This document shows positions 1 through 64,000 of a DNA stretch of 64,000 nt, in pieces. The position numbers and the translations under genes were made by a program. How positions within the stretch are numbered: the stretch's first letter is position 1; each line of letters opens with the position of its first letter. The notes beneath the pieces were generated by a model. The model did no database searches. It saw nothing but the letters and a program-made list of their open reading frames with translations, and was not told the origin of the DNA. This DNA comes from Bosea thiooxidans (GTDB lineage Bacteria; Pseudomonadota; Alphaproteobacteria; Rhizobiales; Beijerinckiaceae): contig CALRYW010000007.1 in assembly GCA_943372485.1 (NCBI GenBank), forward strand, positions 4,936 through 68,935, in the 5' to 3' direction.

Positions 1-555
1 GACCGCTCCCGCCAGAGCCAAGTCGAGCCGCTCCGCCAGTCGCGAGAGATGCCGCAGGAAACGCTCGTAGAAGGCATGGTCGGCGCCTTGCAGCAGCAGC
101 GGCGAATGCGAGAGCAGCGAGATCAGCCGCCGCGCCGCCACGGCGGGCCTGCGGGCGATCTCGCCCCGCTCGCGCTTGCGGCCAATGAAATCCTCGACGA
201 GGGCGCGGGCATTGGCCCGAGCGATGGCCGTGTCGGCGGCGTGCATATGGCGCAGCCAGCCGAACCCATGCAGCGCCTCGGCCCAGGCCTCGCTCGGGGG
301 GGCGCTGTCGAAGGGCGATTCGCCATGGGTGCGCAGCGTGCGCCCGGCGAAGGCGTAGTAGCCGGCATAGATGTCGCCGGCCGTGGTCGGATCGGCGGTG
401 CGCAGGTCATGCGGGGCGAAGAGCAGGCGGGTGGCGGCCGAGCGGCCGAACGGCCAAAGGCGGCGCGCGATGCCGACGAACTGCCCACGGATCCTCCTGG
501 CCGCTCGTCCGATCGCGGCCTGCGCCAAACCCCTGCGCTCAGACCAGCCGTTCAA
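1..555 (-). CDS. Heparinase II/III-family protein, N-terminal part (runs off the left edge)
   Basis: Not in the ORF track. Manual minus-strand translation from TTG at 555 is open to position 1 and reads ...LLFAPHDLRTADPTTAGDIYAGYYAFAG...WAEALHGFGWLRH..., typical of the alphaproteobacterial heparinase II/III-like protein found downstream of the RsmB-family gene. Start codon uncertain. Confidence 0.75.
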   Translation of the reverse strand, partial: MNGWSERRGLAQAAIGRAARRIRGQFVGIARRLWPFGRSAATRLLFAPHDLRTADPTTAGDIYAGYYAFAGRTLRTHGESPFDSAPPSEAWAEALHGFGWLRHMHAADTAIARANARALVEDFIGRKRERGEIARRPAVAARRLISLLSHSPLLLQGADHAFYERFLRHLSRLAERLDLALAGAV

Positions 556-618
556 TGCCCCGATATGCCCCGTACTCACGACACCCGGCGTCGACCGCCT
601 GTCCGATTCCTCATCATG

Positions 619-1989
619 TCATAGCCTGATCAGGCGGGTTGCGTAAAATCCGCTCCATCCGGAGAGCCGCGGCGTCTCGTTGCGCAGCTGGTGCGGCAGG
701 GTCCTGAGGTCGCCGTTGCGGTCGATGGCCTCGCCGAGACCGCCGATTTCTGCCGCTTCGATCGGCTTTCTGACGAAGTCGGGATGGGCCTTCAGGAAGG
801 CCTCGATCTGGGCTTCGCCCTCTTGCGGCTCGAGCGAGCAGGTGCAGTAGACCAGCCTCCCGCCAGGCTTCGTCAACCGGGCGGCGGCCTCGAGCAGCCG
901 CGCCTGGAGGGCGACGAGCTTGTTGCGATCGTCCGGAGATTTGGTCCAGGCGACGTCGGGGTGGCGGCGGATGGTGCCGGTGGCGCTGCAGGGGGCGTCG
1001 AGCAGCACGGCGTCGAACGGCTCGGCGTCCCAGAGGGTCGCATCCCTGGTGACGATCTCCGCCGACAGGCCGAGCCGCTCCAGATTGGCGCGCAGACGAC
1101 GCAGGCGCGGTCCCGAGCGGTCGACGGCCGTGACGGCGGCTCCCATCGCGGCGAGCTGCGCGGTCTTGCCGCCCGGGGCGGCGCAGAGATCGGCGATGCG
1201 CTCGCCGGGCTTGGGCGCGAGCAGGCGGACGGGAAGCGCCGCGGCAGCGTCCTGCACCCACCAGGCACCCTCGTCGAAGCCGGGCAGGCCGGTGATGCCG
1301 CCGCGCTCGCGCAGGCGGATCGAGCCCGTCGGCAGGAGGAGGCCGTCGAGCTTCTCCGTCCAGCCTTCGGGATCGGATTTCACGGAGATGTCGAGCGGCG
1401 GCTCGTCGCGGTGGCTCTCCGCGATGGCGGCGGCGGTCTTGTCGCCATAGCTTTCCATCCAGCTCTCGGCGAGCCATTCGGGCGTGTCGAGGAAGGGGTC
1501 GACGGCCTCGGCGAGGATGGCCTCGCGTTCGCGGGCGAGCCGCCGCAGCAACGCATTGCCGAGCGAGACATAGCGCGAGGAGCGTGCATCCTCGTGGAGC
1601 TGGCGGATGGCGAGGTCGACGGCGGCATGGTCGGGCACGTCGAGAAACAGGATCTGCGCGGCGGCCGCCACCATGATCGGCTCGAAGGGACCTGAATTGC
1701 GCGGGCTGCCGCGCTCGAGCCGGGCGTTGATCGCCTCCTGGATCGTCCCCAGGCGGCGAAAGGCGGTGATCGCGATGGCGCGCGCCAGCGCGCTGTCGGC
1801 GGCATCGAGCCGATAGGCCGGCGCGAGCCGCTCATGGGTGTCGTCGAGCGACAGCTTCGCCCGCAGCACCTCGTCGATGACGGCGGCGGCGAGCTTGCGC
1901 GCCGGCAGGCCCGGCGCCGGCCCGGCACCGCCATCGGCAGGCTCGCTGGTGTCGTCGTGGAGATCGTCCGCCTTCTCTCCCTTCGCCAC
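619..1989 (-). CDS. rsmB: RsmB/NOP2/Sun-family RNA m5C methyltransferase with N-terminal NusB-like domain
   Basis: DLCAAPGGKT SAM motif, DAPCSATGTIRRHPD and YCTCS catalytic-Cys motifs. Confidence 0.88.
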   Translation of the reverse strand: MAKGEKADDLHDDTSEPADGGAGPAPGLPARKLAAAVIDEVLRAKLSLDDTHERLAPAYRLDAADSALARAIAITAFRRLGTIQEAINARLERGSPRNSGPFEPIMVAAAAQILFLDVPDHAAVDLAIRQLHEDARSSRYVSLGNALLRRLAREREAILAEAVDPFLDTPEWLAESWMESYGDKTAAAIAESHRDEPPLDISVKSDPEGWTEKLDGLLLPTGSIRLRERGGITGLPGFDEGAWWVQDAAAALPVRLLAPKPGERIADLCAAPGGKTAQLAAMGAAVTAVDRSGPRLRRLRANLERLGLSAEIVTRDATLWDAEPFDAVLLDAPCSATGTIRRHPDVAWTKSPDDRNKLVALQARLLEAAARLTKPGGRLVYCTCSLEPQEGEAQIEAFLKAHPDFVRKPIEAAEIGGLGEAIDRNGDLRTLPHQLRNETPRLSGWSGFYATRLIRL

Positions 1990-1993
1990 CGGA

Positions 1994-2920
1994 TCAGCCC
2001 CAGGGCCCGGGCTGGCGGCCGGCTCCGCCGCCCCAGGGGCTCTGGGCCGCCTGGCTCATGAAGCCGCCGGCGCTGCGGCCGATGCCCATGGCGCGGGCCT
2101 GCTCCATCAGCGCGGCAATGCGATTGCCGGTATCGGGGTGGGTCGAGAACAGGGAATCCATGCCGCCAGCCGTGAGGGGATTGATGATGAACATGTGCGC
2201 CGTAGCAGGCTTCGCTTCCGCCGTCTCGTTTGGCGTATGGGCGACGCCGCCGGCGATCTTCGCCAGCGCATCGGCGAGCCAGACCGGATTGCCGCAGATC
2301 TCGGCCCCGAGCTTGTCGGCCTCGTATTCGCGCGACCGCGAAATCGCCATCTGGATGATCATCGCGGCCATCGGCGCCAGGATCGAGAGCAGGATCTGCA
2401 CGATCAGGTTCGGCCGGTTCTCGCGCGAGCCGAACATCATGCCGAAGGTCACGAGCGAGGAGATCGCGCCGGCCATGGTGGCGGTGATCGTCATCGTCAG
2501 CGTGTCGTGGTTCTTGATATGGGCAAGCTCATGCGCCATCACGCCGGCCAGTTCCTCATAGCTCAGCGTCCGCAGGATGCCGGTCGTGGCCGCGACGGCG
2601 GCATTCTGCGGGTTGCGGCCGGTGGCGAAGGCGTTGGGCTGGTCTTCCTCGATGAGGTAGACGCGCGGCATCGGCATATTGGCCCGGGCCGCGAGGTCGC
2701 GGACCATGCCGTAGAGTTCCGGCGCGCTCCGTTCGTCGACCTCATGGGCGTTGTGGGCAGCGAGCGCCAGTCGGTCGGAGTTCCAGTAGCTGAACAGATT
2801 GGTGACGGCCGCGAAGCCCAGCGCCATCAACATGCCGCCGCCGCCGCCGAGCAGATAGCCGACCGCGCCGAAGAGGGCGGTGAGACCGGCCATCAGCATG
2901 CCGGTGCGGACATAGTTCAT
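1994..2920 (-). CDS. htpX: Zinc metalloprotease HtpX (M48)
   Basis: Start trimmed to MNYVRTG; [15 protein letters not shown] zinc motif, [14 protein letters not shown]. Confidence 0.95.
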
Positions 2921-3074
2921 CGTCATCCCCATCAGGCGCCATCGCGGCTCGCGGCGACATGCCACTCCCCGGATGCCGTTCGCAGGCTTATGTGGTGAAG
3001 GTGCCGGTGGTCCTGCAAGAGAACCGCTTGCAAGAGAATCGGCTCCAAGCGAGTTCTGGCGAGAGAAGGCGGCG

Positions 3075-3305
3075 ATGAGCGAGGCGAACCATCCCAGGCC
3101 GATCGGTCCCGACAGCGGCGAGGATACGCCGCGGGTGCTGTCGCCGGCGGCGCAGCGCGCGCTGGCTGAGGCGCAGGCCAGACGGGCCGAGATCGATGCG
3201 CGCGCGGCAGATGTCGCCAGCCGCAAGGAAATCGACGGCCGCGGCGGGCTCGAGCCCGTGCGCTACAACGACTGGGAAGTGAAGGGCCTGACCAGCGACT
3301 TCTGA
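3075..3305 (+). CDS. DUF1674 / SDHAF4-like small protein
   Basis: C-terminal [26 protein letters not shown] motif; start trimmed to MSEANH; divergent from htpX. Confidence 0.85.
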
Positions 3306-3337
3306 CGGCGCGCCGTCTGCCCTGTGAGACCCGTCTG

Positions 3338-4102
3338 CTAGCCGGGCAGAAAGGCGATGCGGCCGTCGCCGTCCCGCACCGTCTCGATGGCGACACCGTA
3401 AAGCTGCTCCAGCCGCCCGGGCGTGAGCAGTTCGGCTGTTCCCCCACTGGCAATGGCCTGCCCGTCGCGGATCATCATGACGCGGTCGGCATGGCGCAGT
3501 GCCTGGTTGGGATCATGCGTCGTGAACAGCACGCCGAGCCCTTCCGCCGCGAGCCGGCGGATCTCCTGCATCACCCGGCCCTGATTGCCGAAATCGAGGC
3601 TCGCGGTCGGCTCGTCCAGCACGACATAGGCCGGCTCCTGCGCCAAAGCGCGGGCGATCAGCACGAGCTGACGCTCTCCGCCGGAAATCTCCGTATAGGG
3701 CCGCTGCGCCAGCTGCGCGATGCCGAGGCGCTCCAGCATCGCGGCGGCGACCGCATGGTCGCGGGCCGAGGGCGCGGCAAACAGCCCGGCATGGGCGCTG
3801 CGGCCCATCAGCACCACGGCCTCGACGGTGAAGGCGAAGGTGCCGGCATGGGCCTGCGGCACATAGCCGAGCAACCGCGCCCGTTCCGGCGGCGAGAGCG
3901 CGGCGACGGGACGGTCGTCGAGCAGCAGCGTCCCGCCGCGCGCCGGGAGCAGCCCGAGCAGGGTCTTCAGCAGCGTGGTCTTGCCGCTGCCATTGGGACC
4001 GAGCAGGGCCAGCACCTCGCCCCGGGACAGCGAGAGTGCGATGTCGCGGCCGATGACGCGCTCGCGATAGCCGTAGACCAGGTTCGCAGCGGCGAGGCTC
4101 AC
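3338..4102 (-). CDS. Type II ABC importer ATPase (FecE/MolC-like)
   Basis: GPNGSGKT, ISGGERQ, LDEPT, FTTHDPNQ. Confidence 0.92.
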   Translation of the reverse strand: MSLAAANLVYGYRERVIGRDIALSLSRGEVLALLGPNGSGKTTLLKTLLGLLPARGGTLLLDDRPVAALSPPERARLLGYVPQAHAGTFAFTVEAVVLMGRSAHAGLFAAPSARDHAVAAAMLERLGIAQLAQRPYTEISGGERQLVLIARALAQEPAYVVLDEPTASLDFGNQGRVMQEIRRLAAEGLGVLFTTHDPNQALRHADRVMMIRDGQAIASGGTAELLTPGRLEQLYGVAIETVRDGDGRIAFLPG

Positions 4103-5112
4103 GACCAGCCTCCGCGTGCCGAGGCGAGCAGCCAGATGAAGAAGGGCGTGCCGATGACGGCGGTGAGGATGCCGAGCGGGGTCTCGACCGCGCCTGCGGT
4201 GCGCGCCAGCGTGTCGATGACGAGCAGATAGCCGCCGCCGAGCGCGGCTGCCGTCGGCAGCAGACGGCTGAAGTCGGGTCCGACGAGGAAGCGGGCGAGA
4301 TGGGGCACGACGAGCCCGACCCAGCCGATGATGCCGGCGGCGGCGACGCTCGCGGCCGTGACCAGCGTCGCGGCGGCGACAATGGCCAGCCGCAGGGGCC
4401 CGGTGCGCAGGCCGAGCGCGCGGGCCTCCTCCTCCGGCAGCGACATCGCGTTCATGCGCCAGCGCAGCGCCATGAGCACAACCGATCCGGCGAGCACAGG
4501 GCCGAGCAGCGGCACGAGATCGCTGCGGTCCGTGCCGGCGAGGCTGCCGAGCAGCCAGAAGGTCATGGCCGGCAACTGGTTGTAGGGGTCGGCCCAGTAT
4601 TTCACCAGGCCGATGCCGGCGCCGAGCAGCGAGCCGATGACGACCCCGGTCAGGACGAGGACGAGGACGGGGTCGCCGCGCCGGATCGTCGAGCCGACCG
4701 CATAGACTGCGCCCACCGCCAGCAGGCCACCGGCGAAGGCGGCGAGCTGGATCGCAAAGAGTCCGAGCGAGAGATAGATGCCCAGCACTGCTCCCAGTGC
4801 CGCCCCGGAGGAGGCGCCGAGGATATCCGGCGAGACCAGCGGGTTGCGGAACAGGCCCTGGAAGGCCGTGCCCGCCACCGCCAGCGCGGCGCCGCAGAGC
4901 AGCGCCGCCAGCACGCGCGGGCCGCGAATGTTCCAGATCACGGTCTCGAGCTGCGGTGACAGGCCGGAGGGCTGGCCGCTCAGGCCCGACCAGAGGATGC
5001 GCGCGAGATCGCCGGGCGCGACCGGGAAGCGCCCGACCCCGAAGGCGAGCAGGATGGCGAGCGCCAGCAAAGCGAGCGCGATGGCGTTGCCGCGCAGGAG
5101 CGAAGGGCGCAT
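4099..5112 (-). CDS. Type II ABC importer permease (FecCD/BtuC/MolB-like)
   Basis: FRNPLVSPDILGASSG, LPAMTFWLLGSL, IGWVGLVVPHLAR motifs; hydrophobic. Confidence 0.92.
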   Translation of the reverse strand: MRPSLLRGNAIALALLALAILLAFGVGRFPVAPGDLARILWSGLSGQPSGLSPQLETVIWNIRGPRVLAALLCGAALAVAGTAFQGLFRNPLVSPDILGASSGAALGAVLGIYLSLGLFAIQLAAFAGGLLAVGAVYAVGSTIRRGDPVLVLVLTGVVIGSLLGAGIGLVKYWADPYNQLPAMTFWLLGSLAGTDRSDLVPLLGPVLAGSVVLMALRWRMNAMSLPEEEARALGLRTGPLRLAIVAAATLVTAASVAAAGIIGWVGLVVPHLARFLVGPDFSRLLPTAAALGGGYLLVIDTLARTAGAVETPLGILTAVIGTPFFIWLLASARGGWS

Positions 5113-5145
5113 CGGGTCAGAGCCGCCCTGACGCTGTCACGGCGT

Positions 5146-6177
5146 TCACCCCCGCCCCGCGAGGATGCGGTCGAGCTGCGGCTCGCTCGGTGCCACCTGA
5201 TAGAACAGCGTGTGGAAGTCGCGGGCGATGGCCCGGATGTCTTGGGGAAAGGCTTGCGGATAGAGCAGCTTCGCCAGCCACCAGAGCCCGACCATGCGGT
5301 TGACCGAGGGCGGGAAATCGACCCAGCCGAAGGGAATCTTGGGGGAAAGATGGACGCGGCCGGCTTTAACGGCCCTGACACCGGCCCAGGCGGGGTCGCG
5401 GCGCACGCTCTCGGAGAAGGCGAGGTCGATGGTCACGATCACCTCCGGGTCCCAGGCCAGGACCTGTTCGAGCGAGACCTGCGCCAGCCCGCTGCCCGGC
5501 TGGTCGGCGACGTTGCGGGCGCCGAGGAAGGAGAGCGTCTCGACATTGATCGAGCCGCCGAGCCCGGTCTCGAGACCGCGCGGCCCTCGGGCATAGTAGA
5601 CGGACGGACGCTTCTCGGGAGCGATGTCGGCGATGCGGCTGCGGATCGTGCCCATCGCGGTCTCGCACCAGGCCGCGAGCGTCTCGGCGCGCTCGTTGCG
5701 GCCGGTCAGCCGGCCGAGGATGCGGTAGCTCTCGGGGATCGCGCCGAAGCGGCCGTCGAGCAGCGCATAGGGGATGCCGGTCTGGCTCTGCACCCGCTCG
5801 GCCAGCTCGACATAGGTGCGCCCGGTCGAGCCGGCATCGACGATCAAATCCGGTTTGAGCTGGAGCACGGCTTCGAGATTGGCGCTGTTGCCGCGCCCGG
5901 TGATGCGGCCGATCTCGGGGCGGTCGCCGATGCCGGGCAGCAGGAATTCGCGTTCCTCGGGCCGGTTCGCGCGCGGCCAGCCCAGCAGCAGATCGGGCGC
6001 GAGCGTATAGAGCTGGATCGCGGCGGGCGGGCCGGCGGGAAAGACGCGTGTGACGGTGGCGGGAACGGCGACAGCGCGGCCGGCCCCGTCGCGTACCGAC
6101 GCGGCATGGCTGAGCCGTGGAGCCCCGACCGTCGCGGCAAGACCGGCGAGAAGGGCGCGGCGGTCAGGACGGGGCAT
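5146..6177 (-). CDS. Class III (FecB/BtuF/MolA-like) periplasmic binding protein
   Basis: Start trimmed to MPRPDRRALLAGLAA (Tat-like RR signal); NLEAVLQLKPDLIV and VSLEQVLAWDPEVI helical-backbone motifs. Confidence 0.85.
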   Translation of the reverse strand: MPRPDRRALLAGLAATVGAPRLSHAASVRDGAGRAVAVPATVTRVFPAGPPAAIQLYTLAPDLLLGWPRANRPEEREFLLPGIGDRPEIGRITGRGNSANLEAVLQLKPDLIVDAGSTGRTYVELAERVQSQTGIPYALLDGRFGAIPESYRILGRLTGRNERAETLAAWCETAMGTIRSRIADIAPEKRPSVYYARGPRGLETGLGGSINVETLSFLGARNVADQPGSGLAQVSLEQVLAWDPEVIVTIDLAFSESVRRDPAWAGVRAVKAGRVHLSPKIPFGWVDFPPSVNRMVGLWWLAKLLYPQAFPQDIRAIARDFHTLFYQVAPSEPQLDRILAGRG

Positions 6178-6643
6178 GGCCGGGCTCCGTTGGCAGGCTG
6201 TGCCGGCAGCGATGCGGCTTGATGTCGAGCAGCGGCGTTCCGTCGAGGCAGTCGAGCCCGCGCACCATGAGCGCGCCGTCCTCGACGCCGAGCAGGCGCA
6301 CGCGCGACAGCGCGATCGGGTTGGGCCGGACCGGCGAACGCAGCGCGAAGGTCCCGAGCGGCTCGCCGCCGCGCGGCGTCTGGGTGACGAGGTCGCGCCG
6401 GGCCTGATGCATCCAGTAGAGCAGGTCGAGCCAGGCGAAGTCTTCGATCCCGGCGAGCGCGGCCTGCCAGGGTTCGTCGATCTCGACCCGGCAGACCGGG
6501 CCGGCCTCGGCGTCGCCCTGGCGCGGGCACTGGTCGCGGCTGGTGAAGGGCGTGCGCAGGCGGCCGATGAAGACGAGATGCGCGTCCCGCCGTTCGGGCA
6601 GGGGCGCGCTGGTTTCGCCCGGTCGTGTCGCCTGCCAGTCCAT
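6164..6643 (-). CDS. TsaA/TrmO(YaeB)-like SAM-binding beta-barrel protein, single domain
   Basis: IGRLRTPF, LYWMH, GTFALRSPVRPNPIALS, GLDCLDGTPLLDIKP; ~159 aa from MDWQAT. Confidence 0.85.
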   Translation of the reverse strand: MDWQATRPGETSAPLPERRDAHLVFIGRLRTPFTSRDQCPRQGDAEAGPVCRVEIDEPWQAALAGIEDFAWLDLLYWMHQARRDLVTQTPRGGEPLGTFALRSPVRPNPIALSRVRLLGVEDGALMVRGLDCLDGTPLLDIKPHRCRHSLPTEPGHAPS

Positions 6644-6656
6644 CGCCGCTCTCCGG

Positions 6657-7478
6657 TCAGCCGCCTTCGCGCGGGAGCGTCGGCGCGGCGAAACCGTGCC
6701 GGGCCAGGATCGCCTGGCCGTCCTGCGCGAGGATGAACATGGCGAGGCGGCCCGCATTTGGCGAGGCCCCGCTCATCACGGTCAGCCCGTATTCGGCGCC
6801 CACCGCCAGCTCCGGCGGCAGTCTGACGAGGCGGATCCCCGGCTGTTCCTTCGCGATCGGCGCCGCATTGGTGCAATAAGCGAGGAAGATGTCGGCCGCG
6901 CCGCTGGCGAGCTTGTGACCGTAGACGTTGAGGCCGTCCGGCGCCGGCGCGCTGCCGGGCCCGCCGGTGAGCTGCAGCGCCTTGGCCTCTAGCGCCGCCC
7001 GGGCGCCGGGTTTCACCGCCTCGGCTCGCGCGAAGACCTGGAAGGCATAGTCGCCGGACGGGTCGGCGCGCGGGGTCGAGGTGCCGAGCTTGAGGTTCGC
7101 ATCGAGCATGCGCTCCAGCAGCGTCTCCGGCGTCACGGCGAGGCCGGGACGGACAAAGGCGCAGAGTTCGTTGCGGGCGAAGAGCACGACCGGGCCGCTG
7201 CGCCCCTCCTTCGCCAGAGCGCGGGGATTGCCGAGATCGGCGGAGGCGAAAACCTCCGCCGCCTCGCCCTTGGCGATGCGCTCGCGCAGCAGGCCCGAGG
7301 CGCCGAAGGCCGGCTTCACGGGCAGCCCGCTCTGCGCGGTGAAGGCTTGCGTCACCTCGGTGAGCGCGGCCCGCAGGCTGCCGGCCGCATGTAGGAGAAG
7401 GGGTTCCTGCGCCCGGACGGCGGAACTCATGGCGAGGCCACCCATCAAGAGGAAGCCAGCGAGAAAACCGTGGCGCAT
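6657..7478 (-). CDS. ModA-like molybdate/tungstate-binding periplasmic protein
   Basis: LHAAGSLRAAL, FGASGLLRERIAKG, VFASAD, TSTPRADPSGDYA. Start is 7478 or 7430. Confidence 0.85.
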   Translation of the reverse strand: MRHGFLAGFLLMGGLAMSSAVRAQEPLLLHAAGSLRAALTEVTQAFTAQSGLPVKPAFGASGLLRERIAKGEAAEVFASADLGNPRALAKEGRSGPVVLFARNELCAFVRPGLAVTPETLLERMLDANLKLGTSTPRADPSGDYAFQVFARAEAVKPGARAALEAKALQLTGGPGSAPAPDGLNVYGHKLASGAADIFLAYCTNAAPIAKEQPGIRLVRLPPELAVGAEYGLTVMSGASPNAGRLAMFILAQDGQAILARHGFAAPTLPREGG

Positions 7479-7482
7479 GGGA

Positions 7483-8361
7483 TCACGCGCCCGCCTGGGT
7501 CGCATTGGGGAAGAAGAGTTGCTGCCCCTCGATCTTGTAGTCGGCGATCGCCTTCTGACCCTCGGGGCCGACCAGCCAATTCACGAAAGCCTGTCCGTCA
7601 TTGATCTTGACGTGCGGGTGCTTGGCCGGGTTCACCGCGATGACGCCGTACTGGTTGAACAGGCGACGGTCGCCCTCGACCGCGATGGTGAGGTCGCCGC
7701 GGTTCTTGAAGGAGATCCAGGTGCCGCGATCGGCCAGCACATAGGCGCCCATGCCGCCGGCGGTGTTGAGCGCGGCGCCCATGCCCTGGCCGATCTCGCG
7801 GTACCAGGCGCCCTTCTTGGCAGCGAGATCGACGCCCGCGACCTTCCAAAGCGCGAGTTCGGCCGAATGCGTGCCCGATTTGTCGCCACGCGAGACGAAG
7901 GGCGCGCCCTTCTCGGCGATTGTCACCAGCGCGGCGGCGATGTCCTTGGTGCCGGCGATGCCGGCCGGGTCGGCCTTCGGGCCGATCAGGACGAAGTCGT
8001 TGTACATCACCGGCTTGCGCTCGAGCCCGAAGCCGTCTGCGACGAACTTCTCCTCCTGCGCCTTGGCATGGACGAAGACGACGTCGGCATCGCCGCGCCG
8101 GCCGGTATCGAGCGCCTGGCCCGTGCCTTGCGAGACGACGCGGACCTCGATGCCGGTCTTCGCTTTGAACAGCGGCAGGATATGGCCGAACAGGCCTGAA
8201 TCCTGGGTCGAGGTGGTCGAGGAGACCGTGATGAAGCGGGTACCCGTCGCGGCCGGGGCCGAGGCGGCCGGCGGCGTGGCGGTGGTGGTCTGGGCCAGCG
8301 CGAGGCCGGTCAGGACGGCGGTGAAGCCGGTGGCGAGGAGAAGGCGGCGGGTCGTGGTCAT
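7483..8361 (-). CDS. tupA: Tungstate ABC transporter substrate-binding protein
   Basis: STTSTQDSGL signature, SRGDKSGTH, MYNDFVLIGP; start trimmed to MTTTRR. Confidence 0.9.
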   Translation of the reverse strand: MTTTRRLLLATGFTAVLTGLALAQTTTATPPAASAPAATGTRFITVSSTTSTQDSGLFGHILPLFKAKTGIEVRVVSQGTGQALDTGRRGDADVVFVHAKAQEEKFVADGFGLERKPVMYNDFVLIGPKADPAGIAGTKDIAAALVTIAEKGAPFVSRGDKSGTHSAELALWKVAGVDLAAKKGAWYREIGQGMGAALNTAGGMGAYVLADRGTWISFKNRGDLTIAVEGDRRLFNQYGVIAVNPAKHPHVKINDGQAFVNWLVGPEGQKAIADYKIEGQQLFFPNATQAGA

Positions 8362-8399
8362 GGTCGTCTCCTTGGGGTTCTTGTGGGGCAGGACGGGGA

Positions 8400-9131
8400 T
8401 CACCAGAGCAGCTCTCCGGCGAGGAAGGCGCGCGCCTCGGGCGAGGGCGGGCCGGCGAAGAAGTCGGCGGCCGGCGCATCCGCGATCAGCCGGCCGCGAT
8501 GCAGGAACAGCACGCGCGAGGCCAGCCGCCGGGCCTGGCCGAGATCATGGGTCGACATCAGCACCGTGATACCCTCGGCCACGAGGCCGGCGAGCAGGTC
8601 CTCGATCTGGCGGGTGGCGGCGGGGTCGAGCTGCGAGGTCGGCTCGTCCAGGAAGAGCAGTTCCGGGCGCAGCGCCCAGGCGCGGGCGATGGCGAGGCGC
8701 TGCTGCTCGCCGCCCGAGAGCAGCCGTGCGGCCTGGCCGGCGCGTTCGCTGAGGCCGAAGCGTTCGAGTGCGGTCCGGCAGCGCTCGCGACGTTCGGGGC
8801 CGGCGACCCCCGCCGCCGCCAGCGCGTGCAGCACATTCGCCTCGACCGAGCGGCGCAGCATGATGGGTTTCTGGAAGACCATGGCGTGACGCCGGTTGCG
8901 CCCTTCCGCGCCCTGCGCCCAGGCGATCTTGCCTTCGCTCGGCGTCAGCAGGCCGTGGCAGAGGCGCAGAGTCAGCGATTTGCCCGCCCCGTTGGGACCG
9001 AGAATCACGGTCAGCCCGCCGGCCGGAAGCTGGAAGCTGATGCCGTCGACGAGGCGGCGACCGTCGCCATGGAAGGCGACGGCGCGGACGTCGAGCGGCA
9101 GGATCGACGCGAGGTCACGCATGGCGCTCAT
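8400..9131 (-). CDS. tupC: Tungstate ABC transporter ATPase
   Basis: GPNGAGKS, LSGGEQQR, LDEPT; lies between tupB and tupA. Confidence 0.85.
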   Translation of the reverse strand: MSAMRDLASILPLDVRAVAFHGDGRRLVDGISFQLPAGGLTVILGPNGAGKSLTLRLCHGLLTPSEGKIAWAQGAEGRNRRHAMVFQKPIMLRRSVEANVLHALAAAGVAGPERRERCRTALERFGLSERAGQAARLLSGGEQQRLAIARAWALRPELLFLDEPTSQLDPAATRQIEDLLAGLVAEGITVLMSTHDLGQARRLASRVLFLHRGRLIADAPAADFFAGPPSPEARAFLAGELLW

Positions 9132-9829
9132 CCGGCATAGCGCGCGCCGATGCGGCTGGCGCCGAAGGCGATGGCGTTGATGGCGAGCGTCAGGACGATC
9201 AGCACGAGGCCGAGCCCCAGCGCCAGCGGCAGGTCGCCCTTGGAGGTTTCGAGCGTGATCGCCGTGGTCATGGTGCGGGTGTAGCCGGCGATGTTGCCGC
9301 CGACGATCAGCACGGCGCCGACCTCGGCGCTCGCACGGCCGAAGCCGGCGAGCAGGGCGGTGGCCAGCGCGAAACGCCCGTCGAAGAGCAGGGTCGGGAT
9401 GGCGCGGACGCCTTCGAGCCCGACCGAGCGGAGATGGTCGCGATACTCGCCCCAGAGATCCTCGACGGTCTGGCGCGTCAGCGCGATGACGATCGGCAGG
9501 ACCAGGAGCACCTGCGCCAGGATCATCGCCGTCGGCGTGAAGAGCAGCCCGAGCGGCCCGAGTGGGCCCGAGCGCGAGAGCATCAGGAAGACGACGAGGC
9601 CGGCGACGACCGGTGGCAGGCCCATCAGCGCGTTGAGGCAGACGATCACGGCGGAGCGGCCGCGGAAGCGCGCCAGGGCCAGGGCCGCGCCCAGCGGCAG
9701 CCCGATCAGTGCCGCGATCAGAACCGCCGTCAGCGTGACTCGGAGCGACAGGCCGACGATCGCGAGGAACGCCGGATCGAGCCCGACGATCAGGGCGAAG
9801 GCGGCCGACAAGATCGCTGCGAAGTCCAA
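9128..9829 (-). CDS. tupB: Tungstate ABC transporter permease
   Basis: LMGLPPVVAGL, EVGAVLIVGGNIAGYTRTMTTAI; TTG start. Confidence 0.9.
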   Translation of the reverse strand: MDFAAILSAAFALIVGLDPAFLAIVGLSLRVTLTAVLIAALIGLPLGAALALARFRGRSAVIVCLNALMGLPPVVAGLVVFLMLSRSGPLGPLGLLFTPTAMILAQVLLVLPIVIALTRQTVEDLWGEYRDHLRSVGLEGVRAIPTLLFDGRFALATALLAGFGRASAEVGAVLIVGGNIAGYTRTMTTAITLETSKGDLPLALGLGLVLIVLTLAINAIAFGASRIGARYAG

Positions 9830-9859
9830 GCCGCCCGCTCCCTGGGTGTCGTTTCCTGC

Positions 9860-9907
9860 AAAGACTTGTCTTTCTTAGTATTCAATGCGACCAAATGCCA
9901 ACTTTGG
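9860..9907. promoter_or_regulatory. Candidate operator palindromes in the divergent tup/regulator promoter
   Basis: AAAGAC-TT-GTCTTT at 9860-9873 and CCAAA-N7-TTTGG at 9891-9907 in an AT-rich ~100 bp divergent intergenic region. Confidence 0.4.
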
Positions 9908-9932
9908 AACAAATGCAGGTCAGCGCATGACA

Positions 9933-10823
9933 ATGCAGGATCAGATCTATCTGACGACCGAGGAGGCGGCCGGTTACCTCCGGCTGAAGGAGCGCAAGCT
10001 CTACGACCTCGTCGCCAGCGGTGGGGTGCCCTGCACCAAGGTCAGCGGCAAATGGCTGTTTCCGCGCGCGGCGCTCGACCGCTGGCTCGAGGCAGGGCTC
10101 TCGCGGCCGGAGGGGATGCAGCCTTTGTCCCCGCCGCCGATCATCGGCGGCAGCCAGGATTCGCTGCTCGAGGTGGCGGTGCGCGACTCGGGCTGCGGGC
10201 TGGCCCTGCTGGCCGAAGGCTCACAAGCCGGGCTCGACCGGCTGGTGCGCGGCGAGGTCGCGATCGCGGCCATCCATCTCCATGCCACGCCCGACGATGA
10301 CGAGGCCAATCCGGCGGCCGTGATGGCGGAATCAGGCCTCCATGATGCCGTGGTGATCGGCTTCGCGCGCCGCGAGCAGGGTCTTCTGGTCGCGCCCGGC
10401 AATCCGCTCGGGCTCACGGGGATCGCCGCTGCGGTCGAGCAACAGGCGCGGTTCGCCCGTCGCCAGAAGGGCGCCGGGGCGCAGCTCCTGCTCGAGAGCC
10501 TGATCGCCCGCGAAGCCGTGCCGGCGCAGGCCATGGTGCTGGCCGAGGGCATCTGCGCCACGGGCCAAGATCTCGCGCTCGCGATCCGCACCGGGCGCGC
10601 CGATTGCGGCATCGCGTCGCGGGCGATCGCCAGCGCGTTTGGGCTCGATGTCCTGCCGCTGGTCTGGGAGCATGTCGATCTGGTGATGCGCCGCCGGACC
10701 TATTTCGAGCCGGCCGCGCAGAGCCTGCTGGGCTGGATGCGCGGCACGGCGATGGCCGCCCGGGCGCGCGAGCTCGGCGGCTACGATCTGTCGCGCAGCG
10801 GGGCGGTGCGGCTGAACCGCTGA
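9933..10823 (+). CDS. Excisionase-type HTH (HTH_17) + PBP_like molybdate/tungstate-responsive regulator
   Basis: N-terminal YLTTEEAAGYLRLKERKLYDL...GKWLFPR; C-terminal GSQD, REQGLLV, RQKGAG PBP-like motifs; divergent from tupB. Confidence 0.85.
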   Translation: MQDQIYLTTEEAAGYLRLKERKLYDLVASGGVPCTKVSGKWLFPRAALDRWLEAGLSRPEGMQPLSPPPIIGGSQDSLLEVAVRDSGCGLALLAEGSQAGLDRLVRGEVAIAAIHLHATPDDDEANPAAVMAESGLHDAVVIGFARREQGLLVAPGNPLGLTGIAAAVEQQARFARRQKGAGAQLLLESLIAREAVPAQAMVLAEGICATGQDLALAIRTGRADCGIASRAIASAFGLDVLPLVWEHVDLVMRRRTYFEPAAQSLLGWMRGTAMAARARELGGYDLSRSGAVRLNR

Positions 10824-10832
10824 GAGCGCCCG

Positions 10833-11969
10833 TCAGGTCAGGGCGCCACGTCCCGCGATCGGCCAGAGCGCCTCGACATGGGCGTCCGGCGTGTGCAGGC
10901 CGCGGACACCGACATACCAGTCGTGCAGGTTCACCGTGGGGTCGCAATGGCCCGGGATCAGCAGCAGCCGGTCGCCGCGATGCGGCAGGGCGATCGGATC
11001 GCCCGTCAGCACGCCATGCTCGTCGGAGGGCTTGGTGTAGATCACGCCCTCGCGCCGGAACGGCATCGGCATGCCGGAATCGACCGAGGCTGCCTTGTGG
11101 CCGGCATCGACGACGGCCCGGTCCGGTACCGGCTTGCTCATCACCCCGGTGAGGATGAACAGCGCATGCTCGAAGGTGCGGAAGGGCGTGCCGTCGGCCT
11201 GGCGGTTGCGGGCATAATCGGCGTCCATGAAGATGTAGGAGCCGGCCTGGATCTCGTTCCAGATGCCGGACTGGCTCTCGATCTCGAAGGTGCCGGTGCC
11301 GGCGCCGCCGACCACGGCGCAGGCGAGGCCGGCCTGCTGCAGCCGCTCCACCGTGTTGCGGGTGCCGAGCGCGGCGCGCTCGATCGCCTCGCGGCGCTCG
11401 TCGATGGAGCGCATGTGCTGGGCGGTGCCGTGATAGGCCTGCAGCCCGCCGAAGCGCAGCGTGTTGCTGCGCGCGACCGCCTCCGCCAGCCGCACCGCCG
11501 TCTCGCCGGGCGCGACGCCGCAGCGGCGGCCACCGATATCGATCTCGACGAGCACATCGAGCACGACATCGTGGCGGGCGGCGGCCTCGGCCGCCTCGCG
11601 AATGCCGTCGAGATGATCGACGCAGAGCCCGATCCTGGCCTGGCGCGCGAGTTTCGCCAGCCGGTCGAGCTTGGCGGCGCCGCTGATCTCGTTGCTCACG
11701 AGCACGTCGGTGACGCCGCCCTCGACCAGAACCTCCGCCTCGGAGACCTTCTGGCAGCATTGGCCGACCGCGCCATGGGCGATCTGGCGCAGCGCGATCT
11801 CCGGGCTCTTGTGGGTCTTGGCGTGGGGTCGCAGCCGGACGCCATGTCCCTGCGTATAGGCCGCCATGGTGACGAGGTTGCGCTCGAAGGCGTCGAGATC
11901 GAGGATCAGCGCCGGTGTGTCGATCTCGCCGAAACTCTGGCCGGGCTGGGCCGGCGGGTGCAGGGGCAT
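10833..11969 (-). CDS. DSD1-family PLP-dependent enzyme (D-threonine aldolase / 3-hydroxy-D-aspartate aldolase-like)
   Basis: LRPHAKTHK PLP-Lys motif, GLQAYHG, IQAGSYIFMD, SDEHG, PGHCDPTVNLHD; start trimmed to MPLHPP. Confidence 0.9.
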   Translation of the reverse strand: MPLHPPAQPGQSFGEIDTPALILDLDAFERNLVTMAAYTQGHGVRLRPHAKTHKSPEIALRQIAHGAVGQCCQKVSEAEVLVEGGVTDVLVSNEISGAAKLDRLAKLARQARIGLCVDHLDGIREAAEAAARHDVVLDVLVEIDIGGRRCGVAPGETAVRLAEAVARSNTLRFGGLQAYHGTAQHMRSIDERREAIERAALGTRNTVERLQQAGLACAVVGGAGTGTFEIESQSGIWNEIQAGSYIFMDADYARNRQADGTPFRTFEHALFILTGVMSKPVPDRAVVDAGHKAASVDSGMPMPFRREGVIYTKPSDEHGVLTGDPIALPHRGDRLLLIPGHCDPTVNLHDWYVGVRGLHTPDAHVEALWPIAGRGALT

Positions 11970-12081
11970 GGTCTGTCGCGCTTTCCTGAATCGGTCGCGC
12001 CCATGGGACGCCAGCTTCTTGTCCGGAGCAAGACCCGGCCGGCCGTAGCGCTCGCTCCGGCGCCGTGATAGGTCGCGCGCC

Positions 12082-13902
12082 ATGAAGATTGGCCGCGTCA
12101 CCGACGATACGTTCGCGCTTCTCCTCCGCGTCTGGCGCGAGCAGGTCCAAGCCTATCTGCCGCAGATGGCGATGATCCTCGGCCTCGTCGTGGTGATCGC
12201 GGCGACGACGAGCTTCTACCCGCTGCTGATCAAGGCGGCGTTCGATGCCTTCGCCGACCCGATGACGGCGGAGGCGACCGGTTTCGTGCGGCGCATGGAG
12301 CGACTGGTCTCGAAATCGCTCGGCATCGAGATCGGCGTCGTCAACGCGGTCGCGGTCGTCGTCGTCATCGTCACGGCGGTGAAGGGGTTCTCGCTGCTGG
12401 CCCAGACGGTGATGACCAACAGCGTCGTCAGCCGGATCGAGGCGGACATGCAGACGGCGCTCTATGCGCATCTGATCCGGGCCGATCTCGCCCAGCTCCA
12501 TCGTGAGAACCCGGCCTCGCTGACCCAGCGCTTCACCACCGATTTCACCTTCGTCAAGGAGGCGCTGACCCGGTTGATCAATATCGCGGTGCGCGACGTG
12601 CTGACGGCGATTGCCCTGGTCGGCGCGATGTTCTGGATCGACTGGCAGATGACGCTGGTGGTCATGCTGATCGCGCCGATCGTTGCGCATCCGATCGGCA
12701 AGATCGGCCGGAAACTGCGCCGCATGGCGACCTCCCAGCAGGAGCAGACCGGGCTGATGGCGAGCCTGGTCACCGAAAGCCTTCAGGGCGCGCGCGCCGC
12801 CAAGACCGACACGCTCGAGCCCTATCTCGAGCGGCGGGCGGCGAGCGCCTTTGAGACCATCCGTTCTCTCAAGATGAAGGCCGCCAATGCGCGCGGCCGG
12901 CTCGATCCGCTGCTCGAGGTCGGCGGCGGGCTCGCGGTCGCCGGGGTGCTGGCGGCGATCGGCGTGCGCATCACCGGCGGCGGTTCCACCGTCGGCGACT
13001 TCACCGGCTATGTCTCGGCGCTGCTGCTGGCGGCCCAGCCGATGCGCTCGCTCGGCAACCTCAACGCCATCGTTCAGGAGGCCGGCGCCTCCCTGAAGCG
13101 CTATTACGCCCTGCTCGACGAGAAGCCGCGGATTGTCGACGCCGCCGACGCCAGGCCCCTGGTGGTCGGTACGGGCGAGGTCGCCTTCCGGCAGCTGCGC
13201 TTCCGCTACCGCGACGACCAGCGCGCGCTCGAGGGCATCGATCTCGTCGCCGAGGGCGGCAAGACCACCGCACTCGTCGGGCGCTCGGGCTCGGGCAAGT
13301 CGACCCTGCTGGCCCTGGTGCCGCGGCTCTACGACCCGACGGAGGGACGCGTCGAGATCGATGGGCAGGATCTGCGCGGGCTGACGCTGGCGTCGCTGCG
13401 CTCGCAGATCGGCGTCGTCAGCCAGGATGTCGTGCTGTTCGACGATACGGTGCGCGCCAACATCGCCTTCGGGCGACCGGGCGTCAGTGACGAGGAGATC
13501 GTCGCGGCGGCAAAAGCCGCCGCCGCGCATGATTTCATCCTGGCGATGCCGGAGGGCTACGATTCCGCCGTCGGCGAGCGTGGCCAGAAGCTCTCCGGCG
13601 GCGAGCGCCAGCGTATCGCGATTGCCCGCGCCATCCTCAAGGACGCGCCGATCCTGCTGCTCGACGAGGCGACGAGCGCGCTCGACGCCGAATCGGAGCG
13701 GTTGGTCCAGCAGGCGCTGGCCCGGCTGATGAAGAACCGGACCACGCTCGTCATCGCCCACCGGCTGTCGACGGTCCGCGAAGCGGACCTCATCGTCGTG
13801 ATGGAAGAGGGCAAGATCGTCGAGACCGGCAGCCATGAGGCGCTGCTCGCGCGCGACGGCGCCTATGCGCGGCTGCACCGGCTGCAGGTCATCGCGGACT
13901 GA
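12082..13902 (+). CDS. MsbA-family ABC exporter (TMD-NBD fusion)
   Basis: N-terminal TM helices; GRSGSGKS, LSGGERQRIAIARAILKDAPILLLDEATSALD. Confidence 0.9.
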   Translation: MKIGRVTDDTFALLLRVWREQVQAYLPQMAMILGLVVVIAATTSFYPLLIKAAFDAFADPMTAEATGFVRRMERLVSKSLGIEIGVVNAVAVVVVIVTAVKGFSLLAQTVMTNSVVSRIEADMQTALYAHLIRADLAQLHRENPASLTQRFTTDFTFVKEALTRLINIAVRDVLTAIALVGAMFWIDWQMTLVVMLIAPIVAHPIGKIGRKLRRMATSQQEQTGLMASLVTESLQGARAAKTDTLEPYLERRAASAFETIRSLKMKAANARGRLDPLLEVGGGLAVAGVLAAIGVRITGGGSTVGDFTGYVSALLLAAQPMRSLGNLNAIVQEAGASLKRYYALLDEKPRIVDAADARPLVVGTGEVAFRQLRFRYRDDQRALEGIDLVAEGGKTTALVGRSGSGKSTLLALVPRLYDPTEGRVEIDGQDLRGLTLASLRSQIGVVSQDVVLFDDTVRANIAFGRPGVSDEEIVAAAKAAAAHDFILAMPEGYDSAVGERGQKLSGGERQRIAIARAILKDAPILLLDEATSALDAESERLVQQALARLMKNRTTLVIAHRLSTVREADLIVVMEEGKIVETGSHEALLARDGAYARLHRLQVIAD

Positions 13903-13976
13903 AACCGGCGCAGGCCGCGACGCTGTCGACATGCGGCTGTCATAAAACGCTCATCCGCTGCGCCGAGTCTGGTGCG

Positions 13977-14351
13977 ATGGCTGATTCGATCCACCGTCTC
14001 CACGCCGCCGTGCTCGCGGCCCGTTCCCGCGATCCCGCCCATTCGCGGACGGCCCGGCTCGTCGCCGAGGGCCTGCCCAAGATGGCCAAGAAGCTGGCGG
14101 AAGAGGCGTTCGAGGTCGGTCTCGACGCCGTTCAGGGCGACCGCTCCGGGGCCATCCGCGAGAGTGCCGACCTGATCTACAACCTCGTCGTCCTGTGGAG
14201 CGCCATGGGCATCGCGCCCGAGGATGTCTGGCGCGAGATGGACCGGCGCGAGGCGCTCCACGGCATCGCCGAGAAGCTGCCGAAGAGCCGGGGCAAGCTC
14301 GCTGCGCCCTCCCTGCCGGCCGGGCTGCCGTTGCTGGCGGTGAAGCGCTGA
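13977..14351 (+). CDS. hisE: Stand-alone phosphoribosyl-ATP pyrophosphohydrolase (HisE-like)
   Basis: SRTARL...KMAKKLAEEAFEV...ESADLIYNLVVLW HisE/MazG-fold motif. Confidence 0.75.
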   Translation: MADSIHRLHAAVLAARSRDPAHSRTARLVAEGLPKMAKKLAEEAFEVGLDAVQGDRSGAIRESADLIYNLVVLWSAMGIAPEDVWREMDRREALHGIAEKLPKSRGKLAAPSLPAGLPLLAVKR

Positions 14352-14420
14352 CGGGCGGGGCGTGAACGGCCCGGTCGTGCGGCGGCGGACTCCGCGGGAG
14401 ACGGGTGGAGGACAGGCGAG

Positions 14421-14439
14421 GCGGCAAAACTTTTGCCGC
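14421..14439. terminator. Perfect inverted repeat between hisE and tRNA (terminator or binding site)
   Basis: GCGGCAAAA-C-TTTTGCCGC. Confidence 0.35.
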
Positions 14440-14455
14440 GCCGCGACATTGAGGG

Positions 14456-14484
14456 TTGCCAAGCGCGGGGAGAGCGGCTATTTC
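14456..14484 (+). promoter_or_regulatory. Putative sigma70 promoter of tRNA-Arg
   Basis: TTGCCA-N17-TATTTC, ~40 nt upstream of the tRNA. Confidence 0.45.
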
Positions 14485-14525
14485 GGCCCCCATCGAAGCC
14501 GCGGCGGCACGCCGCGATCCGATAC

Positions 14526-14602
14526 GCGCCCGTAGCTCAGCTGGATAGAGCATCAGACTACGAATCTGAGGGTCAGAGGTTCGAATCCTTTCGGGCGCGC
14601 CA
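14526..14602 (+). tRNA. tRNA-Arg (anticodon ACG), CCA encoded
   Basis: GCGCCCG/CGGGCGC acceptor stem, D arm GCTCAGCTGGATAGAGC, anticodon loop CT-ACG-AA, GTTCGAATC T loop, terminal GCCA. Confidence 0.97.
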
Positions 14603-14629
14603 CTTCGGTACAGATCTGCGAACTCCCTG

Positions 14630-14976
14630 CACGTTGGCCGGGCAGCACCGACGATGTTGCAGGACCGACGTTCCGACAGGCTCATGACGGTCTGCAGATG
14701 CGCGACGGCCCTACTATTTTTTGATAGAAGCTCCCGCATCGCCGCCACGTCCAGCATCTGCTCAGCCAGCAGCTTCTTCAGCTTGCCGTTCTCGTCCTCG
14801 AGCTGCTTAAGGCGCTTGGCTTCGGACACGTCCATCCCGCCGAACTTGGCCTTCCAGTTGTAAAGGGTCGCCTCGGAGACACCGTGCTTGCGCGCCAGAT
14901 CGGCGGTCTTCGCACTGGCCCCATGCTCGCGCAAAATCGCGATGATCTGCTCTTGCGTGAACCGTGTCCGCTTCAT
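14630..14976 (-). pseudogene. IS3 transposase orfA/orfB remnant
   Basis: Complete orfA HTH runs directly into a short orfB fragment and then into the tRNA antisense; the ORF-track 341-aa product is a read-through artefact. Confidence 0.8.
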
Positions 14977-15039
14977 CTGTCCGTCCTTGAAAAGGCCGGA
15001 CTCTAAATCTCCGTGGCGGAAAATCGCAGTGGCAGGTCA
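14630..15039 (-). mobile_element. Truncated IS3-family element (left IR + orfA + first codons of orfB)
   Basis: Left end reads TGACCTGCCACTGCGATTTTCCGCCACGGAGATTTAGAGTCCGG on the minus strand; orfA MKRTRFTQEQIIAIL...HGVSEATLYNWKAKFGGMDVSEAKRLKQLEDEN; A6 slippery site; then AVAHLQTVMSLSERRSC. No DDE domain or right IR. Left boundary approximate. Confidence 0.88.
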
Positions 15040-15069
15040 GGCGCTGTCGATATCGGCGACCTTTAGGTT

Positions 15070-16692
15070 TCACTCGAAGGCGGTGATGACCGCATCGACA
15101 TCCGTGACGACACAGACATTCTGCATCGCGTAATTGACTGACGCCGTGTGCCATTCGGCGTTCATCGTCGAGCAGGCATCCTCCGGCACCAGCATGAAAT
15201 AGCCCTTGTCGGCGCCGCTGCGTGCCGTGTGCTCGATCGACATGTTGGTCCAGGCGCCGGTGACGATGACGACGTCGCGGCCCAGCGCCTTGAGCACGGT
15301 CTCCAGCCTTGTCCCCTCCCAAGCGCTCATGCGGCACTTCTCGACGACATGGTCGCCAGCCTGCGCCTCGAGCCCTGGCACCGGCGCGCAGCCCCAGGTC
15401 CCGCGCACCAGCGCCTTGGCGTCCGCCAGGCCCTCGAACAGCGGTGCGTTCATGGTGACGCCCGGCGCGCCGGGCTCCACCACGAACCAGACATGGATCA
15501 CCGGAATGCCGCGGGCACGCGCCGCTTGGGCCAGACGGCCCGCATTGCCGATCGCGTTCTGCTGCCGGCAGTGCTCCGGCGAACCCGAGGAGGCGAAGGC
15601 GCCGCCCTCCATGATGACGTCGTTCTGCATGTCCTGGATGATCAGCGCGCAGCGGCCCGGATCGAGCCGGTAGCCGGAGGCCGCCTTCTTCGCGCCGCTG
15701 GCGGCGATCGTCGCGGCGGGTTTGACGCCTGAGACCGGCTCGGACGGGGGAGGGCCGCCGCTGCGACTGCGCTCCGGGCCGCCAGCCTTCATATACGGCT
15801 CCATCCGGGGGCCGACCTTGGTCTCGACGGCATAGAGCGAATGCGTCGCGGTCAGGAACAGCGTGCGCCAGTCCGGCCCGCCCCAGGTCAGGTTCCCAAC
15901 GAGCTCGGGCACGCGCAGCTTGCCGATGAGTTCGCCCCTGATGGTGTAGACCCAGACGCCGCCGGGGCCGCAGACCCAGAGATTGCCCTGTGCATCGCAT
16001 TTCATGCCGTCGGGCACGCCGGGCTCGCTGGCCGAGACGATGCCGGAGGCGAAGATGCGCCCCGGTCCGAGCCGCCCATCGCCGAGGATCGGGAAGACGC
16101 GGATGTTGTGCTGCACCGTGTCGTTGACGAAGAGGCGGTCCTCGGTCGGGCAGAAGCACAGGCCGTTGGGCTGGTCGAACAGATAGCGGTCAACCACGAG
16201 CTGCGGTTCGCCGCCGCCCGGCGGAATCCGATACACCCCCTGAAAGCCGAGCTGCCGCGGCCGCTCGACGCCGAAGACCGGCATGCGGCCATACCAGGGA
16301 TCGGAAAAGTAGATCGCCCCATCGGACTTCACCACGACGTCGTTGGGGCTGTTGAGCTCCTGCCCGTCGAAATGCGAGGCCAGCACCTCGCGCCGGCCGT
16401 CCGGCCGCTCGCGGACCAGCGACGACGTCGCGTGCTCGCAGACGATCAGGTTGAGGTCGGCATCATAGGTCATGCCGTTGCATTTGTTCGCCGGCCGCTT
16501 GACGTCGCGCACGCCGCTTCTGTCCCAGCGACGGCGGACGTCGCCAGGCATGTCGGAGAACAGCAGATGCTGTTCGCGCGGATGCCAGACCGGCCCTTCG
16601 CAGAATTCGAAGCCGGTGCCGAGCTGGCGCACCGGCGCCCAGAGATCGATCAGCTCGGCGAAGGCCGGGCGGACGGCGACGTGCGTGGTCAT
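15070..16692 (-). CDS. SMP-30/gluconolactonase domain fused to isochorismatase-like hydrolase domain
   Basis: N-half FCEGPVW, NSPNDVVVKSDGAIYFSDP, PDGMKCD; Pro/Ser/Ala linker; C-half IIQDMQND, VEKCRMSAW, GAWTNMSIEHTAR. Confidence 0.88.
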   Translation of the reverse strand: MTTHVAVRPAFAELIDLWAPVRQLGTGFEFCEGPVWHPREQHLLFSDMPGDVRRRWDRSGVRDVKRPANKCNGMTYDADLNLIVCEHATSSLVRERPDGRREVLASHFDGQELNSPNDVVVKSDGAIYFSDPWYGRMPVFGVERPRQLGFQGVYRIPPGGGEPQLVVDRYLFDQPNGLCFCPTEDRLFVNDTVQHNIRVFPILGDGRLGPGRIFASGIVSASEPGVPDGMKCDAQGNLWVCGPGGVWVYTIRGELIGKLRVPELVGNLTWGGPDWRTLFLTATHSLYAVETKVGPRMEPYMKAGGPERSRSGGPPPSEPVSGVKPAATIAASGAKKAASGYRLDPGRCALIIQDMQNDVIMEGGAFASSGSPEHCRQQNAIGNAGRLAQAARARGIPVIHVWFVVEPGAPGVTMNAPLFEGLADAKALVRGTWGCAPVPGLEAQAGDHVVEKCRMSAWEGTRLETVLKALGRDVVIVTGAWTNMSIEHTARSGADKGYFMLVPEDACSTMNAEWHTASVNYAMQNVCVVTDVDAVITAFE

Positions 16693-16704
16693 GGCGGCAG
16701 GCCC

Positions 16705-17553
16705 TTACGCCGCAAACCAGTTGCGCGGCGGCAGCGACTGCACGACCGGGCCGGGAACCGCCATGTCCATCCGGCCGACGACCTGACCGTGGGCGATCTT
16801 GGCCGGCTTGTCATGGACCGGCAGCAGGAATTTCCCGACCGAGAGCAGCTTCTTGATGGCCGCCTTTTCCTCGCGCTTGGAGACGCCGTGATTGCCGGTG
16901 GTGCGCGGCTCGTTGGCGCTGATCTCGTGGAAGGGCGTGACGATCTGGTCGTTGAAGTCGTAGATCACGTCGCCGCAGATGATGGCGCGCCCCTCGATCG
17001 TGTCGACATGGACATTCATCGAGCCCTCGGTATGGGCGCCGGCCGCTTCCAGATAGCAGCCGGGGAAGAGCTCGATCATCCCGGACAGCTCCAGATCCTC
17101 GAAGCGAAGTGCGTCGCGCGTGTGCAGCCGGTCGATCAGATGCTTGATGTCGGGCGCCGGATACTGCGGATGCATCAGCCCGGAGACGGAGTATTCCAGC
17201 TCACGCCGGTTGACGATCACCGTCGTGTTCATCGGGAAGAGCTCGTCCTTCCCGGCATGATCGATATGGAGATGGGTGTGCATCACGTAGCGCACATCGC
17301 CCATCCGCACGCCGTATTTGGCGAGCTGGTTCTCGATCATGTTCTCGTGGAACTGGAGGCCGCGCATGCCGAGCGTCTCCATGATCTGGTTGTGCCGGTA
17401 GCCGGTGTCGACGACGACTGGCCAGGGGCCGCCGAGGATCAGGAAGCCATAGGTCGGCACGCGCCGCGTGCGGCCGCAGTCGCGGCCGAGGACCAGGAAG
17501 CTCGATTCCAGCTCGATGTCGCCATAGTCGAGGATCTTGATTTCGAGCGCCAT
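16705..17553 (-). CDS. Metallo-beta-lactamase-fold hydrolase, AHL-lactonase (AiiA/AttM)-like family
   Basis: VVVDTG, HTHLHIDHAG (HxHxDH), GAHTEGS, GDVIY, PVHD. Confidence 0.88.
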   Translation of the reverse strand: MALEIKILDYGDIELESSFLVLGRDCGRTRRVPTYGFLILGGPWPVVVDTGYRHNQIMETLGMRGLQFHENMIENQLAKYGVRMGDVRYVMHTHLHIDHAGKDELFPMNTTVIVNRRELEYSVSGLMHPQYPAPDIKHLIDRLHTRDALRFEDLELSGMIELFPGCYLEAAGAHTEGSMNVHVDTIEGRAIICGDVIYDFNDQIVTPFHEISANEPRTTGNHGVSKREEKAAIKKLLSVGKFLLPVHDKPAKIAHGQVVGRMDMAVPGPVVQSLPPRNWFAA

Positions 17554-17565
17554 GGAGGTTCTCCG

Positions 17566-18450
17566 TCAGGGCTGGGCGAGGCGGTAGACCCGCCGCGCGG
17601 TTTGGCTGAAGACAGCGTCCACCGCGCCTTCAGGCACGGCGGCGCGATGGGCGCCGATCAGCTCGGGATAGCTCGTCCAGAGCTTCTCGATCGGGAAGTT
17701 GGAGCCGAACAGACAGCGCTCGGCCCCGAACAGCGCGAGCGTGTCCGTCACGACGAAGGTGATCTGCGCGGGATCGTTGCGGCGCTGGAACGTGCCGAGT
17801 CCCGAGAGCTTGCTGACGATGTTGGGCTGGTCGGCGAGCGACCGCATCCCTTCCCGCCAGTGCGCGATGCCGCCCGTCGACAGGTCCTCCAGCATGCCGG
17901 CGTGCTGGAGCACGAAGGTCACCTCGGGACAGGCCGCGGCGAGTTCAGCCGCGCCCGCCATCTGCGGGGCGAAGACCTGCAGGTCGAAGCTGAAGCCGTA
18001 ACCGGCCAGCCGGCCGATATTGGCCTGCAAGAGCGGGTCGCGGCAGAGATCGGCGCCGCCTGCGAAGCGATAGAGCGGGTTCGCGTGCCAGTGCAGCTGC
18101 ATGCGCACGCCGCGCACCCGCGGGTTCTGCGCCAGCGCGTCGAGCTGCGGCCGGACGTCTTCTGCGAGCATGTCGGCATAGGCGACGATGGCGATTGGGA
18201 AGCCGGAGTCGTCGGAGGCCTGCGAGACGAAGGCGACCTCGTCGAGATGGCGCGCCGGCGCCCAATTCGCCTGGACATAGACGGCCTGCGTCACGCCGCA
18301 GGGGCGGCACTCCGCCAGGTACTCCGCAACCGGATAGTCGCGCCGGATCGGCTCATAGGGGCCGAAGATGCGCGGTTGCATCGGGCCCAGCAGCCAGGGC
18401 AGATCGGCTTGGCGCCAGATATGGAAATGCGAGTCGATGATGCCGGTCAT
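17566..18450 (-). CDS. Amidohydrolase_2-family hydrolase (LigI / L-fuconolactonase-like)
   Basis: IDSHFHIW, VLQHAG, SKLSG, LFGSNFP. Confidence 0.85.
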   Translation of the reverse strand: MTGIIDSHFHIWRQADLPWLLGPMQPRIFGPYEPIRRDYPVAEYLAECRPCGVTQAVYVQANWAPARHLDEVAFVSQASDDSGFPIAIVAYADMLAEDVRPQLDALAQNPRVRGVRMQLHWHANPLYRFAGGADLCRDPLLQANIGRLAGYGFSFDLQVFAPQMAGAAELAAACPEVTFVLQHAGMLEDLSTGGIAHWREGMRSLADQPNIVSKLSGLGTFQRRNDPAQITFVVTDTLALFGAERCLFGSNFPIEKLWTSYPELIGAHRAAVPEGAVDAVFSQTARRVYRLAQP

Positions 18451-19559
18451 GCCGCGGCCGAGCCTCCGAGCGACAGGATGTGGCGGCAGATCCGCGCCGT
18501 GCTGCCGCCATGGCCGAGGCTGGCGAGCGCCGGCGCGATCAGCCGCAGCGCCTCGGTCTCGGGCCTGTAGCCGGGATCGGCGGCGAGCGGCGTCAGCCAG
18601 TCGATACGGTGGGCGCGGGCGGCCAGTCTTTCGACGGCCGACACCAGCGCGGCCGGGTCGCCGCGCTCCAGCCCGTCCGACAGTACCACGACCACGGCGC
18701 CACGGGCGTAAGAGGCAAAGCGCGGCATGGCGAGGAAGGCCTGCAGCGCATCGCCGATGCGGGTGCCGCCGTCCCAGTCGGCAACGAGGCCGGACGCTTC
18801 GGCGAGCGCCTGCTCGCGACGCCGGCGGCGCAGTGCGCGTGTCACCCGCGTCAGCCTGGTGCCGAAGGTAAAGACCTCCGCCCGCGGCGCCGCCTGCACC
18901 ACCGCATGAGCCAGGGCGAGATTGGCGTCGCTGCGCTGCTTCATCGAGCCGGAGACGTCGATCAGCAGCAGGATCGGCCGGGGCCGCGGGACGCGCCTGA
19001 GCTTCTTCAGGCTCATCACCTCGCCATCATGGCGGATTGCGGCGCGCAGGCTGCGGGCGAGATCGACGCTCGCCCCCCGCCGGGCGCCGCGATGGCGGTA
19101 GCCGCGGCGGCGGGGCAGGGCGGCCGGCAGCGCCCGGGCAAAGCGGCGCAGGGTCTCGGCTTCGTCGAGCGGCTTCAGCGCCCGGACCGACAGGGCCTCC
19201 GCCCCCGTTGCAGCCTGACCGGTCTCGTTGACCTCCTCGCCGATCAGGATCTCGCGCGAGCCGGAATCCTCCTGGACCGCCATCTCCTCGTCGGGCGCGA
19301 AGTCGTCGTCGCCGGGTTCGGCGACGGCGCCGAGGAAATGCAGGTCGAACAGCGCATCGAACCGGTCGCGCTGTTCGGGATGGGGCGCGAACGTCGCCAC
19401 CGCCGCTTTGCGGATATGCTCGATGCTGCGCGGCCCGAGCAGCTCGACCGCCATCAGGAAGCTCGTCGTCTGCTCGGGCGCGACCGAGAAGCCATGGCCG
19501 CGCAGCAACGTTGGGAAGGCGACGAACAGGCGTGCAGCGGCAGGGAGCGGGGCGATCAT
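18447..19559 (-). CDS. CoxE-like VWA-domain protein
   Basis: LLIDVSGSM MIDAS, FTFGTRLTRVT, WDGGTRIG, VLSDGLERG. Confidence 0.9.
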   Translation of the reverse strand: MIAPLPAAARLFVAFPTLLRGHGFSVAPEQTTSFLMAVELLGPRSIEHIRKAAVATFAPHPEQRDRFDALFDLHFLGAVAEPGDDDFAPDEEMAVQEDSGSREILIGEEVNETGQAATGAEALSVRALKPLDEAETLRRFARALPAALPRRRGYRHRGARRGASVDLARSLRAAIRHDGEVMSLKKLRRVPRPRPILLLIDVSGSMKQRSDANLALAHAVVQAAPRAEVFTFGTRLTRVTRALRRRRREQALAEASGLVADWDGGTRIGDALQAFLAMPRFASYARGAVVVVLSDGLERGDPAALVSAVERLAARAHRIDWLTPLAADPGYRPETEALRLIAPALASLGHGGSTARICRHILSLGGSAAA

Positions 19560-19572
19560 GGCCGCCTCCAGC

Positions 19573-19662
19573 CGTCATTGCGAGGAGCGCCAGCGACGAA
19601 GCAATCCAGGGGGGCGTCGAGCACGGCCGCCCCTGGATTGCTTCGTTGCGCCCGCAATGACG
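19573..19662. repeat. Rhizobial REP/RIME-like palindromic intergenic element
   Basis: Nested inverted repeats: CGTCATTGCG (19573-19582) / CGCAATGACG (19653-19662) and CGAAGCAATCCAGGGG (19597-19612) / CCCCTGGATTGCTTCG (19630-19645). Confidence 0.85.
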
Positions 19663-19671
19663 ATTGAATGC

Positions 19672-20556
19672 TCATGCCGCCAGCCCCGGGATGATCGCCG
19701 GCAGACGGGGACGCAGATGGACGAAATCCTCCTCGTCCTTGATTGCGGCACCCAGCGAGCGACGGAACGCCTCCGGCCAGGGCGCTCCGGCCCGGGCGAG
19801 CGCGGTCGCGGCCTCCGCCCAGTCGACGGCCTCGGCCACGCCCGGCGGCTTGGCCAGTGGCTCCTGCCTCAGGAGCCCGATGGCCTGGACGACGGCGCGC
19901 GCCGTGCCCTCGGCGACGGCCGAGGAGCGCATCATGATGATCTGCGCTTCGCGCTCGGGCTCGGGATAGGCGATGTAGTGGTAGACGCAGCGGCGCCGCA
20001 GCGCCTCGTGCAGCTCCCGCGTACGGTTCGAGGTCAGCACCACGACCGGCCGCTCGGCGGCGCGCAGGGTGCCGCGCTCGGGGATCGAGATCGAAAAGTC
20101 GGACAGGAATTCGAGCAGGAAGGCCTCGAATTCATGGTCCGAGCGATCGATTTCGTCGATCAGCAGCACGGTCGATTCCGGCCGCCGCAGGGCTGTCAAC
20201 ATCGGACGCTCGATCAGGAAGTCGTCTCGATAGATGTCGAGTGTCTCCCCTTCGCGGGCTTGCCTGATGGCCAGCATCTGGCGCGGATAGTTCCACTCGT
20301 AGAGCGCGGCCGAGGCGTCGATGCCCTCGAAGCATTGCAGCCGGATCAGCTGGCGCCCGAGGATGCCGGCGATCGCCTTGGCGGCCTCGGTCTTGCCGAC
20401 GCCGGGCGCGCCCTCGAGCAGCAGGGGCTTGCCGAGGGCTAACGCGAGGTAGCCGGCCGTGGCGATGCCGTCATCGGCGAGATACATCGCGCCCGTCAGG
20501 GCCTGCGCGAGGTCCTCGGGGCTCGAGATTCCGGCGACGGTGGTGCGCAGCGCCAT
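19672..20556 (-). CDS. CoxD-like MoxR-family AAA+ ATPase
   Basis: LLEGAPGVGKT, LQCFEGIDASAALYEWNY, LLIDEIDRSD, TSNRTRELHEALRRRC. Confidence 0.92.
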   Translation of the reverse strand: MALRTTVAGISSPEDLAQALTGAMYLADDGIATAGYLALALGKPLLLEGAPGVGKTEAAKAIAGILGRQLIRLQCFEGIDASAALYEWNYPRQMLAIRQAREGETLDIYRDDFLIERPMLTALRRPESTVLLIDEIDRSDHEFEAFLLEFLSDFSISIPERGTLRAAERPVVVLTSNRTRELHEALRRRCVYHYIAYPEPEREAQIIMMRSSAVAEGTARAVVQAIGLLRQEPLAKPPGVAEAVDWAEAATALARAGAPWPEAFRRSLGAAIKDEEDFVHLRPRLPAIIPGLAA

Positions 20557-20560
20557 GCGA

Positions 20561-21604
20561 TCACCGCCAGGTCACGGGGCCGCCGCGGCGCGGGCCGGGC
20601 TTGACGCCGCCATTGGCCTTGAGGCCGCGCAGGATCTTCTCGGGCGTGATCGGCAGCTCGTCGACGCGCACGCCGACCGCGTTGTAGACGGCGTTGGCGA
20701 TCGCCGGCAGGACCGGATTGGCGCACATCTCGCCGGGCCCCTTGCCGCCATAGGGCCCGTCGGGCGCCGGGCGCTCCAGAACCGTGACGTGATAGGGCGC
20801 GATCTCGCCCGGCCCCGGCATCAGGTACTCGTTGAAGTCGCGCGGGCCATGGGCGGTGTCGGGATAATAGGGCTCGGGCGTCTCGTAGAGGGCGTGGCTC
20901 ATGCCCATCCAGGCCCCGCCGACGAGCTGCTGCTCGACCATGCGCGGATTGATTACCCGGCCGAGCTCATAGGCGCTGGTCATCCGGAGCACCTCGACCT
21001 CGCCGGTCTCGTCGTCGACGGCGACGTCGGCCACCAGGCAGGCATGGGCGAAGGCGGTGTTGGGGTTCATTTCGCCGGTTTCGGCATCCACCGCCGAGAG
21101 CGGGATCAGGAAGATGCCGCGCCCGGCGATGGTCTTGCCCTGCTTGAACTGCGCCGCCTGGGCGGTGGCCTTGACCGTGATCGAGCGCGAGGGCGCGCCG
21201 CGGACATGGATGTTGCCGCGCCCGTCGGTGACGAGGTCGCCGGCATCGACCTCGAGCTCCTCGGCCGCCGCCTCCAGCAGCACGCCGCGGGCCTCGCGCG
21301 CCGCGACGATGATGGCGTTGCCCATGCGATGCGTGCCGCGCGAGGCAAAAGAGCCCATGTCATGGGGGCCGGTGTCGCTGTCGGCAGTGTCGACATAGAC
21401 GTCCTCGACGGGCACGCCGAGCGTTTCCGCCGCGATCTGCCGCGAGACCTGCTTCATGCCCTGGCCGAGATCGATCGCCGAGAGCGCCACGGTGAACTTG
21501 CCGTCCGGGTTGGAATGGATCAGCGCCTGGCTCGGATCGCCGCCGAGATTCATCCCGATCGGGTAGTTGACGGACGCCATGCCGCGACCTTCGTGACGGG
21601 CCAT
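20561..21604 (-). CDS. Molybdenum hydroxylase, C-terminal ('medium') molybdopterin subunit
   Basis: Start trimmed to MARHEGRG; DLGQG, DMGSFASRGT, GQLVGG-like QQLVGGAWMG, GKGPGE with catalytic Glu, VDELPITPEKIL. Confidence 0.88.
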   Translation of the reverse strand: MARHEGRGMASVNYPIGMNLGGDPSQALIHSNPDGKFTVALSAIDLGQGMKQVSRQIAAETLGVPVEDVYVDTADSDTGPHDMGSFASRGTHRMGNAIIVAAREARGVLLEAAAEELEVDAGDLVTDGRGNIHVRGAPSRSITVKATAQAAQFKQGKTIAGRGIFLIPLSAVDAETGEMNPNTAFAHACLVADVAVDDETGEVEVLRMTSAYELGRVINPRMVEQQLVGGAWMGMSHALYETPEPYYPDTAHGPRDFNEYLMPGPGEIAPYHVTVLERPAPDGPYGGKGPGEMCANPVLPAIANAVYNAVGVRVDELPITPEKILRGLKANGGVKPGPRRGGPVTWR

Positions 21605-21605
21605 G

Positions 21606-23393
21606 TCAGCGCCTCCTGCCGAAGACGGATGAGAAGCGCACCGCGCCATGCTGGGTCTGCGCGGGTGCCGCCGGCGCCGGAGCTGGCGCGGGCGAAGGCG
21701 GCGTCGGGGGCGGCTGATAGGGTGGCGGCTGCTGGCCAGATACCGGCTGGTAGGGCGAGGGGGGCTGCGGCGGCGGAGAGGCCGGCTGCGCTGCGTAGGA
21801 CGGTGGCACGGCCGTTGCGGGGCGCGGCGCCTCGTAGCGCGGCACTTGCGTCGGTGCGGCACGCCCGTCGCGCGCGCCCTCCATCACCGGCTGCTTGCTC
21901 AAGGCGATGCGGGAGGTGCCGGCCGGCAGGGTCTGCGTCGGGCCTGAGTTGCGGCTGTCGGGCCGACCGATCTGGCCGCGCGCATCGAGCACGGTCGCTG
22001 GGATCTGCCCTCGCTCGCCGGCGCCGCCGCCGGTCAGGGACGACTGGCGCTGCGCCTGCTCGGAGATCGGCCAGTTCGCCTTCCCGGCCGCGACCTGGAC
22101 GCATTCGATCAGCGCCGTGTTCGAGGCCTTGCGCCGATGCGGCTTCATATCCCCATCGCGATAGGCGTTGAGGATCCGGAACTCCATCGGGTCCAGGCCG
22201 GCCGCTTCGGCCAGCCGGTCCATCTGGACCTCCAGCGCAAAATCCACCGCCGTAATGCCGAAGCCGCGCATGGCGGTGGAAGGGCAGCGATTGGTGTAGG
22301 CGACATGGACGTCGGAGGCGACGTTGGGGATCCAATAGGGGCCGGGTAGATGCGCTGTGCACTTGATCGCGGCATAGCTCGACAGCCGCGTATAGGCGCC
22401 GGCGTCGAAATAGCTGCGGATGTAGCGGGCGACGATGCGCCCATCGCGCATCAGCCCATCCTTGATGTAGATGCGCTCGGCCCCGCGCGGTGAGCCGGAG
22501 AGCATCTCCTCCTCGCGATCGAGCACGAAGCGGACCGGGCGCCCCGTCACCATCGCGCCCAGGACCGCCAGCGGCTCGGTCAGCGAGTCGACCTTGCCGC
22601 CGAAGCCGCCGCCGACCGTGCCGCCGATGAAATGCAGGCGGTTGGACTCGACCGCGACGATCTTCGCGGTGGTGCCGAGCGCGAAGAACAGACCCTGCGC
22701 GCAGGAATGGACGACGAAGCGGCCATTCTGCTCGGGCGCGGCGATCGAGCCGTTGGTCTCGGTCGGCGCATGCTCGATCGGTGACATCTGGTAGCGGTGC
22801 TCCAGCACCATGTCGGCGCCGGCAAAGGCGCGCTCGACATCGCCGAAGCGCAGCTTCTGATGGTCGAAGCGCTCGTGATACTCGAAGTAATTGGCGGGAT
22901 AGGTCTCGTTGACGACGGGCGCGCCGGGTTTGAGCGCCTCCTCGACATCGAAGACGGCGGGCATCGGCTCGTAGTCGATCCGGACCAGCGTCTTCGCCGC
23001 CAGCGCCTGCGCCTCGCTTTCGGCGATGATCGCGACGACGGGCTCGCCGACATAGTGCACCTTGTCGACCGCCAGCGAGGGCTCGTCGTCCTTGCCGAAA
23101 TTGATCAGGCTCAACAGCGTGTTCTTGTTCACCGGCACGTCCGCCGCGCGCAGCACGCGCTTCACGCCCGGCGCGCGCGCCGCGGCCGAGACGTCGATCG
23201 AGCGGATGCGGGCGCTGGCATGGGGGCTGCGCACCACCTTGAGATGCAGCAGGCCGTCGAAGCCATGATCGTCGAAATAGCGCGTCAGCCCGGTGACGTG
23301 ACCGGGCATGTCCTGACGCTGGATGCCCTTGCCGACGACGTTGAGATTGTCGTCGCGCTCGTCGGCGAAGAGGTCCTTGCGCATTTCCAGCAT
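21606..23393 (-). CDS. Molybdenum hydroxylase, N-terminal ('large') molybdopterin subunit with Pro-rich C-terminal tail
   Basis: Start trimmed to MLEMRKD; VVRSPHASARI, VGEPVVAIIA, GGGFGGK, DAGAY, AMRGFG; last ~100 aa are P/Q/A-rich. Confidence 0.88.
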   Translation of the reverse strand: MLEMRKDLFADERDDNLNVVGKGIQRQDMPGHVTGLTRYFDDHGFDGLLHLKVVRSPHASARIRSIDVSAAARAPGVKRVLRAADVPVNKNTLLSLINFGKDDEPSLAVDKVHYVGEPVVAIIAESEAQALAAKTLVRIDYEPMPAVFDVEEALKPGAPVVNETYPANYFEYHERFDHQKLRFGDVERAFAGADMVLEHRYQMSPIEHAPTETNGSIAAPEQNGRFVVHSCAQGLFFALGTTAKIVAVESNRLHFIGGTVGGGFGGKVDSLTEPLAVLGAMVTGRPVRFVLDREEEMLSGSPRGAERIYIKDGLMRDGRIVARYIRSYFDAGAYTRLSSYAAIKCTAHLPGPYWIPNVASDVHVAYTNRCPSTAMRGFGITAVDFALEVQMDRLAEAAGLDPMEFRILNAYRDGDMKPHRRKASNTALIECVQVAAGKANWPISEQAQRQSSLTGGGAGERGQIPATVLDARGQIGRPDSRNSGPTQTLPAGTSRIALSKQPVMEGARDGRAAPTQVPRYEAPRPATAVPPSYAAQPASPPPQPPSPYQPVSGQQPPPYQPPPTPPSPAPAPAPAAPAQTQHGAVRFSSVFGRRR

Positions 23394-23404
23394 GTTGGCC
23401 TCCC

Positions 23405-23887
23405 TCAGGCGCGGCGCAGGCCGGGCGAACCGGCGGCGGCGAGGATCGCGGCGACGATGGGTTCGTAGCCGGTGCAGCGGCAGATGTTGCCGCTGATCGC
23501 CTCGATGACCTCGTCGCGGGTGGGGTTGGGTTTTTTGTCGAGCAGGGCGCGCGCCGCCGTCAGCATGCCCGGCGTGCAGAACCCGCACTGCGCGGCGAAA
23601 TGCTCCATGAACTGCACCTGCAGCGGGTGCAGCTCGGGTCCATTGGCCATCCCGGAGGCCGTCTCGACCTGCCTGCCCTCGCAGGCGACCGAAAGCGTCA
23701 GGCAGGAGAGATGCGGCTCGCCATCGATCAGCACGGTGCAGACGCCGCAGGCTCCCTGGCCGCAGCCATATTTCGGGGCGAAGTCGCCCAGGCTCCGGCG
23801 CAGCGTGTCGAGCAGCGTCTCGGGCGCATCGACGAAGGCGGCGCGGTCGGTGCCGTTGAGGCGGAACTGGACGGGGATCTTGGCCAT
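23405..23887 (-). CDS. Molybdenum hydroxylase 2x[2Fe-2S] subunit
   Basis: KYGCGQGACGVCTV...SCL and QCGFCTPG...NICRCTGY. Confidence 0.95.
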   Translation of the reverse strand: MAKIPVQFRLNGTDRAAFVDAPETLLDTLRRSLGDFAPKYGCGQGACGVCTVLIDGEPHLSCLTLSVACEGRQVETASGMANGPELHPLQVQFMEHFAAQCGFCTPGMLTAARALLDKKPNPTRDEVIEAISGNICRCTGYEPIVAAILAAAGSPGLRRA

Positions 23888-23896
23888 GCGCGCTCC

Positions 23897-24718
23897 TCAG
23901 CGGGGCTCGCCGGCGAGCAGCCGGCCGAGATGGACGGGCAGCACCTCGCGGCGATACCACTCGCTGGCGATCGCATCGGTGGCCGGGCGGCAGCCTTCGA
24001 GCGCGGCCTGTTTTGCGGCGGCGATGGCCGCGGCATCGAGTGCCTTGCCCTCTAGGGACCGCTCGACGCCGCGCGCGCGGATCGGCGTCGGCGCCATCGC
24101 GCCATAGGCGACCCGCGCCTGGCTGACGCGCCCGCCCGCCTGCGGCAGATGCGCGGCGATCGACAGCACCGAAATCCCCTTCGGCTTGACCCGGCTGATC
24201 TTGCGGAAGTGGAAATCGCCGGGGCTGGCGGGTCGCGGGAACTGGATGGAGGCGACCAGCGCCGGCCCCATGCGCTCGCGGGCCGCCAGGAACTCCTCCA
24301 GCGGAGTCGCCCGCCCGGAACCGAAGCCAGACTGCACCACGACCTGTGCATCGAGCGCCAGCAGCGCCACGGTGAAATCGCCGTAAGGCGTGGGTGCGAA
24401 GAGATTGCCGCCGACACTCGCCATGTTGCGCACGGCCGGGCCGCCAATCGCACGGGCCGGCGCATGGAGAAAGGCGAGCTCGCGGCTGGCCAGGATCTGG
24501 CCCATCGTGACCCCGCCGCCGAACTCGATGCGGGCACCATGGGCCTCGATCCGCCGGAAGGCGGGATCGGTGACGCGCAGCAGCGTGCCCTCGGTCAGCC
24601 GGCCCTCGTTGACGTCGCGCATCACCAGCGTGCCGCCGCCGATCAGCACCGCCTGCCGGTCACCGGACAGGATGCCGGCGGCTTCGGAGAGCGTCGCGCA
24701 GCTTCTCACAGCGAGCAT
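23897..24718 (-). CDS. Molybdenum hydroxylase FAD-binding subunit
   Basis: LIGGGTLV, IGGPAVRNMASVGGNL, VAYGAMAPTPIRA, IASEWYR. Confidence 0.92.
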   Translation of the reverse strand: MLAVRSCATLSEAAGILSGDRQAVLIGGGTLVMRDVNEGRLTEGTLLRVTDPAFRRIEAHGARIEFGGGVTMGQILASRELAFLHAPARAIGGPAVRNMASVGGNLFAPTPYGDFTVALLALDAQVVVQSGFGSGRATPLEEFLAARERMGPALVASIQFPRPASPGDFHFRKISRVKPKGISVLSIAAHLPQAGGRVSQARVAYGAMAPTPIRARGVERSLEGKALDAAAIAAAKQAALEGCRPATDAIASEWYRREVLPVHLGRLLAGEPR

Positions 24719-24719
24719 G

Positions 24720-25172
24720 TCAGACCGCCTCCCCCGCGAGTTCCGGCAGGCGGCGTACCGCCTCGATGCCGTTGGTGTAGACCTCGTCGCCGACGATGCG
24801 GGCGAGCTCGGCCTCGCGGCCGCGGGGCGTGGTGAATCGGCTTTCCCAGTGCCAGAAGGCGCGGTTGCCGTCGGTCACCGGCAGCAGCCGGACATGGGCG
24901 ACGTAGTTGAAGAGCGGGATCGGCGTATCCAGCAGGCAGTAGCTGAAGGTCATTTCGAGGTCCGACAGCGTGAGGAGCTGCTCGCGCAGCTCGCTGCCGT
25001 CCTGCAGCCAGAAGCGGCGCACGCAGCCGATCCGGTCGGACGGGTGGCCGCGCTCGATCTCGCTCCTCGCGACGATCGGGTGCCAGCGGTCATGGCCGTT
25101 GAAGTCGCGCAGCACCGACCAGAGCAGGTCGACCGGCGCGTCGATGATCGTGCTGCGGACGACGTGAGGCAT
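24720..25172 (-). CDS. SRPBCC (Polyketide_cyc2 / MxaD / PYL-like) protein, copy 2
   Basis: LWSVLRDFNGHDRWHP, IGCVRRFWL, LREQLLTLSD, NYVAH. Confidence 0.88.
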   Translation of the reverse strand: MPHVVRSTIIDAPVDLLWSVLRDFNGHDRWHPIVARSEIERGHPSDRIGCVRRFWLQDGSELREQLLTLSDLEMTFSYCLLDTPIPLFNYVAHVRLLPVTDGNRAFWHWESRFTTPRGREAELARIVGDEVYTNGIEAVRRLPELAGEAV

Positions 25173-25175
25173 GCC

Positions 25176-25613
25176 TCATCCCCCGAATGCGCGCTTGAGG
25201 GCATCGAATCCGCCCTGGAAGACATTGGTGCCGATGCCCTCGACCAGCTCCGCCTCGCGCTCCGGCGCACAGTCGAAATCGGCCGACCATTCGATGAAGG
25301 TACGCTCCTGGTCGGTGATCGGCGTGAGCCGCAGCGTCGCAACGTAATTCGTCAGCGGCATCGGCGAATCCAGGATCGAGTAGGTGCAGAACATGTCGTA
25401 GTCGGAAAGGCCGAGCAGCTGCTCGCGCAGGCGATCGCCGCTGCGCAGCGAGAAGGCGCGGATGCAGCCGACCTTGTCGGCCGGCTCGCCGTTTTCGATC
25501 CGGCTTTCGGCGATACGCGGATGCCAGTTCGGCAGGCCGTTGAAATCGCGTACGCGGGCCCAGACCTTGGCGGCGGGGGCGGAGATGACGCTGGAGACGT
25601 AGACGCGGGCCAT
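25176..25613 (-). CDS. SRPBCC (Polyketide_cyc2 / MxaD / PYL-like) protein, copy 1
   Basis: VWARVRDFNGLPNWHP, VGCIRAFSL, LREQLLGLSD, NYVAT; clearly paralogous to its neighbour. Confidence 0.88.
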   Translation of the reverse strand: MARVYVSSVISAPAAKVWARVRDFNGLPNWHPRIAESRIENGEPADKVGCIRAFSLRSGDRLREQLLGLSDYDMFCTYSILDSPMPLTNYVATLRLTPITDQERTFIEWSADFDCAPEREAELVEGIGTNVFQGGFDALKRAFGG

Positions 25614-25625
25614 GATGCTGCAGCC

Positions 25626-28526
25626 TCAGGAGGTCTTGCCGGGGCCGGCTTCGGGGGCAGGGCCTTCGCCACCGGCCTTCGCATCGCCACTGCCTTTCGG
25701 CTTGGCTGGTTGGGCCTCCTTGGCGACGCGCTGCATGTCGGAGGCCTCGCGCATCAGCCCGCCCATCTTGGCGAGGTTGCCGCCTTCGATGCCGATCTCC
25801 TTCAGCACCTGGTCGATCATCGGCGCCTGGACGCGGTAGCGCAGCGCCGACTCGATCACCTCGTCGGTCGGCGAGCGCGCCGCGCCGCCGGCCCCGCCCG
25901 AGCCGCCGCCTCCGGCGAGTCCGTCGACATGCAGGATGCGGATGCCCTCGATCTTCTCCATCGGCTTGACGCTCTCGCGCACGATGCCCTCGATCTTGTC
26001 GAGCAGGCGGCGCCGGAACAGCCCGTAGCGGGCGCCGTCGCTGAGCACGTTCTCGGCTTCGTAGAGCAGCTTCTGCGCCTCGGCCTCGACGGTCCGGCGG
26101 ACTTTGTCGGCGGCAGCGGCGATATTGGATTCCTCCGCCGCCTTCTCGGCGAGTAGCACCTCGACGGTCTTGCGGCGCTTGGCGCCTTCGCTCTCGCGGA
26201 TCGTCTTGACCTGCTCCTCGGCCTCGACCGCCTTGGCGCGGGCGCTCTCGGCACTGGCCTGGGCGGCGGATTCCTCCAGCGACTTGGTGTAGAGCGCGAT
26301 CGCCTTGTCCATGGCGGCCGCCTCGACATCCCGCTCGCGGGCGATCTCCAGCTTGCGCAATTCGCGCTGGCGCCCCACGCGGGCCTCGTCGAGCCCGCGA
26401 TCCGACGAGATGCGGGCCCGCTCGACCTCCTCGTTTGACGCGATCTGCGCCTCCTGAAGGGCTTGTGTCCGGGCGATCTCGAGCTGTTCGAGCGCGCGCC
26501 GCCGCTCGATCCGGGCGGCCTCCAGGGCCTGTTCGCGGACGATGTCGACGGACTCGACCTGCTGCTTCGCCGCGATCTCGGCCTGGCGCAGCGCGCTGTC
26601 GGCGTCGGTGCGCTCGACCCTCTTGGCGGCGAGCACGATGGCTCGGTCCTCTTCCGCGACCTCGACGGCCTTCTTCTGGGCGATCTGCAGCATCTCGCGG
26701 GACTTCACCGAGTTGATGCGCTCTTCGTCCAGGCCAAGTTCCGTGGCGATGCGCCGGCGCTCGACGGTGTCGCGGCGCTTCAGTTCGGCGGTGTCGAGAT
26801 CGGCGTTGCGGCGGATCTCCAGCTCCTTCGTGGCGAGTTCCGCTGCGATGCGCTCGGCGGCGACGACCTTCTCCTGGGCGATGCGCGCGGCTTCCGTCGC
26901 CTCGCGCGCGGCGATTTCAGCGGTGTCGATCGCCTGGTTGCGGGCGATTTCGAGATTGCGGACCTCCTCGTCGCGGCGGATGCGCTCGCTGGCGACGCTC
27001 CGTTCCTGGCTGATGCGCGCCTTCTCGACGCTCTCGCGCGCCGCGATCTCGGCCGCCTCGATCGTCTCGGTCTGCTCGATCTCGAGCAGGCGCTTGCGCT
27101 GCTCCAGTGCGATGCGCTCGGCCGTCAGCACGTTTTCCTGAGCGATGCGGGCCTTCTCGACCGCCTCGCGGGCGGCGATCTCGGCTTCGTCGAGGGCGCG
27201 GTTGCGCGCGATGCCGAGTGCGCGGATTCGCTCCTCTTGGCCGATTCGGGCGGTGTCGACCGCCTCGCGCGCCGCGATGTCCTCCTGGTCGAGCACGCGG
27301 GTGCGCTCAATCTCGCGGTTGCGGATCTCTTGCTCGCGGATGATGCGCTCGGCGCTGATCGCGGTTTCCTGCAGGATGCGCGCCTTCTCGGTCGCCTCCC
27401 GCGCCGCGATCTCGGCGGCTTCGAGCGTCTGCGCGCGCTCGATTTCCTTCTGGCGGATGTCGCGCTCCGAGGCTATGCGGGCGGCGCTGATCGCCTGTTC
27501 ATTGGCGATGCGGGCCTTCTCGATCAGCTCGCGCGAGGCGATTTCGGCCTCCTCGACGGCCTGCGTACGCGCGATTTCCTGCTGGCGAATGTCGCGCTCG
27601 GAGGCGATGCGCGCCTCGCTGATCGCGCGCTCGTTGGCGATGCGCGACTTCTCGATCTCCTCGCGCGAGAGGATCTGCGCCTGCTCGGCTTCCGTATCGC
27701 GGGCTGCGCGCTCGCGGGCGATTTCGGCCCGCTGCACGGCGCGCTTGATCTCGATCTCGCGCTGCTGTTCGAGCCGCGCCGCCTCGCTGTCGCGCTCGAT
27801 GTCGAGCGCCTGGCGCTCGGCTTCGAGATTTCGGGTGCGGATGCGGATCATCGAGTCCTGCTCGATGTCGTTGCGCAGCTTCCGCTTATCCTCGATCTCC
27901 TCGATGATCCGCGTCAAACCGGCGGCGTCGAAGCGGTTGGACGGGTTGAAATACTGCAGATCGGTCTGGTCGAGATCGGTGAGCGCGACCGATTCCAGCA
28001 ACAGGCCGTTCTGGTCGAGCGCCTCGGCCGCAGCCTCCTTGACGCGCTGGACATACATTCCGCGCTGCTCGTGCATCTCCTCCATCGTCATCTCGGAGGC
28101 GACGGTGCGCAGCGCCGAGATGAACTTGCCCGAGAGCAGCGCATGGAGTTGGTCGGGCTGGAGCGTGCGGCGGCCGAGCGTGGCGGCGGCGACCGAGACC
28201 GAGTCTCGCTCCGGCTTCACCCGGACATAGAACTCGGCGTCGATGTCGACGCGCATCCGGTCGCGGGTGATCAGCGCGTCGTTGCTGGCGCGCGTCACGG
28301 CGAGTTGCAGCACGTTCATATTGACCGGCGTGACGTCGTGGATGATCGGCAGAACGAAGGCGCCGCCATTGATCACCACCCGTTCGCCGAACAGGCCGGT
28401 GCGGACGAAGGACACCTCCTTCGACGAGCGCCGATACAGCCAGTTCACCAGATAAACGACGATGGCGATGACGATCACCGCCACGATCAGCCAGAGGATC
28501 AGCGATCCGATCAGCTGTCCCGTCAT
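25626..28526 (-). CDS. Giant flotillin/SPFH-family protein (YqiK-like) with repeat-expanded coiled coil
   Basis: N-terminal TM helix, SPFH domain (FVRTGLFGERVV, ALITRDRMRVD, NGLLLESVALTDLDQT, NPSNRFDAAGLT), long E/R/A/I repeats, flotillin C-terminal PMEKIEGIRILHVDGL...ALRYRVQAPMIDQVLKEIG. Confidence 0.9.
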   Translation of the reverse strand: MTGQLIGSLILWLIVAVIVIAIVVYLVNWLYRRSSKEVSFVRTGLFGERVVINGGAFVLPIIHDVTPVNMNVLQLAVTRASNDALITRDRMRVDIDAEFYVRVKPERDSVSVAAATLGRRTLQPDQLHALLSGKFISALRTVASEMTMEEMHEQRGMYVQRVKEAAAEALDQNGLLLESVALTDLDQTDLQYFNPSNRFDAAGLTRIIEEIEDKRKLRNDIEQDSMIRIRTRNLEAERQALDIERDSEAARLEQQREIEIKRAVQRAEIARERAARDTEAEQAQILSREEIEKSRIANERAISEARIASERDIRQQEIARTQAVEEAEIASRELIEKARIANEQAISAARIASERDIRQKEIERAQTLEAAEIAAREATEKARILQETAISAERIIREQEIRNREIERTRVLDQEDIAAREAVDTARIGQEERIRALGIARNRALDEAEIAAREAVEKARIAQENVLTAERIALEQRKRLLEIEQTETIEAAEIAARESVEKARISQERSVASERIRRDEEVRNLEIARNQAIDTAEIAAREATEAARIAQEKVVAAERIAAELATKELEIRRNADLDTAELKRRDTVERRRIATELGLDEERINSVKSREMLQIAQKKAVEVAEEDRAIVLAAKRVERTDADSALRQAEIAAKQQVESVDIVREQALEAARIERRRALEQLEIARTQALQEAQIASNEEVERARISSDRGLDEARVGRQRELRKLEIARERDVEAAAMDKAIALYTKSLEESAAQASAESARAKAVEAEEQVKTIRESEGAKRRKTVEVLLAEKAAEESNIAAAADKVRRTVEAEAQKLLYEAENVLSDGARYGLFRRRLLDKIEGIVRESVKPMEKIEGIRILHVDGLAGGGGSGGAGGAARSPTDEVIESALRYRVQAPMIDQVLKEIGIEGGNLAKMGGLMREASDMQRVAKEAQPAKPKGSGDAKAGGEGPAPEAGPGKTS
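26325..27686 (-). repeat. Intragenic 132-bp (44-aa, 4x11) tandem repeats in the flotillin gene
   Basis: Units such as EEAEIASRELI-EKARIANEQAI-SAARIASERDI-RQKEIERAQTL; 27686-26664 = 341 aa = 31 consecutive 11-mers (seven 44-aa units plus one 33-aa unit), with more degenerate units to ~26325. Confidence 0.88.
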
Positions 28527-28554
28527 GTCCTCATCCTCCCACCCGTGGCCCGGG

Positions 28555-29430
28555 TCACTTCGCCTTGCCCGCCTTGCCGGCGTGCTTTTTGTTCGTGAGA
28601 TCGCGGCCGATGCGCTTGAAGGCGCGCGTCTGCTCGCGGATCGCGACCTCGACCGGCAGGCGCTCCATCGAGGAGGCGCCGTAGAAGCCGTGGCAGTGCT
28701 CGGTGTGCTTCATGATGAAGTCGGCATCCGCCGGCTCGGCGACCGGGCCGCCATGCACGAGGATGAGCGCGTCCTTCTTGACCGCGAGCACGGCCGCGGC
28801 CCAGGCATCGACCAGCGCCGGGCAGTCGGCGAGCTTGAGCGCCGTCTCGGCGCCGATCGCCCCGCCGGTTGTCAGCCCGAGATGGCAGACGATGATGTCG
28901 GCGCCCGCCTTAGCCATGGCGCGCGCATCGGCCTCGCAGAAGACGTAAGGCGTCGTCAGCAGGCCCTTCGCATTGGCGAGACGGATCATCTCGACCTCAA
29001 GGCCGAAGCCCATGCCGGTCTCTTCGAGGTTCTTGCGGAAGATGCCGTCGATCAGCCCGACGGTCGGGAAGTTCTGCACCCCGGCGAAGCCGATCCGCGC
29101 GACCTCGTCGAGGAAGACGTCCATCCGCCGGAACGGATCGGTGCCGCAGACGCCGGCGATCACCGGCGTGGTCTTCACCACTGGCAGCACCTCGGCCGCC
29201 ATCTCCATCACGATGGCGTTGGCGTCACCATAGGGCATCAGCCCCGAGAGCGAGCCGCGGCCGGCCATGCGGTAGCGCCCCGAATTGTAGATCACGATGA
29301 GATCGATCCCGCCGGCCTCTTCGCATTTGGCCGACAGCCCCGTGCCTGCACCCCCGCCGACGATCGGCTCGCCGGCCTTCACCATTGCCTGGAAGCGCTT
29401 CAGCAGGCTCTTTTTGTCGAAGCTCGCCAT
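28555..29430 (-). CDS. Phosphoenolpyruvate-hydrolase-like TIM-barrel protein (homologue of the Tm-1 C-terminal domain)
   Basis: Start trimmed to MASFDKK; [50 protein letters not shown]. Confidence 0.9.
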
Positions 29431-31703
29431 CAGGCCCCTCCAGCCTTCGCCCGCTCGCGCCGGCGCCCGGCATGCAGCGCGCGGAACTGCTGCACGAGGG
29501 CGGTGGCGAAGGCCGGATCGTTGATGTGATGCGGGCAGCGGATCAGCTGCCGCGTCGGCGTCTGGCGCACGGTCTGCTCCAGCGCCTGGAACAGGGCGGC
29601 ATCCGCGGCGGGATCGTGGAAGGGCTGGCCAGGCGCATCGAGCGCCGAGACGCCGCGCTCGGGCAGGAGGAAGCGCACCGGCCCCTCCATTAGGTTCAGT
29701 CGCTCGCCGATCCAGCGCCCCATCCGCGCATTCTCGTCCGCCGTCGTCCGCATCAGCGTGATCTGCGGATTGTGCGGATAGAGATTGCGGCTGCGATAGC
29801 GTTCCGGAACCGTCTCGGGCGCGAAGAAATTGACCATGTCGAGCGCGCCGACCGAGCCGATATAGGGAATGCGCGTGCGGATGATCGCGCCGAAGCGATC
29901 CTCCGTCGCCGGCAGGACGCCACCCATCATCAGGTCGCAGATTTCGGTGGTGGAGACGTCGATCACGGCGCCGACCAGGCCGGAGTCGACGAGCTTCTCC
30001 AGAGCGCGCCCGCCCGTGCCGGTGGCGTGGAAGACGAGCGGCTCCCATTCGGCCTCCAGCAGCTGCGAGACCTGCTTCACACAGGGGGTCGTCACGCCGA
30101 ACATGGTGAGCCCGACCAGCGGCTTTTCGGGCCCAGCGCGCCGCGTCGTCGCGGGCTTGGTCAGCTCGGCCAGCCGCGCCTTGGCCATCGCGGCCATCGC
30201 CCGCGCCCCGTTTCCGAGCACCAGCCGCGAGACCCGGTTGATCCCCTGCACATCGGTGACGGCATGCATCATCGTGATGTCGGCGGCGCCGACATAAGCC
30301 GCGACATCGCCCGAGGCCATGGTCGAGATCATCAGTTTCGGCAGCCCGATCGGCAGGGCCTGCATGGCGGGTGTCACCATCGCGGTCGCCCCCGAGCCGC
30401 CGGCGGAGATCACGCCGAGAACGCCCTGCTGGCGCGGCAGCCAGGCCTTGAACGCCTCTGTCATCGCCGCCACGGCCGCTCCGCGGTCGCCGGAGGCGAT
30501 GCCGGCCGAGCCGCGCGGATGGGCGAGCGCGATCTCCTGCGGGGTGACGTCGCCGCCGGCGCTGCGGCCCGAGGTCGAGATGTCGACGAGCCGCGCCCGC
30601 CCCCCCTCCGCCTGGATGAGATCGCGGATGAAGCGCAGCTCCTCCCCTTTGGTGTCGAGCGTACCGACGACGATGACATGCGGCTCGCCGCTGCCCGAGG
30701 GCGCATGGCGCCGGCCGTCCGCGACCCGGGCACCGTCGCGCGTCGCCAGCGTCGGGCGCGAGATCGTCCGCGCCTGGGCCTCGATCCGCGCCGCCGGGAC
30801 GGGCTGCGACCAGCGCGTCGGGATCACCGGATTGGCGTTGTAGACCCGCATCGGGCCGCTCGGCTGGGCAGGGGCGCGGGCCGTCCCGCTCTCCGACGTC
30901 GCCGCTGGTTCGGGCGCGCCGTCAGTTTCGTCATGGCTGTGCCGGCCGACGCCGAGCAGGCGCTGCTGCAGGTCGCGGTCGCCGGCCAGCGTCGCCGAGG
31001 CGATGATGCGGTTGATCCGGCCATTGACCATGATGGCGACCGGGTCCGACATTTCGGTCGCGACGCCGATGTTCTGCTCGATCACGAGAATCGCGACGTC
31101 GCCCTGCTCGGCGAGGCGCACCAGCATCTCCTCGACATGGGCGACGATGACGGGCGCGAGCCCCTCCGTCGGCTCGTCCATGATCAGCAGGCGCGGATTC
31201 ATCAGGAGCGCCCGGCTGATCGCCAGCATCTGCTGCTCGCCGCCCGAGAGCTGGGCGCCGCCATTGTTGCGGCGCTCCGCCAGCCGCGGGAAGGCTTCGT
31301 AGATCCGTTCCGGCGTCCAGGCCCCGCGCTTGGACCGTTGCATCAGCCGCAGATGCTCGTCGACCGTGAGCGAGCGCCAGAGCCGGCGACCCTGTGGTAC
31401 ATAGCCGATGCCGAGCCGCGCGATCTCGGCCGGGCTGCGCCCCGCGATCTCCTCGCCGAAGAAGCGGATCGAGCCCGAGCTGACCGGCACCAGCCCCATG
31501 ATCGCCTTGCACATGGTCGTCTTGCCCATGCCGTTGCGGCCGACCACCGAGAGCACGCCGCTTTGGAGCGTGAGGTCGACGCCCTGAAGCGCATGGGAGC
31601 GCCCATAAAACACGTTGAGACCGGCGATCTGCAGGATCGGCATGCCGACGCCGGGAGGGGCCTTGAGGCGCTCAGCCATGCCCGCCTCCGCCGTGACCGC
31701 CAC
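29430..31703 (-). CDS. LivF-type ABC ATPase fused to a Tm-1-like / UPF0261 domain
   Basis: aa ~20-250: [31 protein letters not shown]; linker; then [57 protein letters not shown]. One open frame. Start may be slightly downstream (MPILQ). Confidence 0.88.
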
Positions 31704-32475
31704 CGAGATAGAGCTCCTGGACCTCGGGGTCGCTCTCGATCTCCTGCGGCGCGCCTTCCTTGAAGATGCGGCCGTTGTGCATCATCGTCACGCTCTCGAC
31801 GACGCGCAGCGCCACATCCATGTCGTGCTCGATGATGATGTAGCCGATATGGCTCGGTAGCGAGGTCAGGATGTGGACGAGGTCGCGCCGCTCGGTGGGA
31901 GACAGCCCCGCCGCCGGCTCGTCGAACAGGATGAAACGCGGCGCGCCCGACAAAGCGAGCGCGATTTCGAGCTGGCGCTGCTGGCCATAGGCGAGCTCGC
32001 CGACCAGCCTGTCCTTGACGGCCGAGAGATGCACCGCCTCGACCAGCGTCTCGGCCGCATGGACCAGCGCGTCGTCCCGGCGCGGGCGCAGCAGCGAGAA
32101 GCGGTTCCGCGAGACGCCCCGGCAGGCGAGATAGACATTGTCGAGCACCGAAAGCCCGGTGAACAGCGACGAGATCTGGTAAGTCCGGCGCAGACCCCGC
32201 CGGATGCGCTCCTGCGGCGGAAAGGCGGTGACATCCTCGCCGAAGAAGCGGATCACGCCCGAACTCGGCGCGAAATCGCCGGTGACGCAGTTGAACAGCG
32301 TCGTCTTGCCGGCCCCGTTCGAACCCAGCACGGCCCGCCGCTCGCCGGGCTTCACCGAGAGCGTGATGTCAGTCAGCGCCGCCAGGGCGCCGAACAGCCG
32401 CGAGACCCCGCGCAGTTCGAGCGCGTTGGCGGAGCCCGCCGCCGTCAGCCGCTCGCGAGAGACGACCGCGCTCAT
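31672..32475 (-). CDS. LivG-type ABC ATPase
   Basis: Start trimmed to MSAVVS; GSNGAGKTT, LAYGQQRQLEIA, FDEPAAGL, IEHDM, VQELYLG. Confidence 0.92.
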   Translation of the reverse strand: MSAVVSRERLTAAGSANALELRGVSRLFGALAALTDITLSVKPGERRAVLGSNGAGKTTLFNCVTGDFAPSSGVIRFFGEDVTAFPPQERIRRGLRRTYQISSLFTGLSVLDNVYLACRGVSRNRFSLLRPRRDDALVHAAETLVEAVHLSAVKDRLVGELAYGQQRQLEIALALSGAPRFILFDEPAAGLSPTERRDLVHILTSLPSHIGYIIIEHDMDVALRVVESVTMMHNGRIFKEGAPQEIESDPEVQELYLGGGHGGGGHG

Positions 32476-33557
32476 GGCGCCCCTCCGCCTGCGCCCATCT
32501 GGCTGTCGCGGGCGTCGCGGCCACGGCGATAGCGTTCGCGCAGCCGCTGGAAGATGCCGATCAGCCCGTCGGGCGAGAACAGCACGATGACGAGAAAGCC
32601 GAGCCCAATCAGCAGCTGGTAGCGCCGCCCGTCGAGGCCGACACCCTCGAGCACATCGAGCGCGAAGGTGCGCAGCAGGACATAGACGAGCGCGCCGATG
32701 AAGGGGCCGATTGGGCGGCTCAGGCCGCCGACCACCGCGATGATTAGCATGTCGACGACGGGCCCGACGCCGGCCGTGCCGGGCGAGATCTGGCGCTGGT
32801 ACCAGACCAGCAACACCCCGGCGCAAGCGGCGATCAGCGAGGCGAAGGTATAGGCGGCGATGCGGTGCGCGACGACGTCGAAGCCGAGCGCCGCCATGCG
32901 GCGGGGGTTGTCGCGCGTGCCCTGCAAGGCGAGCCCGAAGGGCGCCCGCGAGACATAGATCACCGCGCCATAGGCCAGCGCCGCACAGGCCAGCGTCAGG
33001 TAGTAGAAGGGCAGGCTCTGGCCCCAGTCGATGCCGAGGAAGACCGGCGGCAGGATGCCGTTGAAGCCGCTGAAGCCGTTGAAGATCGTGTAGTTCTGCA
33101 GCGTCAGGTAATAGAACGCCGAGGCGATCGCGAGCGTGATCATGATCGTGTAGATGCCCTCGGTGCGCACCGAGAGTGCTCCGCTCAGCGTGCCGAACAG
33201 CGTCGCGACCAGGATCGCGACCGGCACCGCCGTCCACCAGGGCCAGTTCAGGCTGATCTGGGTGATGGCGCTGCCGCCGAGGATCGCCACGAGATAGCCG
33301 GCAAAGCCGGCCACCGTCATCTGGATCAGGCTGACAATGCCGCCATAGCCGGCCAGGAACATCAGGCTGAGCGCGACCATGCCCAGGATCATCGCATAGG
33401 CGATGATCTGGACGAGCCAGAACGGGCTGGCGATGGCGGGCATGACCAGCAGCAGTGCGGCCACGACCCAGAACGCCGTGCCCCGACGCGCAACCCAGTC
33501 CCCGACGCCCTCCTGGGGACGGGCGCGCTGCTCCAGCTCGAGGTCGGCGATGGCCAT
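32472..33557 (-). CDS. LivM-type ABC permease
   Basis: GYGGIVSL, GIYTIMITLA, FGLALQGTRDN, VVGGL...GPFIGA. Confidence 0.9.
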   Translation of the reverse strand: MAIADLELEQRARPQEGVGDWVARRGTAFWVVAALLLVMPAIASPFWLVQIIAYAMILGMVALSLMFLAGYGGIVSLIQMTVAGFAGYLVAILGGSAITQISLNWPWWTAVPVAILVATLFGTLSGALSVRTEGIYTIMITLAIASAFYYLTLQNYTIFNGFSGFNGILPPVFLGIDWGQSLPFYYLTLACAALAYGAVIYVSRAPFGLALQGTRDNPRRMAALGFDVVAHRIAAYTFASLIAACAGVLLVWYQRQISPGTAGVGPVVDMLIIAVVGGLSRPIGPFIGALVYVLLRTFALDVLEGVGLDGRRYQLLIGLGFLVIVLFSPDGLIGIFQRLRERYRRGRDARDSQMGAGGGAP

Positions 33558-33559
33558 CG

Positions 33560-34570
33560 TCAGCGCCTCGCCGCCAGGCCTTCGGGCCTGATCGCCAGCA
33601 CCGCGACCATGATCAGGAAGGTCAGCATCACCGCATAGGTCGGCATGTAGACTGAGCCAAACTGTTCGGCGAGGCCGACGATCAGCGCCCCGACCGCCGC
33701 GCCGGGGATCGAGCCCATGCCACCGACGATGACGACGACGAGCGAGGACAGCAGGATGCGCGTATCCTCGCCCGGCTGCAGCGACTGGAAGGTACCGCCG
33801 ACGACGCCGGCGAGGCCCGCGAGCCCGGCCCCGAAGGCGAAGACCATGACAAAGACCAGCTGCACGCGCACGCCGGTCGCCGACAGCATGTCGCGATCAT
33901 CCACCCCGGCGCGCACCAGCATGCCGACCCGCGTGCGGTTGAGCGCCAGCCACATCAGCACGCCGACGATGATCGCCCCGATCAGGATGGCGATGCGCAC
34001 CAGCGGGTAGGTCATCATCACCGCCTCGCCATTGCTGCGCAGCGCGACCGCCAAGGGCAGCGTCACCGGCCCGGAGAGCCAGTCCGGCGCGGTGACCTGG
34101 AAGGTGTCGCCGCCATAGCTCCACAAAAGCAGGTCGGCGAAGATGATCGAGAGGCCGATGGTGACGAGCGTCTGGCGGAGGTCCTGGCCCTCCATCCAGC
34201 GAAACAGCAGCACCTGCATGAGGATGCCGACCAGCGCCACGACGAGGAAGGCGACCAGCAGCGCCATCAGCCAAGAGCCGGTCCATTCGCCGACGCTGTA
34301 GCCGACATAGCCGCCGAACAGATACAGCGAGCCGTGCGCAAGGTTGACGTTGCGCATCAGCCCGAAGATCAGCGTGAACCCGCTGGCGACCAGGAAATAC
34401 AGCGCCCCCAGCGTGATGCCGTTGAACAGCGCACTCAGGAAGACGCGCTTGCGCCCGAACATCGCCTCCATCCCCGGCGTCCAGATCGAAAAGACGAGCC
34501 AGGCCAGGACGGCCAGCGCCAGCAGGATGATCAGCGACCAGATCGGGCGGCGGGCGACGAAATCAGACAT
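33560..34570 (-). CDS. LivH-type ABC permease
   Basis: Start trimmed to MSDFVA; GFTLIFGLMRNVNLAHG, VVIVGGMGSIPGA, RPEGL. Confidence 0.92.
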   Translation of the reverse strand: MSDFVARRPIWSLIILLALAVLAWLVFSIWTPGMEAMFGRKRVFLSALFNGITLGALYFLVASGFTLIFGLMRNVNLAHGSLYLFGGYVGYSVGEWTGSWLMALLVAFLVVALVGILMQVLLFRWMEGQDLRQTLVTIGLSIIFADLLLWSYGGDTFQVTAPDWLSGPVTLPLAVALRSNGEAVMMTYPLVRIAILIGAIIVGVLMWLALNRTRVGMLVRAGVDDRDMLSATGVRVQLVFVMVFAFGAGLAGLAGVVGGTFQSLQPGEDTRILLSSLVVVIVGGMGSIPGAAVGALIVGLAEQFGSVYMPTYAVMLTFLIMVAVLAIRPEGLAARR

Positions 34571-35435
34571 GGCAGGCCCGCAGCGACGGGCCGGACAGGG
34601 GCGGCGGCTGGCCGACACGGCGCAGGACCCGGCGATAATCCCGCGGCGCCATCCCCATATGGGCGGTGAAGAAGCGGGTGAAGACGCTCTGGCAGGAGAA
34701 GCCGAGCCTCTGGCTGATCTGCGTCACCGGATCGCCCGAGAGCACAAGGCGATCGAGCGCCGCATCGAGCCGGACGGTGTTGGCGAAGACGGTCGGGGTG
34801 ACGCCGACCTGCTCGCGGAAGAGCTTGAAGAAATGCGCCCGCGACAGCCCGGCCTCTCGGGCGACACGGGCGAGTGCACCCTCATGGGCGGGATGGGCCT
34901 CGATCAGACGCTGCGCCCGCACCACCCGCCGGTCGAGCACGCTTTCCGGCGCGACATGCAGCAGGGCGGAGGCGAGGTCCTGGCCGATTGGCTCGCTCGA
35001 GGCCTGGGCCAGCGCCATCAGTACCGGCGCCAGATTGAGATCGCGATGCGCCGACAGCAGCATCTCGACCGCCTCGTCGCGCCAGGAGGCGAGTTCGCGG
35101 GTGATCACCAGCTCGGACGCCGGGAAGGCGAGCGCACCGGGCGGCGTCATGGTCTGGGCCGCGAGCCATTCGGGCTTGAGATAGACGACGAGGAAGAGGC
35201 CGAGCGCGCCGGCCCGTTCCGGCTGGAAGTTGTGCGGCTCCCAGGGATTGATCGCCACCCCCATGAAGGGGTCGACCAGCGTGGCGCGGCCATTCACGGT
35301 GACGATACCGCGCGACCCTTCGAGGAAGAAGATCAGATGGGCCTCGCGGTGGGCGTGCAGCACCAGCGGGCGGTCGAGATCGTAGATCGCGACGCGGCCG
35401 AAGGGGCCGTGGCAGACCGCAACTGCGCGACTCAT
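34563..35435 (-). CDS. AraC-family transcriptional regulator
   Basis: Cupin-like HAHREAH N-domain; C-terminal VAREAGLSRAHFFKLF and LGFSCQSVFTRFF double HTH; start trimmed to MSRAVA. Confidence 0.92.
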   Translation of the reverse strand: MSRAVAVCHGPFGRVAIYDLDRPLVLHAHREAHLIFFLEGSRGIVTVNGRATLVDPFMGVAINPWEPHNFQPERAGALGLFLVVYLKPEWLAAQTMTPPGALAFPASELVITRELASWRDEAVEMLLSAHRDLNLAPVLMALAQASSEPIGQDLASALLHVAPESVLDRRVVRAQRLIEAHPAHEGALARVAREAGLSRAHFFKLFREQVGVTPTVFANTVRLDAALDRLVLSGDPVTQISQRLGFSCQSVFTRFFTAHMGMAPRDYRRVLRRVGQPPPLSGPSLRACHV

Positions 35436-35597
35436 GATGCCTCGCGAAAGTAGGTCCGACGCAGGAAGCTGGGCCTCGTCAGGCAAGCCGCCGGCTTGGC
35501 ACCACGAGATCCGCTCGCAGGCGCCGGGAGTCGGGACGTGACGGAAGCGGAGGGGGCACGCATGGCGCGGGTCCCCTCCATCGGGCGCTCGGGCGCC

Positions 35598-36845
35598 CTA
35601 TTTCTTGCATTCCGGATTGGTCCGGGACGGCAGGCCGATCGCCTTGAACGCCTCCAGCGAGAGGCCCAGCGTCTGCGTCACGTCCGGCACGGCACGCACG
35701 AACTTGTTGGTCAGATCGCCATTGGGCAACTCGGCGACCTCGGTGATGAAGGTCGTGGCGATCGCCTGCCGGTTGTCGTCGAGCCGGATCTTGCCGTTGG
35801 GCGCATTCAGTTCGACCTTGGCCAGCTCGGCGCGCAGCTTGGCGCCGCCATCCGAGAGGTCGCCCTTGACCTTGTCCATCGCGATCGAGAGCGCCATCAC
35901 GGCGTTGTAGTAGTTGGTCGCGAAGAGCGAGGGGCTGGCGAAGCGCTTGTCGGCCGGGAAGGCGTCCTGATAGGTCTTCACCCAGGCCTTCCAGCGCGGG
36001 TCGTCCCAGGCGTCGGCGACGCCGCCCGACGAGGGCGTGCCGACGAGCAGGCGCTTGGCGGCGCCCTTCGACGACAGCACGGTCTGGTCGACCATGATCG
36101 AGCCGCCGATGAATTTCGCCTTGCCGCCGGTCTGGCTGTACTGGTTCAGGAAGTTGACCGCGTCGCCGCCGCCCAAGCCGAGAAACACGGCGTCGACATC
36201 GTCGGGAATGTTGGCGATCACCGAGCCGAAATCCTTGGTGCCGAGCGGCACCCACTGGCGCTGGACGATCTGGCCGCCCGCCCGGCAATAGCCGATCGCG
36301 AAGCCGAAGACCTGCGTGTAGGGGAAGGAGTAGTCCTCGGCGATCACCGAGATCTTCTTGAAGCCCTTGTCCTTCAGCACGTATTCGCCGAGACCGGCCA
36401 TCCACATGGCACCATCGCTGTTGAAGCGGAAGAAGTTCGGCGAGGGATTGACGAAGGTCGTCTCGAGCGCCCCCGACGAGCCGTTGACCATGACGAGGTT
36501 CGGCACCGTCTTGCTGTAGTCGCGCATGGCGATGCCTTCGGAGCCGGAGAGCGGCCCGATGATGAGCTGCACCTTGTCCTGCTCGACCAGCTTGCGGGCC
36601 GCGCGCAGCGCGGAATCCGGGCTGGCGTCGGTGGCTGTGATGATGAATTCGAACTCGCGCCCGGCGATCTTGTTGCCGAGTTCCTTGGCCGCGATCTGGA
36701 CACCGCGGACACCGTCTTCACCGCCGGACGTCAGAGCGCCCGACAGCGTCGCCATCACACCGATCTTGAGTTTTTCCTGGGCATGCGCGGCCGGTGCAGC
36801 CGCGACGAAACAGGCCGCGACGGCGGCCGCAAGCGTCTTGCGCAT
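35598..36845 (-). CDS. LivJ/K-type (PBP1) ABC substrate-binding protein
   Basis: Sec signal; KIGVMATLSG, IIGPLSGSEG, AEDYSFPY, VPLGTKDF. Confidence 0.9.
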   Translation of the reverse strand: MRKTLAAAVAACFVAAAPAAHAQEKLKIGVMATLSGALTSGGEDGVRGVQIAAKELGNKIAGREFEFIITATDASPDSALRAARKLVEQDKVQLIIGPLSGSEGIAMRDYSKTVPNLVMVNGSSGALETTFVNPSPNFFRFNSDGAMWMAGLGEYVLKDKGFKKISVIAEDYSFPYTQVFGFAIGYCRAGGQIVQRQWVPLGTKDFGSVIANIPDDVDAVFLGLGGGDAVNFLNQYSQTGGKAKFIGGSIMVDQTVLSSKGAAKRLLVGTPSSGGVADAWDDPRWKAWVKTYQDAFPADKRFASPSLFATNYYNAVMALSIAMDKVKGDLSDGGAKLRAELAKVELNAPNGKIRLDDNRQAIATTFITEVAELPNGDLTNKFVRAVPDVTQTLGLSLEAFKAIGLPSRTNPECKK

Positions 36846-37249
36846 CGTAGTCCTCCCTGCGTGCTGGCCGCGCCGAAGGTTCTGACGGCGAAGCCGGTGG
36901 CGGCTTTTGAATCCGCTCTAAGGACACGGTAACATAGCGCCCGACGCTGCCAAGGCTGCGGATATTGCGCAGGGTCTGCTTTTTCGGTGCCATAGCCCCG
37001 AGGTGCTGAGCCCGATCGCCTTGCGAAGGATCTAGTTGCAGCAAGTTTGGCGGAAGCCAACCCCTCGACATCGATCGCCAGCCCCAAGGATGCGCGACCT
37101 CGAAATCTGTCGGGCTCGCCGCACCGAAATGCCTGGTTCCAGACAGGGCGCCAAGTTCCGCTTATGCGCAGCTCGCCCGGGCGTAGTAGCAGAAGGGCTG
37201 ACTTACAATGCGTGCGGCCTCCGGACGGAGCCGTCATCTGGACGCTATC

Positions 37250-37951
37250 CTAAAGCTGCTTGAACCCGAGGCTATCCAGCAGGCCAACAAGCATGTCTCC
37301 AGCCTTTGCACGATGCTCATGGTGAATGCTGCGTGCAGCCTCCCCATCCCGTGCAGCGATTGCGTCCACCAACATCGCATGGTCGCGATTGGACCCGACT
37401 GGCTTCGGTCGCAGTCTCAGCGTCAGCATTCTCGCGCGATGGGCCTGCTCGCTCAGCTGGGTCACGATCTGCTGCAGACGCTGATTGCCGGTTAACTTCA
37501 CCAAGAGCTCATGGAAGCGATGATCCGCCGCCGCCCAATCGTCGAGATTGTCGCACGCCAACGCGGCTTCCATTTCGCCGACGGCATCCTTCAGGCCTTG
37601 AAGTTCCTCTGCCGTGACGCCCTTGCGCGCGACCATCTCTGCAGCCGTCGCTTCAAGCGAGGTCAAGACGTCGTAAATTTCGCGCATGTCGGCGCTTGAA
37701 ACCGGCAGGACGCGCATGCCATGGCGCGGCCTGATCTCGACGACACCATCCTGCTCCAGCCGGATCATGGCCTCGCGAACGGGCGTGCGACTCATGCCCA
37801 AGCGTAGGGCGGCCTCCTGCTCAAGCAACTGACTGCCAGCAGGCAACTCGTTGGAAAGTATCAGGTCTTTCATTGCTCGATAGGCGCGTTCCGCGCTTGA
37901 GACCCGATCTTGCTCAAAGTGCGATGCGCCGTCTTTCGGCGTCAGAGGCAT
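37250..37951 (-). CDS. GntR/FCD-family regulator
   Basis: AYRAMKDLIL...EQEAALRLGMSRTPVREAM wHTH; FCD ADHRFHELLV...GNQRL. Start overlaps the upstream gene by ~38 nt. Confidence 0.88.
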   Translation of the reverse strand: MPLTPKDGASHFEQDRVSSAERAYRAMKDLILSNELPAGSQLLEQEAALRLGMSRTPVREAMIRLEQDGVVEIRPRHGMRVLPVSSADMREIYDVLTSLEATAAEMVARKGVTAEELQGLKDAVGEMEAALACDNLDDWAAADHRFHELLVKLTGNQRLQQIVTQLSEQAHRARMLTLRLRPKPVGSNRDHAMLVDAIAARDGEAARSIHHEHRAKAGDMLVGLLDSLGFKQL

Positions 37952-38948
37952 AAACCGTTTCCTCAATCTCGATGTTGGTCAGATAGGCGCGCCCCGTATT
38001 CTCCAGATGCCCTCGACCAAGTCGATGATCGATGACATGGCGCTGAAAGCCATAGACGCAATCGCCGCCGAAATCCGTGTTGGACCACGCGTAGTCGACG
38101 GCCCGAGCTTCATTCTCGCCATGAGGGCGCAACGTCAACCCGCCATCGCCATCGAGCGAAAGGGTGCCTCGTTGCCCCTCGATCACCATCTCGCCCATCG
38201 TCAATCGGCGGTTGCAGGCCCTGTGGTCGGCCAGGCGATTGCCGTCGAACAGGCAGCGCACGCCGCTTTTCATATCTAGGAGAATCAGGCCCGCATCCTC
38301 GCCCGCTATCCGCGGATTCAACTTACGCAGGGATGCGAAGACTCCCTCCGCCTCGCCGAACAGAAAGCGAAATGTATCGATGAGGTGGATTGCCGTCTCA
38401 TGCACGAGCAGCCTCGGCATCGTCTGAAAATAGGGCTGGCGATCGAGATAGGCTCGCTCTCCTTGGCCGTCACCGGGCCGCAGACGAAACGTCGCCTGAT
38501 AGACCTCGCCGAGGGCGCCCTCGTCCAACAGGCGCTTGATCTCGCGATGCCAGGGCTGAAAGCGGAAGTTTTCATGAATGATGACCGTAACGCCCGCCCG
38601 ATCGGCGATGTCCATCGCCTGCGTGGCTTCGGCCAGCGTGCGGCAGAACGGCTTTTGACAGATGATGTCAATGCCGCGCGCGGCAACCGCCGCAATGGTC
38701 GAGAGATGGGTTTCCGGGGGGGTGATGATGTCGACCAGATCGGGGCGGGTCTCGTCGAGCATGCGACCGAGGTCGTCGAACGCCCCAGGAATCTTAAACT
38801 CTGTCGCAAAGGCCAGAGCCGGGTCGAGCGTCCGGTTGCAGATGCCGACCAGGGCGACCTCGGGGATTCGTTTCCAGGCGCGATACTGGAACCGGCTGAA
38901 ATAGCCGGCGCCGACGGCTGCGACGCGGATGGGAGTGGGGAGCGGCAT
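37914..38948 (-). CDS. Gfo/Idh/MocA-family oxidoreductase
   Basis: VGAGYF, ITPPETH, ICQKPF, HENFRFQP, ETAIHLID; start trimmed to MPLPTP. Confidence 0.9.
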   Translation of the reverse strand: MPLPTPIRVAAVGAGYFSRFQYRAWKRIPEVALVGICNRTLDPALAFATEFKIPGAFDDLGRMLDETRPDLVDIITPPETHLSTIAAVAARGIDIICQKPFCRTLAEATQAMDIADRAGVTVIIHENFRFQPWHREIKRLLDEGALGEVYQATFRLRPGDGQGERAYLDRQPYFQTMPRLLVHETAIHLIDTFRFLFGEAEGVFASLRKLNPRIAGEDAGLILLDMKSGVRCLFDGNRLADHRACNRRLTMGEMVIEGQRGTLSLDGDGGLTLRPHGENEARAVDYAWSNTDFGGDCVYGFQRHVIDHRLGRGHLENTGRAYLTNIEIEETVYASDAERRRIAL

Positions 38949-38952
38949 CGGT

Positions 38953-40062
38953 TCAGGCCGCAACCGGCTCGCAGAGCCCGATCGCATCGAGGACGCGTCG
39001 CGTGATCTCGCGGGTGCCATCTCGGCCCCCGCTTTCGCAGGGCTGGAGGCCATCCGCAAAGGCCATGTCCACAGCCGAGCGGATCAGTCCCCCCGCCATG
39101 ATGGCTTCGGTCCGCTGATGCTTGGCACCCAGCCATTCCAGCATCATCGCGGCAGACAGGAACATCGCGATCGGGTTCGCCTTGTCCTGGCCGGCGATGT
39201 CGGGTGCCGTGCCGTGGCAGGGCTGGAACACGGCCTGGCGGTCGCCGATGTCCGCCGAGGGGGCGAAGCCCATCCCACCCATCAGCCCCGCACCCAGGTC
39301 GGAAAGAATGTCGCCGAACATGTTCTCGGTGACCAGCACATCGAGGTCCCACGGCCGGCGGACCATATTGAGCGCCGTGGCATCGATATAGGCGTGCTCT
39401 GCGCGGATGTCCGGGAACAGCCTCGCCCGTTCGTCGAAAACCTTCCGGAAGAAGGCGAAGCTTGCGAACACATTGGCTTTGTCGACGCAGGTCACGACCC
39501 CCTTGCCGCCGCGGCCCTTGCGCTCGCGCGCAAGGCGGAAGGAGAAGTCGAACAGGCGTTCGCAGACCGCGCGCGTGATGACCATCGTGTCGCGCGCCTC
39601 ACGGTCTTCGACGACGACGCCCTTGCCCCGTGAGGAAAAGAGGCCCTCCGTGGACTCCCGGATCACCACGAAATCCAGCCTTTGCGCCCGCTCATCGGCC
39701 AGGACGGGCTTCATGTTCGGCAATGTCCTGACCGGACGGACGCCGGCATAGAGCCCGAACTCGATGCGCAGGTCGATCTGCGGTGAGATTTCGGTCCCGT
39801 CTGCGTAACGGATATCGGGCCAGCCCATCGCGCCGAGCAGGATGGCATCGGCCTGCGCCGCCGCCGCGAGCGTCTCCCTCGGCAGGGCAATGCCCGTGTC
39901 GCGGTAGCACAAGGCGCCGGCCTGCCTCTGGTCGAACGCCAGGCGGAAGCCGCCGACGCGCCCGGTCGCGGCCTCGAGGACGGCAAGGCTCGGTGCCGTC
40001 ACCTCAACGCCGATGCCATCGCCCGGCAGCACGCAGATCTGGAATGTGTCGTTGGCGCTCAT
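38953..40062 (-). CDS. Isocitrate/isopropylmalate/tartrate dehydrogenase-family beta-decarboxylating dehydrogenase
   Basis: LPGDGIGVEV, IRESTEG, VDKANV, ENMFGDILSD, HGTAPDIAGQDKANP. Confidence 0.9.
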   Translation of the reverse strand: MSANDTFQICVLPGDGIGVEVTAPSLAVLEAATGRVGGFRLAFDQRQAGALCYRDTGIALPRETLAAAAQADAILLGAMGWPDIRYADGTEISPQIDLRIEFGLYAGVRPVRTLPNMKPVLADERAQRLDFVVIRESTEGLFSSRGKGVVVEDREARDTMVITRAVCERLFDFSFRLARERKGRGGKGVVTCVDKANVFASFAFFRKVFDERARLFPDIRAEHAYIDATALNMVRRPWDLDVLVTENMFGDILSDLGAGLMGGMGFAPSADIGDRQAVFQPCHGTAPDIAGQDKANPIAMFLSAAMMLEWLGAKHQRTEAIMAGGLIRSAVDMAFADGLQPCESGGRDGTREITRRVLDAIGLCEPVAA

Positions 40063-41120
40063 GATGTCCTCGTCGGAGATTCGTCGGGTGACCGACTGGC
40101 GGCCAGCGCCGCCAGAGGGCCGATATCGAAATCGTAATGGGTCGGACGCTCGCCCTTCACCGCCGCGTCGAAGAAGGGAACCCGATCGTCCAGAAGGCAG
40201 CCAAGATAGGCTGTCGTCAAAGCCGCGCCTCCGAAGGCGAGACTGGAGACATTTTTCAATCTGTCGCTCTTGACCCCGTCGAGATGGGGCCGCCCCATCG
40301 TGCCTGCCTGGAAGGCCGCCTCGACCCAGGCGAGGTGCTCCGGCTGCGAGTCCTCAATCATGATCTGTTGCGCGCCGTCGGGGCTGACGCGGATCACGCG
40401 GTTCGAGACGATGCTGGTGACCCATGCGCCGCCCTCAGCGTCCAGGACGACGCCGTCGGGAAACGTGCCCTCGCCGAAGCTGGCCAGTGTCGTGCGATTT
40501 GACAGGTCGCCATCGGACCCGACGTCGAACCGGGTGAGCCGCCGCGCAAAGGTCTCGTTGACGAGAAGATGGCGCTCATCGGCGGACAGGGCGCATTCGT
40601 TGGCATAGCCCAGGCCATCGGCGACGATGCGGGCGACGCCGTTCTCGACCAGTGCGATGAAGCCCGACGAGGCCGTCGGCCGGTAGTCGTCGCCTCGGGG
40701 CACGATCCGTGTCGACACGGTGAGCCAGATGCGCCCGCGCCTGTCGCGCAGAGCAAAATTCGAGGGTGGGATCGGCGCCCCCTCGATATGCGCGATCAGC
40801 GTCTCGGTTCGGCCGTCCGGATACAGCCTGACCAGACCGCCATCATCCTGTCCGAGATGGGCGATGAGGAAGGATCCTCCCGGCTCCAAGGCGATGCCGT
40901 TGGGCCGCAGTGGCGCCGCGCGATCCCTCGCCAGCAAACGCGTGACGCGCCCATCGGTCGCGATCAGCGCGACGCCGCCGCTGCCCGTCCAGTCTGCGGC
41001 GAAGAGCAGGCCGGAGCGATGTGTGACGACGCATTCCGGACGGCTGAGCCCGCGACCCAGGAACGCCAAGCGATCCAGCGCGATGCTGCCGGCGCGTTCA
41101 GGGGTCGCGGGTTCTGCCAT
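40059..41120 (-). CDS. SMP-30/gluconolactonase-like beta-propeller protein
   Basis: LSRPEC, PNGIA, PSNF, GYANE, FPDGVVLDAEGGAWV; start trimmed to MAEPAT. Confidence 0.8.
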   Translation of the reverse strand: MAEPATPERAGSIALDRLAFLGRGLSRPECVVTHRSGLLFAADWTGSGGVALIATDGRVTRLLARDRAAPLRPNGIALEPGGSFLIAHLGQDDGGLVRLYPDGRTETLIAHIEGAPIPPSNFALRDRRGRIWLTVSTRIVPRGDDYRPTASSGFIALVENGVARIVADGLGYANECALSADERHLLVNETFARRLTRFDVGSDGDLSNRTTLASFGEGTFPDGVVLDAEGGAWVTSIVSNRVIRVSPDGAQQIMIEDSQPEHLAWVEAAFQAGTMGRPHLDGVKSDRLKNVSSLAFGGAALTTAYLGCLLDDRVPFFDAAVKGERPTHYDFDIGPLAALAASRSPDESPTRTS

Positions 41121-41166
41121 GACGAGGATCCGATCGGGATTGATGCGTTGACTAGCGCGTTTGTTA

Positions 41167-41176
41167 ATGTATGCAT
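41167..41176. promoter_or_regulatory. Candidate GntR/FCD operator in divergent promoter
   Basis: Near-palindrome ATGTATGCAT in an AT-rich stretch between the catabolic genes and the TRAP operon. Confidence 0.3.
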
Positions 41177-41305
41177 AAATCCGCGATGCAGCCAAGGCAA
41201 CCGCGTCTGCATCAAGAGTGATCTGCCAGCCGCCGACAAGAGCGGACGGCCGGGGAAGAGTAACCAGCCGGCTGATCGCGTGCCGGCGACAAGGGAGGAC
41301 AAGCC

Positions 41306-42316
41306 ATGACATCAAAGCGTCACTTTGCAGCAATCCTGGGGGCGGGCCTTTTGTCGGCGCTCTGCGCCGGTTCCGCGCTTGCGCAGACGACCCTCCGCTT
41401 CAGCCACACCGACACGCCCGTCGGTTCACGCCAGAAGGCAGCCGAGCACTTCGCCCAGAAGGTCGAGGAGTACTCCAAGGGCAAGCTCAAGGTGCAGGTC
41501 TTCCACTCCGGCCAGCTTGCAAACGATCCCAAGGCGGTGGAGCAGCTGCAGCTCGGCGGCATCGACTTCACGGTGACGGCGACCGGCACCTATGCGACGC
41601 AGAACAAGGCCTTGAATCTCGCCGGGTTGCCTTTCCTGGTCGATACCTACGAGCAGGGCTGGAAACTCTACGACGAGTCGCCCTATCTCAAGGCGCAGTT
41701 CGACGAACTGCCGAAGAAGGGCATCCGCATCCTCTCCACCTGGGAAGCGGGCTTCCGCTCCTTCACCACCAAGGACCCTCTCGCGAGCCCGGCCGACGCC
41801 AAGGGCAAGAAGATGCGGGTGTTCCCGAATGACATGATCCGCTGGATCATGGAGTCGATCGGCTTCTCGCCGATCGTCTTGCCGGTGACAGAGGTCTATC
41901 TCGCCATCCAGCAGGGCACGGTCATCGGTCAGGAGAATCCGACCGATACGATCTACTCCCTGCGCTTCTACGAGGTCGCGCCCAACATCACGCTGACGCG
42001 ACACGTCTATTCGCCACTGCCGCTCGCCATCGCGGAAGCGACCTGGCAGCGACTGTCGGCCGAGGATCGGGACGCCGTGTCGAAGGCCGCCAAGGAGTCC
42101 TCGACTCTGTCTCGCCAACTCGTGCGGGGTGACGAGGAACGGCAATTGGCTGAGATGACAGCCAAGGGTGCCAAAGTCGCGAAACCCGCGATCGGGCCGT
42201 TCCGCGACGCCGTCCAGCCGGTATACCAGAAGGCGAAAGACGCGTTCGGCGCCAAGGATGTCGATGCGATGCTCGCGTCAGCCGACGCCATCCGCAAAGC
42301 TCTCCCGTCCAACTGA
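41306..42316 (+). CDS. dctP: TRAP transporter substrate-binding protein
   Basis: LRFSH, VFHSGQL, WEAGFR, KMRV, GQENP, TRHVY. Confidence 0.92.
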   Translation: MTSKRHFAAILGAGLLSALCAGSALAQTTLRFSHTDTPVGSRQKAAEHFAQKVEEYSKGKLKVQVFHSGQLANDPKAVEQLQLGGIDFTVTATGTYATQNKALNLAGLPFLVDTYEQGWKLYDESPYLKAQFDELPKKGIRILSTWEAGFRSFTTKDPLASPADAKGKKMRVFPNDMIRWIMESIGFSPIVLPVTEVYLAIQQGTVIGQENPTDTIYSLRFYEVAPNITLTRHVYSPLPLAIAEATWQRLSAEDRDAVSKAAKESSTLSRQLVRGDEERQLAEMTAKGAKVAKPAIGPFRDAVQPVYQKAKDAFGAKDVDAMLASADAIRKALPSN

Positions 42317-42319
42317 CAC

Positions 42320-42853
42320 ATGCGCGAAACGGTGACAGCATTTTTCCACCGCCCGCAGCGCCCAGAACCCGCTGCCCTGCGGGTTCTGGGCGATGTCATC
42401 GACATCGCTCTGGTCGGGCTTTCGCTCGTGCTTGTCGTGGTGATGTTCTCCAATGTCCTGGCGCGCGGCTTCCTGAACATCGACATCGCCTGGAACACCG
42501 AGTTCGGCGAATTCTGTTTGGTCTGGGCGACGTTTGTCGGAGCCGCCGCCGCGGCGCGGCGTGGGGCCCATATGCGGATCACCGAACTGATCGAGGCTGC
42601 CTCGCCGCAAATACGTCGCCGGCTGGAACTGGTGACACGGCTCGCGATCCTGATCCTCCTTGGCCTTCTGATCTGGCGCGGCCTGCTGATCGTCGAGCGC
42701 ACCATGACGCAGGAGATGAGCGTGCTGCACTGGCCGGTGGGGCTCCAGTATCTCGCGATGCCGATCGGCTCCCTGCTCACGACGATCTATGTCGCCTATG
42801 ACGCATCGCTCTTGCTGCGCGGCGAGGATGCCCTCGCACCGGCCGTGGGGTAA
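42320..42853 (+). CDS. dctQ: TRAP transporter small permease
   Basis: Four TM helices; WNTEF...VWATFVGAAAAARRGAHMRI. Confidence 0.88.
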   Translation: MRETVTAFFHRPQRPEPAALRVLGDVIDIALVGLSLVLVVVMFSNVLARGFLNIDIAWNTEFGEFCLVWATFVGAAAAARRGAHMRITELIEAASPQIRRRLELVTRLAILILLGLLIWRGLLIVERTMTQEMSVLHWPVGLQYLAMPIGSLLTTIYVAYDASLLLRGEDALAPAVG

Positions 42854-42857
42854 CGCC

Positions 42858-44141
42858 GTGGTCCTCGTCGTCATCTGCGTGCTCTTCTTCGGCCTGGCGC
42901 TGCTCGGCATGCCGCTGGTCTGGTCCCTGCTGCTGACCACGATCGCCACGATCGCCGTATTCGGGCGCTTCTACCCAATGGAAGCGATCTTCCTGACCTA
43001 TGTCGGTGGCGTGGAGCCCCTTTATCTCGCTGCGATTCCCCTGTTCGTCCTCGCCGGCGAATTGATCAGCCAGGGCGGCGTCGGACGCCGGCTGATCGCC
43101 TTCGCGAGCACTCTTCTGGGCTTTCTGCCGGGCGGGCTCGGCGTCGTCACCGTCTCGTCCGCGACGCTGTTTGGCGCGATCTCCGGCTCGGCCGTCGCGG
43201 ATTCAGCCGCGATCGGCTCGGTCATGATTCCCGGCATGAAGCGGAAGGGTTATCCGCCGCCGTTTTCGGCGGCACTGGTCGCAACTTCCGGCACACTCGG
43301 CATCTTGATCCCGCCCTCGATCCCGCTGTTGGTCTATGGCTTCGTCGGTAACGTCTCCGTGGCGGAGCTGTTTCTGTCGGGCGTGGTTCCCGGCCTGCTG
43401 TTCGCGGGCTGCCTGATGGCGCTGTGCATCTACAAGGGCCGCAAGCTCGGCTGCGATGTTGGCGGCACGCGGCCCGACTTCATGCAGCTTCGCGCATCCT
43501 TCATCGACACGGTCCCGGCGCTTCTCGCCCCCGTCATCATTCTAGGCGGCATCTACAGCGGTTTGTTCACGCCGACCGAAGCTGCGGCGATCGCCGTCGT
43601 CTACGGTCTGGTGCTGGCGTTCGTCGTCTATCGCGAGTTGCCGCTCAGCGCGCTACCTGGGCTCGCCCTCCAGGCGATGATCACCAGCGCGGTCGTCTTG
43701 GTCGTGATCGGCGCGACGGCGGCGCTCGCCTGGCTGATCACGGTCGAGCAGGTGCCCGCGCAGTTCTCGGCCTGGATCGCCCAGATTTCCAGTTCGAAAT
43801 GGGTGTTCCTCGGATTGTTGAACGTTCTCCTGATCCTGATCGGCATCTTCCTCGAACCGCTTCCTGCGCTCATCCTGACCGCGCCGTTGTTCATTCCGAC
43901 CGCAACGGCGTTCGGTGTCGATCCGGTCCATCTCGGGCTGATCATGACCTTCAATCTCGCGATCGGGCTCTACACACCTCCGGTCGGCGGCACGTTGTTC
44001 GTTGCGGCGCGGATTGCGAATGTTGGGATGGGTGCGATTTCCCGGGAGCTGCTGCCGATGTTTGCGATTGCCCTCGCCATGCTGGTGCTCGTCACCTATG
44101 TCGAGTCGGTGCCGATGGCGCTGGTTTGGCTCAGCCGATAG
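42858..44141 (+). CDS. dctM: TRAP transporter large permease
   Basis: GTG start; AIPLFVLAGEL, FGAISGSAVAD, LIPPSIP, FTPTEAA, GLYTPPVG. Confidence 0.92.
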   Translation: MVLVVICVLFFGLALLGMPLVWSLLLTTIATIAVFGRFYPMEAIFLTYVGGVEPLYLAAIPLFVLAGELISQGGVGRRLIAFASTLLGFLPGGLGVVTVSSATLFGAISGSAVADSAAIGSVMIPGMKRKGYPPPFSAALVATSGTLGILIPPSIPLLVYGFVGNVSVAELFLSGVVPGLLFAGCLMALCIYKGRKLGCDVGGTRPDFMQLRASFIDTVPALLAPVIILGGIYSGLFTPTEAAAIAVVYGLVLAFVVYRELPLSALPGLALQAMITSAVVLVVIGATAALAWLITVEQVPAQFSAWIAQISSSKWVFLGLLNVLLILIGIFLEPLPALILTAPLFIPTATAFGVDPVHLGLIMTFNLAIGLYTPPVGGTLFVAARIANVGMGAISRELLPMFAIALAMLVLVTYVESVPMALVWLSR

Positions 44142-44220
44142 CGCTATGTCGGTATCAAACAACTGACCTAGCCTTTTCTCCGACCTGCAGGCAGGACGTC
44201 CCGGCGAACGTCGGTCCCGA

Positions 44221-44234
44221 TTGCGATTACGCAA
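44221..44234. promoter_or_regulatory. Crp/Fnr-type box TTGCG-N4-CGCAA, copy 1
   Basis: TTGCGATTACGCAA ~94 nt upstream of the TDT gene start; 44218-44239 is identical to 45773-45794. Confidence 0.75.
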
Positions 44235-44327
44235 TGCGATGACGCCTCCAGGCGTCATTCTCGCTCCGCCACGGTCGCCGGCCCTCGGGAGCGGCCACCG
44301 GCGGTGGACACGGCCGGGAGCGACGTC

Positions 44328-45311
44328 ATGACCACAGCCATCTCTGCCAGCGACCATCCAGCCGAACCACGCCTCCGTCATTTCCCGGTCAGCTTCTTCT
44401 CGATGGTGATGGGCCTGACCGGGCTTTCGATCGCGCTGGAGAAGGGAGCGAGCACGATCCATGCCCTGCAGGCCATCGGGCATGTCGTGCTGGCTCTTGC
44501 GGGGGGCCTGTTCGTCCTGCTCGCCTTGCTCTACGGCGCCAAGATGCTGCTCCACCCGCAGGCGGTCCGCGAGGAGTTCGCCCATCCGGTGCGCCTGCAC
44601 TTCGTTCCGACGATCGCGATCAGCCTGATCCTGCTCAGCATCGCCTCTCTGGAGTCCAGCCGCGATCTCGCGGCCGGGCTCCTGCTCGTCGGCGCACCGC
44701 TGCAACTGGCGCTGACCCTGCTGGTGCTCGACCGCTGGATCAACCGCGAGCATTTCCAGACGCCTCACCTCAATCCGGCTTGGTTCATCCCGATCGTCGG
44801 CAACATGCTGGTCCCGATCGCCGGGGTGAGCCTCGGCTATCGCGAAGCCTCCTGGCTGTTCTTTGCTGTCGGCATCGTGTTCTGGCTGCCGCTGTTTGCC
44901 ATCGTCCTGAACCGGATCGTGTTCCATCAGCCCTTGCCGGACCGGCTCAGGCCGACGCTCTTCATCCTGATCGCCCCACCGGCCGTCGGATGCCTCGCCT
45001 ATCTCAAGCTGGCCGGCGGGATCGACGCCTTCGCCCGCATCCTCTATTTCTTCGGGCTGTTCCTGACGCTGCTGCTGCTGACCCAGGTGCCCCGGCTGCG
45101 GCGCATCGCCTTCTACCTGTCCTGGTGGGCCTATTCCTTCCCACTGGCGGCGATCACCGTCGCGAGCTTTGCGATGGCGGAGCAGACCGGCGTTGCGGGC
45201 TATCGCCAGATCGCCTTCGTCCTGCTGGCCTTCACCAGCCTGCTCGTCGCCGGCCTGCTGCTGCGCACCGGCATCGCCGTCGCCCGGCGGCAGATCTGCC
45301 AGCCGGAATAG
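44328..45311 (+). CDS. TDT/SLAC1 (TehA/SSU1-like) anion channel or exporter
   Basis: PVSFFSMVMGLTGL, NPAWFIPIVGN, LFILIAPP, FYLSWWAYSFPLAA. Confidence 0.9.
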   Translation: MTTAISASDHPAEPRLRHFPVSFFSMVMGLTGLSIALEKGASTIHALQAIGHVVLALAGGLFVLLALLYGAKMLLHPQAVREEFAHPVRLHFVPTIAISLILLSIASLESSRDLAAGLLLVGAPLQLALTLLVLDRWINREHFQTPHLNPAWFIPIVGNMLVPIAGVSLGYREASWLFFAVGIVFWLPLFAIVLNRIVFHQPLPDRLRPTLFILIAPPAVGCLAYLKLAGGIDAFARILYFFGLFLTLLLLTQVPRLRRIAFYLSWWAYSFPLAAITVASFAMAEQTGVAGYRQIAFVLLAFTSLLVAGLLLRTGIAVARRQICQPE

Positions 45312-45319
45312 GTGGCGTC

Positions 45320-45751
45320 GTGCAGTCCGACCTGCGGCCCGCCCGCCCCCAGATCATCCATGCGCGCTACCCGGTCTTCATCCTCGACATTGCCAGGACG
45401 CAAACCGCCTGCCGAAACGTCGCCGAGATCGTGGCGCATTTTCGCCGGTTGATCGAGCGGCACCCCTGCGCCCGCTTTCTCGGCGTGTTCGACCACATGG
45501 CCCATACGCGCGCCCTGCCGGATGGCGAAATCGCCGAGGGAATCCTCGACGCCCAGAACGTCGTGTTCTGCTTCGGCATGTCGATCCCCAATCCGGAGAT
45601 CCTGGCGCTGCGACCCCGCTCGATCGGCATCGCGGAACTGGCGGACCGGTTCGTCGTCAGCTTCCTCGAAACCCCGATGCCCCTGGCGAACTCCGCCATG
45701 GAAACCTGGACGCAGGCCCTGCTCGTCTCTCCGCAGCCTGGCTCCGGCTAG
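45320..45751 (+). CDS. Conserved hypothetical protein, DUF6858-like
   Basis: GTG start; YPVFILDI...FDHMAHT...NVVFCFG...LALRPRSIGIAE...SFLETP; family recalled from memory. Confidence 0.65.
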   Translation: MQSDLRPARPQIIHARYPVFILDIARTQTACRNVAEIVAHFRRLIERHPCARFLGVFDHMAHTRALPDGEIAEGILDAQNVVFCFGMSIPNPEILALRPRSIGIAELADRFVVSFLETPMPLANSAMETWTQALLVSPQPGSG

Positions 45752-45775
45752 GAAAACGAGCGGCCCTGTTCGCGA

Positions 45776-45789
45776 TTGCGATTACGCAA
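45776..45789. promoter_or_regulatory. Crp/Fnr-type box TTGCG-N4-CGCAA, copy 2
   Basis: TTGCGATTACGCAA ~98 nt upstream of the cydA start. Confidence 0.75.
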
Positions 45790-45886
45790 TGCGACGGGGC
45801 CGCGATCGGTCTTTCGTATCGGGGCGACACACGCCGAGGCCGAACCAACTGGCCGAAGCGAGCCGCTCTCGAGGAGCCCTCCTTCC

Positions 45887-47479
45887 ATGATCGACCCGAC
45901 CTTCGTCGAGCTATCCCGGTGGCAGTTCGCCGCGGTGGCCATGTACCACTTCATTTTCGTTCCGCTGACACTGGGCCTGAGCTGGATCCTGGTGATCATG
46001 GAGTCGGTCTATGTGATGACCGGCAAGGAGATCTACCGCGACATGTCGCGGTTCTGGACCAAGCTCTTCGCGATCAACTTCGCGCTCGGCGTCACCACCG
46101 GCCTGACCATGGAATTTCAGTTCGGGATGAACTGGGCCTACTACTCGCATTACGTCGGCGACATCTTCGGCGCCCCGCTGGCGATCGAAGGTCTCATGGC
46201 CTTCTTCCTCGAATCGACCTTTGTCGGCCTGCTCCTGCTCGGGCGTGACCGCCTCAGCAAGCGGCGCTACCTCGCCGTCGTCTTTGCGACCGCGCTCGGT
46301 ACCAACCTGTCCGCGCTCTGGATCCTGGTCGCCAATGGCTGGATGCAGAACCCCGTCGGGGCCGAGTTCTCGGCCGAGACGATGCGCATGGAGATGACCG
46401 ACTTCGCCGCGGTGCTGTTCAACCCCGTGGCCCAGGTCAAGTTCATCCACACCGTCGCGGCCGGCTATGTCACGGCCTCGATGTTCGTGATCGGCATCTC
46501 GGCCTGGTACATCCTGAAGGGCCGCGACCTCGCCTTCGCCAAGCGCTCCTTCGCGGTGGCGGCCGGTTTTGGCCTGGCCTCCTCGCTGTCGGTGATCGTG
46601 CTCGGCGACGAGAGCGGCTACGAGCTCGGCGACGTGCAGAAGATGAAGCTCGCCGCGATCGAGGCCGAGTGGCACACGCAGCCGGCGCCGGCGAACTTCA
46701 ACCTCTTCGCCCTGCCGGACCAGGACAAACGCGAAAACCGCTACGAGGTGCAGATCCCCTGGGCGCTCGGCCTGATCGCGACGCGTTCGGTCGACAAGCA
46801 GGTTCCCGGCATCACGGAGCTGGTCGCGAAGAACGAGCAGCGCGTCCGTTCGGGTATCCTCGCCTATGGCGCGCTCGAGAAGCTTCGCGCGGGCGACAGC
46901 TCCGCCGAGACCAAGGCCGTCTTCAACGACCACAAGAAGGACCTCGGCTACGGGCTGATGCTGAAGCGCTATGTCGAGGATCCGGCGACCGCGACGGAGC
47001 AGCAGATCGCGACGACGGCCTGGGACAGCGTCCCGCATGTGCCCTATCTGTTCTGGAGCTTCCGGATCATGGTCGCCTTCGGCTTCACCATGCTCGGGCT
47101 GTTCGGCCTGTCCTTCTACCATCTCGCCCGCGGCACGATCGAACGGCAGCGCTGGCTCCTGCGCCTGCTGGTCTGGAGCATCCCGCTTCCCTGGCTCGCC
47201 AGCGAACTCGGCTGGTTCGTCGCCGAATATGGCCGCCAGCCCTGGGCGATCGGCGAGGTCCTGCCGACTTTCCTCGCCACATCGGCCCTGACGGTCACCG
47301 ATCTGATCGTGTCGATGAGCGTCTATCTCGTCTTCTACACGCTGCTGCTGGTCATCGAAGTCTATCTCATGGTCCGCTTCGTCCGGCTCGGCCCCAGCTC
47401 GCTGCATACGGGCCGCTATCACCACGAGCAGACCGATCCGCCCTCGCCCGTCCCGCCTCGCCTCGTCGCGGCCGAATGA
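45887..47479 (+). CDS. cydA: Cytochrome bd ubiquinol oxidase subunit I (long Q-loop type)
   Basis: LSRWQFA..MYHFIFVPLT, MEFQFG, QKMKLAAIE, AEYGRQPW; start trimmed to MIDPTF. Confidence 0.97.
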   Translation: MIDPTFVELSRWQFAAVAMYHFIFVPLTLGLSWILVIMESVYVMTGKEIYRDMSRFWTKLFAINFALGVTTGLTMEFQFGMNWAYYSHYVGDIFGAPLAIEGLMAFFLESTFVGLLLLGRDRLSKRRYLAVVFATALGTNLSALWILVANGWMQNPVGAEFSAETMRMEMTDFAAVLFNPVAQVKFIHTVAAGYVTASMFVIGISAWYILKGRDLAFAKRSFAVAAGFGLASSLSVIVLGDESGYELGDVQKMKLAAIEAEWHTQPAPANFNLFALPDQDKRENRYEVQIPWALGLIATRSVDKQVPGITELVAKNEQRVRSGILAYGALEKLRAGDSSAETKAVFNDHKKDLGYGLMLKRYVEDPATATEQQIATTAWDSVPHVPYLFWSFRIMVAFGFTMLGLFGLSFYHLARGTIERQRWLLRLLVWSIPLPWLASELGWFVAEYGRQPWAIGEVLPTFLATSALTVTDLIVSMSVYLVFYTLLLVIEVYLMVRFVRLGPSSLHTGRYHHEQTDPPSPVPPRLVAAE

Positions 47480-47507
47480 GCGCATTCCCCTTCCGAGGAG
47501 CAAGACG

Positions 47508-48659
47508 ATGCTCGACTATGAAAGCCTGAAACTGATCTGGTGGGTCCTTGTGGGCGCTCTGCTGATCGGCTTCGCCATCACCGACGGCATGGATATGGGC
47601 GTCGGCATGTTGCTGCCCTTCCTCGGCCGCAACGACAATGAACGGCGCGTCATCATCAACACGATCGGGCCGCACTGGGACGGCAACCAAGTCTGGCTGA
47701 TCACCGCCGGCGGCGCCATTTTCGCCGCCTGGCCGGCCGTCTACGCCGCTGCCTTCTCCGGTTTCTATCTGGCGATGCTGCTCGTCCTCGTCGCCCTGTT
47801 CTTTCGCCCGGTCGGCTTCGACTACCGCAGCAAGATCGACAATCCGACCTGGCGCAACGCCTGGGACTGGGGGCTGTTCGTGGGCGGGCTGATCCCGGCG
47901 CTGATCTTCGGCGTCGCCTTCGGCAATCTGCTGCAGGGCGTGCCCTTCCACCTCGATCGTTTCCTGAGGCCGCACTACGAAGGCTCCTTCATCTGGGCCC
48001 TGCTGCCGCTGCTCAACCCCTTCGCCCTGCTCGCCGGGCTAATCAGCGTCGGCATGCTGGCATTGCATGGCGCGATCTGGCTGCAGATGCGCACCGATGA
48101 CGTGGTGGCCGCACGGGCGCGGGCGCTGGTGCCGATGCTCGCCATCGGCGTCTCCGCCCTCTTCGCGCTGGGTGGATTGTGGGTCTGGCTCGGCATCGAT
48201 GGCTACCGGATCGTCTCCCAGCCGCCGCTGTCGGCCCTGCCCAACCCGCTCGCCAAGGAGGTGGTGCGTGCGTCTGGCGCCTGGTTCGACGTGTACCGCA
48301 ACTGGCCCGTCGCCCTCATCGTACCCCTGATCGGTCTCGTCGCGCCGCTTCTCGCCGCCGGCCTGTCGCGGCTGAACAGGCCCGGTCTCGGCTTCACCCT
48401 GAGTGGGTTCGGCCTGGCCGGGATCATCGGCACCGCCGGGCTGTCGCTGTTTCCCTTCATCATGCCGTCCAGCACGCACCCCTCCTCCAGCCTGACGATC
48501 TGGGACGCCGCCTCCAGCCACATGACCCTGAAGATCATGTTCTGGGCCGTGGTGATCCTGCTGCCGATCGTGCTCGCCTACACGGTCTGGGCCTATGTCC
48601 AGATGTGGGGAAAGGTCACCGTCGCCGACATCGAAGCGCGCAAGCACCAGGCCTACTGA
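47508..48659 (+). CDS. cydB: Cytochrome bd ubiquinol oxidase subunit II
   Basis: TDGMDMGVG, IGPHWDGNQVWL, FRPVGFDYR, SLTIWDAASS. Confidence 0.97.
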   Translation: MLDYESLKLIWWVLVGALLIGFAITDGMDMGVGMLLPFLGRNDNERRVIINTIGPHWDGNQVWLITAGGAIFAAWPAVYAAAFSGFYLAMLLVLVALFFRPVGFDYRSKIDNPTWRNAWDWGLFVGGLIPALIFGVAFGNLLQGVPFHLDRFLRPHYEGSFIWALLPLLNPFALLAGLISVGMLALHGAIWLQMRTDDVVAARARALVPMLAIGVSALFALGGLWVWLGIDGYRIVSQPPLSALPNPLAKEVVRASGAWFDVYRNWPVALIVPLIGLVAPLLAAGLSRLNRPGLGFTLSGFGLAGIIGTAGLSLFPFIMPSSTHPSSSLTIWDAASSHMTLKIMFWAVVILLPIVLAYTVWAYVQMWGKVTVADIEARKHQAY

Positions 48660-48676
48660 GCCGAAAGGAACCCGCC

Positions 48677-48877
48677 ATGTGGTATTTCGCCTGGATTCTC
48701 GGTGTCACGGCCGCCCTCGCCATCGCCGTCATCAACGTCATGTGGTTCGAATTCCAGAACGAATTCGAGACGCGCGACACCGCGCTGCTGGGCGCCGACG
48801 AGACGCGCGAGGGCGCGCCACAGGCCGTGGACTCCGCGCCGCGGCTTGTGGGGCCTACGGCAGCCAGCGGCCGCTGA
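48677..48877 (+). CDS. cydX: Cytochrome bd small subunit CydX with C-terminal extension
   Basis: MWYFAWILG signature; 66 aa; AAGGAA RBS-like site upstream. Confidence 0.88.
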   Translation: MWYFAWILGVTAALAIAVINVMWFEFQNEFETRDTALLGADETREGAPQAVDSAPRLVGPTAASGR

Positions 48878-48946
48878 CGGTCGCCGGTCGGTAGGCTTCG
48901 CGGATCGCGGCGCCGCGGCGAAGAGCATCAACCGAATGGCATCCTC

Positions 48947-50647
48947 GTGAGATCCTCCCCGAACGACCTCGCCTTTCTCCAGCGCCTGCGTCCCCTGGCG
49001 GCCCGCGAGCTGCGCCTCGCGCTCCTCGCCGGCGCGCTGGTGGGGGCGATGGTCGTGCTCCAGGCCTGGTGGGTCGCGGGCATCCTCGACCGGGCACTGG
49101 TCGGCCGGGAGCCGTTCGAGGTTCTGATCCTGCCCTTCGCCATCCTGCTCGGCATCGTGACGCTGCGCGCCGTCGCGGCCTTCGCCGCCGACCGGTTCGG
49201 CTTTGCCGCCGCGATGCGGGTGGTGCCGGCGCTGCGCCGCGCCCTGCTCGGCAAGCTCGGCCGGGTCGGGCCATCGGGGGCCGCGGCGCTCCCGCCGGGT
49301 GAGATCGTCTCGGCGCTGTCGGATGGCGTGCGCGCCGTCGAGCCCTTCTTCTCGCGCTACCTGCCGGCGACCGCGCAGGCGGCGATGCTGCCCACCGGCA
49401 TCCTTCTCGTCGTGGCGCCGCTGGATTGGCTGTCGGCGCTCGTCTTCCTGGTCACCGCCCCGCTGATCCCGCTGTTCATGGTCCTGATCGGCAAGGGCGC
49501 CGAAGCGCTCAACCAACGGCAATGGCTGCGGCTGCAGCGCATGTCCGGCCATTTCCTCGACGCGGTGCAGGGCCTCGCCACCATCAAGGCCTTCGGAGCC
49601 GGGGCCCGGATGGTCACCGAGGTCGGCGCCACGGCCGAGCGCTACCGGCGCGACACGATGGCGGTGCTGCGGATCGCCTTTCTGTCGTCGCTGACGCTCG
49701 AATTCTTTTCGACGGTCGCGATCGCGATCATTGCCGTTTTGATCGGCTTCCGGCTGCTCTGGGGCGACCTCGACTATCGCACCGGCCTGTTCATCCTGCT
49801 GCTGGCGCCGGAATTCTATGGTCCGCTGCGGACGATGGGCACCGCCTATCATGCCCGCATGGAGGCGCTGGGGGCCGCGTCCCGGCTGGTCGCGCTCGAC
49901 GCCCTGCCGGAGCCGGTGGTCGCCGGGGGAATGCTCAGGCCCGCATTCGGCAGGGGCGTCGCGATCCGTTTCGAGGATGTTCACCTGACCTATGACGACG
50001 GCCGCATGGCGCTGCAGGGCGTCAGTTTTGCGATCGAGCCCGGAGAGGCCGTCGCCTTTGCGGGACCCTCCGGCGCCGGCAAATCCAGCATCCAGGCCCT
50101 GTTGCTCGGCTTCGTCAGCCCGACCAGCGGCCGCATCCTGATCGACGGCCATCCGCTCGACAGGCTCGATCCGGCGCATTGGCGCCGCCATCTCGGTTTC
50201 ATGCCGCAACGGCCAAAGCTCTTCGCCACTTCGGTGCGCGGCAATATCGCGCCGGGCGAGGCCGATCCGGATGACAGCGCCATCCTCGGGGCCGCCGCAC
50301 ATGCGGGCGTCGCCGGGGTGATCGCCAGACTGCCGCAGGGGTTCGACACGGCGATCGGCAATGGCGGGCGCCAGTTGTCGGGCGGTCAGGAGAGCCGCAT
50401 CGCCCTGGCGCGCCTCTTCTACCGGGATGCGCCGCTCGTCCTGCTGGACGAACCGACCGCCCATCTCGACGATGACAGCGAAGCCCTGATCCACGCGGCC
50501 ATCGCGCAGCTGAAGGGGCAGCGGACCCTTCTGGTCAATGCGCACCGGCCGGCGAGCCTCGCACTGGCCGACAGGATCATCCGGGTCGAGGCGGGTCGCG
50601 TCGCGGTTGGAGAGGCCGAGCCTGCGGAGGCGGCCAGCCCATGCTAA
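48947..50647 (+). CDS. cydD: Thiol/heme ABC exporter subunit CydD
   Basis: PFFSRYLP, TAPLIPLFMVLIG, LLLAPEFYGPLR, GPSGAGKS, LSGGQ. Confidence 0.93.
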   Translation: MRSSPNDLAFLQRLRPLAARELRLALLAGALVGAMVVLQAWWVAGILDRALVGREPFEVLILPFAILLGIVTLRAVAAFAADRFGFAAAMRVVPALRRALLGKLGRVGPSGAAALPPGEIVSALSDGVRAVEPFFSRYLPATAQAAMLPTGILLVVAPLDWLSALVFLVTAPLIPLFMVLIGKGAEALNQRQWLRLQRMSGHFLDAVQGLATIKAFGAGARMVTEVGATAERYRRDTMAVLRIAFLSSLTLEFFSTVAIAIIAVLIGFRLLWGDLDYRTGLFILLLAPEFYGPLRTMGTAYHARMEALGAASRLVALDALPEPVVAGGMLRPAFGRGVAIRFEDVHLTYDDGRMALQGVSFAIEPGEAVAFAGPSGAGKSSIQALLLGFVSPTSGRILIDGHPLDRLDPAHWRRHLGFMPQRPKLFATSVRGNIAPGEADPDDSAILGAAAHAGVAGVIARLPQGFDTAIGNGGRQLSGGQESRIALARLFYRDAPLVLLDEPTAHLDDDSEALIHAAIAQLKGQRTLLVNAHRPASLALADRIIRVEAGRVAVGEAEPAEAASPC

Positions 50648-52305
50648 CGCTGGGCAGGATCGGGCCGCTGCTGCGGCCGCTGGCCGGCTGGATCGCGCTG
50701 GCCATCGGCCTCGCTGCGCTGGCGATGCTGGCCAATATCGCGCTGCTGGCCCTATCGGGCTGGTTCATCACCGCCATGGCCATGGCCGGGCTGGCGGGCG
50801 TCTCGATGAACTATTTCACACCGGGCGCCACGATCCGCGCATTGGCGATGACGCGCACCGCGGGCCGCTATGCCGAGCGCGTGGTCGGTCATGAGGCGAC
50901 ACTGCGCGTCGTGGCGACGTTGCGACCCTGGCTGTTCGAGCGGCTGCTGCCGCTCGCACCGGCGGCCCTCGCCGATCTGCGTGACGGTGACCTGCTGTCG
51001 CGGCTGCGGGGCGATGTCGACCGGCTCGAACTGGTGGTGCTGCGCGTCGTCGCGCCCATTGCCGTCGCCGGCATCGTTTTGGCGGTCGGCCTCGGCTGGC
51101 TCGCCGTCGCCCATGCGGCCATTGCCGCTGTCGTGGCCCCGCTGCTGGCGGTGGGAGGGCTCCTGGTGCCGCTGGCGGCCCAGCGCTACGGCGCCGGTGC
51201 CGCCGCGCGGCTGGCGGAAGGCCAGGCACGGCTCGCCGCGACGCTGGTCGATCACGTCGAGGGTTTGGCGGAACTCACGATCTACGACCCGCAGGAGCGG
51301 CATGTCGCGCGGCTGCTGGCGGAGAGTGACACGATTCTGGGCGACGAGATCCGGCTGGCGAACGCGACCGCCTTCGCCGGCGCGATGGTCGGCTTCTGCG
51401 CCCATCTCGCTCTGGTCGCGGCGATGGCCACGGCGATCGCGGGTTTCGCCGCGGGCGCGCTGACGGCCCCGCAGGTGCCCATGCTCGCCTTGTTATCGCT
51501 CGCCCTGTTCGAGGCGGTGGCGCCGCTGCCGCTCGCCGTTCAATCCCTCCCGGCGGTTCGGGCGTCGATGCAGCGCCTGGCGGCGGTGACCGAGCGCGAG
51601 CCTCCCGTGTCGGAACCGGCCGCGCCGATCGCGCCGCCGGCTTCCGGCGTCTTGCGCTTCGAGCGGGTCGGCCTGCGCTATCCCGGCACCGAGGATTTCG
51701 CCCTGAGGGATATCGACCTCGCGCTTGCGCCCGGCCTGATGCTCGGGGTCGCCGGCCCGAGCGGAGCCGGCAAGTCCAGTCTCATAGCCCTGGCCATGCG
51801 GTTCGTGCCGGAGAGCGAAGGGCGCATCACCTTCGCCGGCACGGCGCTCTCGGCCTTCGACGGCGATGCCTGGCGCCAGCGTATCGCGCTGCTGCCGCAG
51901 GATGCTCCTCTTCTCGCCGCGACCATCCGCGCCAATCTGCAACTCGCCGCGCCCGATGCGGGCGAGGCCGAGATGAAGGCCGCCTGCGAGCTGGCCGGCA
52001 TCATGCCCTTCGTGCTGCAGCAGCCTGCCGGGCTGGACACCTTCGTCGGCGCCCATGGCACGAAGGTCTCCGGAGGCGAGGCCCGGCGGATCGCGCTGGC
52101 GCGGGCCCTGCTCAAACCTGCGCCGATCCTGATTCTGGACGAACCGACCGAAGGGCTGGAACAGCAGGCGGCCATGGCCCTGTTGCAGCGCCTGCGCCGC
52201 GTGCGCGCCATGCAGGCGATCCTCGTCATCAGCCATGACGAGGCCGTCCTGAGCGCCTGCGATACGACGCTGCGTCTTGTCGCAGGACGCATGCTTGCGC
52301 ACTGA
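50641..52305 (+). CDS. cydC: Thiol/heme ABC exporter subunit CydC
   Basis: LLALSGWFIT, RTAGRYAERVVGHEATLR, GDLLSRL..DVD, VSGGEARR. Confidence 0.93.
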   Translation: MLTLGRIGPLLRPLAGWIALAIGLAALAMLANIALLALSGWFITAMAMAGLAGVSMNYFTPGATIRALAMTRTAGRYAERVVGHEATLRVVATLRPWLFERLLPLAPAALADLRDGDLLSRLRGDVDRLELVVLRVVAPIAVAGIVLAVGLGWLAVAHAAIAAVVAPLLAVGGLLVPLAAQRYGAGAAARLAEGQARLAATLVDHVEGLAELTIYDPQERHVARLLAESDTILGDEIRLANATAFAGAMVGFCAHLALVAAMATAIAGFAAGALTAPQVPMLALLSLALFEAVAPLPLAVQSLPAVRASMQRLAAVTEREPPVSEPAAPIAPPASGVLRFERVGLRYPGTEDFALRDIDLALAPGLMLGVAGPSGAGKSSLIALAMRFVPESEGRITFAGTALSAFDGDAWRQRIALLPQDAPLLAATIRANLQLAAPDAGEAEMKAACELAGIMPFVLQQPAGLDTFVGAHGTKVSGGEARRIALARALLKPAPILILDEPTEGLEQQAAMALLQRLRRVRAMQAILVISHDEAVLSACDTTLRLVAGRMLAH

Positions 52306-53057
52306 TGGGCGCTCGGGACAATGCTGTCGGCAATCGGCGCGGGAGACGGTGGGTGAAGCGAGTCGGCGCGACGGAAGCCTGGACCGGCACGGCTGATTGT
52401 CGCCTCTGCGCGATCCGCGGCTCAGTGCTGTTCGCCGGCCTGAAGGAGGACGATTTCGAGCGGTTCCACCGGCCCATCGACCAGTCCGTTTATGGAGCCG
52501 GCGCCACCATCTACGCCATGGGTGACCCCGCGACATCGCTGTTCACGATCCGCTCCGGCCTGGTCAAGCTCACGCAGTTCCTGCCGGACGGCACGCAGCG
52601 CATCGTGCGGCTCCTGCGCAGCACCGACCTGATCGGGCTTGAGGCGCTGATCGACAGCGAATACCCGCACACCGCCACCGCGCTTCAGCCGACCGAGATC
52701 TGCCGTCTGCCGGTGGAGTTCGTGCGGTCGCTCTCCCACAGCAATGCCCAGCTCTTCAACGAGCTGATGGCGCGCTGGCACAAGGCCCTGAGCAATGCAG
52801 ACCGCTGGATCACCGAATTCTCGACCGGCTCGTCGCGGGACCGGGTCGTGCGTCTCCTGCTCTGGCTCGCGGAGGCGCGCGGCGACGAGCGCTGCGAGTT
52901 GTTCAGCCGCGAGGACCTCGGTGCGGTGCTGGGACTGACCACAGAGACCGCGAGCCGGACGATGGCGGAGCTGAAGCGGCAGGGCTTCATCTCGGAACCG
53001 CGCGTGAACCAGTTCCTGTGCGACATGCCCAGCCTACGCCGGCTGCTCGACGCCTGA
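52305..53057 (+). CDS. Crp/Fnr-family regulator with N-terminal CxxC
   Basis: CRLC, cNMP-like domain (IRSGLVKL, DLIGLE), HTH SREDLGAVLGLTTETASRTM. Confidence 0.9.
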   Translation: MGARDNAVGNRRGRRWVKRVGATEAWTGTADCRLCAIRGSVLFAGLKEDDFERFHRPIDQSVYGAGATIYAMGDPATSLFTIRSGLVKLTQFLPDGTQRIVRLLRSTDLIGLEALIDSEYPHTATALQPTEICRLPVEFVRSLSHSNAQLFNELMARWHKALSNADRWITEFSTGSSRDRVVRLLLWLAEARGDERCELFSREDLGAVLGLTTETASRTMAELKRQGFISEPRVNQFLCDMPSLRRLLDA

Positions 53058-53065
53058 CCGACGTC

Positions 53066-53085
53066 GCTTCGACCAAAGTCGAAGC
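53066..53085 (+). terminator. Stem-loop after the Crp/Fnr gene
   Basis: GCTTCGAC-CAAA-GTCGAAGC; no U-tract. Confidence 0.35.
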
Positions 53086-53112
53086 CCGCCGGACCGGGCC
53101 GCCGACAGCCTA

Positions 53113-53126
53113 TTGCGAATTGTCAT
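53113..53126. promoter_or_regulatory. Degenerate Crp/Fnr-type box upstream of the SQR gene
   Basis: TTGCG-AATT-GTCAT ~98 nt upstream of the ATG at 53225, matching the spacing of copies 1 and 2. Confidence 0.45.
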
Positions 53127-53224
53127 TTCGACCGCGGCTCCACAGGCGCAGGAAGCGCGGGCGGGATGGATTCGAACCGGCCCGCCAATCGCTCCAGAAC
53201 GGGAAGCGGATTCGGGAGGGCCCC

Positions 53225-54547
53225 ATGGCATCATCGACGGAACGGGATCTGACGCGCCGCAGCGCTCTGAGGCTGGCGCTCGCCGGCGCCGCTGCCGCCG
53301 GGTGGGCGCGCCCCGGGGAAGCGGCGGCCAAGGTCGCGACGAAGGCCCGCATCGTGATCGCAGGCGCGGGCGCCGCGGGCTTGGCCGCCGCATCTCGGCT
53401 CACCCAGCGGCTCGACGGCGCGCAGATCACGATCATCGACGCGCGCCGCGCCCATTTCTATCAGCCCGGCTTCACGCTGATCGCCGCCGGGCTCAAGCCG
53501 AAGAGCTACGCGATCGGGGCCACACGTGACTATGTCGCGCCCGGGGCGACCCTCGTGGAGGACCGGGTGGTCGCCTTCGATCCCGAGTCGAACGTCGTCG
53601 TGACCGCTGGCGGCCAGCGCTTCGCCTATGACTTTCTGATCGTCGCCACCGGACTCCAGCTCGACTATGCCGCGATCGAGGGCATGGACACGCGGCTGAT
53701 CGGCATCGACGGCATCGGGTCGGTCTATGGCGGCCCCGACGCCGCCGAGGCGACCTGGGGGGAGCTGGCGCGCTTCGTCGAACGCGGTGGCGTGGGCCTG
53801 TTCCACCGTCCCGAGACCGAGATGAAATGCGCGGGTGCACCGCTGAAATACGCCTTCATCGCCGATGATCGGCTGCGCCGCGCGCGGACACGCCGCAAGG
53901 CGGAGCTGATCTATGCTGCCCAGAACAAGGCGCTCTTCAGTGTCCCGATCGTCTCGGAGAAGGTGCGCATGTTGTTCGAGCAGCGGCAGATTCGGATGGC
54001 CCATGACCATGTCATGACGGCGATCGATCCGGTGCGGCGCATCGCCACCTTCAAGACCCCGCAGGGCCGCACCGAGATCGGCTATGATTTCGTCAACGTC
54101 ATCCCGCCGATGCGCGCGCCCGATCCGGTGCGATCCAGCGCCCTGGCCTGGCAGAGCGGGATCTTCGCCGCCGATGGCTGGATGGAGGTCGATCCCGCGA
54201 CGTTGCGCCACCGGCGCTTCGCCAACGTCTTCGGCATCGGCGATGTCGCGGGCGTGCCCAAGGGAAAGACTGCCGCAAGCGTCAAATGGCAGGTGCCCGT
54301 GGCGGTTGACCATCTGGTGGCGAGCCTCCAGGGCCGCGTCTCCGAGGCCGCCTATAACGGCTACACCTCCTGCCCGCTGATCACCCGGATCGGCCGGGCG
54401 ATGCTGGTCGAGTTCGACTACGAGAACAACCTGACCCCATCCTTCCCGGGCGTGATCGCACCGCTGGAGGAGCTCTGGGTGTCCTGGGTGATGAAGGACA
54501 TCGCCCTCAAGCCGACCTATCTCGCCATGCTCCGCGGCCAGGCTTGA
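53225..54547 (+). CDS. sqr: Tat-exported sulfide:quinone oxidoreductase-family flavoprotein
   Basis: LTRRSAL twin-arginine signal; IAGAGAAG FAD motif, HFYQPG, MKCAGAPLK, GIGDVAG, YNGYTSCPL. Confidence 0.8.
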   Translation: MASSTERDLTRRSALRLALAGAAAAGWARPGEAAAKVATKARIVIAGAGAAGLAAASRLTQRLDGAQITIIDARRAHFYQPGFTLIAAGLKPKSYAIGATRDYVAPGATLVEDRVVAFDPESNVVVTAGGQRFAYDFLIVATGLQLDYAAIEGMDTRLIGIDGIGSVYGGPDAAEATWGELARFVERGGVGLFHRPETEMKCAGAPLKYAFIADDRLRRARTRRKAELIYAAQNKALFSVPIVSEKVRMLFEQRQIRMAHDHVMTAIDPVRRIATFKTPQGRTEIGYDFVNVIPPMRAPDPVRSSALAWQSGIFAADGWMEVDPATLRHRRFANVFGIGDVAGVPKGKTAASVKWQVPVAVDHLVASLQGRVSEAAYNGYTSCPLITRIGRAMLVEFDYENNLTPSFPGVIAPLEELWVSWVMKDIALKPTYLAMLRGQA

Positions 54548-54571
54548 GCCGCGCTCACCAGGAGATCTTCG

Positions 54572-54937
54572 ATGCAACAGATCGACCCCATGGTATTTGT
54601 AGCGGTCTTCCAGGAGATGCTCGGCTTCGCCTTCTGGCCGCTCGTCGGATTCATCCTGCTCATGCTCTTCGCGGTGGCCGGCATCGTGATCCGCGACGGC
54701 CGGATCTCGCCCCGTCGTCTGGTCTACGCCCAGGTGCTCGGCGCCTTGGGCGGCGTCCTCGCTGTCTGGGCCATGCTCTGGTTCACCAGTTCGCGCGCCA
54801 CCGATCTCCTTGGCGGCCCGATCGACTGGCTGCTGACGCTCGCCATCGCCGCCGCCGGCGTGATCGGCGGAGCGATGATCGTCTATGTCGCGCTCTCCTT
54901 CGGCCCCACCTCCGCGCGCCGCAGTCCGGCCCCCTGA
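54572..54937 (+). CDS. Small membrane protein, DUF5368-like
   Basis: Three TM helices; FVAVFQEM, GGPIDW; directly after the SQR gene. Confidence 0.7.
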   Translation: MQQIDPMVFVAVFQEMLGFAFWPLVGFILLMLFAVAGIVIRDGRISPRRLVYAQVLGALGGVLAVWAMLWFTSSRATDLLGGPIDWLLTLAIAAAGVIGGAMIVYVALSFGPTSARRSPAP

Positions 54938-54976
54938 GCGACGGCCTTCGCCAGCTCCTCAATCCCGGAGACAGAC

Positions 54977-55558
54977 ATGAAGCATCTTCTCGCGATCCTG
55001 CCTCTGCTGTGTGCCGCTCCCGGCCCGTCCCTGGCCGCGCCAGAACCCGCCGATCCCGCGCGACGCACGCCCTGGGGCCTCTATGTCGATTCCCGCGAGG
55101 CCTTCGCGATGAAGCAGGCACAGGGCGACAAGATCCTGCTCGTCGATGTGCGCGATCCCGTCGAGATCATGTTCACCGGCTTCGCCCCCGCCGTCGATGT
55201 CGTCGTACCGTTCATGATTGCCAACCGGGCGAAGTGGAACGAGCAGCGTTCGGTCTACCAGGTGGAGAAGAACCCGCGCTTCGAGGCTGATCTCGCCAAG
55301 GCGCTGGCCGCGCGCGGCCTGTCCAAGGACACGCCGATCCTGCTGATGTGCCGCTCCGGCGGCGAACGCGGCGCGCCCTCCGCCCAGGAGCTCTGGGGCA
55401 AGGGCTATGGCAAGGTTTATGTCGTCACCGACGGTTTCGAAGGCGACACGGTCAAGGACGGTGAGCGCAGGAACTGGCGCCTTGTCGACGGGTGGAAGAA
55501 TTCCGGGCTGCCCTGGAGCTATCGCCTCGACAGATCGAAATTCCCGCTCGGCGAATAA
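54977..55558 (+). CDS. Exported rhodanese-like sulfurtransferase
   Basis: Signal peptide; LLVDVRDP, LMCRSGGER active-site loop, DGFEGD, GWKNSGLPW. Confidence 0.88.
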   Translation: MKHLLAILPLLCAAPGPSLAAPEPADPARRTPWGLYVDSREAFAMKQAQGDKILLVDVRDPVEIMFTGFAPAVDVVVPFMIANRAKWNEQRSVYQVEKNPRFEADLAKALAARGLSKDTPILLMCRSGGERGAPSAQELWGKGYGKVYVVTDGFEGDTVKDGERRNWRLVDGWKNSGLPWSYRLDRSKFPLGE

Positions 55559-55596
55559 GGGCCGGGCAACACTCCTCCCAGCACAAGGTCGACACC

Positions 55597-56037
55597 ATGC
55601 AGGTCCGTTCGCTCGCGTTTCTCGCCGCGCTCTCCGTCTCCGCCCTGACGGCTCTGCCCGCCATGGCGGCCGGCCAAAAGCTTCTTGCCCTCCTCAGCAG
55701 CGGCGATGCCGAGGCTCAGGCCTTCTCGCTCATCCTCGCCAACGAAGCCCGCGGCGCCGGCCACGCGGTCGATCTCGTGCTCTGCGGCCCGGCCGGCGAC
55801 ATCGCCCTCAAATCCGCGCCCGCAGCCGCCACGCGTCCGGTCACCCCCACCGGCATGAGCGTGCGCGCCCTGCTCGAAAAGCTCGTCAGCCAGGGCGGCA
55901 AGGTCGAGCTCTGTGCGATCTACCTACCCAACCGGCAACTCAAGCCGGACGCCGTCATCGAAGGGGTTTCGGTCGGCAAGCCGGCCGATGTGGCCGCCCG
56001 CATGGCCGATCCGGCCGTTAAGGTGGTCAGCCCCTGA
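55597..56037 (+). CDS. Exported DsrE/DsrF-like protein
   Basis: Signal peptide MQVRSLAFLAALSVSA; LVLCGPAG and VELCAIYL Cys motifs. Confidence 0.75.
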   Translation: MQVRSLAFLAALSVSALTALPAMAAGQKLLALLSSGDAEAQAFSLILANEARGAGHAVDLVLCGPAGDIALKSAPAAATRPVTPTGMSVRALLEKLVSQGGKVELCAIYLPNRQLKPDAVIEGVSVGKPADVAARMADPAVKVVSP

Positions 56038-56042
56038 CGAAT

Positions 56043-56073
56043 CGCGGGGGGACAAGGCGCCCCGCGCCTTTAT
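56043..56073 (+). terminator. Putative intrinsic terminator of the sulfur operon
   Basis: CGCGGGG...CCCCGCG stem followed by CCTTTAT. Confidence 0.45.
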
Positions 56074-56471
56074 GGACCGGCGATCCCTCGACGTCCGCCA
56101 CGGTTCGGAGCCCGCTGGCATCGTGTTGGGCTGGAAGATCCGCTTCACGGCAGAGCCCCACTGTCAGGAGGTCGCGCGTTTCGAAGCAATTCGCCAACGA
56201 AACCGCTCATCGGCCCGGTCAAGCGATCCGTGTCGATCGGTGCGACGCGATTTGTCTGGCAACGGATGTTGAATGCCGCTGCATCGGAGCAATCGTTCTG
56301 CATGGCTTCGGCCGCAGATAGTCGGAGATTGAAAAGGACGAGTCAGGCGCAGAAGTGCAGCGCCAGACTACAGTCATGCATGGCGGTGATCACAAGCGCC
56401 GGACTTCAATTCGGCGAAACTGACGAGGTCCATCGCAGCACTGAAACCGATCTGCCCCTGATCGGCCAGAC

Positions 56472-57413
56472 ATGAGCGTCTCAGGCATCGCAGCCGTCGC
56501 CAAAGGCGAAGCCCGCAGCGTGCGTGTTGAGATAGACCGCATAAAGCGAGGTTTGTGCCGTAATGTAGAGGCGGTTCAGCTCTGGCCCACCGAAGCAGAG
56601 ATTGCCGACGAGTTCCGGGACCGGAATTCGACCGATCAGCGTCCCCTCCGGCGCATGACACAGCACCGCGTCGGCGCTTGAGGTCCAGATATTGCCGCGC
56701 CAATCGAGGCGAAAACCATCGATCAGGCCCGCGGTGCAGGCAAGCAGCGGCCCTATGGGACGCAGCGAGGCACTGTCGTCGGTGAAGCGGTAGGCATGGA
56801 TCGCAGCCGGCGTCCCCTTCACGTGGGTCGCCCCCGTCTCCGACACGTAGAGGATCTTCTCGTCGGTCGAAAATGCCAGCCCATTGGGCTGAATGCGGTC
56901 CGTTGCCACCGCCCTCACGGCTCCGGTCGCGGGATCGAGGCGATAGACATGCGATCCGCCGGTCTCGCTGGCCGCATGGAATCCTTCATAGGCGCTGTCG
57001 ATTCCATAGGTCGGATCGGTGAACCAGATGCTGCCATCGGTCTTGACGACGACGTCGTTGGGCGAATTGAAGCGCTTGCCATCGATCCTGTCGGCGAGGA
57101 TGCGCCAGCGGCCGTCATGGTCCAGTCGCGAGATGCAGCGCCGGCCGTGCTCGCAGGCGATCAGGCGGCCCTGGTGATCCAGCGCATGGCCGTTGTGGAA
57201 GCCGACCTTCGCCTCGAACACGCTGATCTCGCCATTGTCCTCGTTGAAGCGCAGCAGCCGGTCGTTGGGAATGTCCGACCAGATCAGATGGCGCGCGGCC
57301 GGCACATAGACGGGCCCTTCGCTCCAACGCGCCCCGGACCAGAGGTGTTCCAGCCGGGCATGTCCGATGATCAGCGACGCGAAGCGATCATCGAGAATCT
57401 GATAGGGACTCAT
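56472..57413 (-). CDS. SMP-30/gluconolactonase-family lactonase
   Basis: WSEGPVY, FNSPNDVVVKTDGSIWFTDP, PNGLAFS, IDGFRLD, GNLCFGG. Confidence 0.93.
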
Positions 57414-58147
57414 GGTGACGGGGCCTCATTCGCTGAGCTGGGCGCGGGGTGCCGGCGAATGCCGAAGCCGATCGGCGGACGGCGGTTGCCGGGATGGACG
57501 AGATCGCTGCCCCAATGGGCCTGATAGGTGTCGAAGGCCAGCCCGCGCCGCTGCAACCACCCGAACAGCACGAGACAGGCGAGCCACCAGGCTCCGATCA
57601 GGAGCCACATCCAGTGTGGCGCATTGGCCTGCCAGAGACCGCTGGCGATCGCCCCACAGGCGCCAAACAACGCGAGATAGCCACCGAACTTGTGAATGTA
57701 CTCGAACGCCCGCCGTCGCGGCGTCATGGCGTAGTGATCGCCATGTGCTCCGCCGTCGGACGCTCCGGGTGACGGGCCCCCCTTGCTGCCGCGCAGCCAG
57801 GCGCTGGCGAATTGCAACGCCGCGAGGCCGGCGACGCTCCAGCCGAACAGGCGATGTGTCGTAGCCGCTCCGCTGCTACCGCCAGGCAACAGGATCAGGC
57901 CCAGGGCGATCAGGGTGAGCGCTCCGGTGAGATAGTGCAGGCCGCGATGAAGATGCCACCAGCCTGGATGATCGAGTTCCTGCGGCCAGTTCTGGCCCGG
58001 CCAGAGCTTGAGGAAGCGCGCCGCCAGAATCCCGCAGGGCACCAGCCCGCCCCAGGCCAGTGTCATCAGCCGGGCGTGCCAGGCCGCGGCGCCTTGAATC
58101 TCGTGAGACCGCAGCGCGTCGATCGGGGCGAGCAGCCAGTCGAGCAT
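57410..58147 (-). CDS. Cytochrome b561-family di-heme membrane protein (DOMON/FRRS1-associated type)
   Basis: Four His at helix positions: WHARLM, WWHLHRGL, THRLFGW, YIHKFGGY. Confidence 0.8.
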   Translation of the reverse strand: MLDWLLAPIDALRSHEIQGAAAWHARLMTLAWGGLVPCGILAARFLKLWPGQNWPQELDHPGWWHLHRGLHYLTGALTLIALGLILLPGGSSGAATTHRLFGWSVAGLAALQFASAWLRGSKGGPSPGASDGGAHGDHYAMTPRRRAFEYIHKFGGYLALFGACGAIASGLWQANAPHWMWLLIGAWWLACLVLFGWLQRRGLAFDTYQAHWGSDLVHPGNRRPPIGFGIRRHPAPSSANEAPSP

Positions 58148-58149
58148 CG

Positions 58150-59037
58150 TCAGCCCTTGACGGCGCCGGCGGTCATGCCGGTGATGATCTGACGCGAGGC
58201 GAGAAGTGTGAACAGGATCGGCGGAATAGCCAGCAGCATGCCGGTCGCCATGATCACCCCCCAGTCGATGTTGTACTCGGTCAGCGAGTTGACGATGGTC
58301 ACCGGCACGGTGCGCGTCTTCCGGTCAGCCAGCGCATTGGCGAGGAGGAACTCGTTCCAGGCGATGCGGAAGGTGAAGATCGCGGCGGCGGCCAGCCCCG
58401 GCTTGATCAGCGGCAGGACGATCAGGAAAAAGGTGAGGAATGGCCCCGCCCCATCGATCCGTGCGGCTTCTTCCAGCTGGATCGGGACCTGCACGATAAA
58501 GCTCTGCAGGATCCAGATCACGAAGGGCAGGTTCATCGCGACATAGACGAGGATGATGCCCCAGTGCGTCCCAGCCGCGCACTGGTCGCCGATGCACAAC
58601 TGGAACGTCCAGATGCCGAACACCGGGACCAGCAGAACCGCCGGCGGGACCATGCGTAGCAGCAGCGTCGTCAGCGACAGGCCGCCGCGGCCCACAAAGC
58701 GGAAGCGCACGATGGCGTAGGCCGCCATGCAGCCGAGCACGAGCGTCACGACCGTCGCGATGCTGGCGATGAACAGCGAGTTCGACAGCGCCCGTCCGAA
58801 GGTCGGGTCGCAGCGGGCGATGTCCTTCGGCTCATACCAGAGCAGATCGCAGAGCACCTGCTCGTAGTTGCGCAAGGTCGGCACGAACAGAAGGCTCGAA
58901 TTGTCGCTCATGATGTCGACATTGAGGCGCAAGGAGGTGATCAGCATCAGCACGATCGGCCCGACCGACATCAGGACGAGCAGGACCAGCATGACGTAGA
59001 AGCCGGCGTTCTGGCGGCGGTCGGTGGCTGTGGTCAT
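58150..59037 (-). CDS. Carbohydrate ABC permease (CUT1, MalG-like)
   Basis: Start trimmed to MTTATD; LEEAARIDGA EAA motif, AWNEFL. Confidence 0.92.
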   Translation of the reverse strand: MTTATDRRQNAGFYVMLVLLVLMSVGPIVLMLITSLRLNVDIMSDNSSLLFVPTLRNYEQVLCDLLWYEPKDIARCDPTFGRALSNSLFIASIATVVTLVLGCMAAYAIVRFRFVGRGGLSLTTLLLRMVPPAVLLVPVFGIWTFQLCIGDQCAAGTHWGIILVYVAMNLPFVIWILQSFIVQVPIQLEEAARIDGAGPFLTFFLIVLPLIKPGLAAAAIFTFRIAWNEFLLANALADRKTRTVPVTIVNSLTEYNIDWGVIMATGMLLAIPPILFTLLASRQIITGMTAGAVKG

Positions 59038-59960
59038 GATGAAGCGGCCTCTGCCTCTGCGGCGGCGCGCAGCCGCGCCGCGCGTTGTTCGGTGAGGATG
59101 CCGTAGACGAACATGGCCAGTGTCAGCGCCATCAGCACGATAAGCAGCAGGTTCGACATCGCCGCGGCTTTGCCCAGTTCGCGGAACTCGGAGGCAGTGC
59201 GGGCGATCCGCAAGGACATGATTTCGGTCGAGAGGCCCGGCCCGCCATTGGTCAGGACCAGCACGACCTCCAGCACCTTGAAGGCGTCGATCAGCCTGAG
59301 CAGACCGGTGACGATCAGCACCGGCAGCATCAGCGGCAGCTTGATGTGCCAGATCTGCTGCCACCCGCTGGCGCCGTCGATTCGGGCCGCTTCCATGGCC
59401 GACTTCGGCAGCGACTGCAGCGCCGCCAGCGACAGGATGAAGATGAACGGAGTCCACTGCCAGATGTCGGCCAGGATGATCGACACCAGGGCCCAGTTGG
59501 AATCGGACAGCCACGGTACGGGATCGAACCCGAGTCCCGTCAAGATGCGGTTCAGCGGCCCGACGGTGGGGTGATAGAGGTAGCGCCACATCAGGCCGAC
59601 AACGATTGGGGCGATCATCATCGGCAGGATGAACAGCGTGCGCAGCAGGGTCATGCCGCGCAAGGGACGGTCCAGCAGCAGCGCGAGTCCCACGCCCAGG
59701 ATCATTTCGCAGGTCACGACGACGGCGGCGAATTTCAGCGTGACGAACAGCGACTCGCGAAAGCTGGGATCGTTCAGCAGAAACAGATAGTTCCGCCACC
59801 CGACCCAATCGGCCTGCGAGATCCGCTGGCTCGGATTCCAATCGAGAAAGCTGGCGTAGACCATGTAGCCGACGGGGTAGAGCAGCGCCACGCCGAGCAC
59901 GGCCAGGCTCGGGGCCAGGAACAGGTAGGGCGTCAGGCGGGAGGCGTTTGCGGCTTGCAT
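59034..59960 (-). CDS. Carbohydrate ABC permease (CUT1, MalF-like)
   Basis: WQWTPF, EAARIDGAS, NGGPGLST. Confidence 0.92.
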   Translation of the reverse strand: MQAANASRLTPYLFLAPSLAVLGVALLYPVGYMVYASFLDWNPSQRISQADWVGWRNYLFLLNDPSFRESLFVTLKFAAVVVTCEMILGVGLALLLDRPLRGMTLLRTLFILPMMIAPIVVGLMWRYLYHPTVGPLNRILTGLGFDPVPWLSDSNWALVSIILADIWQWTPFIFILSLAALQSLPKSAMEAARIDGASGWQQIWHIKLPLMLPVLIVTGLLRLIDAFKVLEVVLVLTNGGPGLSTEIMSLRIARTASEFRELGKAAAMSNLLLIVLMALTLAMFVYGILTEQRAARLRAAAEAEAASS

Positions 59961-60027
59961 CTCGGGAGCGGCCTGCTTCGACGGAGAGCGGCCGGGCGAC
60001 GTCGGAGACGCCGCCCGGTCCTCGACC

Positions 60028-61359
60028 TCAGGGCTTGAAGGTCTCGTAGCCGGCTTCCTTCATCGTCGTCTTGATCCGGCCGGCGAGACCGTCGAGCGAC
60101 TGCTTGATGTCGGCGTTCTCGGTCAGGATCTTCGAGACCGTCGTGCCAAGGTCGTTGTTGATCTTCCCCCAGGGCGGGATGATCGGGCGCCAGTCCGGAT
60201 CGGCCTGCTTCAGGGCCTCGCCGAAGGTCTTCATGTAGGGGTACTTGGCGTTGACGTCGGCATCGGCATGTGTCGAGAAGCGGATCGGATTGCCGCCCTG
60301 CAGGGCAATCAGCTTGTCTGCCTTCTTCGATGTCAGCCATTGCATCAGCAGGAAGGCAGCCTCCTTGTTTTTGGCGTTGCGCGGGATCGCGACGCCGAAG
60401 CCGCCGGTCTGTGAGCCGTAACGTACGCCCTTGGGATGGATGGCCCAGCCGACCTTGCCGGCGATCCTGGACTTGGTGGGATCGTCCACCTGTCCGGCGA
60501 AGACGGTGGAATCGAGGAACATCGCCGTCTTGCCCTGCAGGAAGGCTGTGCCGGCCTCGGCAAAGCCGAAGGTCTTGGCGCCTTCGGGGCCGCAATCGAC
60601 GATGGTCTTCAGCGCCTGGGCCGCCTTGACCCCGGCCTCGTTGTTGATGATCGGGTTCCACTGATTGTCGAAAACGCGGCCGCCCAGCGGAGCCAGGTGA
60701 AGCAGAAAGGCATGCGCCGCGTGCTGGCCGGACGCCGCGCGCGAAGCGAGGCCGCCCATACCCGGCTCGAGCTTGGGAATGCGGCAGGCGAGGTCGAGCA
60801 TCTCGTCATAGGTCTCGGGTACCTTCAGCCCGTGCTTCTCGAAGATATCCTTCCGATAGCCGAGGATTGAGGTCTCGGCGCCGAAGGGGATCCCGAACAG
60901 GGAGCCGGTCGGACCGGGTAGATAGCCCTTTTCGCCGCCGGCCACGCCGATGTTTTGCAGATAGCCAGGGATGATGTCGGCAGCGTCGTAGGCGGGGTCC
61001 GACAGCAGCGGGTTCATGAAGAACCGCGCGAGGTTCTCGAGCTGGTCAGCGAAGACATAGTCGGCCTTCGAGAAGACGACATAGCCGATGAGATCGTAGT
61101 CGCCCCTGGCCTTCGTCAGCTCCAGGGTCTGTTTCTCGCGCATCTTGAGATATTCGAGCTGGTCGACCTCGACCTTGATGCCGGTCTGGCGGGTGAATTC
61201 CGGCAGCACTTTGACCACGGCGTCATAGTGAGGATGGGCGGGAAAATTGACGACGAGCGTCTTGCCCTTGTGTGCGTCGTAGGGCCCGGCCTGGGCGCTG
61301 CCGCCCCCTCCCGCCAGAACCATGGCGGCCAGCGCCACGCTTGTGAAAACCTTGAACAT
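60028..61359 (-). CDS. Carbohydrate ABC substrate-binding protein
   Basis: Sec signal; FTRQTGIKVEVD, YRKDIFEKHGLKVPETYDEM, AAFLLMQWLT. Confidence 0.9.
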   Translation of the reverse strand: MFKVFTSVALAAMVLAGGGGSAQAGPYDAHKGKTLVVNFPAHPHYDAVVKVLPEFTRQTGIKVEVDQLEYLKMREKQTLELTKARGDYDLIGYVVFSKADYVFADQLENLARFFMNPLLSDPAYDAADIIPGYLQNIGVAGGEKGYLPGPTGSLFGIPFGAETSILGYRKDIFEKHGLKVPETYDEMLDLACRIPKLEPGMGGLASRAASGQHAAHAFLLHLAPLGGRVFDNQWNPIINNEAGVKAAQALKTIVDCGPEGAKTFGFAEAGTAFLQGKTAMFLDSTVFAGQVDDPTKSRIAGKVGWAIHPKGVRYGSQTGGFGVAIPRNAKNKEAAFLLMQWLTSKKADKLIALQGGNPIRFSTHADADVNAKYPYMKTFGEALKQADPDWRPIIPPWGKINNDLGTTVSKILTENADIKQSLDGLAGRIKTTMKEAGYETFKP

Positions 61360-61382
61360 AAGTCCTCCCCTCGTTGGTCTCG

Positions 61383-62471
61383 TTAGAGCCGTTGTCCGCT
61401 CTTTGCTGCGAAGATCATGATGTGCTCGGGCGCGACCGAGGCCGTGATCGCAGCGCCGGGGCGGTGCAACGCGACGCTGGGCGTCTCGATGAGAATGCGC
61501 GTGTCACCGCAGCGCGCTGCGATGACGGCGCTGGCCCCAAGATATTCCGACAGGATCACGCTCAGGCGCAGCGCGTTGCCCGGGCGCGGTGTCAACTCGA
61601 TCGCGGTGGGGCGGATGCCGACCAGGACGAGTTCGGGCCGGACGGGCCATCCACCTGGCCGCGGCGGTAGGGCAAGGTCGAAATCCTGCCCCTTCACGGA
61701 GGCCCCATTTCCGCTGGCCACGATGTTGCCGGGCAGGAAATTCATGGTCGGAGAACCGATGAAGCCGGCCACGAACTGGTTGATAGGATTCTCAAACAGC
61801 TCTCGCGGTGTGCCCTGCTGCTGGATCACGCCCTCGTTCATCACCACGATCCGGTCGCCCAGCGTCATGGCTTCGACCTGGTCATGGGTGACGTAGACCA
61901 TGTTCTTGGCGATGCGCTGGCGCAGCTCGGCCAGTTCCGTGCGCATTCTCGCCCGCAGCTTGGCGTCGAGATTGGACAGGGGTTCGTCGAACAGGAAGGT
62001 CGAGGCGTCCCGCACTAGGGCCCGGCCCATCGCCACACGCTGGCGCTGCCCCCCGGACAGCTCCGCCGGCTTGCGGTCGAGCAGATGCGCGATGTTCAGC
62101 ATCTCGGCGACACTGCGCACCTTGGCGACGATTTCCGCCTTGGGACGGCGCTGCAGGCGCAACGCGAAGGACATGTTCCGCGCGATGTTCATGTGCGGGT
62201 AGAGGGCATAGTCTTGGAACACCATCGCGATGTCCCGGTCCTTAGGGTCGCGTCGGCTGACCGGCGTCCCGTCAAAATAGATTTCGCCCTTCGTGAGAGT
62301 CTCCAGACCAGCCAGGATTCGCAGGGTCGTCGACTTGCCGCAGCCCGAGGGTCCGACCAGGACCGTGAACTCGCCGTCCGGCAAGGTCAGGTCCAGCGGC
62401 TTGAGCACCTGGACCTCTCCAAAACGCTTCTCGACGCCCGCAAAGACGATCTCAGGCACATTTCCACCCAT
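61383..62471 (-). CDS. Carbohydrate ABC ATPase (MalK-like)
   Basis: GPSGCGKST, VFQDYALYPHM, LSGGQRQRVAMGRA, YVTHDQVEAMTLGD. Confidence 0.95.
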   Translation of the reverse strand: MGGNVPEIVFAGVEKRFGEVQVLKPLDLTLPDGEFTVLVGPSGCGKSTTLRILAGLETLTKGEIYFDGTPVSRRDPKDRDIAMVFQDYALYPHMNIARNMSFALRLQRRPKAEIVAKVRSVAEMLNIAHLLDRKPAELSGGQRQRVAMGRALVRDASTFLFDEPLSNLDAKLRARMRTELAELRQRIAKNMVYVTHDQVEAMTLGDRIVVMNEGVIQQQGTPRELFENPINQFVAGFIGSPTMNFLPGNIVASGNGASVKGQDFDLALPPRPGGWPVRPELVLVGIRPTAIELTPRPGNALRLSVILSEYLGASAVIAARCGDTRILIETPSVALHRPGAAITASVAPEHIMIFAAKSGQRL

Positions 62472-62539
62472 CTTGTTTTTTGTTGCCGGCAGGATGTCGC
62501 ACCGGGCGCCCGAAGTTAATCCGGCTTTGCGAAAATCAA

Positions 62540-62553
62540 CGTTAGCGCTAACG
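62540..62553. promoter_or_regulatory. LacI-family operator
   Basis: Perfect 14-bp palindrome CGTTAGCGCTAACG with central AGCGCT in the divergent ATPase/lacI intergenic region. Confidence 0.85.
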
Positions 62554-62573
62554 CTGCCTCGAGCGGAGCGGTC

Positions 62574-63617
62574 ATGACGCGCAAGATCACTGTCGGGATC
62601 AAGGATATCGGCCGCGCGGTCGGCGTCAGCATGATGACGGTGTCGCGGGCGCTACGCGGCGTGGAGGGCGTCTCGCCCGCCATGCGCGCCGAAATCCTGC
62701 GCATGGCCGAGGTCATGGACTATCGGCCCAACCGCACGGCACGCTCCCTCGCCAGCGCGCGGTCCTCGCTGATCGGCATTTCGATTCCGACCCTGTTCAG
62801 CGACGTCTTCCCCGAAATCCTCGATGGGATGCGCGCGACCCTGAGTCATGCTGGCTTCGACACCGTGATCGACACGACCGACTATGATCGCACCCGCGAG
62901 GCGGCCTGGGTCGAGCGCATGCTGGACTGGAACGCGGCGGGACTGGTCCTCAGCGGGATCGACCATGCGCCGGAGATGCGGGACCATCTGCGTTCCCTGC
63001 AAATCCCGACGCTGGAAATCTGGGATGTTTGCGATGATCCGATCGATATCTGCGTCGGTGTCGACCACCATGCTGCCGGAGAGATGCTCGGCCGTCACCT
63101 TCAGGCCTGCGGCTATCGTCGGCCGGCCTTCGTCAGTGTTCCGGAGGGACGCGACAGGCGGGCCGATAAGCGGCTGGCAGGCCTACGCGCCAGCTTTGCG
63201 ACGGCCGGTGTTGCCGAGATGGTGGTCGAGCGGGTCGACCGGCGCGCTGCCTTTGTGGCTGGCGCCGTCGGCACCGAAGCCTTGCTGAAGCGGCCAGGGC
63301 CGCGGCCCGACGTCATCGCCTATCTCAATGACCACATGGCCTTCGGGGGCCTCTCGGTCTGCGAGAGGTTGGCGCTGCCGGTCCCGCAAGCCGTCGGAAT
63401 CGCCGGCTTCAACGGGCTGGAGCTCAACACGGTCCTGCCGCGGCCGATCACGACCGTTCGCACTCCACTGAACGCCATGGGCGTCACCGGTGCTCGCAAC
63501 CTCGTCGCGCGAATGAACGGCGCCGTCGTCGCGCGTTCGATCGTATTGCCCACTCGCTTGCAGGAAGGCGATACGACCTGCGTGGTCGGCGTATCGGCTG
63601 CCCCACAGGGCGAATAG
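62574..63617 (+). CDS. LacI-family transcriptional regulator
   Basis: IKDIGRAVGVSMMTVSRAL HTH, YRPNRTARSL hinge, NDHMAFG, IAGFN. Confidence 0.93.
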   Translation: MTRKITVGIKDIGRAVGVSMMTVSRALRGVEGVSPAMRAEILRMAEVMDYRPNRTARSLASARSSLIGISIPTLFSDVFPEILDGMRATLSHAGFDTVIDTTDYDRTREAAWVERMLDWNAAGLVLSGIDHAPEMRDHLRSLQIPTLEIWDVCDDPIDICVGVDHHAAGEMLGRHLQACGYRRPAFVSVPEGRDRRADKRLAGLRASFATAGVAEMVVERVDRRAAFVAGAVGTEALLKRPGPRPDVIAYLNDHMAFGGLSVCERLALPVPQAVGIAGFNGLELNTVLPRPITTVRTPLNAMGVTGARNLVARMNGAVVARSIVLPTRLQEGDTTCVVGVSAAPQGE

Positions 63618-63868
63618 CTTGGTCATCTTGGCCCGCAACACGGTCTGAGAGGCGATGACCACGGTGCTTCGCTGAGCCCGCATGCACGCGCGGGCTGACG
63701 GAACGCGCGGTCGGTTGCTGGCGAGATGAAGCGGGCGAGAGTGCGCTAGGTCGGCGTCGGAAGCCTTCAGGGCGGCTTCCACGCTTGGCTGAATGTATCG
63801 GCGCAGATCGTTGCGCCATGCTTCGGTCATTGCATCCCAGCCCAATTGCTCTGGACGACGCACACGCC

Positions 63869-64000
63869 TCATGCATGCCTCGCACCGAGCGAAGCCAGGT
63901 GGAGTTGACAGCGCCGCAGATCCTCAGGCTCGGTCCGATCCGGCGGCAAGCCGAGGAAGGCCGTGAACTCACGGAGCTGCCGAACATCGGCGCGCTGCGT
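63869..64000 (-). pseudogene. Truncated tyrosine recombinase N-terminal SAM-like domain (enters from right edge)
   Basis: Manual translation from 64000: TQRADVRQLREFTAFLGLPPDRTEPEDLRRCQLHLASLGARHA-stop (TGA at 63871-63869). Resembles the TQxxYxRxVxxFxxFLGRSPDxATxEDLRRYQLHL pattern, but stops before any catalytic domain. Confidence 0.65.

Follow-up and report, generated by a model that had tools for sequence, protein, structure and literature searches.

A conserved 19-gene predicted operon of Bosea combining an importer–flotillin module with a molybdenum hydroxylase module

In a 64,000-nucleotide stretch of DNA from a soil Bosea (hereinafter the window), we identified a predicted operon of 19 minus-strand genes (15070–36845) that is a merger of two modules, each of which is also found alone. 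One is centered on an LIV-type importer and includes a Tm-1-like fusion protein and a giant flotillin; the other encodes a xanthine-oxidase-family molybdenum (Mo) enzyme with its maturation pair. On balance, we lean towards interpreting the merged form as a membrane-organized, horizontally mobile catabolic operon for a small aromatic or heterocyclic compound that forms a lactone or lactam and is probably of plant or soil origin.

Gene content and conservation of the locus

The preliminary description of this DNA had named 19 genes, their order and their domains, all of which are matched exactly by the ORF map and Pfam (Table 1). It had also described most junctions as overlapping or under about 30 nt; this holds for 16 of the 18, which range from −8 to +28 nt, the wider ones being those between the SBP and AraC genes (162 nt) and between the MoxR and VWA genes (112 nt). 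Coding sequence makes up 21396 of the 21776 nt of the locus.

Table 1. Features of the predicted operon in gene order, with coordinates in the window
Feature	Coordinates	Strand	Domains and remarks
Candidate leader/promoter region (~135 nt), upstream of SBP gene	36846..36985	-	conserved in Bosea
Periplasmic substrate-binding protein (SBP), HAAT/LivJ-type	35598..36845	-	signal peptide; Peripla_BP_6, E 2.7e-58
AraC-family regulator, cupin-type sensor	34563..35435	-	HTH_18, HTH_AraC, Cupin_2
ABC permease, LivH/UrtB-like	33560..34570	-	BPD_transp_2, 2.3e-33
ABC permease, LivM/UrtC-like	32472..33557	-	BPD_transp_2, 2.6e-30
ABC ATPase, LivG/UrtD-like	31672..32475	-	ABC_tran, BCA_ABC_TP_C
LivF::UPF0261 fusion	29430..31643	-	ABC_tran, UPF0261, UPF0261_C; one frame without a stop
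TIM barrel, PEP_hydrolase family	28555..29430	-	PF09370, 6.2e-128
Giant flotillin, 966 aa	25626..28526	-	Band_7, Flot
SRPBCC protein 1	25176..25613	-	Polyketide_cyc2, PF10604, 3.8e-28
SRPBCC protein 2	24720..25172	-	Polyketide_cyc2, PF10604, 1.9e-18
FAD subunit, 273 aa	23897..24718	-	FAD_binding_5, CO_deh_flav_C
2x[2Fe-2S] subunit	23405..23887	-	Fer2, Fer2_2
Mo-L, N-terminal half of Mo subunit, NdhL-like	21606..23393	-	Ald_Xan_dh_C (hammerhead), MoCoBD_1
Mo-L Pro-rich tail, 125 aa	21609-21983	-	terminal peptide RFSSVFGRRR at 21609-21638
Mo-M, C-terminal half of Mo subunit, NdhM-like	20561..21604	-	MoCoBD_2; GPGE glutamate
MoxR-type AAA+ ATPase, CoxD-like maturation factor	19672..20556	-	AAA, AAA_5, AAA_3
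VWA protein, CoxE-like	18447..19559	-	VWA_CoxE, 1.9e-50
Amidohydro_2 hydrolase, lactonase/decarboxylase fold	17566..18450	-	PF04909, 2.4e-39
Metallo-beta-lactamase-fold (MBL) hydrolase, AHL-lactonase/4-pyridoxolactonase-like	16705..17553	-	Lactamase_B
SGL::Isochorismatase fusion	15070..16692	-	SGL, Isochorismatase

In a survey of 185,579 species genomes, we inspected the best 80 related loci, all of which carry the set in order as far as the contig ends or flank limits reach; because set and order recur in each of them, the association is non-random, far beyond chance. The set is syntenic in all eight Bosea congeners examined and in two other families of Hyphomicrobiales, with unrelated flanks, and is also found in full in another alphaproteobacterial family and on a plasmid of Yoonia (Rhodobacterales). 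Thus, the genes are a co-conserved unit, kept by no fewer than 80 of the genomes sampled, and the preliminary description is supported in this respect. The catalytic and cofactor motifs that we checked are all invariant. Mo-M, at 95–99% identity within Bosea, ranks with the best-conserved proteins; the MBL hydrolase shows the same range there, and SRPBCC-1 is 74–99% identical across the order. Conservation is lowest in the AraC regulator, which shows 34–55% identity at distant loci and has no counterpart at others. Certain merged loci lack the Amidohydro_2 gene, and each of ten distant merged-form genomes has the SBP gene ahead of the operon. The leader is common to all nine orthologous Bosea loci (9/9), with the more distal flanks diverging; it has two predicted hairpins, for which a search for compensatory base pairs found none, and it has no match in Rfam.

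The importer–flotillin module

The first module comprises the LIV importer, the LivF::UPF0261 fusion, the TIM barrel, the flotillin and the two SRPBCC proteins. Among solved structures, the SBP is nearest to 4ZPJ, followed by 4EY3, 4EVS, 4EVQ and 4F06 (E 1e-17 to 1e-24), and matches the Leu-binding protein more weakly (E 1e-6); by this sequence comparison it is closer to the latter four, which we take to bind aromatic acids, than to proteins for amino acids or urea. The UrtB model scores 177 bits on the LivH-like permease, under its cut-off of 250.

The fusion protein consists of a LivF-type ATPase (residues 1 to ~235), a low-complexity linker of about 90 aa and a Tm-1-like UPF0261 region (residues 321–725), which matches tomato Tm-1 (2.7e-96) and MarK (9MPY, 1.4e-57). 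Across 65–66 orthologs there is no variation in its Walker A, signature and Walker B motifs or in the lysine of GTxDTK, and the UPF0261 domain retains the ATP-contacting Lys. At 59 of 66 loci one HSP spans the fusion, which occurs in more than 120 clusters at 90% identity; a sample of 401 Pseudomonadota genomes contained 11 carriers. The ATG of the TIM-barrel gene overlaps the fusion gene's stop codon; the TIM-barrel protein, which matches Mll9387 (2P10, 1.1e-116), corresponds to the other half of plant Tm-1 and is absent from two Mo-less loci.

The flotillin, present in all merged and Mo-less loci, combines an N-terminal membrane anchor, an SPFH domain, a long Ala/Glu/Arg-rich coiled coil and a Flot domain. 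The coiled coil has a 44-residue period (autocorrelation peak at lag 44, others at 88, 77, 33 and 11), and the protein varies from 562 aa in Variovorax to 1129 aa in Yoonia. The two SRPBCC proteins are 47% identical and match no other SRPBCC family searched (e.g., the CoxG type) beyond Polyketide_cyc2. SRPBCC-1 is of a general type that also occurs singly beside Tm-1-like pairs or stand-alone Mo modules, whereas SRPBCC-2 is the paralogue that in Mo-less variants is joined to an MDR reductase, with fusions to ADH_N/ADH_zinc_N in four lineages. Such variants, in which the module occurs with no Mo enzyme, were found in Variovorax and four further genomes. Hence, the preliminary interpretation needs to be revised in that the flotillin, SRPBCC pair and Tm-1-like enzyme should not be seen as accessories of the Mo hydroxylase: together with the LIV importer they constitute an autonomous module.

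The molybdenum hydroxylase module and the hydrolases

The second module comprises the FAD and 2Fe-2S subunits, the split Mo subunit, the MoxR and VWA proteins and the Amidohydro_2 hydrolase; it is found alone in Sinorhizobium BG8, Nonomuraea, a haloarchaeal plasmid and five Hyphomicrobiales genomes, two of which carry the first module on another contig. Mo-L and Mo-M have their best PDB matches in chains A (1.1e-56) and B (6.7e-47) of 3HRD, and the motifs GGGFGGK and AMRGFG of the former and GxKGPGEM of the latter (67 orthologs) are invariant. The FAD subunit is shorter than the 321-position model of the 4-hydroxybenzoyl-CoA reductase beta subunit, which it matches over residues 4–108 only. 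The MoxR protein, whose closest NCBIfam model is MadB (259 bits; cut-off, 475), accompanies the Mo genes in stand-alone modules too. In Sinorhizobium BG8 and Nonomuraea, the two stand-alone modules whose reading extended far enough, the Amidohydro_2 gene comes directly after the VWA gene. About 75 merged loci encode the Pro-rich tail of Mo-L with its terminal peptide, conserved as RFSSVFGxRRR; seven stand-alone Mo modules lack it. As tail and peptide occur only in the merged form, they suggest that the Mo enzyme is physically recruited through them; the observation itself is a correlation of tail presence with the merged form.

Of the hydrolases, the Amidohydro_2 protein is structurally nearest to the fuconolactonase 4DLF (7e-16), with 93.5 bits to the fuconolactonase model against a cut-off of 400. 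The MBL hydrolase has an invariant HTHLHIDH motif (59 orthologs), and its best equivalog models fall far under their cut-offs (pyridoxolactonase, 60.7 of 325 bits). The last protein fuses an SMP-30/gluconolactonase beta-propeller (residues 31–283) to an isochorismatase-like domain (residues 348–533), the nearest structures being 3E5Z and 3KL2. In this domain, the nucleophilic Cys of the cysteine hydrolases is replaced by Ser485 (codon 15238–15240), which aligns with Cys166 of RutB, and all 54 orthologs share the motif TNMS[IV]EHT. Of the multiple lactonase and amidase folds noted earlier, three are of lactonase type, whereas the label amidase is questionable, given a triad of Asp-Lys-Ser instead of Asp-Lys-Cys; the domain could be no amide hydrolase at all.

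Proposed mechanism and alternatives

We infer the biochemical steps, their order, the organizing role of the flotillin and the substrate class as follows. The compound would be taken up by the binding-protein-dependent importer, caught at the membrane's inner face, where a linker tethers LivF to the UPF0261 domain, and activated with ATP through cooperation of that domain with the TIM barrel and the two SRPBCC ligand-binders. By analogy with MarK, a UPF0261 enzyme that acts as an ATP-dependent kinase on aromatic hydroxyl groups (PMC12624787), activation would most likely be phosphorylation of a phenolic or enolic hydroxyl. Such a kinase role towards the imported compound is extrapolated: MarK acts with neither a TIM-barrel nor an SRPBCC partner, both of which accompany the operon's domain, and this domain is closer to Tm-1 than to MarK. 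The SRPBCC proteins might then pass the activated molecule to the redox enzyme, with the adjoining dedicated flotillin organizing this membrane-associated system. HpdA of the 3hpd cluster, a Mo hydroxylase that depends on an SRPBCC subunit as well as a kinase pair (bioRxiv 10.1101/2020.01.08.898148), is a precedent for such a combination. Judging by its family, the four-polypeptide Mo enzyme, matured by the MoxR/VWA pair, would add a water-derived oxygen to yield a lactam, lactone or acid. In the merged operon, the flexible Pro-rich tail with its terminal peptide may bring this enzyme to the first module, while in Mo-less variants the reductase is attached by direct fusion to SRPBCC-2. Opening of the oxidized product might finally fall to as many as three hydrolases of lactonase type (Amidohydro_2, MBL and SMP-30) and to the unusual isochorismatase-like domain.

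The isochorismatase fold also serves maleamate amidase, the Amidohydro_2 fold PicC, and the MBL fold 4-pyridoxolactonase. These shared folds, together with the split Mo subunit and the F-S-L-M gene order of Eubacterium barkeri nicotinate dehydrogenase (the top PDB match of both halves), might indicate a variant of a known N-heterocycle pathway, such as nicotinate, picolinate, hydroxypyridine or vitamin B6 degradation. We consider this very unlikely. None of the 19 proteins reaches the cut-off of an NCBIfam equivalog with a named function, the matches being weak (at most 270 of ~780 bits for the Mo subunits and 62 of 378 for RutB); 6-hydroxynicotinate reductase, enamidase, 2,5-dihydroxypyridine dioxygenase and deformylase are missing, Pfam and NCBIfam detect no ring-cleavage oxygenase, monooxygenase or maleate isomerase among the 19 genes, and the amidase triad has Ser in place of Cys. 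Further, the known clusters in the literature searched have no flotillin, Tm-1-like pair or LivF fusion. Hence, the operon does not map gene-for-gene to nicotinate, picolinate or B6 degradation, nor to that of 3-hydroxypyridine, and the papers searched contain no description of this gene set, in agreement with the earlier statement that no characterized pathway is known to have it. The logic of uptake, oxidation and hydrolysis is reasonable, but the pathway cannot be called complete, as had been proposed, because the operon has no ring-cleavage oxygenase. The proposal of a heterocycle is likewise tentative: the SBP is closest to aromatic-acid-type binders, and an aldehyde is a possible substrate of the Mo enzyme. 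On the whole, then, the interpretation in the preliminary description is partly supported.

Were the Mo enzyme an aldehyde oxidoreductase and not a ring hydroxylase, the operon would handle a non-aromatic lactone or aldehyde, of sugar-like or aliphatic nature, and oxidize it to an acid or lactone ahead of the lactonases, resembling non-phosphorylative sugar-acid routes with their SMP-30/Amidohydro_2 lactonases, SDR dehydrogenases and FAH-family hydrolases. We regard this as unlikely, despite partial NCBIfam matches to aldehyde oxidoreductases and to each of the three subunits of glyceraldehyde dehydrogenase, roughly equal in quality to the xanthine dehydrogenase matches, the fuconolactonase and gluconolactonase affinities noted above, SDR and FAH genes adjoining the operon in Yoonia, Rhizobium LjRoot30 and one further genome, an FAH gene beside the Variovorax variant, and, on a plasmid of Bosea vestrisii, a Tm-1-like/TIM/SRPBCC triad surrounded by genes for a sugar ABC transporter, ThuA and Gfo/Idh/MocA. 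Against it, both Mo halves are structurally nearest to aromatic-ring enzymes (nicotinate dehydrogenase and 4-hydroxybenzoyl-CoA reductase), the LivJ-type SBP has its nearest relatives in presumed aromatic-acid rather than sugar binders, the sole known UPF0261 activity targets phenolic hydroxyls, and SDR/FAH neighbors occur in a minority of loci. Still less probable is that the genes are two or three functionally independent adjoining units (importer/Tm-1/flotillin/SRPBCC, Mo hydroxylase and hydrolases) instead of a single pathway. Each unit does occur alone, two genomes have both on different contigs, and the 162-nt and 112-nt gaps could house internal promoters; however, the merged order persists in at least 75 genomes of several families at 50–80% protein identity amid changing flanks, the SRPBCC-2 and FAD genes are 1 nt apart, the Mo tail and terminal peptide are restricted to the merged form, and Mo-less variants carry another redox enzyme, fused to SRPBCC-2, at the same position. 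We are just as skeptical of a primarily non-catabolic system for membrane-organized detoxification or signal turnover (e.g., of quinone-like toxins or of lactone signals from plants or microbes), with the SRPBCC proteins shuttling a hydrophobic ligand or quinone between redox enzyme and membrane. The three lactonase-type folds (one of AHL-lactonase type), the quinone-oxidoreductase-like MDR domain joined to SRPBCC-2, an F420H2-dependent quinone reductase gene adjoining the Nonomuraea Mo module and the isolation of many carriers from root, nodule or alga would fit it, but the head of the operon, with its AraC-type regulator and a high-affinity importer served by a binding protein, typifies nutrient utilization, and the FAH, SDR and aldehyde dehydrogenase neighbors in some genomes point towards carbon entering central metabolism.

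In conclusion, this operon, conserved and yet undescribed in the literature searched, offers clients that can be tested experimentally, both for a flotillin of bacteria and for the Tm-1 protein family.

Anatomy and conservation of the operon

The operon comprises 19 minus-strand ORFs, each with a plausible ribosome-binding site at its trimmed start, and a Pfam search of the 19 proteins recovered every domain named in the preliminary description (see table). The genes are closely spaced, 16 of the 18 junctions lying between −8 and +28 nt and the remaining two measuring 162 nt and 112 nt; a consensus scan for promoters and terminators over 14500-34400 returned counts not above those of shuffled sequence. 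The leader preceding the SBP gene begins AAAAGCAGACC and is kept in all Bosea orthologous loci, and the sequence beyond it differs. Consensus folding predicts two hairpins in this leader; as it yields no compensatory pair, and the leader has no Rfam match, there is no support for a riboswitch.

All 19 genes are syntenic in each of the eight Bosea congeners examined (77-100% protein identity), and 11 of 24 congeners have an ortholog, at no less than 85% identity, of the gene for the TIM barrel, the PEP_hydrolase-family partner of the UPF0261 domain. Two further families of Hyphomicrobiales have the operon in synteny at 34-83% identity, one of them lacking only the Amidohydro_2 gene and that for the metallo-beta-lactamase-fold protein (MBL). 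A scan of the SRPBCC alignment against one genome per species (185,579 species) gave at least 590 matching stretches: each of the best 80 of these loci has the set, within the limits of its contig or of the 10-kb flank, and the only genes occasionally absent are those for AraC, Amidohydro_2 and MBL. The hosts of these 80 loci include Bosea, Bradyrhizobium, Phreatobacter, Pseudolabrys, Mesorhizobium, Rhizobium, Phyllobacterium, Aquabacter, Hyphomicrobiaceae and Rhodobiaceae. The 19-gene set is also present on a Yoonia (Rhodobacterales) plasmid and in a sampled genome from another alphaproteobacterial family (G378). The genes are thus conserved together at each of these levels, and the possibility that they might not be, which had been raised earlier, is contradicted. 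Moreover, the cofactor and catalytic motifs that were checked are invariant across 53-76 orthologs, the exception being Amidohydro_2, in which only the HxH histidines are constant; hence, these are working genes.

Even in the genome that shares 90-100% identity with the window in its operon proteins, the flanks are unrelated, and no further flanking gene is generally conserved, only SDR and FAH genes recurring in a minority of genomes. Directly downstream of the operon lies an ORF with an IS3-type transposase domain, the transposase being a fragment; this, taken with the non-conserved flanks, suggests a mobile or rearranged setting for the operon. A GntR gene lies just upstream, where a separate string of genes possibly represents another lactone or sugar-acid route. 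In Aquabacter spiritensis (L039), outside Bosea by name, the first SRPBCC protein (SRP1) is 96% identical to its Bosea counterpart and the other operon proteins 77-96%, as in Bosea congeners; these identities point to a recent horizontal transfer of the whole operon.

Coordinates and gene orders of the operon, its variants and neighbouring features (MoL and MoM, N- and C-terminal halves of the Mo subunit; SRP1 and SRP2, first and second SRPBCC proteins; SGL, SMP-30/gluconolactonase domain)
Feature	Sequence	Coordinates	Strand	Content
Operon (type A), first half	window	15070-36845 (both halves)	minus	SBP (Peripla_BP_6), AraC, two BPD_transp_2 permeases, LivG, LivF::UPF0261, PEP_hydrolase TIM barrel, flotillin (Band_7 + Flot), two Polyketide_cyc2 SRPBCC proteins
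Operon (type A), second half	window		minus	FAD, 2Fe-2S, split Mo subunit, MoxR-type AAA, VWA_CoxE, Amidohydro_2, metallo-beta-lactamase fold, SGL::isochorismatase
LivF::UPF0261 fusion	window	29430-31643	minus	737 aa, single frame without a stop
Leader	window	36846-36985		about 135 nt, 5' of the SBP gene
IS3-type HTH_Tnp_1 ORF	window	13951-14976	minus	directly downstream of the operon
IS3-type HTH_Tnp_1 ORF	window	13863-14462		directly downstream of the operon
Upstream gene string	window	37250-41333	minus	GntR/FCD regulator, Gfo/Idh/MocA oxidoreductase, isocitrate/isopropylmalate-dehydrogenase-family protein, second SMP-30/gluconolactonase-like protein (424 aa)
Insertion in type A	L069, uncultured alphaproteobacterium	10874-18234		7.4 kb, between the SRP2 and FAD-subunit genes
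Type B				LivH, LivM, SBP, LivG, LivF::UPF0261, TIM barrel, flotillin, SRP1, SRP2 fused to an MDR-type reductase (ADH_N + ADH_zinc_N); Mo enzyme absent
Type C (Mo module alone)	Sinorhizobium BG8			AraC, SRP1-like protein, FAD, FeS, MoL, MoM, MoxR, VWA, Amidohydro_2
Type C	Nonomuraea			GntR, FAD, FeS, MoL, MoM, MoxR, VWA, Amidohydro_2
Type C	haloarchaeal plasmid			ABC transporter, FAD, FeS, MoL, MoM, cyclase-family protein, SRPBCC protein
Type C	five more Hyphomicrobiales genomes			FeS (C-terminal end only), MoL, MoM, MoxR, VWA, seen within 4-kb loci
Interrupted MoL	L149, Sinorhizobium sp. BG8 pEMPC1	12631-14001		378-aa MoL ORF, then a 237-nt gap before MoM
Second 'PEP hydrolase family' protein	L114, Azospirillum argentinense p3	8016-9797	opposite to triad	about 580 aa, adjoins triad
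Second 'PEP hydrolase family' protein	L115, Bosea vestrisii plasmid	9453-11189	opposite to triad	about 580 aa, adjoins triad

Three architectures built from two modules

The main new result is the modular anatomy of the system, for which three architectures exist: the 19-gene set itself (type A); a flotillin module with the importer, LivF::UPF0261 and the SRPBCC proteins (type B); and a molybdenum module alone (type C). Type B is carried by the chromid of Variovorax paradoxus VAI-C and by four sampled genomes, one from another class (G305), one from another alphaproteobacterial family (G076), and G148 and G235. In the last two, types B and C lie on different contigs, and their composite type B loci (L144/L145 and L146/L147) have no TIM-barrel gene between those for LivF::UPF0261 and flotillin; hence, the TIM barrel is not obligatory in the flotillin module. 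As types B and C occur separately, type A results from the merging of one B-like and one C-like module, with the MBL and SGL::isochorismatase genes added. On plasmids of Azospirillum and Bosea vestrisii, a Tm-1-like protein, a TIM barrel and an SRP1-like protein form triads that lack the importer fusion, the flotillin and the Mo enzyme. The pairing with a second 'PEP hydrolase family' protein seen in these plasmid loci appears in three Bosea genomes as a weak second TIM match.

The type A and type C modules differ in MoL. In about 75 type A loci this chain is 522-595 aa long and ends in a Pro-rich linker, which varies, and then a terminal peptide that hardly does, (H)GAxRFSS(V/I)(F/S)G(T/L)RRR; in seven type C loci it is 456-459 aa long and stops right after the fold. 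The Sinorhizobium BG8 chain, whose frame is broken at 378 aa, was left out of this comparison; its record has almost no annotation, and the interruption could be a frameshift or a pseudogene. The peptide motif has no other occurrence in the window or its variants. From the correlation of the tail with the merged form we infer that the peptide may be a docking signal. Tethering as such recurs three times, in the linker between LivF and UPF0261, in the SRP2-reductase fusion of type B and in the Mo-enzyme tail with its terminal peptide in type A.

SRP1 and SRP2 are both Polyketide_cyc2 proteins and are 47% identical. SRP1 is the general paralogue, and SRP2 is confined to flotillin modules, bearing the reductase in type B. 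That they are subunits of the Mo enzyme only is rejected by the type B and triad contexts, and that they are unrelated to it by the Sinorhizobium BG8 and Salinigranum contexts.

The flotillin (966 aa) consists of an N-terminal membrane anchor, a Band_7 (SPFH) domain, an Ala/Glu/Arg-rich coiled coil with a 44-residue period and a Flot domain. It shares with FloT/YqiK the anchor, the SPFH domain, a coiled coil and the flotillin C-terminal domain, but is about twice the usual length owing to the periodic coiled coil, and has a fixed place in a catabolic-type operon instead of standing alone. It scores 35 bits against the cut-off of 700 of the FloT equivalog model, and there is no NfeD-type partner gene among the 19 genes.

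Component families and the systems they resemble

The preliminary description had proposed that no characterised pathway has this gene set, and full-text literature searches found no description of the combination; nor did they give anything relevant on Tm-1-like/TIM-barrel proteins, on MadB/MadC, on the nearest SBP structures or on a Mo-type indole or oxindole cluster. In NCBIfam, none of the 19 proteins reaches a named-function equivalog, the only cut-off reached being that of a 'hypothetical protein' UPF0261 model. Nor does the operon correspond to the nicotinate, picolinate, 3-hydroxypyridine or B6 pathways, the later enzymes of which are absent and no equivalog score of which is reached.

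The importer has the complete parts of a HAAT-family (LIV-type) system, namely the Peripla_BP_6 SBP, two BPD_transp_2 permeases and two ATPases. As no Liv or Urt equivalog cut-off is reached, its substrate is not that of the Liv or Urt systems. The nearest solved structures of the SBP are 4ZPJ, followed by 4EY3, 4EVS, 4EVQ and 4F06, the latter four of which we take to be aromatic-acid binders of Rhodopseudomonas palustris.

The second ATPase is fused to UPF0261. NCBI and UniRef records name this protein 'ABC transporter permease', yet it has no membrane domain and joins an ABC ATPase to a Tm-1-like domain; the label is a systematic annotation error. Both the N and C domains of UPF0261 are present, as are the ATP-contacting Lys of GTxDTK and the PEP_hydrolase barrel, whose match to Mll9387 (2P10) is 1.1e-116. 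The UPF0261 domain resembles tomato Tm-1 (2.7e-96) much more closely than it does the aromatic kinase MarK (9MPY, 1.4e-57). Tomato Tm-1 unites UPF0261 and the TIM barrel in one protein, whereas here they are encoded by neighbouring, overlapping and translationally coupled genes, the first of them fused to LivF. Tm-1 is known only as an inhibitor of a viral replicase, and we know of no enzymatic role for it; MarK is, to our knowledge, the only UPF0261 enzyme that has been characterised. MarK (Saro_1862 of Novosphingobium aromaticivorans) likewise has the UPF0261 fold with the ATP-contacting lysine, but it is free-standing and encoded in an acetovanillone carboxylase operon, whereas the domain here forms part of a fusion with an importer ATPase and has SRPBCC proteins and a flotillin encoded alongside. 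MarK phosphorylates phenolic hydroxyls in an ATP-dependent manner (PMC12624787). Membership of the MarK type is defined by this activity with ATP and by the substrate-site residues His219, His304 and His348, and the comparison drawn here is one of family-level similarity to 9MPY.

The Mo enzyme has all the domains of the xanthine oxidase family (Ald_Xan_dh_C, MoCoBD_1, MoCoBD_2, Fer2, Fer2_2, FAD_binding_5 and CO_deh_flav_C in Pfam). Its GPGE, GGGFGGK and AMRGFG motifs are invariant in 67-76 orthologs; the GxGE glutamate and the GGGFGGK and xRGFG motifs have established catalytic or Moco-site roles in the family. The Mo subunit is split into chains of 595 aa and 347 aa, with ORFs 1 nt apart, and the best solved relatives of both halves are chains A and B of 3HRD, the NdhL and NdhM of Eubacterium barkeri, with 4-hydroxybenzoyl-CoA reductase next. 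NdhFSLM shares with the operon the order FAD, 2Fe-2S, Mo-L, Mo-M and a Mo subunit split at the same domain boundary. However, the match is at the family level only: NdhL has 425 aa in the structure and aligns to MoL residues 18-439, so that nothing in it corresponds to the Pro-rich tail and terminal peptide; the MoxR and VWA genes are present here; and the neighbours of nicotinate fermentation are absent, with no domains of 6-hydroxynicotinate reductase, enamidase or the later nicotinate enzymes among the 19 proteins or the flanking genes. A dehydroxylase of the 4-hydroxybenzoyl-CoA-reductase type is set aside on account of the short FAD subunit, whose match to the HcrB model is limited to the first 108 residues.

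The coxMSL-DEFG cluster offers a further parallel, having FAD, Fe-S and Mo genes in the same order and, after them, genes for a MoxR-type ATPase (CoxD) and a VWA protein (CoxE). Beside the Mo genes here lie a MoxR-class AAA+ gene (AAA, AAA_5, AAA_3) and then a VWA_CoxE gene (1.9e-50), a predicted CoxD/CoxE-type maturation pair that travels with the Mo genes in the stand-alone modules. In contrast to cox, the Mo subunit is split and there is no CoxF. A CO dehydrogenase is rejected, as CODH models score below xanthine dehydrogenase models; the AMRGFG loop also appears to lack the Cu-binding cysteine motif of form I CODH. In cox, the SRPBCC protein CoxG links CO dehydrogenase to the membrane. Such a linker is ruled out here by the lack of a CoxG family match, the two proteins matching only Polyketide_cyc2 and, weakly, Polyketide_cyc in Pfam, and by their short length: at 145-150 aa, with the SRPBCC domain filling residues 1-143, they have no room for a membrane segment.

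The nearest described logic is that of the 3-hydroxypyridine system (3hpd) of Ensifer adhaerens HP1, which comprises HpdA1-4 and a PEP-utilising/PPDK-type kinase pair (bioRxiv 10.1101/2020.01.08.898148). There, a xanthine-oxidase-family hydroxylase is active in vivo only with the help of an SRPBCC protein, separate from it, and of an ATP-dependent kinase-type pair encoded nearby, with transporter genes adjoining. The two differ in that the kinase pair is of the PEP-utilising/PPDK family as against UPF0261 and a TIM barrel, and HpdA3, the SRPBCC protein, carries the annotation of a carbon monoxide dehydrogenase gene and is predicted to have a signal peptide and a membrane segment, as against soluble Polyketide_cyc2 proteins. 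Further, 3hpd has an unsplit Mo subunit, no flotillin and no ABC-ATPase fusion. The rest of its cluster, the maleamate pathway, is absent from the operon: none of the 19 proteins has the domains of the monooxygenase, 2,5-dihydroxypyridine dioxygenase, deformylase, Cys-dependent maleamate amidase or maleate isomerase.

As to the substrate, an aldehyde- or sugar-lactone-type compound is a live rival to an aromatic or heterocyclic one. The Amidohydro_2 protein (PF04909, 2.4e-39) has as its nearest structure the fuconolactonase 4DLF, with the fuconolactonase model scoring 93.5 bits against 400, and a decarboxylase role is possible; the SGL domain resembles gluconolactonases. The MBL protein, with an invariant HTHLHIDH to compare with the HxHxDH metal site of the AHL-lactonase type, shows weak kinship with 4-pyridoxolactonase and AHL lactonases (AiiA, 54 of 375 bits; AttM, 44 of 390 bits), and the 4-pyridoxolactonase equivalog NF047925 gives 60.7 bits against a cut-off of 325. 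The isochorismatase-like domain keeps the triad Asp and Lys, and a Ser, invariant in 54 of 54 orthologs, aligns with RutB Cys166. This Asp-Lys-Ser arrangement, rather than Asp-Lys-Cys, rules out a cysteine hydrolase of the RutB, NicF, BiuH or nicotinamidase type.

A candidate mechanism and its implications

From the observed anatomy, conservation and modularity we infer the following plausible course of events. The LIV-type importer would take up the substrate, and the tethered UPF0261 domain with its TIM-barrel partner might activate the incoming molecule with ATP, by analogy with MarK (PMC12624787). The SRPBCC proteins could then pass the molecule to the redox enzyme, and the Mo enzyme would insert oxygen. 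The lactonase-type enzymes and the Asp-Lys-Ser domain would hydrolyse the resulting lactone, lactam or ester functions, and the flotillin might keep the assembly at the membrane.

A bolder form of this mechanism, which we consider unlikely, would have the flotillin organise a metabolon at the cytoplasmic face of the membrane. The SBP-dependent ABC importer would be physically coupled to the Tm-1-like kinase, such that the substrate is phosphorylated on entry (group translocation by an ABC importer), and client enzymes would be recruited by tethers: the fusion of reductase and SRP2 in one lineage, and the Pro-rich tail with an RFSSVFGxRRR docking peptide on the Mo hydroxylase in the other. Were this so, the Tm-1 domain pair, which land plants acquired from bacteria, would for the first time be placed in an enzymatic context.

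Several questions thereby become testable. One is that of the clients of bacterial flotillins, as the flotillin is here a fixed operon member with named candidate clients. Another is the function of the widespread UPF0261/TIM-barrel pair, UPF0261 being here fused to an importer ATPase and always found with SRPBCC proteins. The recruitment of soluble redox enzymes is a third, given that the MoL tail and peptide occur only where the Mo and flotillin modules are merged; the Mo-less variant would solve the same problem by gene fusion. Finally, the operon is common in Hyphomicrobiales of roots, nodules and soil (Bosea, Bradyrhizobium, Mesorhizobium, Rhizobium and Phreatobacter), and hence its substrate is probably a natural compound that is abundant and whose breakdown by bacteria is as yet unmapped.

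Follow-up and report, generated by a model that had tools for sequence, protein, structure and literature searches.

A putative four-subunit molybdenum hydroxylase with a two-chain molybdopterin subunit and a predicted disordered tail in Bosea thiooxidans

Among the structures returned by our searches, the nicotinate dehydrogenase (NDH) of Eubacterium barkeri (NdhFSLM; 3HRD) is the sole solved molybdenum hydroxylase with a split molybdenum-binding subunit. Two further described systems bear on the locus considered here: the CO dehydrogenase (CODH) of Oligotropha carboxidovorans, with its CoxMSL subunits and CoxDEFG accessory proteins, and HcrABC of Thauera aromatica, in which HcrA is a single chain and HcrB carries an extra [4Fe-4S] loop. 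We analysed a comparable gene cluster in a window of the alphaproteobacterium Bosea thiooxidans, the window being the whole stretch of 64,000 nucleotides taken from contig CALRYW010000007.1; an earlier note on this DNA had singled out the cluster as a molybdenum hydroxylase with a divided molybdopterin subunit.

The FSLM genes and their predicted active site

The genes follow the order F-S-L-M, with CoxD and then CoxE immediately 3' of M and a single nucleotide between the end of the SRPBCC gene G1 and F (Table 1). The Pfam matches of F, S, L and M all exceed their cut-offs. Together they supply the features of the xanthine oxidase family, namely the hammerhead, MoCoBD_1 and MoCoBD_2 domains, a subunit with two [2Fe-2S] clusters, a FAD subunit and the Glu/Gln/RGFG residues, and their sequences support the assignment of FSLM as a four-subunit molybdenum hydroxylase of this family.

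Table 1. Features of the FSLM locus, in window coordinates
Feature	Coordinates	Strand	Size, domains or basis
Two SRPBCC genes (Polyketide_cyc2), G1/G2, directly upstream of F	24720..25613	(-)
F, FAD subunit (P0004)	23897..24718	(-)	273 aa; Pfam FAD_binding_5 + CO_deh_flav_C
S, two [2Fe-2S] subunit (P0003)	23405..23887	(-)	160 aa; Pfam Fer2 + Fer2_2
L, whole ORF	21606..23393	(-)	595 aa; Pfam Ald_Xan_dh_C + MoCoBD_1
L core, residues 1-440, hammerhead + MoCoBD_1	22074..23393	(-)	Pfam, 3hrd_A match, AF2, Foldseek
L tail, residues 441-595	21609..22073	(-)	21% Pro; predicted disordered; clade-specific
L C-terminal short motif QHGAVRFSSVFGRRR	21609..21659	(-)	invariant residues with synonymous codon variation
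L/M junction, AGGAGG-N3-TGA-N1-ATG, putative translational coupling	21602..21617	(-)
M, MoCoBD_2 subunit (P0002)	20561..21604	(-)	347 aa; Pfam MoCoBD_2
CoxD-like MoxR AAA+ ATPase	19672..20556	(-)	AAA/AAA_5; MadB family 259 bits, below cut-off
CoxE-like VWA protein	18447..19559	(-)	VWA_CoxE 172 bits; syntenic
Amidohydro_2 hydrolase	17566..18450	(-)	Pfam
MBL fold hydrolase	16705..17553	(-)	Pfam
SMP-30 lactonase fused to isochorismatase-like domain	15070..16692	(-)	Pfam

The AMRGFG loop lies at L374-379 (nt 22257-22274) and the catalytic Glu is M292 (codon nt 20729-20731) within GKGPGE (M287-292), the two motifs that the earlier note had named. Further core motifs of L are Gln233, GGGFGGKVD at 261-269 and Lys344, and M has Tyr14; this tyrosine and GGGFGGK(V/L)D are shared with NdhFSLM. 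In alignment, Glu292 of M falls on the GE of NdhM (the equivalent of bovine Glu1261) and Gln233 and AMRGFG on their counterparts in NdhL; in our A2 and A3 homologue sets Arg376 and Gly377 never vary, and Gln233 hardly does. The active site would thus be of the XDH/NDH type, built from Gln233, Arg376 and Phe378 of L with Tyr14 and Glu292 of M. The S subunit has eight cluster cysteines (42, 47, 50, 62, 101, 104, 136 and 138), and electrons would pass from Mo through the two [2Fe-2S] clusters to FAD and on to an acceptor. HcrA (1RM6) is the second-best solved match of both L (161 bits) and M (152 bits); however, we rejected an HCR-type enzyme because F, with 273 aa and only 2 Cys, is missing the HcrB-type [4Fe-4S] insertion. 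F reaches 49.8 bits with the TIGR03195 model, whose cut-off is 404, and the cluster, unlike the HcrABC system, is devoid of a CoA ligase.

In the 99% complete genome no selD scores above the cut-off (best 65.5 bits against 125), and judged from this a selenium-dependent site, with a selenido ligand as considered for NdhFSLM, is not expected. The terminal ligand on Mo would probably be sulfido, neither Se nor Cu-S. Because the cluster holds no XdhC gene (XdhC genes occur only elsewhere in the genome), we propose a role of CoxD/E in ligand maturation. By extrapolation from CODH, where the folded enzyme depends on CoxD to have its MoO3 site sulfurated (PMC4240915), CoxD/E probably install or maintain the sulfido ligand on the folded apoenzyme.

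The division between L and M

The earlier note had described the molybdenum-binding chain as two ORFs of 595 and 347 aa, 1 nt apart and each with its own start, and we confirm their coordinates and starts. The stop codon of L (TGA, 21606-21608) is separated by a single base (21605) from the ATG of M (21602-21604), and the AGGAGG ahead of M (21612-21617) lies 3 nt before that TGA, such that the last Arg codons of the L motif double as the ribosome-binding site of M. Because the Shine-Dalgarno (SD) sequence of M sits in these codons, we propose that translation of L and M is coupled. A literature search on split Mo subunits returned nothing relevant.

The comparison of homologues that the earlier note had called for found exclusively two-chain near relatives, with variable spacing and frame: L is 541-623 aa long in all 120 closest homologues (cluster representatives), L and M are separate in all 80 genome loci retrieved, and the split is also kept in other alphaproteobacterial families. 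About 70 loci have TGA plus 1 nt at the junction, a few have TAG plus 2 nt and one (G048) has TAA plus 3 nt, while two loci carry repeat inserts between L and M, of 255 nt (L010) and 128 nt (L018), both with their own SD. The fused forms nearest to L and M show about 40% identity or less. Judged from these homologues, the split is conserved and is not a lesion; L and M would be separate cistrons whose products together form the Mo-pterin subunit.

We accordingly give practically no weight to the idea that the split marks a pseudogene, since purifying selection maintains it in more than 80 species, and just as little to the idea that the enzyme is a CODH. The latter is prompted by the coxD/coxE-like genes after M; the locus also resembles O. 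carboxidovorans CODH in the logic of its FAD, 2Fe-2S and Mo subunits and in having SRPBCC genes nearby. However, the Cu-binding Cys is missing from the loop, which is AMRGFG and not AYxCSFR, a search for the latter motif found no occurrence in the whole genome, and the CODH model TIGR02416 scores far under its cut-off of 991 (L 153 bits, M 114 bits), in keeping with the exclusion of form I CODH in the earlier note. CoxF is absent too, the large subunit is split, and the SRPBCC genes are of the Polyketide_cyc2 type rather than CoxG. Programmed +1 frameshifting or read-through at TGA-N-ATG, which would fuse L and M, strikes us as a negligible prospect. The RF2 (prfB) frameshift site has an SD-like sequence before UGA C, and the AGGAGG placed 3 nt ahead of TGA C superficially resembles it; nevertheless, the slippery codon before the stop is absent, and the frame relation is not kept across the 1, 2 and 3 nt spacers, the three different stop codons and the two inserts. 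Moreover, L and M of E. barkeri NDH are separate chains (3HRD chains A and B).

Relationship to nicotinate dehydrogenase and the probable substrate class

Like E. barkeri NdhFSLM, the enzyme comprises four polypeptides encoded in the order F-S-L-M, with the RGFG loop, the catalytic Glu and a Mo subunit whose break falls between MoCoBD_1 and MoCoBD_2, at an identical residue position. The 3hrd_A match to L (196 bits) places L18-439 on NdhL 6-415 of 425, and the 3hrd_B match to M (164 bits) places M4-330 on NdhM 3-327 of 330, pairing GEMC with GEPA; 3hrd_A is also the top Foldseek match of the L core (TM 0.90). Identity to NdhL/NdhM is about 31-37%. Unlike NdhL, L carries a further 15 aa at its N terminus and a tail of 155 aa; the operon also differs, in that it includes an importer, a kinase-like enzyme, a flotillin, SRPBCC proteins, CoxD/E and lactonase-like hydrolases, and the Bosea host is aerobic. 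An AraC-type regulator is encoded at 34563-35486.

In our phylogeny, which took P0207 as a proxy for NdhL, this L belongs to an all-split clade of its own (99% support) with HcrA-like proteins as its sister, and fused HcrA-like forms nest between two split groups. A tree constrained to keep all split forms in one group is worse by 47 lnL (p-AU 0.012, with NdhL placed via the proxy and the constrained group named after the tree had been seen). NdhL itself scores 270 bits against P0207, 272 bits against a fused paralogue encoded in this Bosea genome and 196 bits against this L. A single origin shared with NdhL-like split forms is thus disfavoured by the sequences, and the split architecture of this clade was possibly acquired independently of the NdhL type. 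The earlier reading of the enzyme as Ndh-like survives in the common break point and in NdhL and NdhM as best solved matches, whereas membership of the Ndh subfamily does not, given the low identity, the HcrA-like sister group and the AU result; the phylogenetic check yielded no common Ndh clade. A well-populated aerobic alphaproteobacterial clade nonetheless shares the split architecture of E. barkeri NDH, does so without selD, and appears to have CoxD/E standing in for an XdhC gene in the cluster.

Across loci, FSLM, CoxD/E and the three hydrolases are gained and lost together; CoxD is present in every FSLM operon and missing where the operon version lacks FSLM. The nearest solved structures of the three hydrolases are, respectively, the lactonase 4dlf, 4-pyridoxolactonase together with AHL lactonases, and gluconolactonases. 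This constant company of CoxD/E and lactonase-like proteins suggests a lactone-forming hydroxylation. From the gene neighbours we infer the substrate class to be an aromatic or heterocyclic compound brought in by the Peripla_BP_6 ABC system of the operon, which would be hydroxylated beside a ring heteroatom to give a lactone or lactam that the three hydrolases then open. The pyridine-like substrate that the earlier note had proposed, alongside other heteroaromatics, finds no backing here: Pfam detects no hnr-, enamidase- or nic-type domains among the conserved neighbours. No hint of a substrate came from the gene neighbourhoods of G048 and G081, relatives that lack the tail, and a literature search on MadB/MadC returned nothing relevant. 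Against this route, the hydrolases encoded downstream could also work at a step ahead of the Mo enzyme, or belong to a different branch of the pathway.

Two other activities have to be weighed against this route. If the enzyme were a true nicotinate 6-hydroxylase and an orthologue of E. barkeri NdhFSLM, this would account for the same gene order and break point, for the best solved matches and for the shared Tyr14(M) and GGGFGGK(V/L)D; we hold this to be very unlikely, since the identity is low, NdhL is nearer to P0207 and to the fused paralogue than to this L, the AU test speaks against a single split clade, and neither nicotinate-pathway genes in the conserved cluster nor selD in the genome accompany the enzyme. 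An aldehyde oxidoreductase of the PaoABC/MOP-like kind, acting on an aromatic aldehyde from the imported compound rather than on a ring, is unlikely as well but deserves more attention. Both chemistries fit the fold and active site of the family, MOP (1sij) matches L at 160 bits, and the binding protein of the operon is of the Peripla_BP_6 family, which includes aromatic-acid binders. The characterised UPF0261 kinase MarK, moreover, phosphorylates aromatic ketones and aldehydes (PMC12624787). However, the nearest relatives are ring-acting NDH/HCR-type enzymes, and an aldehyde-to-acid step leaves the three lactonase-like hydrolases unexplained. We thus prefer the model of a functional FSLM hydroxylase with coupled L and M, a sulfido-ligated Mo, a lactone/lactam route and a docking tail, to which as a whole we assign a probability of about 0.7.

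The tail of L and its terminal peptide

New in this analysis is the predicted disordered tail of L, which ends in a conserved peptide. The folded NdhL-like core takes up about 440 of 595 residues and is followed by the Pro/Ala/Gln-rich tail. In the AF2 model of L alone, pLDDT is mostly above 85 in the core, averages 57 in the 461-470 block and drops under 50 at around residue 472 and beyond, the tail showing only disorder; the ESM Atlas held no look-alike of it. The tail is found in every homologue of the tail clade, including that of Roseobacter sp. (P0125, 67% identity), is missing in the nearest relatives (P0127 and G048), and is confined to a clade embedded in the importer/kinase/flotillin/SRPBCC operon. 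It ends in RFSSVFG(T)RRR. The R, F, S and S of this motif do not vary in any of 78 loci, yet each position draws on several synonymous codons, from 2 (Phe) to 5 (Arg); column identity averages 0.85 in the motif versus 0.88 in the core. By this codon pattern, the terminal motif is under selection at the peptide level. A genome-wide search found the motif in no other protein, leaving a multi-cargo targeting peptide shared by several proteins unsupported. Among operon versions without FSLM, other oxidoreductases occur, and a comparable C-terminal motif is absent from their GC3-filtered, incomplete ORF listing.

The tail and its terminal peptide would most likely let the enzyme dock onto some other protein encoded in the operon. 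As to the partner, we suggest tentatively, and with some doubt, that the tail with its RFSS-FG-RRR peptide tethers the soluble enzyme to the extra-long flotillin scaffold of the operon beside the importer, or offers the AAA+/VWA pair CoxD/CoxE a grip on the apoenzyme. By eye, tail length showed no obvious positive relation to flotillin length. If the flotillin case were true, a bacterial flotillin would gain a defined client and a defined targeting peptide. The compact peptide marks those FSLM enzymes that belong to an unstudied, widespread importer/kinase/flotillin operon, and makes testable now both the degradation target of that operon and the recognition of a specific client peptide, be it by a bacterial flotillin or by a MoxR/VWA chaperone. 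L also has a clade-specific acidic N-terminal peptide, which is perhaps part of the tether too.

Gene layout and conservation of the L/M split

ORFs in the window (G+C ~69%) were filtered by GC3 and assigned by domain searches. Two SRPBCC genes, the genes for the FAD (F), two-[2Fe-2S] (S), MoCoBD_1 (L) and MoCoBD_2 (M) subunits of a split Mo hydroxylase (together FSLM), and the MoxR-type AAA+ (CoxD) and VWA_CoxE (CoxE) genes are tightly packed, all on the minus strand. The 3' end of L reads ...GGC AGG AGG CGC TGA, followed by one base and the ATG of M, with AGGAGG 7 nt from the M start; AMRGFG lies at L374-379 and GKGPGE at M287-292. The earlier note's description of the ORFs, spacing, loop and Glu motif is right in all details, and its interpretation holds in part.

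Features of the gene cluster in the window
Feature	Position	Strand	Basis
SRPBCC gene	25176-25613	-	ORF + domain search
SRPBCC gene	24720-25172	-	ORF + domain search
F, 273 aa	23897-24718	-	Pfam FAD_binding_5 + CO_deh_flav_C
S, 160 aa	23405-23887	-	Pfam two 2Fe-2S domains
L, 595 aa	21606-23393	-	Pfam hammerhead + MoCoBD_1
N-terminal extension, L residues 1-17	23343-23393	-	Homologue comparison; AF2 confidence low
M, 347 aa	20561-21604	-	Pfam MoCoBD_2
MoxR-type AAA+ gene (CoxD)	19672-20556	-	Domain search
VWA_CoxE gene	18447-19559	-	Domain search

Among 5.8 billion proteins, searched within 327-1042 aa, the best 120 homologues of L (84-99% identity, 541-623 aa; the closest from Bosea sp. RAC05) include no fused form. 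In a second search, of 1.84 billion representatives without a length filter, the nearest were all split (P0125, 623 aa, 67% identity; P0127, 455 aa, 53%; followed by others of 433-463 aa), and fused proteins (~770 aa) appeared only from ~40% identity to L downwards. Across 80 species-representative genomes (Bosea, Bradyrhizobium, Pseudolabrys, Phreatobacter, Methylobacterium, Microvirga, Aquabacter and others), L and M are separate in all loci containing both genes. The usual junction is TGA, 1 nt and ATG; some loci have TAG and 2 nt, a relative lacking the C-terminal tail of L (G048) has TAA and 3 nt, and repeat elements interrupt L/M by 255 nt (L010) or 128 nt (L018). These changing frame relations and tolerated inserts rule out both a lesion and a programmed frameshift joining L and M; the split is conserved. 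The source genome encodes eight XO-family large subunits, and this is the only split one.

The inserts, in two Bosea genomes (L010 ~11768-12022, L018 ~11756-11883), are GC-rich palindromic repeats (CCCCTCCCCCTTGTGGGGAGGGG-like) exactly between L and M, each followed by a new SD ahead of M. At locus L095 (G399:C37, genome 87% complete), the L frame has 559 aa, a different end without the RFSS motif and a 55-nt overlap with the start of M, probably because the tail sequence is frameshifted or misassembled.

Kinship and excluded enzyme classes

The best solved matches are the split Mo subunits of Eubacterium barkeri nicotinate dehydrogenase: NdhL (3hrd_A) for L (196 bits, L18-439 vs 6-415 of 425) and NdhM (3hrd_B) for M (164 bits, M4-330 vs 3-327 of 330). 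On these alignments, the break point is identical. Thauera aromatica HcrA (1rm6) follows with 161 (L) and 152 (M) bits. AF2 models the core of L with confidence, and the model's top Foldseek match is 3hrd_A (TM 0.90 on target, 31% identity). NCBIfam equivalogs all stay far below their cut-offs.

In L-core trees, where P0207 (270 bits to 3hrd_A) stands in for NdhL, L falls inside an all-split clade of 10-11 rows (99% support), in which the tailed forms are a 100% subclade closest to tail-less P0127 and G048. The NdhL proxy sits in an enclosing 19-row clade (96%), which includes fused HcrA-like representatives (P0179, 380 bits to 1rm6) sister to the split clade. A tree constrained to unite all split rows is worse by 47 log-likelihood units (p-AU 0.012); as the group was picked after seeing the tree, this is only a pointer against a single split clade. 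Against NdhL/M, a fused MOP-like paralogue on contig C118 of the source genome outscores the split enzyme (272 and 219 bits), yet lies outside the clade. Thus, of the earlier note's placement in an Ndh-like subfamily, the NDH architecture stands, but Ndh orthology does not follow; a break at one domain boundary may have arisen twice. The enzyme is an uncharacterised Mo hydroxylase of NDH architecture, with a tail specific to its clade. The C118 paralogue (L002:484-3486, minus strand) is a single chain of ~1000 aa with 2Fe-2S and Mo domains, GGGFGGKLD and AFRGFGVPQ.

Form I CODH is excluded, as the earlier note had argued despite coxD/coxE: the loop lacks Cys, and CODH models reach 153 and 114 bits vs a cut-off of 991. 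AYxCSFR occurs nowhere in the source genome; three other large subunits (contigs C16, C94, C95) carry a form-II-like AYRGAGR/K loop, with CoxE- and XdhC-like genes also on C95. Xanthine dehydrogenase is rejected on GGGFGGKVD vs GGGFGGKE and AFRGFGGPQ in the genome's XdhB paralogue, the Glu of GGGFGGKE having a role in purine binding. The HCR type is rejected on F, with 273 aa and two Cys. No selD scores above cut-off in the 99% complete source genome, so the enzyme is probably not selenium-dependent.

CoxD is needed to sulfurate the MoO3 site of already folded CODH (PMC4240915), and XdhC-type genes occur in the source genome only beside two other Mo enzymes (contigs C95 and C4); CoxD/E beside a non-CODH hydroxylase would thus fit a role in installing the Mo=S ligand.

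The tail and N-terminal extension of L

The tail (L residues 441-595) has no counterpart in NdhL or the nearest tail-less relatives, and AF2 predicts that it is disordered from residue ~472 on. It divides into a moderately conserved part (residues 461-525; column identity averages 0.67), a Pro-rich, variable part (526-578; 0.60) and, at the end, the peptide QHGA-x-RFSSVFG-(T)-RRR (0.85 vs 0.88 for the core), found nowhere else in the source genome. The R, F, S and S of this peptide do not vary across 78 loci, although five codons are used for Arg, four for each Ser and two for Phe; selection therefore acts on the peptide and not solely on the ribosome-binding site that overlaps it. At its N-terminus, L of the tailed clade shares a further conserved, acidic extension, LE-F/M-RKD-x-FA-D/N-ERDD-x-LN, absent in tail-less split relatives. 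The tail is confined to enzymes encoded in the flotillin operon together with CoxD/E; tail-less G048, a single contrast, has neither. Flotillin, CoxD/E or M are candidate partners for a putative docking role.

The operon and substrate clues

The operon runs from a Peripla_BP_6 binding protein through an AraC regulator, two permeases, an ABC ATPase fused to UPF0261, a PEP_hydrolase-like TIM barrel, a 966-aa flotillin and the two SRPBCC genes to F-S-L-M, CoxD, CoxE, Amidohydro_2, MBL and an SMP-30/isochorismatase-like fusion. The fetched stretches, which end short of the binding protein and regulator, are syntenic from the last permease to the SMP-30 fusion across Hyphomicrobiales and other alphaproteobacterial families, apart from loci lacking a match to Amidohydro_2 (e.g. 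L041, L043, L044), MBL (L096) or CoxE (L013). The enzyme is patchy: of 400 genomes sampled from the class, 5 have M at E < 1e-60. Where FSLM is missing from the operon (G039, G480, G564, G633), CoxD/E and the three hydrolases are missing too; FSLM, CoxD/E and the hydrolases therefore make up a single module. The operon itself is unstudied, and the Mo hydroxylase forms its oxidative module.

Each hydrolase is similar to lactonases, and three superfamilies are represented (4dlf; 4-pyridoxolactonase and AHL lactonases; gluconolactonases). Hydroxylation beside a ring oxygen gives a lactone that can be hydrolysed, and beside a ring nitrogen a lactam; on this basis, the substrate is likely an O- or N-heterocycle (or lactol/aldehyde). 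MarK, the sole UPF0261 protein to have been characterised, phosphorylates aromatic ketones and aldehydes with ATP (PMC12624787).

The whole cluster is also present on a contig titled MAG Archangium gephyra (L075). Identity there is 85-90% in the best-conserved genes (the second SRPBCC gene, M, CoxD, MBL), 73% for L and 68% for F, about equal to Phreatobacter loci vs the window; the contig is apparently a binning contaminant and not a myxobacterial copy. In G633, from another class, the operon version without the module has its second SRPBCC fused to a C-terminal domain of ~330 aa, presumably an oxidoreductase (L141 5823-7271, 482 aa in total).

Follow-up and report, generated by a model that had tools for sequence, protein, structure and literature searches.

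A stretch of 64,000 nucleotides of the Bosea thiooxidans genome (contig CALRYW010000007.1; hereafter the window) carries on its minus strand two small tandem genes, lodged between a flotillin gene and the FAD-subunit gene of a Mo hydroxylase. The question that this locus raises is what the two products do and which of their neighbours they serve. A preliminary description of the window had taken them for a carrier of electrons or substrate between the flotillin scaffold and the Mo enzyme, on the model of CoxG. That precedent is real: CoxG of M. smegmatis carries menaquinone to CoxM (PMC12202499), and the possibility that enzymes of other kinds also have CoxG-like shuttles is raised as a question in a 2026 review of bacterial START proteins (PMC13525633).

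The two proteins are soluble paralogues of the Polyketide_cyc2 family

The open reading frames agree with the description of two paralogues of about 150 residues. SRPBCC-A (P0002; 25176–25613, minus strand; 145 aa; hereafter A) and SRPBCC-B (P0001; 24720–25172, minus strand; 150 aa; hereafter B) aligned by BLASTP without gaps over 141 residues at 48% identity (E 4e-50), a likeness far beyond chance, and all four motifs that had been pointed out (RDFNG..WHP, GC.R.F.L, LREQLL.LSD and NYVA) were common to both. Genes of this type are labelled in public records merely as 'SRPBCC family protein'. Both products matched Polyketide_cyc2 (PF10604) over their full length and above its gathering cut-off of 27.4 bits, A with an E-value of 3.8e-28 (99 bits, model positions 1–141 of 142) and B with 1.9e-18 (67.5 bits, positions 1–139 of 142). 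An AlphaFold2 model of A had the helix-grip fold at a mean pLDDT of 97.5, with a strand at residues 2–10, a helix at 14–21, six more strands and a helix at 117–144 assigned by DSSP, and its best Foldseek matches were PF10604 proteins. The reported lack of a transmembrane (TM) anchor held for both proteins, the top 19-residue Kyte-Doolittle mean being ~1.0. Both are acidic, with pI values of 5.0 (A, three lysines) and 5.65 (B, no lysine). Both proteins are helix-grip members of the Polyketide_cyc2 or PYR/PYL-like branch of the SRPBCC superfamily, soluble and cytoplasmic, and besides these two the genome had no further member of their subfamily.

CoxG (PF06240) belongs to the same superfamily, and its setting resembles that of the Bosea pair: both are small accessory proteins encoded with a xanthine-oxidase-family Mo enzyme that has CoxD and CoxE, and both could link a soluble dehydrogenase to the membrane. 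A kinship with CoxG was nevertheless not borne out. In hmmscan searches at E-values up to 10, neither A nor B matched PF06240; apart from PF10604, the only match was a sub-threshold fragment of the COQ10/Polyketide_cyc family PF03364, confined to residues 10–45 (22.8 and 17.6 bits, below the cut-off of 23.4). A PF06240 search of the whole genome found two true CoxG genes (C95 and C76), both on other contigs, and not A or B, and when A was compared by BLASTP with a CoxG of this genome the E-value was 17. By sequence, then, A and B are not relatives of CoxG: they fall in a different Pfam family, with no detectable similarity. In CoxG, a flexible linker carries a C-terminal TM helix, and a basic patch of lysines lies at the mouth of the cavity (PMC12202499); A and B are acidic and have neither, and their conserved positions include charged and polar residues. 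They also differ in being two paralogues rather than one and in the place of their genes, which is behind a flotillin gene and ahead of those for the Mo enzyme.

Plant ABA receptors and uncharacterised bacterial proteins are the nearest solved structures

Single-sequence searches of the PDB put five uncharacterised bacterial proteins first and gave weak matches to hydroxynitrile lyase, lachrymatory-factor synthase and many PYR/PYL receptors. With a profile built from 41 diverse family members, 77 PDB matches were obtained, and CoxG was absent among the best 60 of them. The same five structural-genomics proteins were the closest solved structures (YPO0625, 7TMU; XoxI of B. cereus, 3CNW; Q6HG14, 3F08; Tfu_2981, 2LE1; Q2Y8N9, 3P51), with profile E-values of 4.6e-32 to 4.1e-22, TM-scores of 0.82–0.90 and 28–34% identity. 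At ~30% identity they lie outside the subfamily of A and B described below, whose members are at least 43% identical, and have no ligand or function assigned. The profile further matched PYR1 (3.6e-14, residues 10–141), PYL10 (1e-13), the Davallia hydroxynitrile lyase (8e-11) and lachrymatory-factor synthase (3e-10), and in Foldseek the five were followed by about 40 PYL entries at TM-scores of 0.75–0.86. A search of the ESM Atlas yielded no clusters other than those of PF10604.

The PYR/PYL/RCAR receptors (PYR1, 3ZVU and 3K90; PYL10, 3RT0) share PF10604 and the helix-grip fold with A and B, at only 18–24% identity. By eye, the VGC.R motif, the gate glycine, the strand-4 RE and the LTNY of A and B presumably align with PYR1. 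The plant receptors are marked by SGLPA gate and HRL latch loops and by an ABA-binding lysine, and they act on a PP2C partner. The gate loop of A and B, also judged by eye, appears shorter and without an SGLPA motif; the corresponding region of A reads SLRSGDRLRE, which we take to be shorter than the plant gate motif. The Bosea proteins further differ from plant PYLs in having no evident PP2C partner in their operon and in being encoded by tandem genes in a catabolic-looking operon. A bacterial PYL homologue binds plant PP2Cs, and such homologues have been discussed as ancestors of the plant ABA receptors; they have been studied for PP2C binding only, without their genomic context (PMC12717121).

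Across the 41 diverse family members, W18, F24, R52 and G59 were invariant, and S7, W30, P32, E40, G49, E64, L66, Y78, T100, W109, F113 and G135 nearly so; the cysteine of GC.R was not invariant across the family. RDFNG, WHP, VGC.R, G59, RE.LL, Y78 and NY.A were kept in A, in B, in single-copy relatives and in both variants of the paired locus described below, a pattern that points to a single kind of ligand throughout, and not to one that differs from pathway to pathway. The positions conserved throughout the subfamily include the charged or polar R52, E64, Y78 and H31. The equivalent PYL residues line the pocket and bind ligand without being catalytic; if those of A and B do line theirs, it would not be of the purely hydrophobic quinone type.

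The pair lies within an operon headed by importer genes

All genes of the operon lie on the minus strand. At its head stand LivJ-type ABC importer genes (31672–36845: a binding protein, an AraC-type ORF, two permeases and a LivG-like ATPase). They are followed by a gene whose product joins an ABC ATPase to a UPF0261 kinase-like domain of the Tm-1/MarK type (29430–31703; PF00005, PF06792 and PF23189), a PEP_hydrolase-like or TBST TIM-barrel protein that is the partner of the UPF0261 domain (28555–29421; PF09370, E 6e-128), the 966-aa flotillin (25626–28526; PF01145 and PF15975, with one N-terminal TM helix and a long coiled coil), A and B. Downstream of B come the Mo hydroxylase FAD subunit (23897–24718; PF00941 and PF03450, FAD_binding_5/CO_deh_flav_C), the 2Fe-2S subunit (23405–23887; PF01799 and PF00111) and a Mo large subunit split in two, an N-terminal part (21606–23396; PF01315 and PF02738, hammerhead and MoCoBD_1) whose tail is rich in Pro and whose terminal peptide is conserved, and a C-terminal part (20561–21601; PF20256, MoCoBD_2, E 2.5e-59). 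A CoxD-like MoxR protein and a CoxE-like VWA protein follow, and after these come an Amidohydro_2 protein, an MBL-fold protein and an SMP-30::isochorismatase fusion. The operon thus contains CoxD and CoxE without CoxG, and its ORFs included no evident PP2C gene.

Intergenic gaps in the operon were mostly 1–28 nt. A starts 12 nt after the end of the flotillin gene, A and B are 3 nt apart, and the FAD-subunit gene begins 1 nt after the B stop, so that the placement of the pair directly upstream of this subunit stands. Shine-Dalgarno-like sequences (GGAGG/GGGGGA) precede A, B and the FAD gene alike, and the flotillin, A and B genes are in the same reading frame. The best match outside this genome was a locus in a Bosea MAG, at 100% identity. 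Searches of the literature on the UPF0261 family, on PF09370 and on the TIM-barrel signal transduction domain yielded no description of the operon.

The one characterised member of UPF0261 is MarK, an ATP-dependent kinase of phenolic aromatics (9MPY; PMC12624787). MarK shares its UPF0261 domains with the neighbour of A and B and is thus a counterpart of their partner, not their homologue; it stands alone as a homodimer and has no TIM-barrel partner, SRPBCC protein or flotillin, and the domain in the operon is kinase-like by sequence. The genome had a single UPF0261 gene, the ABC ATPase fusion of this operon, and exactly two SRPBCC genes of the subfamily, which we counted in favour of a partnership between them.

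Three forms of the locus share only the UPF0261/TIM-barrel pair

To see which neighbours are constant, we compared the Mo form with its relatives. The sample of the Mo form comprised the 80 best loci from a species-representative genome collection, nearly all from Hyphomicrobiales, with A at 76–100% identity. B was followed by the FAD subunit in 77/77 loci with room downstream, flotillin immediately preceded A in 67/67 loci with room upstream, and the A–B gap was 1–14 nt in 72 of 78 loci; the pair is therefore a conserved and translationally coupled unit, lodged between a flotillin and an oxidoreductase. None of the 80 loci contained an MDR domain. The genera include Bosea, Aquabacter, Bradyrhizobium, Methylobacterium, Phreatobacter, Mesorhizobium and Rhizobium; the form was also present in Hyphomicrobiaceae and Rhodobiaceae, and was plasmid-borne in Yoonia. 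A is the more conserved of the two paralogues: at the distance of Bradyrhizobium it was ~78% identical, and at most two other products of the operon were better conserved.

In a sister clade, represented by 11 genomes of Alphaproteobacteria spread over 9 families in the sampled set (A 60–72% identical) and by Variovorax paradoxus, the enzyme beside the pair is a different one. B, free-standing in the window, was fused in 11/11 sister-clade genomes, and likewise in V. paradoxus, to a Qor-type MDR protein, giving a product of 484–512 aa with B at the N terminus and the MDR part at the C terminus. The closest solved structures of the MDR part were 2-haloacrylate reductase (1.7e-75) and E. coli QOR (1.3e-67), with the Pseudomonas and M. 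tuberculosis QORs also matched. These operons had orthologous upstream genes (binding protein 52–56%, LivG 59–77% and flotillin 41–62% identical) and no Mo enzyme downstream. The tandem arrangement of A and B was kept at every related paired locus that we looked at.

Single-copy relatives (43–57% identity) adjoined a free UPF0261 gene and a TIM-barrel gene, without a flotillin and without a directly coupled oxidoreductase. At a second Bosea locus the neighbours were a sugar-type ABC system, ThuA, Gfo/Idh/MocA and cupin genes, and in Azospirillum they were ETF and FAD oxidase genes; a divergent TIM-barrel::sigma-54 activator was present at both of these loci. Every subfamily member of at least 43% identity adjoined UPF0261 and PEP_hydrolase genes, in the paired loci (L031–L042, L051–L058 and the 80 further loci) as in the single-copy loci (L043–L047, L059–L061 and Azospirillum); below ~40% identity the link was gone. 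In all its contexts this SRPBCC subfamily thus keeps one partner, the UPF0261/TIM-barrel pair. Flotillin accompanies the paired form, and the oxidoreductase beside B is exchangeable and of at least two kinds: the Mo hydroxylase is strictly linked in one clade (77/77), replaced by the fused QOR in the sister clade and absent at single-copy loci. The Mo enzyme, to which the preliminary description had tied the pair, is accordingly not its invariant partner. As a candidate Mo-enzyme orthologue without A and B, G048, the only close match in 300 genomes of the class, was rejected: it is merely a 35–58% identical paralogue, and it lacks CoxD, CoxE, flotillin and A/B.

The tandem pair is older than the exchange of its oxidoreductase

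A quick maximum-likelihood tree, with SH-aLRT support only, grouped all B copies in one clade (support 99) and all A copies of the Mo form in another (support 99), and placed the B copies of the Mo form (support 93) among the QOR-fused B copies; inner nodes had moderate support only. The single B clade with the Mo-form copies nested in it indicates that the A/B duplication is older than the split between the Mo and QOR forms. On this tree the fused B::QOR is probably ancestral, its QOR domain having later been swapped for the Mo operon.

B is tethered to QOR through a flexible linker

The linkers between B and QOR were 19–47 aa long, variable in sequence and mostly Pro/Ala-rich. In the AlphaFold2 model of the fusion from genome G281, both domains had pLDDT values above 90, the linker fell below 50 and the pTM was 0.66. 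The model indicates a flexible tether that holds a mobile domain, rather than a rigid fusion or composite enzyme. In the Rosetta-stone sense, B::QOR is evidence for joint action of the SRPBCC module and a redox enzyme.

Clean double-domain relatives exist as well (P0128, P0134, P0135 and others), and forms of the P0128 type were found in none of 400 Pseudomonadota genomes. Several other apparent fusions were discarded. Metagenomic B::FAD (P0207), flotillin::SRPBCC (P0204 and P0252) and A::B (P0126) sequences contain Arg-rich out-of-frame stretches and are frameshift artefacts; with flotillin, A and B in one frame, such read-throughs are easily produced. Neither is the 456-aa frame around B in genome G333 a fusion, since two distinct ORFs, in different frames, encode B and the FAD subunit there.

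A putative carrier between an importer-kinase unit and a soluble oxidoreductase

We tentatively favour the reading that A and B form a heterodimer (A·B) that binds a small molecule from the importer-kinase-flotillin unit and hands it on to whichever soluble oxidoreductase comes first in the pathway, at a confidence somewhat short of an even chance. The conserved module would consist of the importer with its ATPase::Tm-1/MarK-type kinase-like domain, the TIM-barrel partner, a dedicated flotillin, A and B. The importer, kinase-like and TIM-barrel proteins would import and modify a small molecule at a patch organised by flotillin; the pocket of A·B would take it up from there, and the molecule would be small, partly polar and partly hydrophobic, and probably aromatic. 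Aromatic acids are frequent ligands of Rhizobiales LivJ-type binding proteins. The receiving enzyme would be the four-subunit Mo hydroxylase in Bosea and, in the sister clade, the Qor-type NADPH reductase flexibly linked to B. We infer the heterodimer from the strict co-inheritance of A and B, from the short A–B gaps with the translational coupling that these imply, and from the clean double-domain relatives. As the single-copy relatives have neither flotillin nor a coupled oxidoreductase, the redox hand-off may be a later addition.

How much of the earlier carrier proposal survives depends on the ligand. The distance from CoxG, the polar conserved positions and the UPF0261 partners make a substrate shuttle the better fit; the quinone or electron half of the proposal fared poorly. 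In its CoxG-like form, that half would have the pair extract respiratory quinone at the flotillin patch and pass it on, either to the Mo enzyme's FAD site or to the fused QOR, coupling the soluble dehydrogenase to the respiratory chain. Quinone would be the one ligand that a Qor-type NADPH:quinone reductase has in common with the FAD site of a Mo hydroxylase; the single nucleotide between B and the FAD-subunit gene, the flotillin that always precedes the pair and the presence of CoxD and CoxE without CoxG fit such a role, for which the delivery of menaquinone to CoxM is the precedent. We nevertheless consider it improbable. A and B stand outside the CoxG family, and with no TM helix, an acidic character and 0–3 lysines they lack both the anchor and the patch of CoxG (PMC12202499). 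The conserved Arg, Glu, Tyr and His, if they line the cavity, are ill-suited to a purely hydrophobic pocket; single-copy relatives have UPF0261/TBST genes, along with sugar-type or other ones, as neighbours and no flotillin; and the link to the importer-kinase is left unexplained. Slightly more improbable still is a regulatory role like that of the PYLs, in which metabolite-bound A or B would shift its gate loop and modulate the kinase-like pair, the importer or the oxidoreductase. Plant PYLs act on PP2C phosphatases upon ligand binding, and PYR/PYL/RCAR receptors are the closest characterised relatives of A and B in sequence and fold; moreover, the TIM-barrel family doubles as the sensor domain of the sigma-54 activators that adjoin single-copy loci, and a bacterial homologue does bind plant PP2Cs (PMC12717121). 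However, the operon has no PP2C and already includes an AraC-type regulator ORF, the gate loop is, by eye, shorter than that of the PYLs, and a variable, flexible QOR tether would be unusual for an allosteric domain.

The conserved residues also bear on whether A and/or B could be enzymes that act on the product of the UPF0261/TIM-barrel pair before the oxidoreductase step, for example in an elimination, isomerisation or cyclisation with a phosphate leaving group. R52 is invariant and E64, Y78 and W30 nearly so among the 41 members, and they are kept in A, B and single copies; the Arg/Glu/Tyr set occurs in the catalytic lachrymatory-factor synthase and hydroxynitrile lyase, both matched by the profile, and may fit binding or catalysis alike. 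The very high sequence conservation of A, the universal association with UPF0261/TBST rather than with any single oxidoreductase, and the frequent fusion of consecutive enzymes, with which B::QOR may be compared, would agree with catalysis. Against it, the same polar positions bind ligand in PYLs and have no catalytic role there, a simple enzyme would need neither a second paralogue with the site intact nor so long and flexible a tether, and no reaction can be named. We regard an enzymatic role as unlikely, and retain the heterodimeric substrate carrier as the working account.

Implications for flotillin clients and bacterial PYL homologues

The Bosea pair is an SRPBCC accessory of an oxidoreductase from a family other than CoxG; what is new is that it is paired, unanchored and linked to a flotillin. 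It constitutes either a second independent START-fold shuttle or a warning against the default CoxG reading of small SRPBCC proteins beside Mo enzymes. The operon is widespread and occurs in culturable genera (Bosea, Bradyrhizobium, Mesorhizobium, Variovorax and Azospirillum), and the natural exchange between a fused QOR and a free Mo hydroxylase is a ready-made comparative experiment. The A/B subfamily also offers bacterial PYR/PYL homologues a conserved genomic context and candidate partners. PYLs and Tm-1-like proteins, which combine UPF0261 with a TIM barrel, have both been reported as bacterial transfers to plants; as a weaker possibility, the plant PYLs and Tm-1-like proteins may descend from neighbours in such an operon.

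To our knowledge, bacterial flotillins have almost no defined client proteins, and at every paired locus looked at the genes next after the flotillin gene are those of A and B. A broader proposal, which we hold to be possible though rather doubtful, is that a PYL-family heterodimer at a dedicated flotillin is a mobile carrier that collects a hydrophobic or amphipathic ligand, either imported substrate or quinone, from the importer-kinase at the membrane and brings it to interchangeable soluble oxidoreductases. If true, the principle embodied by CoxG would have arisen independently in another SRPBCC family, bacterial PYL homologues would have a first native role, and A and B would be the first named clients of a bacterial flotillin.

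Arrangement of the SRPBCC genes

The genes for flotillin and the SRPBCC paralogues A and B (24720-28526 of the window, minus strand) share a common reading frame, with a spacing of the stop plus four codons between flotillin and A, and of the stop plus one codon between A and B. In such a one-frame layout with tiny gaps, one sequencing error creates a false "fusion" protein in metagenome gene calls. Examples are an apparent A::B fusion (P0126) and an apparent flotillin::SRPBCC fusion (P0204), both metagenomic and rejected as false gene calls. Irregular arrangements were also seen: one MAG (locus L090) carries three SRPBCC genes in tandem, with flotillin on one side and the FAD subunit on the other, and at the Yoonia locus (L144) a hypothetical ORF of 52 aa (12463-12621) is inserted between A and B.

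A minimal triad consisting of UPF0261, the PEP_hydrolase TIM barrel and one SRPBCC gene recurs with flotillin absent, in a second Bosea locus (L059, 7948-12313) and on an Azospirillum plasmid (L156, 5016-9474). Both triad loci carry a divergently oriented TIM-barrel::sigma-54 activator; their redox genes differ, being either Gfo/Idh/MocA and cupin or ETF and FAD oxidase. Plant Tm-1-like proteins (UPF0261 plus TIM barrel) and the plant abscisic-acid receptors (PYLs) have each been reported as a bacterial acquisition (PMC5028733, PMC12717121), and genes of the same three families adjoin in these bacteria. The Bosea genome to which the window belongs (G000) carries two genuine CoxG (PF06240) genes away from this operon, one on contig C95 (332-757) and the other on contig C76 (12737-13156), where it sits inside a 1003-aa open frame.

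Mo large subunit and importer genes

In the split Mo large subunit, a Pro-rich linker and then a conserved peptide close the N-terminal part (window 21606-21700, minus strand), with an equivalent site in L051-L141. At roughly 65 of 72 loci the variable-length linker is followed by the peptide HGAxRFSS[VI][FS]G(T)RRR. Since this peptide immediately precedes the start of the C-terminal part, it may, judging from its position in the sequence, complete the fold of the large subunit rather than serve as a docking tag. At one locus (L130) the subunit is unsplit, a single 890-aa chain.

Between the importer binding-protein gene and the permease genes lies a putative AraC-type regulator ORF (window 34563-35486, minus strand), called by eye from its sequence. 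The importer of the QOR variant has a different order (permeases, binding protein, ATPases), and no counterpart of this ORF was matched among its genes.

Distribution of the operon

Identities within the cluster are discordant with taxonomy (the 80 best A-related loci, L062-L141, together with L144 and L145). The A proteins of Aquabacter and Bosea are 96% identical, and one cluster locus carries a Competibacterales label. In Yoonia, Shinella and Variovorax the cluster is located on a plasmid or chromid. Taken together, the off-taxonomy identities and the plasmid or chromid locations suggest that the entire operon has spread horizontally.
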